From a virus (taxonomy: Duplodnaviria > Heunggongvirae > Uroviricota > Caudoviricetes), in IMG/VR virus record IMGVR_UViG_3300034091_000309: a stretch of 38,660 nucleotides of DNA. One strand, given 5' to 3'. This document shows, piece by piece, positions 1 to 38,660 of this stretch. Position numbers and translations under genes: made by a program. The notes beneath the pieces are model-generated. The model saw nothing but the letters and a program-made list of their open reading frames with translations. It had not been told where the DNA came from and did no database searches. Numbering within the stretch: position 1 is the first letter of the stretch; the number at the start of each line of letters is the position of its first letter.

Positions 1-17
1 CAGTGGACAGTGGACAG

Positions 18-50
18 CCACCCCAGCGGCATGGGCCCGCCGCCGGGGGC
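18..50 (+). repeat. Degenerate copy of the CCACCCC..GACC..GGGG hairpin repeat, preceded by CAGTGGA x2
   Basis: ccaccccagcggcatgggcccgccgccggggg resembles the copy at 35452. Confidence 0.5.
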
Positions 51-167
51 GATTTCGCCGGGCCCCGCAGGACGGCGTGAATCGGCCTGAAAGGGCGCTC
101 TAGGATTCGCCAGGAGCGGTTGCCGGGGGCGGGGTGAGGCTATGGCATGGCGGTTTTGAGCAAGGGA

Positions 168-190
168 AGGCCCGGCGCGGGGCCGGGCCT
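168..190. terminator. GC-rich hairpin just downstream of the minus-strand operon
   Basis: aggcccggc/gccgggcct 9-bp inverted repeat; U-tract is weak. Confidence 0.4.
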
Positions 191-213
191 CCAGTGTCCA
201 GATTCCGGACGGG

Positions 214-1503
214 TTACTTTTTTTCAGCGTCCGGGGCGAAGTCGGCGGCGTCGCTGCTCGCGTAGCAGCATCCGTCGCACTCGTAGCGGCGGTCATCGTA
301 GGTGGCAACGTCTGCCGGCTCGGCGAAGTCGGCTACGATCTCGCCGGCCTGGTCCCATCCCTTCAGCTCGTAGGTTGCTTCAGCGTCCACGTGGATGGTG
401 ATAGAGGTACCGCCGCACTTGGGGCAGACGGGGGTAAGGACCGGGGTCTCGCGTTCGATCTGCCGGATATTGGCCTCTTCGCTGAGCCAACTCTCAAAGC
501 CATTTTCCGCTTCGTCCATTTCGACTAGGCCGGTTTTGGCGTTAACGATGATCTGCTCACTTTCGCGCCTCATCAATACCAACTCCCGGCCTTCGATCAT
601 GCGGCGCTCGGTCTCGCGGAAGCCGGTGTAATCCGCTCCGATTCCAAACAGTTGTTTACAGGTCTGGCAATAGGGGAAGCCGGGTCTATTGTCTTCGCCC
701 GCATTGGCTGTAATGGAGGTTCCCCCGCACTTGGGGCAGACAGGGGCAATGTAGGGACCGCCGCTCAAGAGAGAGACGCGGCCCTGGTCATCGGCTCCAA
801 AGTGTTCCTGAGCGTATGCGATGGCCTGGGGCATATCGGAGAAGGTTTTGATAGGTACCCAAGATGCATTGGGGTCATCCGTGGCACAGCCGGGGGTGGG
901 AATGTCGAGCCATACCGGCTCACCATCGCCCATCGGATGCACGGGGCGCTTTGCTTGCTCCGCTTCAAAGGCTACCAGGGCTGCCGCAAAGTCGTTTTCC
1001 GATGCGGCGGGCGGGGCCGGGGGCGGCTCCGCCGGGATGGGGGCGGGTTGGGCGTCCGGCTCTGCCAACTCCTCTGTCGACCGCCATGTGATAAGGCAAC
1101 CGCTCGCCCCGTCTTCATGCACCCAGTCTTCTCCGTCTTTTACGATGGGTTTGTGGCAATGGCGGCACAAGACGGGCGCGGGGGCTTTACTCAGCTCTGC
1201 CAGGTCGATGCGGACGGTTGTGGGCGTTTTGGCGGGGCGCTCCAATACCGGCGTCACGTCAAAGACAGTGGCGGTTGTATCCGGGCTGGTCTGCATTGCT
1301 CTGGCCAGCCGGGCGGCCTCTTCCGGGGAGTCCGCCGTTACATCAATCTCCCACTTCACTCTGTACTCCATGTCGATCCTCGTGTTTCTCCGGCTGGGGC
1401 CGGGGTTGGTTGCGGGTTGCGGGCCGGTCACCCGGCCCTCATGGATGATTGAGTCCGCTGGGATCTGCGCAAGTGTTTTCAGCCTTTCAGTCTGTGAATT
1501 CAT
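214..1503 (-). CDS. Mosaic phage hypothetical protein with several Zn-ribbon motifs
   Basis: 429-aa ORF; PVCPKCGGTSIT occurs twice, plus CRHC, CQTC and CDGC; overlaps the 3' end of the upstream gene. Confidence 0.8.
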   Translation of the reverse strand: MNSQTERLKTLAQIPADSIIHEGRVTGPQPATNPGPSRRNTRIDMEYRVKWEIDVTADSPEEAARLARAMQTSPDTTATVFDVTPVLERPAKTPTTVRIDLAELSKAPAPVLCRHCHKPIVKDGEDWVHEDGASGCLITWRSTEELAEPDAQPAPIPAEPPPAPPAASENDFAAALVAFEAEQAKRPVHPMGDGEPVWLDIPTPGCATDDPNASWVPIKTFSDMPQAIAYAQEHFGADDQGRVSLLSGGPYIAPVCPKCGGTSITANAGEDNRPGFPYCQTCKQLFGIGADYTGFRETERRMIEGRELVLMRRESEQIIVNAKTGLVEMDEAENGFESWLSEEANIRQIERETPVLTPVCPKCGGTSITIHVDAEATYELKGWDQAGEIVADFAEPADVATYDDRRYECDGCCYASSDAADFAPDAEKK

Positions 1504-3301
1504 TGCGGCAGATTTCGCAGCTCTTCAGGTGTTCGCGCATGTGCGTACTGCAATAGGTGCCGCACGGGGTAGCGTAGTAGGGGTCTTCCGGGTTGACCAT
1601 GGTGGTGCATCCCTTATGGCTGCATTGGCAAGGTTGCGCCTCTTCCGGCTCATCGTTTTGGGTATCATGGGGGAGCATCCCGGCGCGGGCCTTGCGGGTT
1701 TGCAGCGGAATCTTTTCCTCTGCGATGGCCGTTTCCCGCTGGAGCTGCTCTGCGTACCATTCCGGCTCGTTCGCTTCGATCCATGCGCGGAGTTCTTCGT
1801 CGATGGCATTCTCGCCGGTCAGGGTGTGATCCCCGCACTCGAACATATCCCAGTCAACAATCATCACGTCGATGTTTTCCGGGCAGGTGTGAATGTTTGC
1901 TACACCTTCATTGATTTCGATAACCACTTGTGCGCGGGGCGGGGCCGGTAGGGTTAATGGTTCGCTGATGGGGTCCAGCACGGCGCGGGCGCGCTCCTTT
2001 GCCGCTGCCACCTCCGGGTCCTCTTCCGGCTGTGAGATTCCGAAGCGGGTCTCCGTAGCGGCATTGACAGCATTCCGCATACACTCCGGGCAGACGGCGA
2101 GATGTTCATCTGTTTGTGGATGGTCAAGGTCTTCCGGCTCGGGGGTTGCCTCTTCTTTGTTTACCCACACCCATGCCGCAACCCATGCGCCTTTCGGCTG
2201 GCCAGCTTCGTTGACTTCGCTTAACGCAGCTTGGTCATCGATCTCAAGGTCATCGTTAGCATAGATGGAGCGCGCCTGGGCAATGTAGGCGGCTTGCTTG
2301 CTATCAGGCGGGGCGGGGGGTTGGGCCGGTCCGCAGTTCAGCTCTTCGCAGAGGGTATCTATGTCATCGGTACCCAGCGGCTCGGGTTGCTTGCCGTCCA
2401 CCACGGGGAAGTGATCCGGCCATGCTTCGTAGATATCCTTGGCCTCGCAGCCTTCGTACTCCCTTTGGAAGAGGCGAAGAGCGCAAAGCACAGTGGCCAG
2501 ATTGCTGGGGTCCGCCAGAGGGTTGGGGGTTGGGGCGGACGCGGCGTTATCGATGGCCGTCTTCAGCGCATCGCGCAGGGCTTTGTCGCCGCCCTTGCTA
2601 AAGGCATCGGTGGTGATGTTCTCCAGAGTTTGCAGTGTTGCTTTGCAGACGGTGAGCAGATCGGGCCGGGTGTTGGGGGATGCGAGATTAAGGAAGGATT
2701 CGGCAAGGTCGGCCAGCTCATGGCCCGCGTCATGCTCCGCATCGTCGGAATCGCCATCGGCGGCTTTTCTCCAAGTGGCAATGGCTTGACGCAGCGCGGC
2801 GGTCTTCGGCGTCTTCTTTGCGGCGGGCTTTGCCGGATGCTTCCGGCCTAGCAGGTCACAGGCGAGTTTCTGAAGGTCATCGGCCTCCGTGTTTCCAGCA
2901 GCGGCCATCTTCACAAAGTCGCGCACTGCGCCGGAAAGTGCGGCGGGTGATGGTTTGGGGAACTTGGCCGGGGGAGGTGGGAGCTGCTTTCCCTTGCGCC
3001 CCGCCTCTTCCCGGTAGTGGTATGCGGCGACATGCAAACGGCTCATAAAGTCGATGCCGTCCCGGTCGCAGAGGTGGGCGAGTTGGCAGAGGAGGTCAGA
3101 GAGATTCTGACGCTTGAGGTCGAGGCGCTGTGCCTTGGTCATGCCGGGCCTGGGCTTTTCGCCAGCGGTTTGGGTGTAATGCTTGAGTGTTGCGTCTGCC
3201 CACTTCGCCCGTAGGGCTTTCATCCGGGCGGGATCATCGCTACTGTTTTTACGCAGGATGCGCTCGGCGCGGGATGCCAGCTTGCTTTTCTTGGGGTTCA
3301 T
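1487..3301 (-). CDS. Mosaic multidomain phage early protein
   Basis: 604-aa ORF with SD (gagga); segments LSDLLCQLAHLCDRDGIDF and IYANDDLEIDD..GAWVAAWVWV resemble small phage hypothetical domains; Cys/His-rich C-terminus. Confidence 0.8.
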   Translation of the reverse strand: MNPKKSKLASRAERILRKNSSDDPARMKALRAKWADATLKHYTQTAGEKPRPGMTKAQRLDLKRQNLSDLLCQLAHLCDRDGIDFMSRLHVAAYHYREEAGRKGKQLPPPPAKFPKPSPAALSGAVRDFVKMAAAGNTEADDLQKLACDLLGRKHPAKPAAKKTPKTAALRQAIATWRKAADGDSDDAEHDAGHELADLAESFLNLASPNTRPDLLTVCKATLQTLENITTDAFSKGGDKALRDALKTAIDNAASAPTPNPLADPSNLATVLCALRLFQREYEGCEAKDIYEAWPDHFPVVDGKQPEPLGTDDIDTLCEELNCGPAQPPAPPDSKQAAYIAQARSIYANDDLEIDDQAALSEVNEAGQPKGAWVAAWVWVNKEEATPEPEDLDHPQTDEHLAVCPECMRNAVNAATETRFGISQPEEDPEVAAAKERARAVLDPISEPLTLPAPPRAQVVIEINEGVANIHTCPENIDVMIVDWDMFECGDHTLTGENAIDEELRAWIEANEPEWYAEQLQRETAIAEEKIPLQTRKARAGMLPHDTQNDEPEEAQPCQCSHKGCTTMVNPEDPYYATPCGTYCSTHMREHLKSCEICRNEFTD

Positions 3302-3350
3302 TCTTTCCTCGGGTTTCTGCCCGCCGTGGCGGGCGGTTGGTTTGGTTCGC

Positions 3351-3410
3351 TATCAAATGGGCCGGTATCAAAGTGGCCCCGCTATCAAAGGCCCGCTATC
3401 AAGGGCCGGT
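3351..3410 (+). repeat. Four short tandem TATCAA(A)..GGCC units
   Basis: TATCAA at 3351, 3366, 3383 and 3397. Confidence 0.75.
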
Positions 3411-3460
3411 GGGTGTCCAGAATCCGGACGCCGGGCCGGGGCCGGGCGGGCCGGGGGTGT

Positions 3461-3676
3461 TTATCGCAGGTGGAGTGTATCGCCATTTTTTGAGACCGCA
3501 ACCCAACCAAACAGGGTAGAGTCCCGGCGGACGTTATGCACAGGCCCGAAACGTTGCAAGGCCAGACCGTCTAGCAGGGCGCGCACGTCAGTGCGGAGTG
3601 TGACCCTTGCCCGGTGTATGGGCTTTTCTACGATCTGGCCCGCTTCCATGGTGGTAAGGATTACGTCAAAGGTCAT
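3461..3676 (-). CDS. Small hypothetical protein
   Basis: 71-aa ORF, co-oriented, with SD-like gaggg upstream. Confidence 0.65.
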   Translation of the reverse strand: MTFDVILTTMEAGQIVEKPIHRARVTLRTDVRALLDGLALQRFGPVHNVRRDSTLFGWVAVSKNGDTLHLR

Positions 3677-3704
3677 CAGGGTTAGTTGCCCTCTTTCGGT
3701 GTTG

Positions 3705-3758
3705 CCCGTTTCATCCTTTCGGGAATCATCGGCCCGGAGTGAAGAATCCGGAGACGGG
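3705..3758 (-). ncRNA. Candidate type III hammerhead ribozyme (variant core)
   Basis: Minus strand reads CCCGUC / UCCGGA-8nt-UCCGGG / CCGAUGA / UUCC-CGAAA-GGAU / GAAACGGG, i.e. stem III, GUC site, stem I, core, stem II, GAAA, stem III. Confidence 0.55.
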
Positions 3759-3788
3759 GCGGGCGGGGTTCCCCCCGCCCGGTTGAGG

Positions 3789-4973
3789 TTAGAAGTTAAT
3801 CGAGAGTATCCGGCCCGCTGCCTGGTCGATGGCCGTGCGGGTATCGGCGAAGGGGACCGTCTGAGAGTGGCGGGTGAGACCTTGGACGATTCCCCATACA
3901 GAAGAGGGCGAGCCGTCTTGCTCGGGAATTGTAGCGTCGTAACCCGCTTCCAGCGTCTTGCGGGGGAGGTTCACAGCGCGCATTCCAAAGAGGCGATCTA
4001 GGACCTGCTCTTTCGTCTCGCCGATGAAGACGCGGCGGGCTTCAGAGATTTTCAGCTCGTCCTGATCGGCGCCCTGGTTCAGATACCGCTGTAACTCTGC
4101 TTCGTAATGGTGCCAGCGGAGACGGGCAGTTCCGACGTGTCGGACGTTGATCTCCAGAACATCGGATGCTCCCCAGATGATGTGGTTTCCGCACATGGCC
4201 CGGTAGAGGAAACGCACCAGCTTCAGGGCCGATGCGCCCACCTCAGAGTTTTGTACAATCACGCCCCGCTGTAGGCCGTCTGGATTGCCCGGTTCACGGA
4301 CAATGGCGGTATCGTTCCGAACGAATGCAAACATATCGTGATCGGAAGCGTAGAGGGCGGGTAGAGCCTTGCCCGTACCTTTGCAGGTGGAGCAAGGGGC
4401 GGGAAGACAGGGAGACGTTAACGGGCCGGGAAGAGCGGGGGCCGTGCCGGTCCCGTTGCAGGTTTGGCAGATGGTAGGGTCCCCGCCGTCAAAGCGTTTA
4501 TCGGGGCGGGCGGGCGTCCATCCTTGCGCCTCAAGTTGTAGCAACCTCTCCGCCACCTCGTAATTCCAGATGCGGGCGTATTCATCGGAGGTAAAAGCCC
4601 GGAGCAGCAGACCTGCGTTATTGTGAAAAAGCAGGTTTGCAATGTCCGAGCGGTCCGCATACTTGGCCAGACCGTGGTTCAGGTTTTGACAGGCCAGAGT
4701 GGCGGGCAGTTCCCGGAGGTAGGATGCGGGCGCGCCCACTCGGGCGGAAAGTTGGCCGAATGCCCAGTGAGTGAGTAGGGCGGGGATGTTGGTCCGGCCT
4801 ACCAGTTGAACGTTCCCGTCTATCGCTTCCGTGCGGATGGTGGAGACGGGTACTTTCGTTTCGCGGGCGGATGCCGCGTAGAGTTTGGTTGCGTCATAGA
4901 GCGATTGGAGACTTTCAAACCGTTCATCGGCGGGGCGAGTAGCCCACTGTTGATGTGCGTGAAACAGTTCCAT
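3789..4973 (-). CDS. DUF932-family phage/plasmid protein with inserted CxxCxGxG Zn finger
   Basis: QWATRPADERF, LTHWAFGQL, LYASDHDMF, NSEVGASALKLVRFLYRAMCGNHIIWG and VRHVG motifs match DUF932 as I recall it. Confidence 0.8.
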   Translation of the reverse strand: MELFHAHQQWATRPADERFESLQSLYDATKLYAASARETKVPVSTIRTEAIDGNVQLVGRTNIPALLTHWAFGQLSARVGAPASYLRELPATLACQNLNHGLAKYADRSDIANLLFHNNAGLLLRAFTSDEYARIWNYEVAERLLQLEAQGWTPARPDKRFDGGDPTICQTCNGTGTAPALPGPLTSPCLPAPCSTCKGTGKALPALYASDHDMFAFVRNDTAIVREPGNPDGLQRGVIVQNSEVGASALKLVRFLYRAMCGNHIIWGASDVLEINVRHVGTARLRWHHYEAELQRYLNQGADQDELKISEARRVFIGETKEQVLDRLFGMRAVNLPRKTLEAGYDATIPEQDGSPSSVWGIVQGLTRHSQTVPFADTRTAIDQAAGRILSINF

Positions 4974-5038
4974 GGGGTGACCTTTCCGGGCAACTGTGAG
5001 CCTTGATGCGCTCTACCGTGCCCTGTGCGACTAGGGAT

Positions 5039-5068
5039 AGCTTAGGCCAAGTGATATTAGAGTGTCAA
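5039..5068 (-). promoter_or_regulatory. Sigma70-type leftward promoter
   Basis: Minus strand TTGACA-N18-TAAGCT about 65 nt upstream of the DUF932 start. Confidence 0.65.
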
Positions 5069-5309
5069 GTGTAATCGTGACTATATTACGGTTTATTCTG
5101 CATCCGTTCCCATAATGGCAGATAGGCCCGGCACACCTATATATAAGGATACGGGGTGTGCGGTTGCCCATCCGGGCGGGATGCTATACCGCCCTGGTCT
5201 GGCGGAGGTGACGGGCGGGGGTGACGCGGAAAGGGGCGGAGAGAGTAAGCCCTTGGGCGGGGCGGGGCGGTTTGATGGTCCCCTATCAAAGCGGGCGCAG
5301 CGTATCAGC

Positions 5310-5332
5310 GGGGCGGGGCGGGCGGGGCGGGG
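5310..5332 (+). other. Potential G-quadruplex
   Basis: GGGG-C-GGGG-C-GGG-C-GGGG-C-GGGG. Confidence 0.6.
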
Positions 5333-5623
5333 TATCCGGCGGGGGATGACCAGGACGCGGGCGGGGGTATCGTTTGGTGCTACTTTGCCGGGCGGGGCGG
5401 GTTGCGCGCTGAATTGGCGGGGGTTGGGGGTTGGTAGGAATCCCGCCCCAGCATTCAGACGGGGCGGGGCGGGATGGCCGGATGCACGGCGGGCGGTTGG
5501 CCAGGGCGGGGGTTGGCAGCTCGGGCGGGCCAGCGGCGGGGCGGGAGTTGTCCGGCACCCCCCCCCGCGCGACGGCATTGACGCCTCAGAGAGCCCTTGT
5601 TTCCTATAAGCCGAAAACGAAAG

Positions 5624-5745
5624 GCGCACTTTAAGCGCAGGGTATTATTCAAAAAATTCTAGCAGAGAAAAGTTAGAAGCGCACTTTAAGCGCAGCTTAA
5701 AAATTAGGGTTGACGTGTAACTGAGATAGGCGCAGGGTTAGCGCA
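5624..5745 (+). promoter_or_regulatory. Three GCGCA-N6-GCGCA boxes plus rightward promoter
   Basis: Boxes at 5624, 5679 and 5730 (first two identical over 17 nt); TTGACG(5710)-N17-CAGGGT(5733). Confidence 0.6.
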
Positions 5746-5780
5746 CAGGTTCCACGTGGAACTTGGGAGAACGCCGTTCC

Positions 5781-6014
5781 ATGCCGAGGCCGAAGCCAAA
5801 CGAAGAGGATCTGGAAGAACGACGAGTACGCAAGCAGGAGTGGCTGAAATTCCGTAAGGACTATTTGTTTACACAAGTCAAGCTGGCAGAGGTTCTAGGA
5901 ATCAGCCGACGCTCGGTGCAGAAGATCGAGGCTTGCATCTGCACACCACTGCCCGGCACACTGCGCAAGTTTTTGGCGCTGAAGGCAAAGTACAACGAGG
6001 GAAAGGCGGCATAG
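5781..6014 (+). CDS. XRE/Cro-like HTH transcriptional regulator
   Basis: FTQVKLAEVLGISRRSVQKIE HTH signature; ATG at 5781 after ggaga. Confidence 0.85.
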   Translation: MPRPKPNEEDLEERRVRKQEWLKFRKDYLFTQVKLAEVLGISRRSVQKIEACICTPLPGTLRKFLALKAKYNEGKAA

Positions 6015-6015
6015 A

Positions 6016-6210
6016 GTGAGTTTGAAACTAACAGGCTCGGTTTACGTCAAGAAATCCCCCTTCGAAGACTGCCCCGACGCCTACCTCTGTATCGACACAA
6101 AAGAACAACAAGCAGTCATCCTCAGCCTAAGCAATAAGGATGAAATGTCTGGACTACAAATCCTGGCAGATGCTTTGAATAAATGGGCAGGAAAGACAGT
6201 GGAACCATGA
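6016..6210 (+). CDS. Hypothetical protein
   Basis: 64-aa GTG ORF tightly packed in the operon. Confidence 0.6.
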   Translation: MSLKLTGSVYVKKSPFEDCPDAYLCIDTKEQQAVILSLSNKDEMSGLQILADALNKWAGKTVEP

Positions 6211-6482
6211 AGATCCAAGTAATGCGCTGCGACGGCCGAACAGAAACACTCACCCTGATTGGAACGATCCGAGCTGGAGAAGCGGCGCCGAACGGACAGG
6301 GTAGTCTGCTGATCGAATCAACCGGAACGACGCACTTCTTCCGCGCCGAGGACGGAGCCTACGACGGGTGGGGCATAGAGGTGGCAGAAATCGACGGCGG
6401 GCTCAACAAAGAGGACATGCTCAAGTTTATCAACGCAGTAGAAAAGGACCGCGAGATTCACAACACAGGAGAGGTGGCATAA
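6207..6482 (+). CDS. Hypothetical protein
   Basis: ATG at 6207 overlaps the upstream TGA (ATGA). Confidence 0.7.
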   Translation: MKIQVMRCDGRTETLTLIGTIRAGEAAPNGQGSLLIESTGTTHFFRAEDGAYDGWGIEVAEIDGGLNKEDMLKFINAVEKDREIHNTGEVA

Positions 6483-6483
6483 C

Positions 6484-6879
6484 GTGGACGACGATTACGT
6501 GGAAGGGTTAACGGGAGAAGAGATCATTTACGACCTGCTGGAACAAGTGGAAACGAAGCTGCGAGGGGACTGCAATCTGCGAGATACGGACGCCTATACC
6601 GGCGGCTACGACGGGTGGATCGAGGTCCACCTGAATCTACATGGGCTGGACACGGCACAGGTTCACACCAAGATCATCAAAGGAACAGCAAGCGAGGACC
6701 CAAACGCAAAGAAGGTCGACGCCCGTGTGGAAATCGAGCTGGAGCCGCGGCTGAACATGGTACGAGAACGCAGCGGCCAGGAAATACCCAGCCTGGGCAA
6801 GGATGAAACCGGCAGAACGGTGGTGAAGAAACACCGCTACGCCAAGAAACCAAAAAAGGCCGGCACAGAGAACTCATGA
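6484..6879 (+). CDS. Hypothetical protein
   Basis: 131 aa, SD gaggtgg, acidic N-terminus and basic C-terminus. Confidence 0.75.
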   Translation: MDDDYVEGLTGEEIIYDLLEQVETKLRGDCNLRDTDAYTGGYDGWIEVHLNLHGLDTAQVHTKIIKGTASEDPNAKKVDARVEIELEPRLNMVRERSGQEIPSLGKDETGRTVVKKHRYAKKPKKAGTENS

Positions 6880-7205
6880 TCGATTACCTGCAGCCGAAGG
6901 ATGGCGCCGTACTCCCCGGCGAGGAACGCAGGGAGAAGATCTATGCCGAAGATCAGCCAGCCTACAAGCCCTTGCGGACCCTGAAAAGCCTGGGACCCGA
7001 CGGCGCCGTACTCTCGCGCTGGTCTCCAACGGAGGAGCAGCGAAAGGCTATCGCCGACGGCAAGGACATCTTCCTAGAACTGCTGACCTTCAACCACCCT
7101 CTGCAGCCGATCCTGATGTTCGTTGCCGGCGATGAGAATACAGCAGAGGTCAAAGACCACCTGTGGCCCTTGACGCACCAGGTTTTTGAACGGCCGGCAG
7201 GATAA
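6876..7205 (+). CDS. Conserved phage hypothetical protein
   Basis: ATGA coupling; SRWSPTEEQRKAIADG..LLTFNHPLQPI resembles a recurring phage hypothetical family. Confidence 0.75.
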   Translation: MIDYLQPKDGAVLPGEERREKIYAEDQPAYKPLRTLKSLGPDGAVLSRWSPTEEQRKAIADGKDIFLELLTFNHPLQPILMFVAGDENTAEVKDHLWPLTHQVFERPAG

Positions 7206-7214
7206 GGAAGATTC

Positions 7215-7667
7215 ATGTCGGAAAAACGGCTTCGCGCGATTGAAGAGCATGTGCGGGAGAACACGCTCCTGCTGCGCGAGATTCTCAGATACCTCATGCA
7301 ATGCAACCGCGTCTTGGGCGGCGTCATGACCCAAGTTGGAGATCCAATGGCTCTGCTTCCCATCGCACCAGGCAACAGCCCGCAGTTTGAAGTCACACCG
7401 CTTCCCGCTGGCGTAACGACGCTGGCGGCCTCGACGGCGTGGACCAGCTCCGATACCGTCAACGCTCCGGTCACCCAGAACGCCTCCGACCCGACCGGCT
7501 TGAGCGCCACCGTCAACCTGCCTTCCACGGCGAGTGCGGGAGATACGTTCACCTTGACCTGGACCTACACCAACGCAGATGGAACCACGGCAACGGCGAC
7601 GGCAACCTTCACCATCGTCGCCCTGCTCACCGACGTGACCGGCGGCTCCATCGCCCAATCGGTCTAA
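7215..7667 (+). CDS. Hypothetical protein with Ig-like beta-rich C-terminus
   Basis: Thr/Ala-rich beta-strand pattern (AWTSSD, FTLTWTYT, ATFTIV). Confidence 0.7.
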   Translation: MSEKRLRAIEEHVRENTLLLREILRYLMQCNRVLGGVMTQVGDPMALLPIAPGNSPQFEVTPLPAGVTTLAASTAWTSSDTVNAPVTQNASDPTGLSATVNLPSTASAGDTFTLTWTYTNADGTTATATATFTIVALLTDVTGGSIAQSV

Positions 7668-7688
7668 CAAGTTCCCGGCCGGGGGAAG

Positions 7689-7797
7689 ATGCGCGGGCCG
7701 AGGGATGCTGGCCGCTGAGGAGCGAAGGCGGCCGGTAAATAGGCTTTCGAGCCGAATAATTCAATAGCTCCTTGCTCGGTAGGGACGGCCCGCGCAT
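7689..7797 (+). ncRNA. Candidate structured intergenic RNA
   Basis: 12-bp perfect closing stem, 9-bp hairpin, UUCG hairpin and 7-bp loop-tail pseudoknot. Confidence 0.45.
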
Positions 7798-7854
7798 GGA
7801 AGTTAAGCAGAAACCCTCAAGCGGCAATAGAATACGAGGTGAGGGGGAAAGACA

Positions 7855-8160
7855 ATGAAACATTGGTTCGCAGTTTTGGTGCTGGCATCAACAATGCCAG
7901 CGTGGACGCAGCAGGCATCCCAGCAGACGCCTGCTCCGCCGCCGCAGTTGAGCACAGCAGAGCACATCGCCATCCAAGCCTGCGAGAAGAGCAAGCAGGA
8001 TGCGCAGAAGCAATGGCAGGACGCCGAGCAACAGGAACTTACCATTTTGAGGGAATGGGATTCGGCGCATCCGGGCTTCCACATCAACCAGCAGACCTTC
8101 GCTGTGGAAGCCGACCCGCCGAAGCCGGTAGTAAAGCCGGCGTTGCCAACAAAGAAATAG
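7855..8160 (+). CDS. Secreted hypothetical protein
   Basis: Signal peptide MKHWFAVLVLASTMPAWT|Q followed by a coiled-coil segment. Confidence 0.75.
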   Translation: MKHWFAVLVLASTMPAWTQQASQQTPAPPPQLSTAEHIAIQACEKSKQDAQKQWQDAEQQELTILREWDSAHPGFHINQQTFAVEADPPKPVVKPALPTKK

Positions 8161-8167
8161 GCCCAAG

Positions 8168-8443
8168 ATGAAACCAAGTAAGCTGGCATGGCTGGAATGG
8201 CTGGCAAGCATCTTCGACTGGCATATCGTCCGCCACCGTACCTGCCGGTTGTGCCGCAGACGCATTCTCAAGACGGACAAGTACCGCCATGTCAAGGTAG
8301 GGCCGTTCTGGGTGGATCGCGTGGAGCACAAGGACTGCAAAAACCCGACGCTGGAGACGCCCTGGCAACTAGCTGAGAGGCTGGGGCCGGAGTTGCCCTT
8401 CGAGACCCCAGCCCCAGAGAAGAAGGAGAGCGTGATCCAATGA
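8168..8443 (+). CDS. Small hypothetical protein, possible Zn binder
   Basis: CRLC...HKDC. Confidence 0.65.
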   Translation: MKPSKLAWLEWLASIFDWHIVRHRTCRLCRRRILKTDKYRHVKVGPFWVDRVEHKDCKNPTLETPWQLAERLGPELPFETPAPEKKESVIQ

Positions 8444-8793
8444 TGGAGGAGCAGGAAGGACGGCTGGTGGCGGCGTTGGAGATGATCGCACAGGCATTGG
8501 CGGGAATAGATGAAACCAAACGGAGAGAATTCGGACGGCGGTGGCCGGAACCTAAAGAAAAACGGGATGCAGTTGTCACTCGTATCCCCACCGAAGAAGA
8601 CCGCATCCGGGAAAATCACGGCGCCAGCGGCGGAAGCCTCGAAGAGTGGCTTGGCGGACTCGAAAACGAGCCCTTCATTGGTGATCGGGAGCGACAGTAC
8701 CTCGAAGGCCAGCGCTCCCCTGCCGGTTCCCAAGCCGCTCAAGGAGAGCAACCGGCTGGCGGAGGCGCTGCGGCGGCTGAAGGTCAAGCGTGA
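8440..8793 (+). CDS. Hypothetical protein overlapping the next gene
   Basis: ATGA coupling and SD ggag; helical N-terminus. Confidence 0.6.
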   Translation: MMEEQEGRLVAALEMIAQALAGIDETKRREFGRRWPEPKEKRDAVVTRIPTEEDRIRENHGASGGSLEEWLGGLENEPFIGDRERQYLEGQRSPAGSQAAQGEQPAGGGAAAAEGQA

Positions 8794-9361
8794 GACGCTG
8801 GAAAGGGCTCCGGAGATCACGCCGCTCTTCAACCAGGCCGAAGGAGGGTTGCAGGCGGTGCTGGGCGCCATGCGCTTTGCCGCTCAGGACGAGGTGATCG
8901 CGGCCTTCCTCAAAAAGTACGACGCGATTCCAGCCGGAGACCGGCAGAGCTTGCCCTGGGAGGCGATCGCCATCGCGGCCAATGTGGATTTGCGCCATTT
9001 GGCCGGGGCGATTCTCTTCGCTCTCAGAGAGATGAGCGTGAATTCGGTGAAGGTGATCGCTTTCTCGCAACACGCGGCCGTGATGCGCAAGACCATTGAG
9101 TACGCGATGATGCCCAGCGGGGACAAGGACAGGATGCTGGTGCACCGCGGCCTGGGCTTCCTGCCCGACCCCAAAGGCCCGACCTTCATCGGCAAGGCGG
9201 TCTTCGGAGCGGCGGGCAGGGAAAAGGAGGAGCCCGATCTGGCGGCCACCTTCGACGGGGACGACGATCTGGACCAGCTCTTCCCGCCAGCCAATCTCAT
9301 CGAGGAGAAGCTGGTGCCGATCCGGCAGAGGCTGCTTCCAGAGGTCAGGAATCAGAAATAA
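8510..9361 (+). CDS. Hypothetical helical protein, possible terminase small subunit (start uncertain)
   Basis: Good GC3 bias from about 8715 onward; lies upstream of TerL; TerS call is positional only. Confidence 0.55.
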   Translation: MKPNGENSDGGGRNLKKNGMQLSLVSPPKKTASGKITAPAAEASKSGLADSKTSPSLVIGSDSTSKASAPLPVPKPLKESNRLAEALRRLKVKRETLERAPEITPLFNQAEGGLQAVLGAMRFAAQDEVIAAFLKKYDAIPAGDRQSLPWEAIAIAANVDLRHLAGAILFALREMSVNSVKVIAFSQHAAVMRKTIEYAMMPSGDKDRMLVHRGLGFLPDPKGPTFIGKAVFGAAGREKEEPDLAATFDGDDDLDQLFPPANLIEEKLVPIRQRLLPEVRNQK

Positions 9362-9363
9362 CC

Positions 9364-10419
9364 ATGCCGACCAAGATTGAGTGGACGCGGAATGCGGACG
9401 GCTCCCAGGGAGAGAGCTGGAACCCGATTCGCGCCCGTAACAAAGCCACAGGGAAGCAAGGCCACTACTGCCAGAGGATTTCGCCCGGCTGCACACACTG
9501 CTACGCTGCGGCCATGAACATCTGGCGCGGCAACGGCGTGGACTACACTGTGCCCGGCCTGGACGAGGTGGAGCTGTATCTGGACAAAAAGGTGCTGATG
9601 CAGCCGCTCGGCTGGCGCAAGCCGCGCAATATCTTCGTCTGCTCCATGACGGACCTCTTCGCGGAGTTCGTGCCGGAGGAATGGATCGCGCAGGTTTATG
9701 CGGTCGAAGCCCTCTGCGCACGGCACACCTTTATGCACTTGACTAAGCGGCCTGAGCGGCGCCAGAGTTTCCTGACCCGGTTCGAGAACGCGGGTGAATG
9801 GGCACAATATCTTTCCTTCTTGGCGGACGAAGACGGTGTTTTATGGGAGGCCAAAGCTAAGTGCCACATCACCAACGCAATCAACGGAGTCCTTGCCGAG
9901 GGCTGCAACGTTGGCTGGCCGATGAAGAACGTCCGTGAGGGCGTATCGGTATGCACCCAAAAGGAGGCCGATGATCTGATTCCGGTGCTGCTGGCGACGC
10001 CGGCAAGTTGCCGCTTTGTCAGCGCCGAGCCGCTGCTGGAGGCAATCAATCTGGACTGCCTCACCCGGCGGGTCTGGGTCGGATTCGAGGAATTTACAGC
10101 ACCGATGAACGCGCTTTACCAGGGTTTTGCCGACCATCTGGACTGGGTCATCTGCGGCTTCGAGAGCGGACGGAAGGCGCGTTTCGTGGAATCGGCCGTT
10201 GAAATAGCCAGGAGTCTGCGAGACCAGTGCGCGGCGACCGGAGTGCCATTTTTCTTCAAGCAATGGGGTCTATGGTTGCCGCCCGGCCAGCGCGGGAGCT
10301 ATGGCGATGCGCTGGGAACATTTGAGAATGGAACCTGCAAGCCGATGCGCCTAACAAAGAAAACCGCCGGCGCACTGCTCGACGGCGTGGAGTACCGCGA
10401 GTTTCCAAAAGCGGCTTGA
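9364..10419 (+). CDS. DUF5131 (phage Gp37/Gp68) family protein
   Basis: TKIEWT..WNP..C-x6-CxxCYA, IFVCSMTDLF, LTKRP, FVSAEPLL, LDWVICGFESG, VPFFFKQWG, LLDG. Confidence 0.9.
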   Translation: MPTKIEWTRNADGSQGESWNPIRARNKATGKQGHYCQRISPGCTHCYAAAMNIWRGNGVDYTVPGLDEVELYLDKKVLMQPLGWRKPRNIFVCSMTDLFAEFVPEEWIAQVYAVEALCARHTFMHLTKRPERRQSFLTRFENAGEWAQYLSFLADEDGVLWEAKAKCHITNAINGVLAEGCNVGWPMKNVREGVSVCTQKEADDLIPVLLATPASCRFVSAEPLLEAINLDCLTRRVWVGFEEFTAPMNALYQGFADHLDWVICGFESGRKARFVESAVEIARSLRDQCAATGVPFFFKQWGLWLPPGQRGSYGDALGTFENGTCKPMRLTKKTAGALLDGVEYREFPKAA

Positions 10420-10444
10420 CAGCGGCGCCGATTCGGCATAGATG
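10416..10444 (+). promoter_or_regulatory. Candidate promoter with atypical -10
   Basis: TTGACA-N17-TAGATG(T). Confidence 0.45.
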
Positions 10445-10458
10445 TAAACAAGATAATC

Positions 10459-10532
10459 GAGCGACATGCCCCCGCCCCGGCGGAATCAGCAATGGCTCAA
10501 GAGCGAAATGGCTCTTGGGCCATTTCTGTTTT
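10459..10532 (+). promoter_or_regulatory. RNA switch-like leader, copy 1
   Basis: GAGCGACATGC-hairpin-AATCAGCAATGGCTCAAG-loop-CTTGGGCCATT-TCTGTTTT. Confidence 0.75.
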
Positions 10533-10542
10533 CAGCCAATTT

Positions 10543-10576
10543 CCACCCCACGGACGTGGACCTGTCCGTGGGGACC
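10543..10576 (+). repeat. CCACCCC..GACC..GGGGACC hairpin repeat
   Basis: ccccacggac gtggacct gtccgtgggg. Confidence 0.8.
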
Positions 10577-10594
10577 TCGGAGAAGGAGCATGTC

Positions 10595-10723
10595 ATGGCA
10601 AAACCAAAAGGCATCAAGGTAAACGCGCTGCAGTCCATCCACAACAAGAACGCGAAGAAGAATCTGGAGCGGGTGCACATGCTGGGCAAGCGGCACAGCA
10701 AATCGCACGCCAACAAAGGTTGA
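10595..10723 (+). CDS. Small Lys-rich basic protein (42 aa)
   Basis: SD aaggag; MAKPKGIKVNALQSIHNKNAKKNLERVHMLGKRHSKSHANKG. Confidence 0.7.
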   Translation: MAKPKGIKVNALQSIHNKNAKKNLERVHMLGKRHSKSHANKG

Positions 10724-10749
10724 GCAAATCCGCGTTCCGCGGTTTTGCG

Positions 10750-10820
10750 GTGAATGAGTGAACGAGTGAATCCGCTGCGGCGGACGCATTCACTTTTTCG
10801 CTTCTTCACTTTTTCACTCG
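10750..10820. repeat. Inverted array of GAGTGAA-type heptamers
   Basis: GTGAA units on the left arm, TTCAC units on the right arm, around a ccgctgcggcgg hairpin. Confidence 0.6.
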
Positions 10821-10836
10821 CCACCGACGGAGAGCG

Positions 10837-12978
10837 ATGTATTCGGAGCGCATCATACTCGCCAACCTGGACGAGTTCGCCGCCCGCGAGGGATGGAGGC
10901 CACAGTATCACTCCCTGGGCCAGATCGAGGAGTTCAAGGCCTACATCGACTCGCTCATCAAGATGGAGACCAACACCCGCAGCTCCTGGATTACCCTAGT
11001 CAAGACCATCAGCCAGAGGCGCCAGCAGGAGATCCGGCGCTGGATCGAGAACGAACAGGTCCTGTGCGCCCTGGACTCGAATTACTGGGAGAGCCGGTAC
11101 GCCTACGTCTGCGACGAGAAGGGCCATATCTTCAAATTCTGCAACCGCCAGTCGCAGGCGGTCTACGACTCGATCATTGCCGATTTCGACCTGAAACAGG
11201 TCTCGATCGAACTGCTGATCCTGAAGGCCCGGCAGGTGGGCATCACCACCAAAACGGCCCTGAAGTTCATCCACCGGCTGATGTTCATTCCCCATACCCA
11301 GGCCGTGATGGCCTCGGTGCAGGCCGACAAGTCGGAGCTGATCGGGCGCATTTTGGATACCGCCTACAACCGCTGCCCGTGGTGGCTGGTGCCGCGGAAG
11401 ATGCCCAAGGGCGCCTTTGACAATGGATCAATCCTCTCTATCCAGTCGGGAATGCAGGCCACGGGCATCGCCCAGGGGTGGACCCCGACCTGCATCCACA
11501 TATCCGAGTTGGCCGACATTCCCAAGCCCAAAAAAGTCATCGAAGAGGGGCTGCTGCCGGCCACGCACAGCAGCCGCAATCTCTTCATGGTCTTCGAAGG
11601 CACCGGAGGCGGGAATACCGGATGGCTGGCCGACAGTTGGCGCGACGCCAAAAAGAACTGGCCGAAGGGCCTGACGCGGCTCTGTCCGATCTTTATCCCC
11701 TGGCCGATGGCCACCGATCTCTATCCGGAGGCGGATTGGCTGCGCAAATGCCCGATTCCGGCAGGCTGGAGGCCGCTGGAAGAGACGCGCAAGCATGTTC
11801 TCCGCTGCGAACTGTATATCCGCAATACTCCCTACCTGGCCCAGATCGCCGGCGCGCATTGGCGGATGCCGCTGGAGCAGCAATGGTTCTGGGAGTTCGG
11901 GTACCGGGAGGCCTGCGAAAAGCATACGCAGAAGATCTGGTTCGCGCGGATGCCGGCGGACGACTTTGAGGCGCTGACCGGGGTGCATGACAGCGTCTTC
12001 GACCTGGAAACCATGCGAGAGATCGAAGAGCACGTATACGAGGTGCAAGGCGAGGGCGTGAAAAGAAGAAAGCCGGTGCAGACCTACGCCATCACCGGAG
12101 ATTCGATTGACGACGGCTTCGATCCGGAGGAGAGCGAGATCGATTGCGAACGGCCGCGCATCCGTGTGCATTGGGAATCGCACCGCGGGCAACGATATGA
12201 CTGGGTTTTGGTGCCGTTGAAGCCGGTAAACGAGGAGGTGGAGACGGACAGCTTTGACAAGCTGCTGGTCTTCGAGGAACCGCAGCCGGGCTACGACTAC
12301 AGTTGCGGCATCGATACGGCTGACGGGCTGGGCAAGGAGGACGAGGACCGGACCTGCGCCTCCATGACGCGGAACCGCTTTGGAGACGAGTTTGATTACC
12401 AAGTGGCCGAGCTTACCTCGAACCGGATCAACTCCGCCCAGATCGTGGGTTTTGCGGCCTGTATGGCCGCTTGGTACGGGGAGAATACGCGCGATCCGCG
12501 GGGGGTAAAGTTCTGCGTGGAGCAAATCAACCGGCCTGGCGATACCTGCCAGCACCAATTGAAGCTGATGGGCTTCCATTACCATCACAAGCCGCGGCGG
12601 TACGACAGCAAAAAAATCAGGGACGACAGCACCAAAAAAGAAGGCTGGTATTCGAATGTCTGGAGTGTGCCGATCCTGATGACGCGCTTCACGGAGGCGG
12701 TGAACGGCGGGTGGTACCGGCCGGCGTCGAAGTGGCTGATCGAGGAGCTGAAGATGCTGGAACGTCATGCGGCGGCAGGGAGGATCTCCAAGATGGAGCA
12801 CCGCAGCGGACAGCACGATGACCGGGTGCGGGCGGCGGCGCAATCGTTCTTCACCGCGCACGATTTCGACATTCTGGCCGAGCGGGCGCAAAAGCGGTAT
12901 GCGCTGCCAGCAGAAAAGAATCCGCCGCTGAGCCGGGCGGTGTGCTCGATGAGCGCGGTGAGTGTGGGGGAGTGGTAA
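10837..12978 (+). CDS. terL: Terminase large subunit
   Basis: Walker A-like ILKARQVGITT, HISELA, C-terminal RNase H-like GIDTADG and HDDRV; position upstream of the portal. Confidence 0.9.
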   Translation: MYSERIILANLDEFAAREGWRPQYHSLGQIEEFKAYIDSLIKMETNTRSSWITLVKTISQRRQQEIRRWIENEQVLCALDSNYWESRYAYVCDEKGHIFKFCNRQSQAVYDSIIADFDLKQVSIELLILKARQVGITTKTALKFIHRLMFIPHTQAVMASVQADKSELIGRILDTAYNRCPWWLVPRKMPKGAFDNGSILSIQSGMQATGIAQGWTPTCIHISELADIPKPKKVIEEGLLPATHSSRNLFMVFEGTGGGNTGWLADSWRDAKKNWPKGLTRLCPIFIPWPMATDLYPEADWLRKCPIPAGWRPLEETRKHVLRCELYIRNTPYLAQIAGAHWRMPLEQQWFWEFGYREACEKHTQKIWFARMPADDFEALTGVHDSVFDLETMREIEEHVYEVQGEGVKRRKPVQTYAITGDSIDDGFDPEESEIDCERPRIRVHWESHRGQRYDWVLVPLKPVNEEVETDSFDKLLVFEEPQPGYDYSCGIDTADGLGKEDEDRTCASMTRNRFGDEFDYQVAELTSNRINSAQIVGFAACMAAWYGENTRDPRGVKFCVEQINRPGDTCQHQLKLMGFHYHHKPRRYDSKKIRDDSTKKEGWYSNVWSVPILMTRFTEAVNGGWYRPASKWLIEELKMLERHAAAGRISKMEHRSGQHDDRVRAAAQSFFTAHDFDILAERAQKRYALPAEKNPPLSRAVCSMSAVSVGEW

Positions 12979-13028
12979 TGGGCAGGGAACGAGTGAAAAA
13001 GTGAACGAGTAAATCGGGAGAAGAGGCG

Positions 13029-13673
13029 ATGCGATTTTTTGATTTGCAGAGGCGGAATGACAATCGGGAGCGAAGCGTTACCTTGCGGACGCCATGGCTA
13101 ACCGTTGTTTTCGATTGGGGAACCACGCTCTGCGTCCAGGAAAAATCGGATGAACCGGTTTTTAGGCGTTTATGGGGACCGGTCTTTTATTTTGGGTGGG
13201 ATGCGGCAGGCCGGCTGGATCGGCTGCGCTGTTTTGATTGTTTTCTTTTTTCAACTCTGGATGCCCAGAGCAAGAAAAACGAAAGATTCTGGAACGGTCT
13301 TCGCCGTGATTTCAAAAGGAAGATGCGGGAGATCGATAAGGGCCAACGGCAGCACCCGGCGATGATGACACCGATGGAAAGGCATCAGGCAACCGCCAAA
13401 GTGGCGCAAAAGTTGAAATGGAGCAAGACGTTCGTGGAGATGATGACAACGCCGATGGCGCTACGCGCGTTGGAAAGCGGCAGTGAAGCCAAGAGCGAAT
13501 GCGGTGATCGGCTGTGTCTAGGCGCAGGATTTTTTACGCACATAGATGAATCGGGAAAAGTAACCACGATCAGGATGGACGAAAAATGCTTGACGCGGGA
13601 GGATTTTCAACGGATGCGATTGGAATGGAAGCATGAGCAGGTGATCGAGCAACTTCCAGCGCCGGAGGCGTGA
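13029..13673 (+). CDS. Hypothetical protein
   Basis: 214 aa, SD gagg, coupled to the next gene. Confidence 0.65.
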   Translation: MRFFDLQRRNDNRERSVTLRTPWLTVVFDWGTTLCVQEKSDEPVFRRLWGPVFYFGWDAAGRLDRLRCFDCFLFSTLDAQSKKNERFWNGLRRDFKRKMREIDKGQRQHPAMMTPMERHQATAKVAQKLKWSKTFVEMMTTPMALRALESGSEAKSECGDRLCLGAGFFTHIDESGKVTTIRMDEKCLTREDFQRMRLEWKHEQVIEQLPAPEA

Positions 13674-14062
13674 TGAGCGCGCAACTGAGAACAAAGATCG
13701 TGTACTGGCGGAATCCGCTCAACCGGGAGTTGCGGATGGGACTTCCCGAGCAGTATCCGGCGCCATGGGGATGGGAAAAGATCATCTGTGGCTCCGCCCT
13801 GGCGGCGGAGTATTGGTCGAATGAAATGCGCAAGCAGGAGAGGATTCGCGAGGAGGTCGAGGAAGAGCAGCGGGAGGCGATCGAAGGACCGATGCGGAAG
13901 CAGCTCCGGCTGCACATGCTGAACCTGATGGCCAATGCGCGGAACCAAGTCAACCGGGATTTTCTGGCGCGGCACCTGGAACTCTACGACAAACGGGGGG
14001 ACAGGACGAAGACGAAGCGGGAGAGTTATCTGCACGCGGAGGCGTATGAGCATGGTCATTGA
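13670..14062 (+). CDS. Hypothetical protein
   Basis: 130 aa, charged helical composition. Confidence 0.75.
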   Translation: MMSAQLRTKIVYWRNPLNRELRMGLPEQYPAPWGWEKIICGSALAAEYWSNEMRKQERIREEVEEEQREAIEGPMRKQLRLHMLNLMANARNQVNRDFLARHLELYDKRGDRTKTKRESYLHAEAYEHGH

Positions 14063-14141
14063 ACAGTGAAGAGTGTGGGTGAACAGTGCGAGTGCGCGGC
14101 AAACTGACGACTCACACTCACACGATTCACTATTTTTGGCG

Positions 14142-14170
14142 TAGACGCACAAGCATTTTTGCTCTATGGT
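14142..14170 (+). promoter_or_regulatory. Candidate sigma70 promoter for the portal gene
   Basis: TAGACG-N17-TATGGT. Confidence 0.5.
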
Positions 14171-14247
14171 GCGCATAATGTTGGGCTTTTGCGGCGAAGC
14201 CGCTTTCGCCGGTGCGGCCAGCACTACCGAGGAGAAAGCGATGATGC

Positions 14248-16341
14248 ATGGAACCGGAGACTGTTCAGTGGCAGGTGCCGAAGTTCGAAACCTCTCCACA
14301 GACCCGCGTCGGCTGGGTTGAGGAACAGATTCAGGAGGGCGAGGGCTTTCTCGAAGGCCAAAGCTGCTACAAGAATCTGGGCGCGAACCTGCGCATCTTC
14401 GACGCCATCTTCCGGGATAAATCCCGCTCTACGCTCATTACCAACGAGCTGAAATACGATATCCGCAAGTTCTGCGAGACTCTGGCCGAGGTGCGCGAGA
14501 TTGCCGGCTACGGGTCGGACATCCCGGTCTACAAGCAAATGGCGGAGATGCTGACCAAGGTCTCCAAGGCGGTCTACCTCGAATCCGATTTTCCTTTCCA
14601 GATCCTCAAGGTCCTGCAATATGCCGCAGTGATGGGCATCGGCTATCTGTGGCCCAAAGTGCGGTGCGATGAGTACGGCTGGGGTGAGCGCCAGATGGTC
14701 TTTGATGCGCTGGGTCTGCTGGACGTGATCCCGGTGCAGATGCCGAAGTCGAACAATGTGCAGGATGCCTACGCCGTGACCATCTACGACTACATGCCGA
14801 TCGCGGAGGCGCATGGGCGCTTTCCGCTCTTTCAGGGACAACTTCAGGCGGTGGGTCCGCGCAACTACAAGAGCCAGATGCAGGCGCGGAGACTGGATTT
14901 TACCGAGAGATATAGGTACGGCGAGCAGGGGCGGAGCTTCGGCAACCTCTACACCGAGATCCGCTATACCTTCGTGCGCGACCTGCGGATCAACAATACG
15001 GGATTCGAGCTGCCAATGGGCGATCCCGGCACGACTTGGTTCTACAAAGTGCCCTTTATCAACCAGGAGATCTTCGGGGGGATGCGCAACGGGCAGCCGA
15101 CGATGCGGCCGGCGACGGTGGAAGATTGCCGGGTCTACCCTAACCTGCGACTCATCATTACCGCCTCGGGGCTGGACAGGCCAATGTACGACGGCCCGGC
15201 CTTCGATTGGGATGGCAAGATTCCGGTGATCCAGTACACGGTGGACGACTGGGCCTGGGAGCCGCTGGGGCGGTCGCTGGTGGGCGACGTGGCCGCGATC
15301 GAGACGACGACGCGCAAGATCGAGCGCAAGATCGATCAGGTCATCACCGTGACGCTGAACCCGCCCTTGGGTTACGACCACACAATGACCGGGGGACCGA
15401 AGATTGAGCATTTCGACATCTTCGAGGAGGACGTGCGCGTGGGCGTGGATGGCAAGCCCAAGGAGACGCTGCAATCCGTCCTGCCGGAAGAGGTTCGGGT
15501 GCAGAGTGAGCACTTCAAGTTCCTAGAGTATCTGAAACTCTGCAAGCAGTCCCAGCTCGGTCTGCAGGACCTGGGCAACCTGCAGAACATGAAGATGAAC
15601 ATCGCCAACGAGACGGCGGACAAGATGCTGGAGTCGATCGGGCCCATCGCCAAGGGGATCGCGGCGCGCATCGAAAAGGGCAACAAGGCCATAGGCTACC
15701 GCATGAAGTTTCTCATCCTGCAGTGGTTCAATGCGCAGCGGATCATGGAGTACGTGGGACCTGATTCGATGGCCCGCGAAGTCTTCGATTTCAATCCCGA
15801 CGAGCTGGTGCCGAGCCATCTGCCGGACGAGATGGTGAACGGAAACTTTCCCGAGTCGCCCTCGCGATATGACCAGTTGACGCGGGCGCGCTGGTTCGCC
15901 CGGCAGATCCGGCTGGTATCGGTGCCCAGCACTCTGCTGCGCATTACGCAGATGCAGGAACAGTTGAAGTACCTGCAGTTGAAGCGCAGCAACGCCCCCA
16001 TCTCATGGTCCACGGTGATGAAAAAGCTGGATGTACAGAACTATGGGGAGATCGCCGGCAACACGGAACGGGAAAAGTGGTTCAACGAGGAGCTGGAGAC
16101 GCAGAAGCTGCAAATCCTGGCGCAGGTGCAGGCGATGCTCTTCCTGAAGCAGTTGGGCATCGACCCCTCCCAGCTTCCCGGCGCTCAGGCGCCTAGCGGG
16201 GCAGGCGGTAAAGGCGGAGGTGGCAAAGGTGGCGGCGGCAAAGGCGGCGGCGGGCGCCGCCCCAGCGGCCAGAAAGGGCCGAGGATCAAGCAGAAAGGGT
16301 TACAGGGCGGGGAGCCGCGGACGGTGGTGACGGAATCGTGA
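14248..16341 (+). CDS. Portal protein
   Basis: 697 aa between TerL and scaffold/MCP; WEPLGRSLVGDV, coiled-coil ERKIDQ, late segment RMKFLILQWF; Gly/Lys-rich tail. Confidence 0.8.
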   Translation: MEPETVQWQVPKFETSPQTRVGWVEEQIQEGEGFLEGQSCYKNLGANLRIFDAIFRDKSRSTLITNELKYDIRKFCETLAEVREIAGYGSDIPVYKQMAEMLTKVSKAVYLESDFPFQILKVLQYAAVMGIGYLWPKVRCDEYGWGERQMVFDALGLLDVIPVQMPKSNNVQDAYAVTIYDYMPIAEAHGRFPLFQGQLQAVGPRNYKSQMQARRLDFTERYRYGEQGRSFGNLYTEIRYTFVRDLRINNTGFELPMGDPGTTWFYKVPFINQEIFGGMRNGQPTMRPATVEDCRVYPNLRLIITASGLDRPMYDGPAFDWDGKIPVIQYTVDDWAWEPLGRSLVGDVAAIETTTRKIERKIDQVITVTLNPPLGYDHTMTGGPKIEHFDIFEEDVRVGVDGKPKETLQSVLPEEVRVQSEHFKFLEYLKLCKQSQLGLQDLGNLQNMKMNIANETADKMLESIGPIAKGIAARIEKGNKAIGYRMKFLILQWFNAQRIMEYVGPDSMAREVFDFNPDELVPSHLPDEMVNGNFPESPSRYDQLTRARWFARQIRLVSVPSTLLRITQMQEQLKYLQLKRSNAPISWSTVMKKLDVQNYGEIAGNTEREKWFNEELETQKLQILAQVQAMLFLKQLGIDPSQLPGAQAPSGAGGKGGGGKGGGGKGGGGRRPSGQKGPRIKQKGLQGGEPRTVVTES

Positions 16342-16390
16342 GCGGCAAAGCCGCGCACGACAGGCAATAGCTAAGCCCCGGAGGGCAACT

Positions 16391-16630
16391 ATGGCGGTGA
16401 AGATCAAAGTGCAAAAGAATTACTACCTGACCGAAGTGAGCATGGAACTGCCTACCGACTTGGGGGCGCTGGACGATCTGCTCAAAGCGACCAGGGCGAC
16501 AGGCAGGATTGTGGGATTGTACAACATGGGCGGTGTCATGGGGGTCAACGTGGAGCAGCGGACAAAGATTCCCGAGGGCGTGGATGACCAGGTGCGGGCC
16601 CTGATCGGCATCGGCACAAAAATTTTGTGA
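16391..16630 (+). CDS. Hypothetical protein
   Basis: 79 aa, SD ggaggg. Confidence 0.7.
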   Translation: MAVKIKVQKNYYLTEVSMELPTDLGALDDLLKATRATGRIVGLYNMGGVMGVNVEQRTKIPEGVDDQVRALIGIGTKIL

Positions 16631-16638
16631 AATAGGAC

Positions 16639-16667
16639 TTGACATGAAAAAAGATACGGCCTACAGG
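16639..16667 (+). promoter_or_regulatory. Candidate promoter with atypical -10
   Basis: TTGACA-N17-TACAGG(T). Confidence 0.45.
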
Positions 16668-16683
16668 TAGTAAAGAACTGCGT

Positions 16684-16758
16684 GAGCAACATGCAACCCC
16701 TCCTTGGGGAAGACGCAATGGCTCAAGACCGAGATGGCCTTGGGCCATTTCCATTTTC
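16684..16758 (+). promoter_or_regulatory. RNA switch-like leader, copy 2
   Basis: GAGCAACATGC-CCCC/GGGG-AAGACGCAATGGCTCAAG-loop-CTTGGGCCATT-TCCATTTT. Confidence 0.75.
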
Positions 16759-16779
16759 AGCAACCAAGGAGAAGAGATC

Positions 16780-16884
16780 ATGGCACATCGCAAGCGTGTA
16801 AGCGCAAAGGGCGCCCATCTGAAGAAGGCTCGCGGCAAGCGTGGCCGCAAGCGCGGCGGCAAGAAGACGGCAGTCAAGGCCTAA
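16780..16884 (+). CDS. 34-aa protamine-like basic peptide (below the ORF-track cutoff)
   Basis: SD aaggag; MAHRKRVSAKGAHLKKARGKRGRKRGGKKTAVKA, 15 K/R and no acidic residue. Confidence 0.75.
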   Translation: MAHRKRVSAKGAHLKKARGKRGRKRGGKKTAVKA

Positions 16885-16912
16885 CCAACCCAACGGCATG
16901 AACCCGCCGTTC

Positions 16913-16949
16913 CCGCCCCAAGAATCGAAGACCAATTCTTGGGGACCCC
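16913..16949 (+). repeat. Hairpin repeat copy
   Basis: ccccaagaat cgaagacca attcttgggg acccc. Confidence 0.7.
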
Positions 16950-16995
16950 GATAGTTGGGAACCCCGACGACGGGTTCTCCGACAGAGAGAACCAA

Positions 16996-17292
16996 ATGGC
17001 TACGACTCCCCAACCAACTCCAGACCAGCAGGGCCAGGGCGCCGCTCCTCCGATGGACAGCGGCGCTCCCCCGCAGGGTCCCTCTCCGCAGGGCGGCGCT
17101 TCGCAGGCTCCCGCCAATCCCCTCCAAATGCTGCTCGCGCGCTGGTACCAGACGGCTAAGCAGATGGCTGCCTCAGACCCGCGGATAGCTGCCGGCATGG
17201 AGAAGGTGGCGCAGGGAATTCAGGAGGCGCAGACAGCGCTGGTCAGTCCTCCACAACCAACCCCTATCGGGCAGCAACCGCAATACAGTTAG
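16996..17292 (+). CDS. Pro/Gln-rich hypothetical head-assembly-region protein
   Basis: ATG at 16996; disordered ends with a central helix. Confidence 0.7.
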   Translation: MATTPQPTPDQQGQGAAPPMDSGAPPQGPSPQGGASQAPANPLQMLLARWYQTAKQMAASDPRIAAGMEKVAQGIQEAQTALVSPPQPTPIGQQPQYS

Positions 17293-17344
17293 CAGCCGAC
17301 AGCGGACAGTGAACAGTTAAAAGATTCCGGGAGAAGAAGAGAGT

Positions 17345-18361
17345 ATGCCGACAGTTCAAGATATTTTGAAGCAATCCGGTCTGAGCGACGAGGCCATCGC
17401 GGCCCTCGACGCCAAGGCGATCAACGCCTTCGGCGGTTTGCTGACGACGGCCGAGCAGAAGGAAGCAGCAGCGCGGCAGGCTGCGGAAAAGGCCGAGCAG
17501 GAACGCCAAGCCATTCAGCAGGCGCAGCAAAAGATGGAGCAAGAGGCGGCAGCGGCGAAGGCCGCGCAAGAAGCGGCCGAAATTGCGGAGCGCTCTAACA
17601 AAAAGTTCTATGACGAAAGCATCGCGCCGGCGCTGAACAACTGGGGCACGGAGAAGGCAAATCTGGATGCCCAGGTAGCCTTCTACCGGGCGCAGAACGA
17701 GGCAGCGCGGGCTGCGGGATTCGTTCCTGCCGAGGCGCCGGGCTATGTGCCGCAAAACAACCAACCGCAGAATGGACAACCACCGAACAATCAGATGCGC
17801 GATGCGCAAGGCCGTTATGTGACCAATGCGCCGGGCGCGACACCGGGTAGCCCAACCTTCACCATGGAGGCCATCGACCAGCGGTTGGGCTCGGGGATCA
17901 GCAACGTGGGATGGGCGATCCAGGAGTACCAGAGATTGACCGGACAGTTTTTACCCGACTCCTTCGACAAGCTGGTGGAGGAAGCGAACAACGCCCGGTT
18001 GCCCTTCCGCGATTATGTGGCCCGGAAGTACGACTTTGCCGGCAAGCAGGCGGAGATCACGCGCAAGGCGGCGGAGGAACACGATGCCAAGGTGAGGGCA
18101 GAAGCGGTGGCGCCCTACGAAACGAAGCTGGCGGAAGCGGCCAAGGCCAAAGAGGAAGCGGTCAAGGCGAAGGAACGCGAGTGGGCGGAGAAGATCGGCA
18201 GCAATCCCGAGGTGCGGATTGCGCAGCCGTCAAGATTTGCGGACGTGGCCCGCGCGGTGAAGGACAAGCAGAGGCCCGACCCGTTGGATTTGAACGAAGC
18301 GCAGCGCCGGCAGGCGACCTCGCAGGCGATTCGCGCGGATATTGCAGAGCAGGCGGCGTAA
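17345..18361 (+). CDS. Putative capsid scaffolding protein
   Basis: A/E/K/Q-rich coiled coils, directly upstream of the MCP. Confidence 0.75.
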   Translation: MPTVQDILKQSGLSDEAIAALDAKAINAFGGLLTTAEQKEAAARQAAEKAEQERQAIQQAQQKMEQEAAAAKAAQEAAEIAERSNKKFYDESIAPALNNWGTEKANLDAQVAFYRAQNEAARAAGFVPAEAPGYVPQNNQPQNGQPPNNQMRDAQGRYVTNAPGATPGSPTFTMEAIDQRLGSGISNVGWAIQEYQRLTGQFLPDSFDKLVEEANNARLPFRDYVARKYDFAGKQAEITRKAAEEHDAKVRAEAVAPYETKLAEAAKAKEEAVKAKEREWAEKIGSNPEVRIAQPSRFADVARAVKDKQRPDPLDLNEAQRRQATSQAIRADIAEQAA

Positions 18362-18362
18362 G

Positions 18363-18394
18363 CCACCCCACGGACATGGACCTGTGCGTGGGGG
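18363..18394 (+). repeat. Hairpin repeat copy, followed by AGGGA(A/T)T x3
   Basis: ccaccccacggacatggacctgtgcgtggggg. Confidence 0.75.
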
Positions 18395-18465
18395 CTCCGG
18401 CGTAAGAGCAGGGATTAGGGAATAGGGAATAAAAAGCCCGATTTCCCGAAGTACAGATTTGACGT

Positions 18466-18535
18466 GAGCGACACGCCCCTCCTGGCGGAGAAGAAGCGAT
18501 GGCTCAAGACCGATGGCCTTGGGCCATCGCCATTA
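18466..18535 (+). promoter_or_regulatory. RNA switch-like leader, copy 3
   Basis: GAGCGACACGC-CTCC/GGAG-AAGAAGCGATGGCTCAAG-loop-CTTGGGCCATCGC. Confidence 0.75.
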
Positions 18536-18536
18536 G

Positions 18537-18571
18537 CACCCCAAAAACGAGGACCTGTTTTCGGGGACCCC
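18537..18571 (+). repeat. Hairpin repeat copy
   Basis: cacccc aaaaac gaggacct gttttc ggggaccc. Confidence 0.65.
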
Positions 18572-18598
18572 GTTACTTCAAAGCCAAGAAGGTGAACC

Positions 18599-19831
18599 GT
18601 GCCAACCGATCCGCTTTACAACGAAATAGACGCGAGTAACTTGGAGAGCGTCCGCAAGAACGTGGTCTTCAACAACCTGTTCGTGGACACTCCCTTCCAG
18701 GCCAAGCTCCGCAAAGCCGGCGTATGGGATGAGTTCCTGGGCGGCGCGGGCATGATGGAAGGCATCCTTTACGGGCGCACGCAGGGAGCCGCGGTGAATC
18801 CTGGCCAGACGGTGACCGTAACCCGCCAGCAAATCAACACCGGCATCAAGTTTCTGCCCAAGGCCTACGCCACTTGGTATCCGCTGGACGACTGGGAGAT
18901 GGACGACGGCTCTGGAACGGGCGGGGTCATCAACTCCGGCCCGACGCGGATCGTGGACGAGTACCAGCTCTTCATGGAGTGCATGGTGATGACCATGAAC
19001 ACCATGCAGGAGATGGATTCCTTCCGTCATGGACAGGCATCCTCGTCGACGGTTCTCGACAACCGTATCAAGACCATCAATGGTCTGGATGAGGCGCTGA
19101 CCAATGGCATCGATCCCTCAGTGTACGGCAACATCTACATCAACTACGGTGGTCAGGCCCGCAATGGCAACATCGGCGTTGCGTTGAACACGACGCCGAT
19201 CTACCTGGGCACATCCAGCGGGGCACCCGGCCAGATCGATTTTGCGGCCTTGATGCAGCTCTGGAGCCAGTGCAAGGTAGCGGGCGGGAATCCGACGCTG
19301 GGGATCACTAACGTCTTTGGCTTCAAGGCCGTGGCCGTGGCGCTGGATGCGCAGCGGCGGGATATCTCGAACACCAAGCATGACATCAAGTGGGACGGGC
19401 TGAACTTCAACGGCGTGGACATCTACGCCGATCCGCTGGCACCCTCGGCGCAGGCGGCGAACTTCATCGCGCTCGCCCCGGCGCAGGGTGCGGCCGGCAA
19501 CACGAACCTGACGGACGGCGTGGGATCGAGTACCCAGACGGTGGCTTTCACCACTCCGCAGTTCACCAAGTCCGGCGCCAACGTGACGGTTTCACCCACG
19601 GGCTCCAACCTGCCCTCGACCACCACCATTCAACCCAGCGAGGTTCTCTACTTCCTGGAGCCGGAGAGTTTCAAGATCCGGCCCACGAACAAGAAGGGCT
19701 GGAACTTTGGTCTGCGGCGCGCGCCGATGCCGAACAACGTCTCGATCGACGCTTTGTTCATGCGGCTGGGCACGAATTTGTATAACTGCCAGCCGCGGCA
19801 CAACTGCTACGCATTCGGCTTCACGGCGTAA
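18599..19831 (+). CDS. Major capsid protein
   Basis: 410 aa after the scaffold; NLESVRKNVVFNNLFVDTPFQAKL N-terminus, FNGVDIYAD and YFLEPESF resemble HK97-fold podovirus-type coats. Confidence 0.8.
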   Translation: MPTDPLYNEIDASNLESVRKNVVFNNLFVDTPFQAKLRKAGVWDEFLGGAGMMEGILYGRTQGAAVNPGQTVTVTRQQINTGIKFLPKAYATWYPLDDWEMDDGSGTGGVINSGPTRIVDEYQLFMECMVMTMNTMQEMDSFRHGQASSSTVLDNRIKTINGLDEALTNGIDPSVYGNIYINYGGQARNGNIGVALNTTPIYLGTSSGAPGQIDFAALMQLWSQCKVAGGNPTLGITNVFGFKAVAVALDAQRRDISNTKHDIKWDGLNFNGVDIYADPLAPSAQAANFIALAPAQGAAGNTNLTDGVGSSTQTVAFTTPQFTKSGANVTVSPTGSNLPSTTTIQPSEVLYFLEPESFKIRPTNKKGWNFGLRRAPMPNNVSIDALFMRLGTNLYNCQPRHNCYAFGFTA

Positions 19832-19834
19832 GGT

Positions 19835-19867
19835 CACCCCACGGACTTGGACCTGTCCGTGAGGACC
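19835..19867 (+). repeat. Hairpin repeat copy, followed by CAGCTTT/TAGCTAA heptamers
   Basis: caccccacggacttggacctgtccgtgaggacc. Confidence 0.75.
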
Positions 19868-19935
19868 GCGACGGCGTAAGAACAGCTTTCAGCTTTTAGC
19901 TAACAGCTAAAAGTTGCACTTCAAGGAGAAGGACG

Positions 19936-20763
19936 ATGCCGCAACAGCAAATAGTACCGACATGGCTTGCGTGGAACAACGCGAACTTCACTTCGCCGAC
20001 GGCGTTGACCGATCTGCGCACCGGGCAGCCCTTCGCGGCCGGCGGCCTCAACCTGGGCGACTACTTTGACGCGACGGAGCAGGAGGCCAACCAGGCTTCG
20101 TACACCACCAACGGACTGCTGCATTCGGGGCGCTATCGGTTTGTGCAGGTAGCAGCGGCTGCAAATACCAGCTATGTAAAAACAGGCTGGATTGGATACA
20201 TGGCGCAAGGCAGTTCTGTCCAGTCGATTTCGGTTGCCACGCAAGGCTCTGGTCAGACGCTCGGCACTTATGTAGTGACTGCCTCGGGCGGAGGCAGCCC
20301 AACGGCACAGGCAACGATTCAGGTGATCGTAACCGCAGCGAACGCGATCACGGTAACACTGCTGACACCGGGTTCTGGCTATACCTCAGTTCCGACCTTC
20401 ACTTTGGCGACTGGCGGCACTCCGGGCACCGTTGTTGCGAACATGTTTTACACGCCGAACATCGTGACGGATTACAACACGCCAGCGGCGGTGGGATTGC
20501 GATCGATTGTATACCTCAACTCGATCACGCCGGGCAACTACGGATTTGTGCAGGAACTCGGCATGGCGACAGTTCTTGGAAAAGCATCGAATTTCACCGG
20601 GTCGGCTGCGGTGGGCGCAGCAATTGGCGGAAACAGCGGCTTGGCCGATGTGCAAACCGGAACGCCGGCAGTGACGACGGCAACGGTGGGAACGGCGATT
20701 GATCTTCCGGTCATCTCGACACTCTTCCGGATTTTCATGACGACGCCGGTTCTTCAGGACTAA
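19936..20763 (+). CDS. Putative capsid decoration/cement protein
   Basis: Immediately follows the MCP; beta-rich; contains a GSGYTSVP-type insertion. Confidence 0.6.
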   Translation: MPQQQIVPTWLAWNNANFTSPTALTDLRTGQPFAAGGLNLGDYFDATEQEANQASYTTNGLLHSGRYRFVQVAAAANTSYVKTGWIGYMAQGSSVQSISVATQGSGQTLGTYVVTASGGGSPTAQATIQVIVTAANAITVTLLTPGSGYTSVPTFTLATGGTPGTVVANMFYTPNIVTDYNTPAAVGLRSIVYLNSITPGNYGFVQELGMATVLGKASNFTGSAAVGAAIGGNSGLADVQTGTPAVTTATVGTAIDLPVISTLFRIFMTTPVLQD

Positions 20764-20814
20764 GACTCTCCGAGCGGCGGCGAGTCGCCGCCCGGAACGC
20801 AGCAAGGAGCGGCA

Positions 20815-22029
20815 ATGAATCTCACACTTCTCAAGGGCTATCCGGATTTCATCGGCAAGCGGCAGGCATGGGCCGGTTACGGCAATGGCCCGTCGTCTTA
20901 CGTGGCCGGCGGTGATCCGATTGTGCTTCCGCAGTATGGCGGCTACATCGATGCCGTCTTTGGCCCAGTGTACTCGGTGAGCGGCAACTATCTGGTCACG
21001 CCGATTCCTTCGGGCGCAGGACCGCGGCAGACATGGAAGCTGAAGTGGAGCCCGGCGCAGCTTGCCGGCACGCCGCTTGTTCTGGGTCCCACGCAGGCTG
21101 TGACCAAGACGCAATGGGCCGAGAGCGGTGTCACCGGCACGATTACCGCCGCCAATACGCTCTCTCCCGGCCAATTCGTGATGCTGAACAGTTTCACTTC
21201 CAGCCACCTGATCTTCATGAACGGGCAGATTGTGGAAGTGGCCAGCGCGACTTCATCCTCCTTTACTTTCTTGTGGGGTCCGGCGGGCGCGAACGGCACG
21301 GTGGCGTTCTCCAATGTTGCACAAGCTAACGACGCGGGAACCTTCCAAGTTCTGCAGAGCGCGAACGGCCTTCCGGTGCAGCTCTCGACCCTGACGGGAA
21401 CTTCCAATGTGGCGACCATTACCGGTTGCGCCGTCACAGGCGGTCTTCTGACGGTTACCGCCACCAACAACTTTTCGGTGGGAAACTTCGTTTACATTGC
21501 TGGGACGGCGGCCAACGAAGTGACGCTGGGCATTTGGGGCCAGATTCTCAGCGCAACCAGCAGCGCCTTCACCATGGCCACGCAATGCAAGAACGTGAGC
21601 AACGCCAGCGACAGCGGCACGGCTACGCTGATGGTAACAGGCAACAATCAGCCGATCAGCACGGGAACTCCAGTTCCGGTCTACGGCTCAACCATTGCCG
21701 CATCGATCGTATCCACTTCTGCCGCGGGTACGATTACCCTGCCAGCCTATCAGAACTGGAATGTGAACAACCTGTTCATCGTTCAAGGGTTGACATTTGG
21801 CGGGACAATTGACGGTTCGGTGGCCCAGGTCACGAGCAGCAGTTTGAGCAATGTGCTTATCAATGCAACAACTTTTATTGGTGTCGCCGTGATCACAGGC
21901 ACATTGGGATTCGGCACCGCCGCGCTGCTTACCGTCGGAGGACCCAGCACGACGTATGGAGAGATGCCTGCGGGAACGAATCTATCTGGGGAGCAGGTGC
22001 AGATCGGGGGATTTGGAGGGCAGTTCTAA
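20815..22029 (+). CDS. Virion structural protein with three inserted beta-sandwich repeats
   Basis: Repeats LSPGQFVMLNSF, FSVGNFVYIAGT and WNVNNLFIVQGL. Confidence 0.65.
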   Translation: MNLTLLKGYPDFIGKRQAWAGYGNGPSSYVAGGDPIVLPQYGGYIDAVFGPVYSVSGNYLVTPIPSGAGPRQTWKLKWSPAQLAGTPLVLGPTQAVTKTQWAESGVTGTITAANTLSPGQFVMLNSFTSSHLIFMNGQIVEVASATSSSFTFLWGPAGANGTVAFSNVAQANDAGTFQVLQSANGLPVQLSTLTGTSNVATITGCAVTGGLLTVTATNNFSVGNFVYIAGTAANEVTLGIWGQILSATSSAFTMATQCKNVSNASDSGTATLMVTGNNQPISTGTPVPVYGSTIAASIVSTSAAGTITLPAYQNWNVNNLFIVQGLTFGGTIDGSVAQVTSSSLSNVLINATTFIGVAVITGTLGFGTAALLTVGGPSTTYGEMPAGTNLSGEQVQIGGFGGQF

Positions 22030-22121
22030 CAGTAGGGGACAGTGAACAGCCGACAGTGAACAGTAAAAGCCCGGAACTGACCACTGTCCAATGGCGTCTT
22101 TCTCCCGGAAGACAAACCACT

Positions 22122-22156
22122 ACGCCTCTTGCGGGGAAACTCGCAGGAGGCGTTTT
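22122..22156 (+). terminator. Strong GAAA-tetraloop hairpin, possible terminator or part of a larger RNA
   Basis: acgcctcttgcggg-gaaa-ctcgcaggaggcgt-ttt, 14 bp including G-U pairs. Confidence 0.6.
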
Positions 22157-22226
22157 GGTTAGGGGATTGATGGTCCGGGCAATCGCGCCTTCGGCGCAGA
22201 AAGATTTTGAAGCAAGGTGGTGGCAG

Positions 22227-23240
22227 ATGGCGCTGGTGAACATGCGGCAGGAACTGTTGGGGATTCCCGGAGTCAACTTCGGCTTGGCTACCACCAAGAT
22301 CAACGAGGCCCTGGCCGCGATCCAGAACGAGAACGTTTGGAGCTTCCAATTGAGCGACGGCGGGTGGCTGACGCCGGGATTGTTGGGAGGAGCCACGAGT
22401 TCGTTCCTGAGTCCGGGCACGATCACCGTCACGCCCTTCACTTCGACCGTTACTGGAGACGCGACGGCCTCGGCGGCGTGGTCGACGTTCATCCTGAATC
22501 CGCCGCTGCTCACGCAGCAACAGATCCGGGTTCCTTATTACTCGCTGTACTCGATCATCGCTGCGAACGCAACCAATCCCAACGCTATCGTGCTGACGCT
22601 GGACCGGCCGTGGATGGAGCCCGCGCAGACTCTCGGGACATACATGATCTACCAGGCTTACTATCCGGCGCCGGCGGCCTTCAAACGCTGGTACGCGATC
22701 CGCGACACCACCAACAACAACGAGATGGACTGGTGGACGAAGACGGAGATCGATTTGGCCAAGGAGGATGCAGAGAGGACGAACTTCGAGGAGCCGCTCT
22801 ACGTGGTGCCTTACAAGATGGACACCAGGGCCGGGTCGGCCACGTTGGGACAGATGCTCTTCGAGTTATGGCCGCATCCGATCACGCAACTCCCCTACAC
22901 CTTTAGTTGCCAGACGAACTGGCCGCCACTGCAAAACCCTTCCGACACGGTGCCGTATCCGCTGACTGAGGAAGTGGTGAAGCTGCGGGCTTACGAAATG
23001 CTCTACCTGTGGAAGGAGTCGCAAAAGGGCGACGAGATGGAGCGCGGATCGGGCAGCAACTGGCAGTTTTTGCTGGGCGCGGCGCGGGCCGAGTACAGCG
23101 ACCGGCTGAAGCGGATACGGATCATGGACAGGCACCTAGTGGATCTCTACTTCACCAAGATGCAGAGAGAGCCTATGGCCTTCGGTGAGCCGTACATGAC
23201 AGTGGAAAGCCAACTCAACGTCGGCGGATGGGGAGAATAA
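22227..23240 (+). CDS. Putative head-to-tail adaptor
   Basis: ATG at 22227 after aaggtgg; KINEALAAI N-terminal helix, ELWPHP and C-terminal helices are typical of adaptor proteins. Confidence 0.55.
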   Translation: MALVNMRQELLGIPGVNFGLATTKINEALAAIQNENVWSFQLSDGGWLTPGLLGGATSSFLSPGTITVTPFTSTVTGDATASAAWSTFILNPPLLTQQQIRVPYYSLYSIIAANATNPNAIVLTLDRPWMEPAQTLGTYMIYQAYYPAPAAFKRWYAIRDTTNNNEMDWWTKTEIDLAKEDAERTNFEEPLYVVPYKMDTRAGSATLGQMLFELWPHPITQLPYTFSCQTNWPPLQNPSDTVPYPLTEEVVKLRAYEMLYLWKESQKGDEMERGSGSNWQFLLGAARAEYSDRLKRIRIMDRHLVDLYFTKMQREPMAFGEPYMTVESQLNVGGWGE

Positions 23241-23242
23241 TC

Positions 23243-23276
23243 GCCCCCTTGACGTGGACTTGTCGCCGGAGACCCC
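23243..23276 (+). repeat. Degenerate hairpin repeat copy
   Basis: gacgtggacttgtcgccggagacccc. Confidence 0.5.
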
Positions 23277-23291
23277 GAAAGGAGACGCACG

Positions 23292-23681
23292 ATGCCGAAC
23301 TACACAAACGGTTCGCAAGCAACGTTATGGCGCGAGAATCAACAGCCGTTTTTCTGGAACAACGAGACAGTCGCCACCGGCACACTGAGCATTGCCTATC
23401 AGATGGCGCGGATAAACCGGACGTTCTATCCGTGGGGGATCTCCTTTGAAGTGATTTTCTCTGGCAATCCAGGGACCTTTGAAGTGGACATCATGGCGGC
23501 GAACAACGATCTCAAGGCGAATTTTGTGCAGATCGGCAACATCACCGTGACCAATAACGCAACCTCTGGAGCTTATGTAGGCCGGTGGGATATGCCCAGC
23601 AATATGTGGCCCAAATACGTGGCTGGCTATCTGAAGACGCTGACCAATTCGGTGAACGTGACCTTGCAGGGGACGCGATGA
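23292..23681 (+). CDS. Hypothetical beta-rich virion protein
   Basis: 129 aa, SD aaggag. Confidence 0.75.
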   Translation: MPNYTNGSQATLWRENQQPFFWNNETVATGTLSIAYQMARINRTFYPWGISFEVIFSGNPGTFEVDIMAANNDLKANFVQIGNITVTNNATSGAYVGRWDMPSNMWPKYVAGYLKTLTNSVNVTLQGTR

Positions 23682-23682
23682 A

Positions 23683-23718
23683 CCACCCCAGCGACGAAGA
23701 CCTATCGCCGGGGAGCCC
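23683..23718 (+). repeat. Hairpin repeat copy
   Basis: ccaccccagcgacgaagacctatcgccggggagccc. Confidence 0.7.
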
Positions 23719-23746
23719 GGCACGGAGTAGGGAAGGGGCAGAGGCA

Positions 23747-25327
23747 ATGAAGTATCGGATTCTGATTTTGGCATGGGCGTTTTTGGCGACGACTGCAGGA
23801 GCCGCAGGACAATCCGGGAACCTTGTGCCGCAGGGAGGCTACTGTCTGTACGCGGGCACATGGATTCCGGTCGCTTCATCGACGGGCGCTGCGGCGCCGG
23901 AGAGTTATCCGCAAGTTGCCTTATACGGACTCAACGGAACGACTTGGTATCCGCTGGCCTGCGACGCCAACGGCAACCTGATTCCCGGCGGTGCGGCGGG
24001 CGGCGACCTGAGCGGTACCTACCCGAACCCGACCGTAATCGGCCTGGAAGGAATCGCACTGCCGGCGCTGGCCGCGAACACCGGTCTGCTGTATGACGCC
24101 AATGGAGTGCTGAGTCTGCCTTCCACGCTCCCGACAGCGGAAATGCCCGCGCTGACAGGCGACCTCAGCGGCGTGGCCGGATATCTGAGCGTGAATGTCA
24201 CAGGACTCTCGCACGTCACGAACGCGGCTATCCCCGTGATGGTGAGTGCGCCTTCCGTAATGGTTTCCGCAATCAGCGCCGGTTCCATTGTCGATAACAC
24301 ACAGTTTTCGCTAGGCTCCCTCGGGATCTTCAATCCAACAGCGATGCCGGTGACGACGGCGCTGGCCAACCCGGCAAATCTGAATGGCCTGGCCACCAAC
24401 AATATCGGCCAAGCGGTGGCGCAGACGGCGCACAACTCCTCGGCGATCCGGGACTGCGTAACGACCAACAGCTCTAATGCCTACAGTTGCTTAACGACAC
24501 CGAGTTTTACTCCATCGGCTGGAGATACGATCCAGGCGAACTTCAACGCGCTGAATACCGGCGTAGCCACGCTGAGCGTCAATGGGGGTTCAGCTTATCC
24601 GATTTACAAAAATGGTGGAACATCGTTGCTGGCGTCGGGCGATTTGCAGCCGAACCACTGGGCCTCGCTGATTCTGGATTCCAATAACCACTGGCAGATT
24701 GAAGGTCAGTTGGGGCAGGTGATCGCCACGCAGGTCAATGTGACGACCATTGTGGACCAGAGCAACTTCCCGCTGGCGCAACTCGGCATATTCAACCCTG
24801 CAGCGATCCCAGTAACAACGGCGCAGCCTAACCTCGCCAACCTAAGCGGGCTGGCCACGAATAATCTTGGCCAGGCGATTCCCGGAATACAGAAATATCA
24901 ACTGAAAAGCCAGTACAGCAACGCAACTGTCACGCCGACTCCAATCTGGAGTTTTCCGGTAAACGCATCGACAAACTACCACGTTGAGTGCCGGGGACGC
25001 TACAAGACGGCTTCGGGCGGCGCATTTGAATTAACGCTGACCGGACCCGTTACGCCGACCAATATCGGCTATACCTTCACACCGGAAGTGAACTTGGCCG
25101 CGAACGCAGGCACGTATCTGGATTACGAAGTTGGAGTTGCTACCACCTACCCGACCAGCATCAACACCACGGCGGTGACAGCGGCGGCGACGGACATGAG
25201 TTTTACGCTCATCGTTGATTTGAACAACAGCACTACGGCAGGAACGTTATCCATTCTGGGCAACACCATCTCAACCGACACGCTCAATGTGGAAATTGGT
25301 TCAACATGCTTTGTCATTCCGAACTAA
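23747..25327 (+). CDS. Fibre-like protein with signal peptide
   Basis: MKYRILILAWAFLATTAGA; GGDLSGTYPNP motif; tail-fibre-type domain NAYSC..NTGVATLSVNG..LASGDL; 43-aa internal repeat. Confidence 0.7.
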   Translation: MKYRILILAWAFLATTAGAAGQSGNLVPQGGYCLYAGTWIPVASSTGAAAPESYPQVALYGLNGTTWYPLACDANGNLIPGGAAGGDLSGTYPNPTVIGLEGIALPALAANTGLLYDANGVLSLPSTLPTAEMPALTGDLSGVAGYLSVNVTGLSHVTNAAIPVMVSAPSVMVSAISAGSIVDNTQFSLGSLGIFNPTAMPVTTALANPANLNGLATNNIGQAVAQTAHNSSAIRDCVTTNSSNAYSCLTTPSFTPSAGDTIQANFNALNTGVATLSVNGGSAYPIYKNGGTSLLASGDLQPNHWASLILDSNNHWQIEGQLGQVIATQVNVTTIVDQSNFPLAQLGIFNPAAIPVTTAQPNLANLSGLATNNLGQAIPGIQKYQLKSQYSNATVTPTPIWSFPVNASTNYHVECRGRYKTASGGAFELTLTGPVTPTNIGYTFTPEVNLAANAGTYLDYEVGVATTYPTSINTTAVTAAATDMSFTLIVDLNNSTTAGTLSILGNTISTDTLNVEIGSTCFVIPN

Positions 25328-25338
25328 GGAGAAGCGAA

Positions 25339-26145
25339 ATGAAGAAACTGACCTGGAAAACTCTACTTACAGGAGCGGCCACTCTTGGGCTGGTGTTCGC
25401 TTTTGGCGTCCATAACCAAGCCCCCATCGTGCACGCTCAAAATACGCCTCCTGTTCCATCACTTTCAGGCCAGTTCATTCTGCCGCAAGTGGACATCCAG
25501 GAGGATTTTCTGGGCCAAGCGCCGGGCACCAGCGCCAGGATCGGCGAGTATGGCTGGGATTCCACGGTCATCGTCGGCGGAACCAACCCGGTGGCGGCGA
25601 TTGCCTCCGTGTTAAACCACCCCGGCCTTATCACGTTGACCACAGACACGACTGCGACGCATGGAGTCAGCGTAACACTGGGGCCGGGATTTGGAGTGCT
25701 CTTTCCGGGCAACTCGACCAACTGGCAGGCCGAGTGGATCGTTTCTCCTAACCAAGTTGCAACTGGCAGCTACCGCATCGGCTTCGGCACGGTTGATACT
25801 GCTACCGCGATTCCGGCCAACGGTATCTACTTCCGCTTCCTGCAAGGCACCGACACGTATATTAACGCCTGCATGGATACAGCCTCTTCGGAAGTCGTCA
25901 CGGCAACCAGCATTGCTCCGTCGGCGGCCGATTGGCTGCATCTGACCATGAACAGTTCGGTCACCGGGACGGTGATCTTCACAGTGAAGGATGTGAACTC
26001 GGGAGCCACTTCAACGGTTTCCTTGGGCTCAGCACCCACAGTGGTGCTTTCGCCGATGTTCAACATTGCGGAGACTGGCAGCTCTGTGGCCGATGTGCTG
26101 ACGGTCGACTACTTCGGGTACGAGCAGCAGGGCGTGACGCGGTAA
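25339..26145 (+). CDS. Signal-peptide protein with ConA/lectin-like beta-sandwich
   Basis: SD aaggag; MKKLTWKTLLTGAATLGLVFAFG..VHA|Q; YRIGFG, GIYFRF, WLHLTM. Confidence 0.65.
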   Translation: MKKLTWKTLLTGAATLGLVFAFGVHNQAPIVHAQNTPPVPSLSGQFILPQVDIQEDFLGQAPGTSARIGEYGWDSTVIVGGTNPVAAIASVLNHPGLITLTTDTTATHGVSVTLGPGFGVLFPGNSTNWQAEWIVSPNQVATGSYRIGFGTVDTATAIPANGIYFRFLQGTDTYINACMDTASSEVVTATSIAPSAADWLHLTMNSSVTGTVIFTVKDVNSGATSTVSLGSAPTVVLSPMFNIAETGSSVADVLTVDYFGYEQQGVTR

Positions 26146-26155
26146 GGAGAATGCG

Positions 26156-26452
26156 ATGGGCGGATTCGGCGGAATCATGGGAATGATTTCAAAGATGGGC
26201 GGTAAGAGCGGTGGCGGCGGCGGCAGTGCCGGCATGGCGAAGAAACTTGCCCCAAAGAAGAGCGCACAGGAAAGCTCTGGTGACAACGGCGCAGCGGCTT
26301 CGCCATCCTCTTACCACCACGGCGGCAAAGTGCGCAGGACGGGCAAGGCAAAGGTCAGGAAGGGGGAGAGAATCCTGACCGCAAAACAGGACCGGAAGTA
26401 CAGAAAGATCAGCAAAAGTAAGTCCGCAGCAAGAAAGAGGTATGTGAAGTGA
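26156..26452 (+). CDS. Gly/Lys-rich basic protein, paralogue 1
   Basis: YHHGGKVRRTGKAKVRKGERILT motif; SD aaggag. Confidence 0.8.
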   Translation: MGGFGGIMGMISKMGGKSGGGGGSAGMAKKLAPKKSAQESSGDNGAAASPSSYHHGGKVRRTGKAKVRKGERILTAKQDRKYRKISKSKSAARKRYVK

Positions 26453-28491
26453 AACGCTGGATTCTGATTTTGGCCATGCTGTTGATCCCGACCGGGACGC
26501 TAGGGCAGACGGCGGCGGTGAACGGCTACTGCAACCTGGGTGCGGCGCAGGCCGTTACGTCGGGGTTGGATTCCAGCAACTATCTGCAGGGCATCGTCCC
26601 GAATTGCACAGTCATGATCTATTATACCGGGACAACGAACTTGGTTCCGGGAAGCGTGATTTACTCCAACAGCACCGGCACAATCCTCGGCAATCCATTC
26701 ACGGCCAACACGGACGGCTCCTGGCTGTTTTATGCGCTTACGGGAATTGGATACGACATTGTGCTGAGCGGCGGCAACCCTGTGCCTGTCTCGCCCTTCT
26801 GGCCAAAGACACTGACGGATGTATTTGCGGGCGGTGGTGGCGGGGGCGGTGGAGTCCAGTACCCAACGTCGAATACGCTTTTTGCCTTCTATGGAGAGTC
26901 CCGATTCATAGCGGGCAACCTGATTGTGGGCAGTACGAATAATTATATCGGCAACTTGCCCATGCAGTTTGCCACGCAGCCTTTCATCAACAAGGGCGGC
27001 GCAAATTCCGGGACCTTGACGATCACCAGTTGTCAGATCTCCGGCTCGAACGTAGCTACTGTAACGTATACCGGCACTCCAGAACCTTACGTCGGACAGA
27101 TCGTGCAGATTTCGGGCTTGAGTAGCCCCAATTGCTCGCCGCTTAATTCGGCGACCAGCCTGTTGGCCTACAATGTTTTGGCGACCGGCCTGACAGGCGG
27201 CAGTTTCTCATTCGATTTTATATCCAGTACGGTCCTTTCGACCCCGGATTCCGGCACAGCGACTCTGTATGGGAATGTGGTTAATCTGAGCATTCCTGGT
27301 GGCACGACAGCGAGCGCGATCTCGGGCTATGCGGCCAATGTGCATCCGTTCAGCCCGGCGGCCACCGGCAATCCTGGTTTCATCATTGACGAATTCGGCG
27401 CCCAGGACGTAATGAACGGAACTTCGGTGGCAACGATCGAAGCGAATATGCAGAGCCTTTGGAAGACTTATCGCGCTGACGGGTGGACCATTCTGCGCTT
27501 GTCGCTTTCGCCGGCATATTCCTTAATAGGATGTGGCCCAGATTGTTATCCGAATGAAATGGCGATCAACGATTGGTTATATGGTCAGAACGCGACTCCC
27601 ACGAACATAGCCGCCAATGCCGGTTACTATGACAGGCTCGTGGATATCGCCCAGATCCTCAATAACAACGGTGATTCTTATCTTTTTAGTGATGGCACTC
27701 ATTATTCCAGCGCGGGAGACCTGATCGGCGCGGCCTGGATCAATGCCGCGCTCACAAATCAAAACACCGTCCCGGCATCGAACTATGTCTGCAGCGCTCC
27801 ACTCAACTACTGTGCGGCTACAAATAATCAGAATCATTGGACGGTCAAGCAATGGTTCGATAATCCGACGGTTTGGGAAGATCCGGACTATGATAGAAAT
27901 CCGATGGATATTGGACTTTGGCCTAACCAAGCCGGCGACGACTATTTTCCATTTATAGCAGGGATCTATCGTGGCATCTACTCACATTGGGACTTTGAAG
28001 AGGACAATGTTATAAACGAGATTTTGGAAGGGACAAGCCAGCTTTGTTGGGTGAACTATTACGGCGGGCCAGATTGGGATCGGATGAAGGCCGGAACTAT
28101 CGGTTTGACAATTGATGCGTCTGGCAACTGGTTGAATGTGGGCGACTGTTCTACATCGGCGGCAGGCCACTACAACATGCCGATTCGCGCGGCCGGTCTG
28201 CAGTCTGGAGGGACTAAGTTCACGGCCAGCGGTTGCGGCGCTGGTACTACGGTTGGCGGCGCCACGGCAGGCAGCATCGCATTGGGAGCGAATAACTGTT
28301 CTCTTGTTGTCACTTTGAACGGGGCGACGGGCTTGTCTGCAAGCAATGGCTGGAGCTGCCATGCGAACGACGAGACGAGTCCCACGGTGATGATCCCGGA
28401 GGCGTCGAGTACAACAGCGACAGTCACCTTTGCGGTTCCGAACACAGCAGGTTCATCCGACACCATCGATTTCGAATGTACTGGATATTAA
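26449..28491 (+). CDS. Receptor-binding/fibre-like protein 1 with SGNH esterase domain and signal peptide
   Basis: FYGES (block I), GGTT (II), FGAQD (III), DGTH (V); N-terminal ~130 aa shared with 28821. Confidence 0.75.
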   Translation: MKRWILILAMLLIPTGTLGQTAAVNGYCNLGAAQAVTSGLDSSNYLQGIVPNCTVMIYYTGTTNLVPGSVIYSNSTGTILGNPFTANTDGSWLFYALTGIGYDIVLSGGNPVPVSPFWPKTLTDVFAGGGGGGGGVQYPTSNTLFAFYGESRFIAGNLIVGSTNNYIGNLPMQFATQPFINKGGANSGTLTITSCQISGSNVATVTYTGTPEPYVGQIVQISGLSSPNCSPLNSATSLLAYNVLATGLTGGSFSFDFISSTVLSTPDSGTATLYGNVVNLSIPGGTTASAISGYAANVHPFSPAATGNPGFIIDEFGAQDVMNGTSVATIEANMQSLWKTYRADGWTILRLSLSPAYSLIGCGPDCYPNEMAINDWLYGQNATPTNIAANAGYYDRLVDIAQILNNNGDSYLFSDGTHYSSAGDLIGAAWINAALTNQNTVPASNYVCSAPLNYCAATNNQNHWTVKQWFDNPTVWEDPDYDRNPMDIGLWPNQAGDDYFPFIAGIYRGIYSHWDFEEDNVINEILEGTSQLCWVNYYGGPDWDRMKAGTIGLTIDASGNWLNVGDCSTSAAGHYNMPIRAAGLQSGGTKFTASGCGAGTTVGGATAGSIALGANNCSLVVTLNGATGLSASNGWSCHANDETSPTVMIPEASSTTATVTFAVPNTAGSSDTIDFECTGY

Positions 28492-28537
28492 ATCAGGGTA
28501 GCCAAGGTTGGAGAGAACTGGGACCAGGGAGCAAGAG

Positions 28538-28609
28538 ATGGCGGCACGCGGCAACAACAACATTCAACTGGATAGTATCGCCAAGCTGGCGGCGGAGGTG
28601 CCGGCATGA
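28538..28609 (+). pseudogene. 5' fragment of a paralogue of the 31889 gene
   Basis: MAARGNNNIQLDSIAKLAAEVPA* versus MTVRRSNGVQLDNIAKLATEVAQ. Confidence 0.8.
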
Positions 28610-28824
28610 CGAAGAAACTCGGCCAAAAGAAGAGTGCACAGAAAAGCTCCGGCGGGGACGGAGCAACGGCTTCTCCATCCTCTTACCACCATGGCGGCAA
28701 GGTGCGCAGGACGGGCAAAGCGAAGGTCAGGAAGGGGGAAAGAATCCTGACTGCGAAACAGGACCGTGAGTACAGAAAGATCAGCAAAAGAAAGCCCGCG
28801 ACGAGAAAGAGGTATGCGAAGTGA
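28606..28824 (+). CDS. Basic protein, paralogue 2
   Basis: Near-identical to the C-terminal 72 aa of 26156; many differences are synonymous. Confidence 0.8.
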   Translation: MTKKLGQKKSAQKSSGGDGATASPSSYHHGGKVRRTGKAKVRKGERILTAKQDREYRKISKRKPATRKRYAK

Positions 28825-31820
28825 GAGGCCTGATTCTCATTTTGGCGATGGCGATCTTCCCGATCAGCGCACTGGCGCAGACGGCGGCGGCGAACGGTTA
28901 CTGCACTCTGGGCGGAGCACCGGCGGTGACATCAGGACTGTCCTCTTCAAACTATCTACAGGGCATCGTTCCGCTGTGCACGGTGACGGTGTATCTGACT
29001 GGCACACAGACCAAAGCGACGATCTACGCGGACTCGAACAATACGCCTCTGACAAATGGATTTACGGCCAACATAGACGGTTCATGGATGTTCTATGTGG
29101 CCAAGGGACCGGGATACGACATTGTGATGAGCGGCGGAACGCCACTACCTATCTCACCCTATTGGCCGAAAACAATCACAGATGTAATTACAGGCGGGGT
29201 GGAGGGCATCGGGATAGTAACCAATTTTTCAGCGGGCAATCTATCGCCTCTCTTTACAACTTCGGTGACTAATTCTTCCTCCACTCCGGCGTTATCATTT
29301 TCTCTTTCCTCTACCGGCAATTTCAACTTGTTTGGAAACTTCAGCGGATTGCCCGCTGTTCCTTCCTGGTGGACTCTGGCGGCAGGATCGAACATCGTGC
29401 TTACGCCTTCTGGCGGCGATGTTTTGACGATCTCATCAGGCGTGGCCGCAGGATTGAATCAGATGGTGCCCGCTCCGACAGTGGACAGCTATGGCTATGT
29501 GATTCTCTATCCTACTGCCTATAGTATTTCAAATTCTGGTTATTGCACAGGTGCGTCTACAAATACCAGCGGAGCGATAACAGAGTTCATCGGCACAGGC
29601 TTAGGCGCAGCTTGTGCGATCACTTACACTGGATTTAGCCTCCCCCCCGGCCTGCTTCCAGCAAACATCAAAGCGGTCTATGGGTTTACAATAGCGGGGT
29701 ATCAGGGCGACGATATTTATAAAAACAATCAAATAAAAATGACTTGCTCAGATGGCACATACGGAGGCATTTTATTTAACAACAGCCATATTGATTTTCC
29801 CATGAATCCTTATAGCTTGCAGATATACAATTCATCGCAAGCGCCGCCTTCTTTCAATTATGCAAATGCGTACTGCTCGGCCAGCCTTGTCGATTACGGG
29901 TCTGATGGATACCCCTCGCTCTATCAGATAAATTCTGTAGGTTTGATTGTCTATGGGGCTTTTACGACTCCGGCGCAGTCTGGATTACAGGTTGTTTTGC
30001 CACTCAGTTATAATGCCACGCTCGATACGCTTGGCCTGGGCTTAGTTCCTAGCTGGCTTTGGAGTCCAGGAGATTCTGGAACATCAGGTGGAACGGCTGA
30101 TGCCTATACTTTGACTTATCTGCAGCCAACACCGGGATACTCCCTTGGGTTGCAGGAAGTGTTCGTGCCGGTTGCGAATAATGCGACTACGACGCCGACG
30201 CTGAATGTGGATGGACTTGGAGCGGTGACGATCACCAAACTGGGCGCAACGGCTTTGGCGGCGAATGATCTAACCACGACGGCTCTTGCAGTGGTGATTT
30301 ACGACGGCACCCACTGGGAATTGCAAAACCCGCAAACGCAAAGCGGCGCGGGAACCGCCATCAGCATTAACGGAACATCCGTTAGTACGGCCAACATCAA
30401 TTCCACTGTGCCGAATGTCGATTCTGGTTATACTGCGGCAACGATTAAGCGCGACCCGACTACCGGCGGCGTCATCGCGGAATTTCCTACAGGCACAGGC
30501 AGCGGAGTTTCCAGCATCAACAGCACACCGGGAGCCTTTACATTCGCAGGAGCAGGGGTATCCTGCTCAGGAACTACTTGTTCTTTCAGCGCTGGCGGCG
30601 GCGGTGGTAGCAGTATCGACATATTGTCTCCTGGAAAACCGAGCGGCACGACATTAGGTACTTACCAGAAAGATGGCACAGTTATCGCAAGCAGCACATT
30701 GACTCTTCTGAGTTACGTTCCTATAACTATCACCGCATGGTCAATCAATGGCTCTAATGTAGCGACTTTTACCGCTAGTAATACCATGAATGCTGGACAA
30801 CAATATCTGCTCTCCGGATTTACGACCGGCTCTTTCTTTAATGGGCAGACAATCACAGTCTTAGCAGCGGGGCTTTCAAGTTCGCAATTTGAGGCCAATT
30901 TCACGCACGCTTCCGGCTCTGCCAGCGAATCGGGAACCGCCACCCCTCTTCCCGGCTATGTGAGCCGTGTCTGGGTGGCATTGCAGGGTGCTGATCCATC
31001 GAATTGCACAGTAAAAATCTTCATCAACGGTTCTGGAACAGCTTCTATTTCCGTGCCGCTGCAAAACTTCTTTTTGGCGACGTATGCTTATCAAAATGCA
31101 CAAGTCCCTTCTGCGCTTTCCACTTATTTCACGAGCTACAACCAGACAACGGGCACTGGCTCAACATATTCTTTCACACTTCCCATTCCCTTTACGACAG
31201 GCATACAGGTAGCCATCGTCAACACTACGGCTTCGACGCTTACCGACTGGTATATGGTGGACTACCACATGGGAGTGCCGAACACTTGGCCATATACGGA
31301 AGTTCTTCATGTGGATGTGAACACGGACGTAACAGGAATTACCGCGAATACAGTAACGACACTGACGAATTATACGGGCGGCAATCCAGGACGATTTGTA
31401 GGTATGTGGTGGCTGGAGGATAGTGCTCCCGGCTCCCTAAATCCTGTGGGAGCATCCATGGAAGGGGCATTTGCACTGTACCTCGATGGATCTGCAAGTC
31501 CAAACATTACATCATCCGGTACTGAGGACTGGTTCGGCTACGGATATTATTTTGGCGGGAACGGACTTCCTCAAACCTACTCATCGGCTCCTGGGGGACA
31601 GATTCCCGGTGGGTGGATGGACGCCAGCGGGCAGGTAACGATTATGAATATGGGCACCACAAACGGTAAAACTGACTCGGCTGTGCGCTATCACCTCATC
31701 GACCCGATTTATTTCAACTCCGGCCTGAAAATGACTTGGGCCTGCGGCAACACTTCCTATGTCTCATTCACCGGGACATGCACACTTTGGAGCACGGTGT
31801 TTTACTACACGCAGCAATAA
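28821..31820 (+). CDS. Receptor-binding/fibre-like protein 2 with C-terminal DUF2961/GH172-like domain and signal peptide
   Basis: PGYVSRVW, VKIFING, VPLQNFF, LPIPFTTGIQVAIVN, GRFVG, EGAFALYLDG, GTEDWFG, RYHLIDPIYF; tail-fibre domain ADAYTL..TPTLNVDGLG..IYDGTHW. Confidence 0.8.
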   Translation: MRGLILILAMAIFPISALAQTAAANGYCTLGGAPAVTSGLSSSNYLQGIVPLCTVTVYLTGTQTKATIYADSNNTPLTNGFTANIDGSWMFYVAKGPGYDIVMSGGTPLPISPYWPKTITDVITGGVEGIGIVTNFSAGNLSPLFTTSVTNSSSTPALSFSLSSTGNFNLFGNFSGLPAVPSWWTLAAGSNIVLTPSGGDVLTISSGVAAGLNQMVPAPTVDSYGYVILYPTAYSISNSGYCTGASTNTSGAITEFIGTGLGAACAITYTGFSLPPGLLPANIKAVYGFTIAGYQGDDIYKNNQIKMTCSDGTYGGILFNNSHIDFPMNPYSLQIYNSSQAPPSFNYANAYCSASLVDYGSDGYPSLYQINSVGLIVYGAFTTPAQSGLQVVLPLSYNATLDTLGLGLVPSWLWSPGDSGTSGGTADAYTLTYLQPTPGYSLGLQEVFVPVANNATTTPTLNVDGLGAVTITKLGATALAANDLTTTALAVVIYDGTHWELQNPQTQSGAGTAISINGTSVSTANINSTVPNVDSGYTAATIKRDPTTGGVIAEFPTGTGSGVSSINSTPGAFTFAGAGVSCSGTTCSFSAGGGGGSSIDILSPGKPSGTTLGTYQKDGTVIASSTLTLLSYVPITITAWSINGSNVATFTASNTMNAGQQYLLSGFTTGSFFNGQTITVLAAGLSSSQFEANFTHASGSASESGTATPLPGYVSRVWVALQGADPSNCTVKIFINGSGTASISVPLQNFFLATYAYQNAQVPSALSTYFTSYNQTTGTGSTYSFTLPIPFTTGIQVAIVNTTASTLTDWYMVDYHMGVPNTWPYTEVLHVDVNTDVTGITANTVTTLTNYTGGNPGRFVGMWWLEDSAPGSLNPVGASMEGAFALYLDGSASPNITSSGTEDWFGYGYYFGGNGLPQTYSSAPGGQIPGGWMDASGQVTIMNMGTTNGKTDSAVRYHLIDPIYFNSGLKMTWACGNTSYVSFTGTCTLWSTVFYYTQQ

Positions 31821-31888
31821 TTGGCAACGGGTTTTGCTGTCCCGAAGATCAGCGAGGGTGCTGGAGCAATAGGCCAAGGGGTACGAAG

Positions 31889-32227
31889 ATGACGGTACGT
31901 CGCAGCAACGGAGTTCAACTGGACAATATCGCCAAGCTGGCGACGGAGGTGGCCCAGGCGGCGCGGTTGCGCTCGGAGCAGGATGCTCTGATGCTGACCG
32001 AGCACGGCAAGATGCTGGGCGATATCCGGGAGACTCTGGCGCGGATCGACGGGCGGACCGAGGCTTACGGGCAGAACCTGACGCGCCTGGAAAAGAAAAT
32101 CGAGACGCAGCAGGATCAGATTGAGGTCCATAGCGAGGACATTAGCAAGATTAAGGGCTTCGGCGCCGCGATAGCTTTTCTGCTTTCGGTCGGGGAGGCC
32201 GCCATCGCCATTTTCAGAGGGAAGTAA
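31889..32227 (+). CDS. Coiled-coil protein with C-terminal TM segment (lysis-cassette type)
   Basis: IRETLARIDGR..LEKKIE coiled coil followed by GFGAAIAFLLSVGEAAIAIF. Confidence 0.7.
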   Translation: MTVRRSNGVQLDNIAKLATEVAQAARLRSEQDALMLTEHGKMLGDIRETLARIDGRTEAYGQNLTRLEKKIETQQDQIEVHSEDISKIKGFGAAIAFLLSVGEAAIAIFRGK

Positions 32228-32240
32228 GAAAGGACCGATC

Positions 32241-32378
32241 ATGAGTTGGCTGCGCAGACTTCGCATCTGGATCTTCGGTTGTCCGGAGTGCGGAGGCAGC
32301 GGCCGGCTCAATACCATTGCCGGAAGTTTTCCGTGCGTGTATTGCAACCGGCAGACAAAGAAAGAGGAATGGAGATGA
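32241..32378 (+). CDS. 45-aa Zn-finger peptide (below the ORF-track cutoff)
   Basis: SD aagga; MSWLRRLRIWIFGCPECGGSGRLNTIAGSFPCVYCNRQTKKEEWR; stop overlaps the next ATG. Confidence 0.7.
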   Translation: MSWLRRLRIWIFGCPECGGSGRLNTIAGSFPCVYCNRQTKKEEWR

Positions 32379-33304
32379 ACACGATGACAAACTGGTTCAA
32401 CAGGTTCACGGCCACGACACACTTCACCTTCGCGTCCGTCCTGCTGCTGGCTGGGGCGCTGTACGAGGCCTATTGGAATGTGCCGCAAGTGCAGACCTTG
32501 CTGCAGCACATCTACTCCGAAGTGCCGGGATGGGCGCAGTTGCTGATCGCCGCGGCTGTGGGCTGGTACGCTTGGTACCGGAACGGCGAGAAGCCAACAG
32601 TCAACCCCACGGATGATAGACCTGTCGCCGGGAACCCCGAGTCTGTGGGAACCCCGGCAGTTGCAAGCGCAACCGCGAAAAAGACAATTGCAATTCTCGC
32701 CATAGCGCTCTGTTTGAGCGCGGTGACGGCAAGAGCACAGACTCCAGCTCCCGCACCGGAGCCAGCGAGTCCTGCAGGGTTCGTTCCCGCGTCAGACGTG
32801 ATGGTGATCCGATGCAACGGGAGTTCGGGAGCCGGCAACCTGACGACCGAGGCTTACGACCTGTTCGACTACGGAGGAACGAAATCGAATCGGGTATTCG
32901 CTCAAGGCGTCGAACTCTCGGCGCCGAGCTGCGGCTTATCGGTCTATGGGGCCGGCCTTCTCTGGCAGCCGGATATCTCCGCGCTTTTGAAGAAGACGAA
33001 TATCCCGACGGGCAATCTGCTTTTCTTCCTGGATGGTTCTGCGGGAAACGGCATTCCGGCCACCGGGAGCAACCGTGTGTCGGCTGTGATCGGCGGAGGC
33101 TTTAAGTACATTCTTTCGGACAACCTGACCTGGAACACAATCAGGTTTGAAGAGGTGTTCTTCGGAAACCAACGGTATCCGGCGGTTTCTACCGGGCTCT
33201 CCGCTTACTTTGGAGGAACTCCAGCTTCCGCCGCCGCTTCTCCGAATGTAAAACGCTCTCTGATGAAGCGCCTGGCTTCCGCTGCGGCGCATGGAACACA
33301 CTAA
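32375..33304 (+). CDS. Holin-like 2-TM domain fused to an internal signal peptide and beta-barrel-like domain
   Basis: TM1 FTFASVLLLAGALY, TM2 WAQLLIAAAVGWY, then KKTIAILAIALCLSAVTARA|Q and alternating-hydrophobic strands ending STGLSAYF. Confidence 0.6.
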   Translation: MNTMTNWFNRFTATTHFTFASVLLLAGALYEAYWNVPQVQTLLQHIYSEVPGWAQLLIAAAVGWYAWYRNGEKPTVNPTDDRPVAGNPESVGTPAVASATAKKTIAILAIALCLSAVTARAQTPAPAPEPASPAGFVPASDVMVIRCNGSSGAGNLTTEAYDLFDYGGTKSNRVFAQGVELSAPSCGLSVYGAGLLWQPDISALLKKTNIPTGNLLFFLDGSAGNGIPATGSNRVSAVIGGGFKYILSDNLTWNTIRFEEVFFGNQRYPAVSTGLSAYFGGTPASAAASPNVKRSLMKRLASAAAHGTH

Positions 33305-33407
33305 GCGACTCTTTTGCGCGGCGGTCCCTTGAGGAAAGCGGGGATAGAAGAAGCCGAATGGCACATGCCCCCTGTTGGGCGGGAATCCCAACCAGCCGCG
33401 CAACTTG

Positions 33408-33443
33408 CCACCCCAACGGCCAACGACCAGCCGTTGGGGACCT
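33408..33443 (+). repeat. Hairpin repeat copy
   Basis: ccaccccaacggc caacgacca gccgttggggacc. Confidence 0.75.
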
Positions 33444-33467
33444 CGGATTTGAGAGTGGAGAACGAAG

Positions 33468-33656
33468 ATGCCCAGCGAAGAGATCATGGAGCGGTTCAGA
33501 CAGCATAAGTTGCATTCGGGCCGGGGCGGGAAGATCGTGCGCAAGAAGAAACAGGCCAAGGCGATCCTGCTGAGCTATCTGCGCAAGGAAGGAAAGATCG
33601 GTTCCAGAAAAAAGAACAAGACTGGGAACCGGAAAAGAGTTAGCATCAGGAAGTAG
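33468..33656 (+). CDS. Small basic protein, DUF6496-like
   Basis: MERFRQHKLHSGRGGKIVRKKKQAKAILLSYLRK resembles KLHSG..KQAIAIALS proteins. Confidence 0.7.
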   Translation: MPSEEIMERFRQHKLHSGRGGKIVRKKKQAKAILLSYLRKEGKIGSRKKNKTGNRKRVSIRK

Positions 33657-33671
33657 CAGCGCAATTGACAA

Positions 33672-33746
33672 GAGCGACATGCCACCCCTTCCTGGGGAAG
33701 AAGCAATGGCTCAAGACCGGCAACGGCTTGGGCCATTGCCGTTTCT
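33672..33746 (+). promoter_or_regulatory. RNA switch-like leader, copy 4
   Basis: GAGCGACATGC-CCCC/GGGG-AAGAAGCAATGGCTCAAG-loop-CTTGGGCCATTGC. Confidence 0.75.
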
Positions 33747-33762
33747 GACCAAGGAGTGAGCG

Positions 33763-34008
33763 ATGGCAAAGTTGACGACGAAAAAACGCAAGAAGCTGCC
33801 GGCGAAAAGTTTCGCGCTAAAGGGCCGGCGCTATCCGATCGAGGACAAGGCGCACGCCAGAAACGCTCTGGCGCGCGTGGCGCAACATGGGACGGCCGCC
33901 GAGAAGGCCGAAGTGCGGCGCAAGGTGCATGGGAAATTCCCCGATATCGGCGCGGGAAAAGCGAAGAAAAAGGGCGCACGGAAACGGATTGCGGGAAAGC
34001 GGAGCTAA
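33763..34008 (+). CDS. Small basic phage protein (DUF6582-like)
   Basis: KLPAKSFALKGRRYPIEDKAHARNALARVAQ; SD aaggag. Confidence 0.75.
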   Translation: MAKLTTKKRKKLPAKSFALKGRRYPIEDKAHARNALARVAQHGTAAEKAEVRRKVHGKFPDIGAGKAKKKGARKRIAGKRS

Positions 34009-34044
34009 TGGTTTCTAGCTAAAAGTTGTTCTTCGAAGGGACAC

Positions 34045-35361
34045 ATGGCTCTTTACGGCTGGCTTCAATTCGCGACTGCACGCCAGCAACTAGCGCAACG
34101 GCTGGCCGACAGCGGGAATGTGTACTGGACCGACCAAGAAAACGGCCTCTATATCCAGAAGGCGCTGCGCATCTTCAATGCGCTGACCTATACCTGGAAG
34201 ACGGATTTTGTTTATAACACGGGGAACCTGTGGAACTCGCTGGGACTCCTGGCGGAGTCTCCGCGGCTGCGCACACTGACCGACACCAACTCCTACACCA
34301 TGATGGAGTACCACCTGCTTGAGCCGCCCAGCGGAGGGACGTGGACGGGGACCAGCCAGTTCACCATTTCCGACTTTTCTCAGGCTTTGCAGCGGCACCG
34401 GGACGAGATGCTGCAAGTCTCGAATTGCAACCAATCGCTCATGACCGGTATTGCGCTCACGCCGAATACCCGGCGGACGACGTTGCCGGATACAGTGATC
34501 GACGTGGCGCGGGTGCGGTATCTGCCGGTGACGGGGAATCCGGTGACGCTCTACCGTGACGACACCGTGGCGCAGGAGTTTTACGAGGCCGGTTTCTGGC
34601 AGTCGCCGGGCGCGACGCCGCAAACCTTCATGCTTTCATCGGAACCCCCGCTAAGTTGGGACGTGGACATTCCTCCGGCCCAGCCGGGAAGCTACGAGGC
34701 GGTGGTTCTGCAATCGGGAGCGGCCTTCTCGCCGCCCACGGCAACGCTGCTGGGGATTCCCGATGACTTTGCTTGGGTGGCGGAGTGGGGAGCGATGGCG
34801 GATCTGTTGGGCAGGGAATCGGAGGCTACGGACCGGGAAAGGGCGGCTTACTGTCTGCGGCGGTACCAGGATGGATTGAACCTGCTGCTGAAAACCCCCT
34901 GGATCATGCTGGGGAAGGTGAACGGTCAAGCGGTGAGCGTGGACTCGATCATGGCCACGGACCGCTACATGCCGGAATGGGACTCGATGCCAACGAGTTT
35001 TGGGCCGGTGGTGGTGATCGGCGGGGTGGATTTTCTGGCGGCGCCGGTGGGGGCCGGAATCGGGGTAACCGTGTTGGGCAACGCTCCGGTGCCGGTTCTC
35101 AATACGGATTATGTGCAGGTCTCGCGCAGCGACTGGGATGCGGTTTTGGATTGCGCGCAGTCGCTGGCTTGCTTCAAGATGGGGGGAGCGGAGTTTCAGC
35201 AGGCGCTGGAGTTGGAATCGCGGTTTGTGCAGGCCTGCGCGGCGGAGAATACGCGGCTAAAGAGCATGGGGTCGTTCGCGGATATTCTGGTGCAGCGCGG
35301 GCAGGAGCAGGATAGAGCGCAGAACAGGTACAACACGGCAAACCAAAAGAAACAGCAGTAA
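34045..35361 (+). CDS. Putative adaptor/tail tubular protein A-like
   Basis: 438 aa; YWTDQENGLYIQKA N-terminus; directly precedes the nozzle-like gene. Confidence 0.55.
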   Translation: MALYGWLQFATARQQLAQRLADSGNVYWTDQENGLYIQKALRIFNALTYTWKTDFVYNTGNLWNSLGLLAESPRLRTLTDTNSYTMMEYHLLEPPSGGTWTGTSQFTISDFSQALQRHRDEMLQVSNCNQSLMTGIALTPNTRRTTLPDTVIDVARVRYLPVTGNPVTLYRDDTVAQEFYEAGFWQSPGATPQTFMLSSEPPLSWDVDIPPAQPGSYEAVVLQSGAAFSPPTATLLGIPDDFAWVAEWGAMADLLGRESEATDRERAAYCLRRYQDGLNLLLKTPWIMLGKVNGQAVSVDSIMATDRYMPEWDSMPTSFGPVVVIGGVDFLAAPVGAGIGVTVLGNAPVPVLNTDYVQVSRSDWDAVLDCAQSLACFKMGGAEFQQALELESRFVQACAAENTRLKSMGSFADILVQRGQEQDRAQNRYNTANQKKQQ

Positions 35362-35375
35362 ACTAAGAGAGAATC

Positions 35376-35450
35376 GAGCGACGCGCCCCCGCCCCTGCGG
35401 ACCAAGCAACGGCTCAAGACCCGAAACGGTTCTTGGGCCGTTTTCATTTC
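35376..35450 (+). promoter_or_regulatory. RNA switch-like leader, copy 5
   Basis: GAGCGACGCGC-CCGC/GCGG-ACCAAGCAACGGCTCAAG-loop-CTTGGGCCGTT-TTCATTT. Confidence 0.75.
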
Positions 35451-35451
35451 T

Positions 35452-35485
35452 ACCCCAGCGACATGGACCGGTCGCCGGGGACCCC
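35452..35485 (+). repeat. Hairpin repeat copy
   Basis: accccagcgacatggaccggtcgccggggacccc. Confidence 0.75.
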
Positions 35486-35513
35486 GGATTTTTCAGCCGC
35501 ATTGGGAAGCAAC

Positions 35514-38500
35514 ATGGCGCTCGATTTTCACGGTTTCGATCTGACCCATCCCGTCAACCGCATTCCCAGCGGGCGGGTCAGCATTGCCCAGAACATCCGC
35601 GCCTATTTTTCCGGCGGCGTCAGTTTCCGTAACCTGCTAACCGGGGCGCTCTATACGCTTGCGGCGGCGGTTCACACCATCCGCCGCCTTAACGATTCCA
35701 CGCCCAACGGGCCGTCGAGTGGCTACACGCTCATCAACGGCGCGGGAGCGGTTCTTTACGCCGGGGGAACCTCCGTGGCCACCGGGCTCAGCACTAACCC
35801 GGTCTCGATGGTGCCTTTCCGGCCCAACGCTTCCGTGCAGGGTTGGATGTATGTGGGCGACTCGGCTGCCATGGGCACGGTGACGCTCCAGACCAAATAT
35901 CTCATCAGCGGCAGTGCGGTGAACTTTCCCTCCAACGGCATGATGAAGGTGCGCTCCGACGGGCTGGTTTACAAGATGGGCATCGAGGAGCCGCAACTGG
36001 CCCCTGTCGTTTCGACGAGCAACTCCGTAGTGTCCTTTGGCGGAGGGAGCGGGAATTTGTTGGCGACCACGATCCCGTGGACCAATTACCCGATTAACAC
36101 CAATAACAGCGACGATTACGGCGAGACGGAAGGGCCACCGAACACTACGCCTCCGGTAGACGGAACCGCTCCGTTCATCATCAACTGCCAGAATGCTTCC
36201 ACGATCACGATCACCGCGCTTGCTTTGGATGGAACGGTGGTTATCAACGGGACCACGAATCCAACGCTTACGGCGACTTCAAGCGGGCGCGTGGCTGCAG
36301 GAGCGCCAGGTTATCCGGGACAATTCATCGAGACGATCGGCACAGGATTGCCTCCAACCGCAGCTTCTTATGTGGTGGGGGCTTTCACGGACGGGGCGGG
36401 AAATGTTGTTGCCGCCGGAGTCGCTCCGCTCTACATCCCCAACATCGTCGATGTTGGAGTTGCCTTTGGTACCAGCACACCGATCACAGTCCCTTATGGC
36501 GCGGCGGTATTTCAGGTGGGCATCAACTCCGAAGGCAATACGTTTACACAAGGAAGCCCGCCGAATTCCGGCCTGATTACCTTCGCGGGGACGGTGACAA
36601 CCAATGCCCTGCCGACGGTCACGTCGATTCTGGGCACACTGACCCTGAACTATTGGGGCGACTCTCCGACCTCCGGCCCGGTGTCAGCCTACATCTGGAA
36701 GAATCCCGGAGATCCGGGCGGTTCCGGGCCGGAACGATCTACATCGAACGCCGTGGGGTCAACCACCGGCAACTCGTTCATCTTCGACGCGACATTCACG
36801 TCTGGAATCCCGTCCCTGCCCGGCATTGGCTCTCCCTCGGTGCCGATGGAGTGGACGACCTTGAGCCCGGAGAGCGTAGCGATTGGAACGAATCCTGTTT
36901 TTGCGGCGCCCATCACCGTTCCCGCCCCGCAGAACACAAACAACACGCAATTTGCCAACTTCAATTTCTGTCTCACGGGCAACATCTATTTCCCCGGTCC
37001 CGGCTATTATGCCCTCATTCTCACAAACAAGGATGATTGCATCTGGGGCATCGGCGGCGGAATAAAACCAGTTGTGGTAGCCGCCTTCAATCAATCCGGG
37101 TCTGTGCCTTCGTCGCTTTCGCAGTATGGACAGACAATCACCGTAGTCGGCGGATACCCGCTTCTGCCCCGCGCAAACACGGGTAGCGGTTTAGGCGGCC
37201 AGTATGTCTATACACTTGTCACAGTCAATGTTCCCGCGGCTGGCATCTATCCCATTGAAATCGACTACGACTACTGGTATCACTCCGGCCGCATCCTGCT
37301 CCTGATGGTCTCTCCAATCCCGTCCTCAACGCCGGCAGGAGTCATTCCTCCGACCATCGTTCCGCCGCTTCCGGCCAACGTGAGGGAAGAAACCCAATAC
37401 CGCTACGTCTATCGCAGTTCGGCGACCGGGGCCCTCTCCAACCCATCTCCCGAGTCCGTCGCGGAGTCCATTCCCGTCCTAGCCAACACGATCACTTCGT
37501 TCTGGTCGAACGATCCGCAGGTGGACGTGGTGGATTACTACCGCGTGGATACCGCTATCGACAATTTCACTTACGTTTGTACGGGGCCCAACGACGACTT
37601 AGGAGGCGGCGGGACGAACACTGCGGTCAGCGACAGTCTGCTCGACACCGCGATCACGGCCAACCCGGTGTTGCAATTCGACAACTACGAACCTTTTCCT
37701 TCGATTGATCTGCCGCAGAAGGGCATCTGCTCGGTCTCCGGCGGCGTGATTAGCTGGGTCTCGGGCGGAGCGATCGGGGGCACGGCCACGGGGTTCAATG
37801 CGCGCTGGCTGGCCGGAACCGTGATTCTCATCGGCTCCCCTACTTCGCTGGCCTACACGTTCATCGCCCGGCCGACAGCCGCGGCGTTCCAGATCAACAC
37901 GTACTACGGCTCGAACTGGATCGTTACCGATCCCGCCGGGCACTACCAACTGGTGACGGTGGCGGGAATCTCCGGCGGCTCGTCGCCGGCATGGAACGAC
38001 TCTGGCGGGCCCACGACCAGCGGCGGAGTGACCTTTGCCGACAAGGGATTCTATACCCCGGCGGGTTTTGTCAGCCAAGTCACGATTCCCGGAGTCCCGA
38101 ACGGCACGAATCTGGTGTACGAGATCGCGGAGCCGATTCTGGCCGCGCAGCCCTTGCCGTATATATGGGGGCCGACCGACAACATCAATTTCGTCTTTGC
38201 CGTGGGCGACCCGCTGCGGCCGGGAACCCTCTATTGGTGCAGTGGAAGCAACCTTGATTCTGCGCCGGACACCAACCAGATGGATGTGACCGATCCCGGC
38301 GAGCCTCTGGTCAACGGGGCTATGTCAGGCGGTCGGGGAGTCTTGTTCTCGATTCGGCGGGCGTGGGTCATCATGCCCAACTTCTTCAACGCTCTGGCCA
38401 CGGTGACCGGAACTACCGGGTCGACCTGGACATTGCAGGCCACCAGCATCAACCGCGGATTGTTTATTCCCCGTTGCGTGGCTGTCGAAGGCAGCGGACT

Positions 38501-38660
38501 GATCTTTTTCCGCGTGGACGACGGGATTCATCTTTCCTCCGGGGGGGGGGCGTCAAGGTCGATTACCGATCAGGATCTGTATCCGATCTTCCCGCACGAA
38601 AACGAGGATGGAGGAACGAGTGTTCCGCAACCGGTGACGCGGCAGGGCGTGACCGTCTAT
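35514..38660 (+). CDS. Nozzle/tail tubular protein B-like (P22 gp10/T7 gp12 type), partial, with PA14-like insert
   Basis: Open frame from ATG 35514 to the window end (absent from the ORF track because it has no stop); SIAQNIR, TLYWCSG and LIFFRVDDGIHL propeller-type motifs. Confidence 0.65.
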   Translation, partial: MALDFHGFDLTHPVNRIPSGRVSIAQNIRAYFSGGVSFRNLLTGALYTLAAAVHTIRRLNDSTPNGPSSGYTLINGAGAVLYAGGTSVATGLSTNPVSMVPFRPNASVQGWMYVGDSAAMGTVTLQTKYLISGSAVNFPSNGMMKVRSDGLVYKMGIEEPQLAPVVSTSNSVVSFGGGSGNLLATTIPWTNYPINTNNSDDYGETEGPPNTTPPVDGTAPFIINCQNASTITITALALDGTVVINGTTNPTLTATSSGRVAAGAPGYPGQFIETIGTGLPPTAASYVVGAFTDGAGNVVAAGVAPLYIPNIVDVGVAFGTSTPITVPYGAAVFQVGINSEGNTFTQGSPPNSGLITFAGTVTTNALPTVTSILGTLTLNYWGDSPTSGPVSAYIWKNPGDPGGSGPERSTSNAVGSTTGNSFIFDATFTSGIPSLPGIGSPSVPMEWTTLSPESVAIGTNPVFAAPITVPAPQNTNNTQFANFNFCLTGNIYFPGPGYYALILTNKDDCIWGIGGGIKPVVVAAFNQSGSVPSSLSQYGQTITVVGGYPLLPRANTGSGLGGQYVYTLVTVNVPAAGIYPIEIDYDYWYHSGRILLLMVSPIPSSTPAGVIPPTIVPPLPANVREETQYRYVYRSSATGALSNPSPESVAESIPVLANTITSFWSNDPQVDVVDYYRVDTAIDNFTYVCTGPNDDLGGGGTNTAVSDSLLDTAITANPVLQFDNYEPFPSIDLPQKGICSVSGGVISWVSGGAIGGTATGFNARWLAGTVILIGSPTSLAYTFIARPTAAAFQINTYYGSNWIVTDPAGHYQLVTVAGISGGSSPAWNDSGGPTTSGGVTFADKGFYTPAGFVSQVTIPGVPNGTNLVYEIAEPILAAQPLPYIWGPTDNINFVFAVGDPLRPGTLYWCSGSNLDSAPDTNQMDVTDPGEPLVNGAMSGGRGVLFSIRRAWVIMPNFFNALATVTGTTGSTWTLQATSINRGLFIPRCVAVEGSGLIFFRVDDGIHLSSGGGASRSITDQDLYPIFPHENEDGGTSVPQPVTRQGVTVY

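Follow-up and report, generated by a model that had tools for sequence, protein, structure and literature searches.

The window analysed here is a stretch of phage DNA of 38,660 nucleotides, with a terminase large subunit gene at positions 10837-12978. A leftward operon on its minus strand carries a DUF932-like gene, a 71-aa ORF and a 604-aa ORF that starts at 3301 (Table 1). The DUF932-like protein has 1398 homologues at E <= 1e-60 in the protein collection and no relatives in genome_contigs. Residues 164-204 of this protein weakly match the CXXCXGXG zinc-finger repeat of DnaJ (E 5e-4, short of the Pfam cut-off), and the sequence suggests a zinc-ribbon insertion. The 71-aa ORF has no family match in Pfam or PHROG and no relatives in IMG/VR. 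A possible promoter of the leftward operon, TTGACA-18 nt-TAAGCT, is located at 5039-5068 on the minus strand, about 15 bases upstream of the leader hairpin; it has a weak -10 element and was not picked up by the consensus scan. Between the DUF932-like gene and the 71-aa ORF lies the element that is the subject of this study, a candidate hammerhead ribozyme. The DUF932-like ORF ends 30 bases upstream of it.

Table 1. Coordinates of the features in the window and of hammerheads at related loci (positions in relatives are preceded by the locus).
Feature	Position	Strand	Remarks
DUF932-like gene, 394 aa	3789..4973	-	Pfam PF06067 E 6.7e-5; PHROG 1362 E 6e-29; stop 3791-3789
Conserved 5'-UTR hairpin	4986..5025	-	directly upstream of the ribosome-binding site of the DUF932-like gene
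GC hairpin, 8 bp	3761..3780	-	GGGCGGGG-GGAA-CCCCGCCC; between DUF932 stop and hammerhead; no U-tract
Variant type III hammerhead	3705..3758	-	sequence, descriptor scans, covariance model R1
Stem III	3758-3754 with 3709-3705	-	5 bp including A15.1-U16.1 (A3709 pairs with U3754)
C17	3753	-	predicted scissile bond between 3753 and 3752
Stem I	3752-3747 with 3738-3733	-	6 bp, one of them U.G
Loop I	3746-3739	-	8 nt, UUCUUCAC
Core C3-A9	3732-3726	-	CCGAUGA; C4 at 3731
Stem II	3725-3722 with 3716-3713	-	U.U (3725/3713) and 3 Watson-Crick pairs
Loop II	3721-3717	-	CGAAA
G12-A14	3712-3710	-	GAA
71-aa ORF	3461..3676	-	first gene 3' of the predicted cut; gene call on all identical contigs
Four tandem boxes, (T)TTGATAGC/TTGATACC	3349-3402	-	upstream of the 604-aa ORF; the last is TTTGATAGCGAACCAAA
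Canonical type III relatives	L114 1396-1454; L118 1186-1239; L265 1937-1998		
Downstream type III	L114, L118		strict descriptor
Downstream type II	L125, L127, L141, L162, L165, L185		stem III doubles as the post-stop hairpin
Upstream type III	L115, L116		strict descriptor
Upstream type I	L022		strict descriptor
Upstream, 8-nt core CUGAAUGA	L199, L114		relaxed criteria
Upstream subfamily with 8-nt core	L113 907-980; L114 85-158; L199 957-1025; L212, L218, L223, L262, L253		
Hammerhead relic	L115 1492-1571; L117 1713-1792		retains the stem III 5' strand and stem I; other sequence in place of the catalytic half

Read on the minus strand from 3758 to 3705, the element comprises 54 bases, CCCGU-C-UCCGGA-UUCUUCAC-UCCGGG-CCGAUGA-UUCC-CGAAA-GGAU-GAA-ACGGG, in which the single C is C17. 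The initial annotation proposed that all parts of a hammerhead ribozyme occur here in type III order, and the sequence bears this out. The stem III 5' strand is followed by the cleavage site, the stem I hairpin, C3-A9, the stem II hairpin, G12-A14 and the stem III 3' strand, and the RNA can form a three-helix hammerhead junction. Six of the seven positions of the consensus C3 U4 G5 A6 N7 G8 A9 fit; the exception is position 4, where U is replaced by C. G12, A13 and A14, the A15.1-U16.1 pair and an H at position 17 (C3753) are all present. The 10.1-11.1 pair, usually G-C, is replaced by U3725.U3713. Both deviations had been read correctly in the initial annotation, and so had the predicted cleavage position. 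Overall, 11 of 13 conserved core positions and all three helices are intact. Because two defining core features are absent, the element is best described as a hammerhead-derived variant and not as a consensus member. A contact between loops I and II, of the kind that supports hammerhead activity at physiological Mg2+, could take the form of UUC/GAA pairs; the loops are unlike those of the relatives and offer no covariation to draw on.

An Infernal search (cmscan) with the Rfam hammerhead models, which the initial annotation had named as a check, was negative over the whole window at the gathering score and over 3550-3900 (351 bases) at E <= 10. This negative result is uninformative: L114 and L118, type III relatives with consensus-compatible cores, also escape these models, as does L125, whose core fits the consensus. 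Among the relatives scanned with these models, only L127 was matched (Hammerhead_II, 32.3 bits against a cut-off of 37). A strict consensus descriptor for types I, II and III gave zero matches in the window and 0.03 matches per shuffle. With a relaxed descriptor, which allows one core mismatch and leaves 10.1/11.1 free, dinucleotide shuffles of the window gave 0.5 matches each, and 0.01 with stems as good as those of the element, the stem thresholds having been chosen after the candidate was seen. The only other relaxed matches in the window (14927-14818 and 525-357) were rejected as weak, long and implausible. A CUGAUGA at the next start codon (3678-3672) was rejected as a hammerhead core, having no supporting helices. 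Scanning IMG/VR for exact occurrences of the variant core pattern returned 82 matches, all of them unrelated chance occurrences, and blastn found no match among the INPHARED phages. The fold stability of the element is ordinary relative to shuffles (z = +0.56). Its hammerhead secondary structure has a free energy of -14.0 kcal/mol, 0.7 kcal/mol from the MFE of -14.7 kcal/mol; in the competing MFE fold, the GUC site is paired with GAUG of the core. No terminator-like site was called in the minus-strand spacer between the DUF932-like gene and the next ORF, and a terminator reading of the element was ruled out, since the minus strand has neither a U-tract nor a terminator-like site there.

The identity of the element was established by comparison with related loci. 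Homologues of the DUF932-like gene were fetched from IMG/VR (29 loci) and JGI metagenomes (80 loci), with more obtained via the protein collection, and a strict descriptor for all three hammerhead topologies was applied to these loci. A hammerhead of type I, II or III is located beside the DUF932-like gene in at least 15 related loci. In L114 and L118 it occupies the same slot as in the window, after the DUF932-like stop and an equivalent GC hairpin; an equivalent hairpin also precedes the slot in L115. The L118 sequence after the stop is GCCCCUC-UACCGGA-UAGUAAGG-UUCCGGCA-CUGAUGA-GCGC-AAAG-GCGC-GAAA-GGG, and that of L114 is the same with UUGACAA as the core. A canonical hammerhead of this sequence type is also present in L265; no DUF932 homologue was found close to it. 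The 5' half GCCCC-UC-UACCGG is common to these three loci, and the window has GCCCC-(G)UC-U(A)CCGG in common with them and, with L114 and L118, also the position.

A covariance model, R1, was built from six type III hammerheads beside the homologous DUF932-like gene in other phage contigs, with the window excluded. With filters off, R1 has a single match in the window, at 3703-3761 on the minus strand (27.9 bits, E about 5e-7), followed by a next best of 10 bits. The window scores 20-44 bits under all other intact type III members (48-72 bits). R1 further recovered the upstream copy of L113 at 48.2 bits, the downstream relics of L115 and L117 at 15.5 bits, and additional copies in six IMG/VR contigs fetched by short conserved patterns (L212, L218, L223, L262, L253 and L265). 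Five of these six copies precede a distant DUF932-like region by about 300 bases. In the type III alignment, which was fitted to the model, 14 of 17 pairs are changed on both sides, a level matched by 0 of 500 shuffles. Compared with stem II of the relatives, that of the window keeps three pairs, two of them through double changes. The R1 match, the common slot and the family alignment indicate that the element is hammerhead-derived and sits in a recurrent hammerhead slot. Comparative sequence evidence thus confirms the 54-base element as a diverged homologue of type III hammerheads, as opposed to a chance look-alike. The hammerhead identity given in the initial annotation is upheld by this homology to members with consensus-compatible cores, L114 and L118 having theirs in the same slot.

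The relatives differ in what they carry beside the gene. In an upstream type III subfamily, loop I (UAAUCGGU) is conserved and the core, CUGAAUGA, is lengthened to 8 nt by one additional base that follows A6; variation of this kind has been reported to be weakly active (PMC3088659). The upstream copy in L113, whose DUF932-like protein is 80% identical to that of the window, has the core UCGAAUAA, which combines C4 with the U3-A8 covariation, and every stem is intact. The change from C3-G8 to U3-A8 is a natural active variant (PMC3088659). In the relics of L115 and L117, the replacement of the catalytic half of the downstream hammerhead carries the TTTGATAGCGAACCAAA junction box, the same box that occurs upstream of the 604-aa ORF in the window. 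The closest relatives with sequence at the slot (L113, L206, L207 and L208; 80-82% aa identity) have no hammerhead there, and L209 (79%) has none in the 60-odd bases past the stop, where its contig ends. The empty slots in the closest relatives, together with the survival of only the 5' half in L115 and L117, show that the element is dispensable and can decay. The gene of the window is carried by 12 contigs, all of which were examined and seven of which were fetched; five have an identical full-length protein, and L197 and L198 have one mismatch each elsewhere. The element is identical in all seven, so they offer neither covariation for the window copy nor polymorphism that would show selection. 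Sequences of another kind were also observed beside the DUF932-like gene. L019 has a tRNA-like sequence at ~4180-4230, with a GGGGUUCGAAUCCCC T-arm, directly downstream, and L132 has an Rfam tRNA match with a long insert at 1199-1353 (44.8 bits), about 150 bases upstream of the gene.

The transcription unit of the DUF932-like gene also contains a conserved RNA structure that is separate from the hammerhead. This 5'-UTR hairpin was found in 55 of 93 distinct relatives and consists of an outer stem, CACGGU-N, a variable covarying inner hairpin, CACAGU-N and the other strand of the outer stem, followed by the ribosome-binding site. Its two ACRGU boxes, which may stand in either order, pair with one another on both sides of a central purine-purine mismatch and give the core a twofold symmetry. 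The U5-A1' pair covaries to A-U in L200, L131 and L138. When 49 sequences were aligned with MAFFT, without fitting, 96.6% of cells paired and 109 showed double changes, a result that 0 of 500 shuffles reached; slid controls gave 30-43% pairing. The hairpin has no match in Rfam, and a search of 656 kb of other viral DNA gave none either. In L113, L114, L115 and L199, the upstream hammerhead abuts it. The 5'-UTR hairpin may serve a dimeric protein as its binding site, which would make it a candidate translational operator.

We propose that the element is a diverged member of the type III hammerhead lineage that borders the DUF932-like gene in this phage group, and that it retains slow self-cleavage. 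We give this explanation as a whole a probability of about 0.47. The leftward operon would be transcribed through the spacer, and the RNA is predicted to cleave itself after C3753, at a rate lowered by the C in place of U4 in the U-turn and by the U.U in place of the G10.1-C11.1 pair. The upstream DUF932 mRNA would then end in GCCCCGUC>p (2',3'-cyclic phosphate), eight bases past the strong GC hairpin, which would become its 3'-terminal hairpin. A 5'-OH at U3752, followed by the stem I hairpin, would open the downstream mRNA, which carries first the 71-aa ORF and next the 604-aa ORF. Decay and translation could then proceed independently in each half of the polycistronic transcript. With a slow core, this separation would be partial and not complete. 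The type II relatives, whose stem III doubles as the post-stop hairpin, would arrive at this result by a different route, which suggests that a hairpin-capped 3' end of the DUF932 message is the outcome they have in common with the window. This would agree with the suggestion that hammerheads in phages divide long transcripts into messages for single genes (PMC3088659).

Studies of the two core changes bear on the activity of the window copy. The U10.1-U11.1 mispair is known from natural hammerheads, where it supports the highest activity of all mispairs (PMC3088659, Figure 5); Perreault et al. rejected candidates mispaired at 10.1-11.1 unless activity had been measured (PMC3088659). The A6-N7 phosphate interacts with U4 (PMC3088659), and a viroid variant with U4C is described, in the account of Ambros and Flores (1998) given in PMC3088659, as having considerably reduced activity in vitro with infectivity kept. 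Together, the two changes make efficient cutting by the window copy doubtful, and with it the separation of the DUF932 mRNA from downstream genes that the initial annotation suggested. Slow residual self-cleavage is what we predict for it, with close to even odds. A complete loss of catalysis also has a real, if less than even, chance. The element would then descend from an active type III hammerhead disabled by U4C and the missing G10.1-C11.1 pair, and would serve at most as spacer hairpins between cistrons. This is consistent with a deep mutational scan of a type III hammerhead, in which all single and double mutants of the CUGA U-turn were low in activity except the C3:G8 swap (PMC9901934), and with the inactivity of natural candidates having more than one deviating core position when they were tested (PMC3088659, Figure S7 legend). 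The undoubted relic in the same slot of L115 and L117, the empty or different slot in the closest relatives, the low R1 score of the window and the competing fold point in the same direction. However, 11 of 13 conserved core positions and all three helices are preserved, and compensatory changes leave stem II paired. Moreover, both deviations are the mildest known at their positions, and C4 recurs in the structurally perfect hammerhead of the sister phage L113.

That recurrence bears on two further readings. The core with C4 and U10.1.U11.1 may have been selected as that of an attenuated or condition-dependent hammerhead, which cleaves partially, or only at low pH or with high divalent ions; we consider this unlikely. 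C4 appears twice in the phage group, in the window and in the L113 upstream ribozyme, and under the selected-core reading it would for that reason be a substitution tolerated in the phage lineage. If this reading were true, the hammerhead and the 5'-UTR hairpin would place the DUF932 cistron under double RNA control. Activity conditional on the environment is quite improbable. In such a scheme, C4 would need protonation at low pH, or high divalent ions, to replace the imino hydrogen bond of U4, and cleavage would report the physiological state of the host. The role of U4 N3-H is taken from the A6-N7 phosphate-U4 interaction, protonation being our own addition. Perreault et al. considered that slow phage variants may be active under particular conditions, and a saltern variant needs at least 75 mM Mg2+ (PMC3088659), in line with such a scheme; the two occurrences of C4 also agree with it but, being only two, could be independent defects. 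Finally, the resemblance to a hammerhead could be accidental, the spacer hairpins being an ordinary terminator, attenuator or RNase site without hammerhead ancestry. The absence of an Rfam match, the unremarkable fold z-score and the 0.5 relaxed matches per shuffled window speak for this reading. Nevertheless, R1 matches at exactly the site of the element with E about 5e-7, the 5' sequence and position are shared with canonical hammerheads, stems as good arise in only 0.01 matches per shuffle and the minus strand has no U-tract terminator. An origin by chance is therefore very improbable.

Hammerheads flanking single genes in prophages have been documented (Perreault et al., 2011; PMC3088659), and an association of hammerheads with a DUF932 gene was not found in the literature searched. 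Like the phage and prophage hammerheads of that study and the type III family RF00008, the element in the window has the layout of a three-helix junction with stem III open, and the GUC cleavage triplet, G5, A6, G8, A9 and GAAA are intact in it. It is likewise located between cistrons of a phage operon, and the ribozymes of its relatives lie on one or both sides of a single gene. The window differs from these hammerheads in combining C4 with U.U at 10.1-11.1 and in having no Rfam match at the thresholds tried. L114, L118 and L265 resemble it in stem I and loop lengths and in having a short stem II capped by an A-rich loop. They have CUGAUGA or the covarying UUGACAA as the core and GCGC/GCGC as stem II, whereas the window has CCGAUGA and UUCC/GGAU; R1 scores them at 60-72 bits, compared with 27.9 for the window. 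The U4C viroid variant, as described in PMC3088659, has the same U-turn substitution, in a ribozyme that serves viroid replication and whose core otherwise follows the consensus. The natural U10.1-U11.1 hammerheads (PMC3088659, Figure 5) have the same stem II mismatch without the change at U4. The relic in L115 and L117 shares the slot, the stem III 5' strand and stem I with the window; of the two, only the window retains the whole architecture. What is particular to the window is the presence of C4 and U.U together in a copy of clear ancestry.

Phage hammerheads have been known since 2011, and their function is unproven. Taken alone, the element in the window is one more of them, possibly broken. 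Together with its relatives, it belongs to a natural series in one slot, with canonical copies in L118 and L114, the doubly deviant copy in the window, a relic in L115 and L117 and an empty slot in L113 and L206-L208. From this series one might learn which changes to the core are tolerated in vivo and how the ribozyme serves the flanking DUF932 gene.

Follow-up and report, generated by a model that had tools for sequence, protein, structure and literature searches.

Late-gene control is understood in just a handful of model phages. In the window (the whole stretch of 38,660 nt analysed here), which comes from a soil phage of Acidobacteriota, one short sequence recurs before late genes, and several roles are conceivable: it could switch expression by refolding, acting on read-through or on translation start, it could punctuate all transcripts in the same way, or it could serve as a signal for processing, for action in trans or for a DNA-binding protein. 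The sequence specifies a leader RNA of about 75 bases, which heads most virion gene blocks in this phage and in many relatives and which, as judged from modelled folds, probably switches late genes on and off as a leader not described before.

The window holds five copies, all on the plus strand where the initial annotation had placed them, each opening with the strand S1 (GAGCRACRYGC; Table 1). The core GGCTCAAG-N5-25-CTTGGGCC occurs exactly five times in the window, with a mean of 0.00 in 100 dinucleotide shuffles; none is expected by chance. S1 pairs with S2 (helix P1), P2 is the small hairpin, S2:S4 forms the long hairpin, and S3:S4 forms the short stem, S3 (RAAAUGGCC) lying within what had been described as a loop. 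The annotated consensus stands with small corrections: in copy 1 the small hairpin has a 4-nt loop closed by CCGC/GCGG and not a 5-bp stem, while those quoted for the other copies are right, and the U-rich tail is present in the other copies, whereas copy 3 lacks the U-run and has AUUAGC in its place.

Table 1. Positions of the leader copies, of their strands and of adjacent features in the window.
Feature	Position	Strand	Details
Promoter-like site, copy 1	10416-10445	+	TTGACA 10416-10421, 17-nt spacer, TAGATGT 10439-10445
Copy 1	10459-10533	+	85.7 bits (covariance model)
Copy 1, strands	S1 10459-10469; P2 10472-10475/10480-10483; S2 10489-10501; S3 10505-10513; S4 10514-10526; U-rich tail 10527-10533		
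REP-like hairpin between copy 1 and 42-aa ORF	~10546-10577		
42-aa basic peptide ORF, 3' of copy 1	10595-10723	+	
Terminase large subunit, after 42-aa ORF	10837-12978		
Promoter-like site, copy 2	16639-16668	+	TTGACA 16639-16644, 17-nt spacer, TACAGGT 16662-16668
Copy 2	16684-16758	+	88.5 bits (covariance model)
Copy 2, strands	S1 16684-16694; P2 16697-16700/16706-16709; S2 16715-16727; S3 16731-16739; S4 16739-16751; U-rich tail 16752-16758		P2 loop UCCUU
Ribosome site and basic ORF, copy 2	16764-16884	+	CCAAGGAG 16764-16771; ATG 16780, 34 aa
Copy 3	18466-18530	+	76 bits (covariance model)
Copy 3, strands	S1 18466-18476; P2 18479-18482/18487-18490; S2 18497-18509; S3 18511-18518; S4 18518-18530		
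Downstream of copy 3	GTG start 18599		REP-like hairpin, then capsid-like gene
Copy 4	33672-33746	+	88.1 bits (covariance model)
Copy 4, strands	S1 33672-33682; P2 33685-33688/33694-33697; S2 33703-33715; S3 33718-33727; S4 33727-33741; tail 33742-33746		tail UUUCU
Downstream of copy 4	SD 33749-33756; ORF 33763-34008		81-aa basic DUF6582-like ORF
Copy 5	35376-35451	+	82.3 bits (covariance model)
Copy 5, strands	S1 35376-35386; P2 35389-35392/35397-35400; S2 35406-35418; S3 35423-35431; S4 35432-35445; tail 35446-35451		
Downstream of copy 5	ORF from 35526		REP-like hairpin, then >1045-aa ORF

The element was found in at least 60 related phage contigs, and 92 distinct versions were gathered; a complete 132.7-kb relative has seven copies, all on the plus strand within 71-104 kb. 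A first scan of IMG/VR with a 16-base pattern gave mostly chance matches (about 20 of 120 loci were real), and the high-scoring matches of the covariance model R1 in 56 related loci fell on the gene strand only. A search of 150 other genomes from the host family revealed no copy, INPHARED phages gave no megablast match, and cmscan against Rfam 15 with both strands of the entire window (E ≤ 1) returned no match, as anticipated by the initial annotation, which had recognised no known family.

A box of the form TTGAC[AGT]-N17-TAnAnnT lies 38-48 nt upstream of S1 in 61 of the 92 distinct elements (in copy 1 it ends 13 nt before S1); it fails a strict sigma-70 scan because the T is at position 7 rather than 6. 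The 31 promoter-less versions are located after a stop codon. Every copy is followed within 10-60 nt by a start codon on the same strand. In its make-up (promoter, some 85 nt, hairpin ending in Us) the element resembles a small RNA gene, and the CUCCUU loop resembles an anti-Shine-Dalgarno sequence. Short trans-acting RNAs, formed by the terminated leaders of ~90 nt, could be considered, as could a nut/put-like loading site for processive antitermination by an RNA-modified polymerase, both acting beyond the local gene. The put sequence of phage HK022 is a cis-acting antiterminator RNA. Another is known from a mobile element (canT, PMC11658703). A third of the copies, however, have no promoter, the position before the start codon on the gene strand is common to all, and P1 overlaps the adjoining hairpin in a fixed manner, which favours an effect close by. 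We regard this explanation as highly improbable.

Pairing was assessed in alignment A3 (92 distinct sequences). P1 is paired in 98.9% of cases and contains 22 double-changed cells, compared with 2.3 in shuffles; such cell-based counts are inflated by relatedness of the sequences, and by our reading of the alignment they correspond to approximately 6-8 lineages (variants CAGAC/GUCAUG, CACGC/GCGAUG, CGCGC/GCAGCG, CGUGC/GUGACG and CGUGC/GCGGCG). By the number of pairs with a double change, P1 alone is not significant (63 of 500 shuffles). Covariation is seen at all four pairs of P2, which is highly variable and tolerates insertions of 20-40 nt; the riboswitch-like reading proposed earlier finds no support in this pattern. 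The long stem (13-16 bp) and the short stem (9-10 bp) are both GC-rich stem-loops that covary: the upper part of the former is 98.9% paired and the latter 90.8% paired, each with 32 double changes. The conserved core comprises P1, the linker and one bulged A, conservation of the bulged A45 and the linker As being at least 90%. A longer version of the hairpin, with the A-rich linker paired to the U-run, was rejected as an established helix, since it is 82% paired with covariation no better than in shuffles, and an H-type pseudoknot (S2:S4a with S3:S4b) is ruled out by geometry, there being no loop between the two 3' strands.

Inverted repeats bound by a protein as symmetric DNA would covary too. 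The element could then be the operator of a dimeric protein. It could also be a hairpin promoter formed by single-stranded DNA, like those of phage N4, which have a 3-nt loop similar to the short hairpin here. The strands are, however, strongly asymmetric: counts of G.U against A.C are 96:5 (long stem), 49:17 (short stem) and 27:8 (P2), and 57 of 92 sequences have U.G at column pair 50/72. This large excess of G.U points to a plus-strand RNA. With all copies on the coding strand and P2 varying freely in sequence and length, the DNA-level explanation is disfavoured to the point of being negligible.

The initial annotation had further stated that the central strand, S2, can pair with either of two others but not with both at once, and the homologues bear this out, adding compensatory changes for both: columns 42-51 of S2 are common to S1:S2 and S2:S4, and three-way compensatory changes occur at column 46 (w5, L189) and column 48 (L167). 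In copy 3, GCGAUGG is matched by CACGC in S1 and CCAUCGC in S4, as claimed; in copy 5, GCAACGG is matched by CGCGC in S1 and CCGUU in S4, but one uncompensated C.A is left in P1. The strictly exclusive part of P1 (GAG:CUC and C10:G47) shows no variation, hence the exclusivity of the folds rests on columns 46 and 48 in few lineages, and covariation support for this part, as read from the alignment, is thin.

S4 in turn is tracked more strictly by S3 than by S2 (column pair 63/81: CG 9, UG 0; 46/81: UG 7, CG 4). This bears on the proposal that fold A (S1:S2) is antiterminated and fold B (S2:S4) is the terminator. In the main clade, to which the five window copies all belong, formation of S1:S2 leaves S4 paired with the covarying strand S3, and the open fold thus carries a 9-10 bp hairpin directly 5' of the U-rich tract; only in the divergent S3-less clade does P1 leave no terminator hairpin. 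Fold A is therefore not a simple antiterminator in the main clade, and, as a hairpin precedes the U tract in both folds, regulated termination is no more than putative. The U tract itself (consensus AUUUCUAUUU(C/U), conservation of the UUU of columns 88-90 being 90% or more) is interrupted, and the "5 T in 8" terminator rule is passed by copy 1 only, where a terminator scan marked both the long stem (10491-10524) and the short one (10505-10526) as terminator-like.

The 5' domain alone folds to P1 and P2 in 83 of 92 sequences. The minimum-energy fold is the long hairpin in most copies, with a mean margin of about 7 kcal/mol, some P1-state constraints being mis-registered; energies of this state are unreliable for sequences with a displaced S3 in the alignment (copy 1 among them), and a findpath run was preferred. 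It gave open-to-closed barriers of 13-17 kcal/mol with S3 and 3-6 kcal/mol in the S3-less clade, these values being heuristic upper bounds. For copy 2, the open and closed folds are within 1.5 kcal/mol of each other, with a findpath barrier of about 16 kcal/mol.

Close to the view of the initial annotation is a factor-dependent attenuator, an ON switch of the RAT type, in which the bulged P1/P2 module is gripped by an RNA-binding protein of the phage, S2 is withheld from S4, and RNA polymerase reads into the late genes. Several features fit it: P1 shares sequence with the 5' half of the GC-rich hairpin that precedes the U-rich tract, right behind promoters; it is weaker than this hairpin and in the S3-less clade easily displaced (3-6 kcal/mol), like protein-stabilised antiterminators; the bulged A45 and linker As are conserved; and the P1/P2 module is kept even where the hairpin has been lost. 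The remaking of the hairpin by S3:S4, itself under selection, the interrupted U tract, absent from copy 3, and the lack of candidate factors in the relatives speak against it. In five complete or near-complete relatives, searches found no CAT_RBD, no Q protein of the PF06530 or PF03589 family and no NusG-family protein, and Sigma70_r2 in one only. An ANTAR search of the relatives gave nothing usable, its control giving no signal. A Com zinc ribbon (PF10122) reached 15 bits, against a cut-off of 22.9, and did so solely in two divergent relatives, again with no signal from the control. In the window no Com-type zinc ribbon was found, and at 5.5-10.5 kb no ORF carries more than one CxxC motif. 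The weak zinc-ribbon protein was also used in a tblastn search that had no positive control; no homologue came up in the window or in the loci collected before L196. Overall, we consider the attenuator unlikely.

The element could instead be constitutive punctuation: an intrinsic terminator or insulator that leaks and at the same time stabilises mRNAs by capping their ends. In that case the pairings would tune its strength and no switching would take place. Its occurrence both after promoters and between cistrons (the 31 of 92 promoter-less versions) and the hairpin 5' of the U-rich tract in both folds agree with this. In addition, a lysogen of a temperate phage needs its late genes insulated, for which terminator T1 of Tn916 offers a comparison (PMC11658703). 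Left unexplained, however, are the covariation of three competing helices, the tracking of S4 by S3, the existence of a hairpin-less S1-P2-S2 module and the compensated complementarity between arm and ribosome site described below; punctuation thus appears an unlikely explanation.

In phage T7, the RNase III sites R3.8, R4.7, R6.5 and R13 are intergenic and on one strand, and some directly follow promoters. The layout of the present element, with its many same-strand intergenic copies, its irregular helix with an internal loop and the AU-rich single strand 3' of the stem, resembles them, and cleavage by RNase III, or by RNase E at the AU-rich tail, would yield uniform stable late mRNAs whatever the promoter. 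The helix is, however, only 13-16 bp, where a T7-type RNase III site has about two turns of irregular dsRNA, the conserved UUU after the stem is absent from T7 sites, and the competing 5' and internal strands (P1, P2, S3) would be left without a role, which makes a processing site very unlikely.

The complementarity in question involves the C-rich 5' arm and the downstream ribosome-binding site with its start codon. In type-I copies it amounts to 9-10 perfect pairs; in copy 2 the ribosome site CCAAGGAG is complementary to the P2 sequence CUCCUUGG, with a duplex energy of -17.7 kcal/mol (z -2.75). The duplexes are stronger than in shuffles (z < -2) in 47 of 79 sequences; pairing of a C-rich arm with a purine-rich ribosome site is partly a composition effect. 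There are also compensated variants: UUU opposite AAA in L069, UCCUUGGAG opposite CUCCAAGGA in L133 and L144, and CAGACUCC opposite GGAGUCUG in the divergent clade. Three loci retain the S1-P2-S2 module alone, abutting the Shine-Dalgarno (SD) sequence and ATG; in L127, the arm pairs with SD and start codon at -37.8 kcal/mol (z -3.9). In copies 1, 3 and 5, a REP-like insertion lies ahead of the ribosome site, and copy 3 has little such pairing (z -0.84).

In modelled folds, the ribosome site is concealed as long as P1 is not formed. The mean predicted probability of SD being unpaired was 0.19 without constraint, 0.20 when the long hairpin was imposed and 0.51 when P1 was, the last value being higher in 57 of 72 sequences and lower in 5; for copy 2 it rose from 0.00 in the free RNA to 0.59 with P1 enforced. 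In silico, an output that the initial annotation had not considered, in which the released arm covers the ribosome site together with the start codon, is at least as well supported as one by termination.

Taken as a mechanism, the open fold would have the 5' arm (S1 and the C-rich 5' half of P2) held in P1 and P2 by a ribosome-site look-alike, composed of the G-rich 3' half of P2, the A-rich linker and GCAAUGGCUC of S2, with S4 parked on S3 in the main clade, and would permit expression. In the closed fold, S4 would take S2 to form a 13-16 bp GC-rich hairpin followed by the U-rich tract, and the freed arm would pair with the true Shine-Dalgarno sequence and start codon of the next gene; this fold is proposed to lower or stop expression because of the terminator-like hairpin and the hidden ribosome site. 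The choice could be made during transcription, P1 and P2 forming first and S3 trapping the open form, or by a phage factor binding the conserved P1/P2 module. We consider the chances evenly balanced that the element is such a bistable, phage-specific, multi-copy cis leader, which gates late genes by read-through and/or translation start. Should expression indeed be gated by the folds, the leader would be a small, portable RNA device whose alternative structures are backed by unusually clear comparative evidence; it would be directly testable by reporters and chemical probing, and potentially of use as a part in synthetic biology.

The bistable leader shares features with several known systems. 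The trp leader (1:2/2:3/3:4), PyrR-type leaders (anti-antiterminator/antiterminator/terminator) and the BglG/SacY/LicT RAT leaders similarly have overlapping alternative helices in a short post-promoter leader, a bulged 5' helix weaker than the rival hairpin, and several copies per regulon. Here, however, strands 2 and 4 pair rather than 2 and 3, hence there is a hairpin before the U tract in both folds; occlusion of the ribosome site is predicted in addition, and 7-8 copies are spread over the phage late region. No CAT_RBD protein was found in the five relatives, and there is no conserved leader peptide: an AUG in S2, considered as the start of one, is absent in 7 of 92 sequences, with the changes compensated, and upstream ORFs of 4-71 codons use all three frames equally, i.e. 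are random.

In phage Mu Com/mom and in the lambda N leader (nutL/RNase III), the ribosome site is buried in a helix and becomes accessible in an alternative state. Here, too, a helix covering SD and start codon is predicted in silico, together with an open form that excludes it, and a small basic protein gene lies just downstream. Unlike Mu, the system is multi-copy and has no Com-type zinc ribbon above threshold; unlike the lambda N leader, it has no similarity to boxA/boxB. Kinetically trapped leaders are exemplified by the 5' UTR of the MS2 maturation gene and the metastable hairpins of hok mRNA (reviewed in PMC4615214); as there, a translation-competent local fold is predicted to form first and a stabler long-range fold to close the start, S3 raising the predicted refolding barrier to about 15-17 kcal/mol. 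In contrast to these, the present leader belongs to DNA phage mRNA, is present in many copies and has a terminator-like hairpin in the closed form; its kinetics are predicted. The lambdoid PR'/tR'/Q arrangement is similar in that a strong host-type promoter leads to a hairpin and U tract within about 90 nt before virion genes, but here there are many promoters instead of one, the RNA structure rather than a DNA Q-binding element is conserved, and no Q-family protein was found in the five relatives. This family of large soil Acidobacteriota phages has one conserved multi-copy RNA before packaging, head and tail-adaptor genes, with none of the searched antiterminator families found.

A fuller version of the preferred reading, to which we assign a low but appreciable likelihood, would have a five-strand toggle (anti-ribosome-site arm, decoy and real ribosome sites, S3 and S4) before every late operon of the ~134-kb phage, coupling read-through to translation start. 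It would be set by folding kinetics, as a per-transcript timer, or by one of the tiny Arg/Lys-rich peptides encoded behind it, acting on its own leader as lambda N does. If true, phages would have a new means of running the late programme that needs neither a late activator nor a sigma factor nor a Q protein. The three basic-peptide genes that had been proposed as targets are real reading frames (42, 34 and 81 aa). No PHROG or Pfam family matched the 34- and 42-aa peptides; the 81-aa product corresponds to phrog_16160, with a weak DUF6582 match. The other two proposed targets are less firmly identified: the major capsid gene by one weak PHROG match, and the nozzle gene by its position after a sub-threshold SU10-adaptor match only. 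The gene upstream of copy 1 belongs to DUF5131.

All five copies of the leader that the initial annotation placed at 10459, 16684, 18466, 33672 and 35376 are present in the window. The core GGCTCAAG-N5-25-CTTGGGCC occurs there five times, on the plus strand only (mean of 0.00 in 100 shuffles); the 11-mer motif of the first pairing strand, S1, is not significant by itself, its five exact matches in the window being the same copies. No Rfam 15 family matched the window at E<=1, in line with the initial annotation, which did not recognise the element as a known Rfam family.

Of the three-strand design proposed earlier, S1, S2 and S4 hold, and the count rises to four with the addition of S3. S2 has two possible partners, S1 (giving helix P1) and S4 (giving the long hairpin); S4 in turn can pair with S2 or with S3, the latter as a short hairpin whose loop is 3-4 nt. 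The divergent clade L158-L165 (L-numbers denote loci of related phages) has no S3, and a plain 10-13 bp hairpin is found instead. P2, a small hairpin, is a tolerant insertion point, as inserts of 20-40 nt, forming extra hairpins, leave S1, S2, S3 and S4 intact. Three truncated elements keep S1-P2-S2 alone, with no S3/S4 hairpin, and abut the ribosome site and ATG.

Parts of the leader and associated features (window coordinates unless a locus is named)
Feature	Position	Remark
S1		GAGCRACAUGC
P2		hairpin, 4-6 bp, sequence free
Linker between P2 and S2		A-rich
S2		GCAAUGGCUCAAG
S3		RAAAUGGCC
S4		CUUGRGCCAUUUC
Tail 3' of S4		U-rich, UAUUU(C/U)
Truncated elements	L127:19782-19866, L154:20814-20896, L123:16004-16085
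Elements with P2 insertions	L123:14019-14134, L188:1499-1620, L191:1499-1628
DUF5131 gene	9364-10419
Promoter-like boxes	10416-10445, 16639-16668
Downstream of copy 1	10595-10723	42-aa basic ORF, then terminase
Downstream of copy 2	16780-16884	34-aa basic ORF
Downstream of copy 3		capsid-like gene
Downstream of copy 4	33763-34008	81-aa basic ORF, then weak SU10-adaptor-like gene
Downstream of copy 5		protein of >1045 aa
Terminase large subunit	10837-12978
Capsid-like gene	18599-19831	weak major-head match
REP-like hairpins	~10546-10577, ~18545-18575, ~35455-35487, 19838-19868
Canonical-looking terminator	22122-22160	intergenic, after 20815-22029
Zinc-ribbon gene	L196:1399-1644 (G005 ~59.6 kb), L197	two divergent relatives

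The late-gene leaders contain a plus-strand RNA whose helices compete and are under selection. In an alignment of 92 distinct full-length elements, collected with nhmmer and then de-duplicated, pairing in P1 reaches 98.9% and 22 cells are double-changed versus 2.3 in shuffles (0/500), cell counts being inflated by shared ancestry; slid controls pair at 15-38%. We read the P1 haplotypes as showing that compensation arose independently in some 6-8 lineages; two or three cases do not fit (L069, L160:2992 and half of copy 5). P2 covaries at 4/4 pairs. Pairing stands at 98.9% in the upper long stem and 90.8% in S3:S4, with 32 double changes in each, and S4 is tracked more strictly by S3 than by S2. 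Judged from sequence comparison, the predicted P2, long-stem and S3:S4 helices are well supported, and P1 is supported. The initial annotation held that the two folds are mutually exclusive; both helices indeed covary, but support for the exclusivity of P1 and the long hairpin is thin: since the strictly exclusive P1 base (GAG:CUC and C10:G47) is invariant, it comes from column 46, where S1, S2 and S4 changed together in copy 5 and L189, and column 48, where they did so in L167. In the long stem G.U exceeds A.C by 96:5, hence the structure belongs to the plus-strand transcript.

The window phage is very divergent, with no near relative in INPHARED. Its capsid-like protein was found in 56 IMG/VR loci (66-93% identity) and, as a single prophage-like copy, in one Acidobacteriota MAG. 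The covariance-model search proposed in the initial annotation, with a model built from 19 sequences, yielded strong matches in relatives, confined to the gene strand and typically three per 20-kb locus; those on the minus strand were weak and mirrored the same hairpins. In a complete relative of 132.7 kb, seven copies lie between 71 and 104 kb, each on the plus strand. The MAG has only two matches, both near its capsid-like gene, and the leader was not found in 150 other genomes from the host's family.

In 61 of the 92 elements, TTGAC[AGT] is located 38-48 nt upstream of S1, followed by 17 nt and TAnAnnT; the -35 of this late promoter-like box is perfect (TTGACA), but in place of TATAAT stands TAnAnnT, an unusual box of 7 nt. 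From its position, transcription likely starts ~6-10 nt before S1. The remaining 31 elements, such as the copy before the capsid gene, mostly lie 20-35 nt downstream of a stop codon. An RAAUC motif is conserved directly upstream of S1, promoterless copies included, and may be a start-site context, a pause signal or an RNase site. The first late promoter has its -35 overlapped by the stop of the DUF5131 gene (phage Gp37/Gp68, E 2.6e-62); DUF5131 is no antiterminator family.

A ribosome site and start codon follow nearly every copy at 10-60 nt. The three basic ORFs said to follow the copies were recovered, while the capsid gene is recognizable only by its weak match. Many copies are directly followed by ORFs that are very short and highly basic (MAKRRKHVSAMKASHL... 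type, 34-81 aa) and conserved in relatives; a family match exists only for the ORF of 81 aa (phrog_16160; DUF6582 weak). As putative RNA binders, such Arg/Lys-rich peptides behind an RNA hairpin recall lambda N. In copies 1, 3 and 5 an inserted REP-like hairpin (~35 nt, GGACC loop, GGGGACC(CC) tail), also seen downstream of the capsid-like gene, lies between the leader and its ribosome site.

The S1 3' end and the P2 5' half together form a C-rich arm that is complementary to the Shine-Dalgarno (SD) and start region downstream. In Type-I copies this gives 9-10 perfect pairs, with CUCCUUGGG opposite CCCAAGGAG (z -4 to -6.6); across all copies compared, z is below -2 in 47/79 sequences. Compensated variants occur in L069 (an extra U faces an extra A), L133 and L144 (UCCUUGGAG opposite CUCCAAGGA) and the divergent clade (CAGACUCC opposite GGAGUCUG); hairpin-less L127 shows perfect pairing of the arm to both CAAGGGGGGG and the start codon (-37.8 kcal/mol, z -3.9). 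The predicted accessibility of the SD averages 0.19 without constraint, 0.20 when the long hairpin is enforced and 0.51 when P1 is; the P1 value is the higher one in 57/72 sequences and the lower one in 5/72. The P2 3' half, linker and S2 resemble a ribosome site (GGGGA-N7-AUGGC). As ORFs starting at its AUG are random in length and frame, we read the look-alike as a decoy partner for the arm rather than a real uORF.

The 5' domain by itself folds into P1+P2 in 83/92 sequences (about -11 kcal/mol), and the minimum-energy fold of the whole element is usually the long hairpin. With S3 present, the open and closed states differ by about 1-10 kcal/mol, and findpath puts the open-to-closed barrier at 13-17 kcal/mol, versus 3-6 kcal/mol without S3; thus S3 is predicted to turn the open form into a long-lived trap. 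In the open fold (P1/P2 plus S3:S4) the ribosome site would be free, and the closed fold (S2:S4 with the arm on the ribosome site) would combine a terminator-like hairpin with a concealed start. Which fold is taken may be decided kinetically or by a factor.

Among five complete or near-complete relatives, known antiterminator and NusG families were absent, Com-family and ANTAR searches, with positive controls silent in both, gave no usable match, and a sigma factor was present in only one. In two divergent relatives, a gene ~6 kb upstream of the first leader copy encodes a zinc-ribbon protein of 81 aa (CPLCG...CCRCG) whose Com-like match is below threshold; the window showed no homologue.

In its logic the leader is similar to multi-strand attenuators, RAT leaders, Mu Com/mom, the leader of lambda N, leaders that are kinetically trapped, as in the MS2 maturation gene (PMC4615214), mobile-element systems for cis antitermination or insulation (PMC11658703), lambdoid PR'-tR' and T7 RNase III sites. 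Judged by their defining tests it cannot be assigned to any of these, and we rate it as a new RNA family of unusual four-to-five-strand design, used in multiple copies.

As both folds retain a hairpin before an imperfect U tract, regulated termination is hypothetical. Copy 3 has no U-run and little arm pairing to the ribosome site, hence either it is degenerate after the REP-like insertion, or the element has a different core role (in binding a factor, RNA stability or processing). What an ordinary terminator looks like in this phage is exemplified by the canonical-looking one at 22122-22160, where TTTTGG comes after a GC-rich stem of 14 bp, ACGCCTCTTGCGGG/CTCGCAGGAGGCGT.
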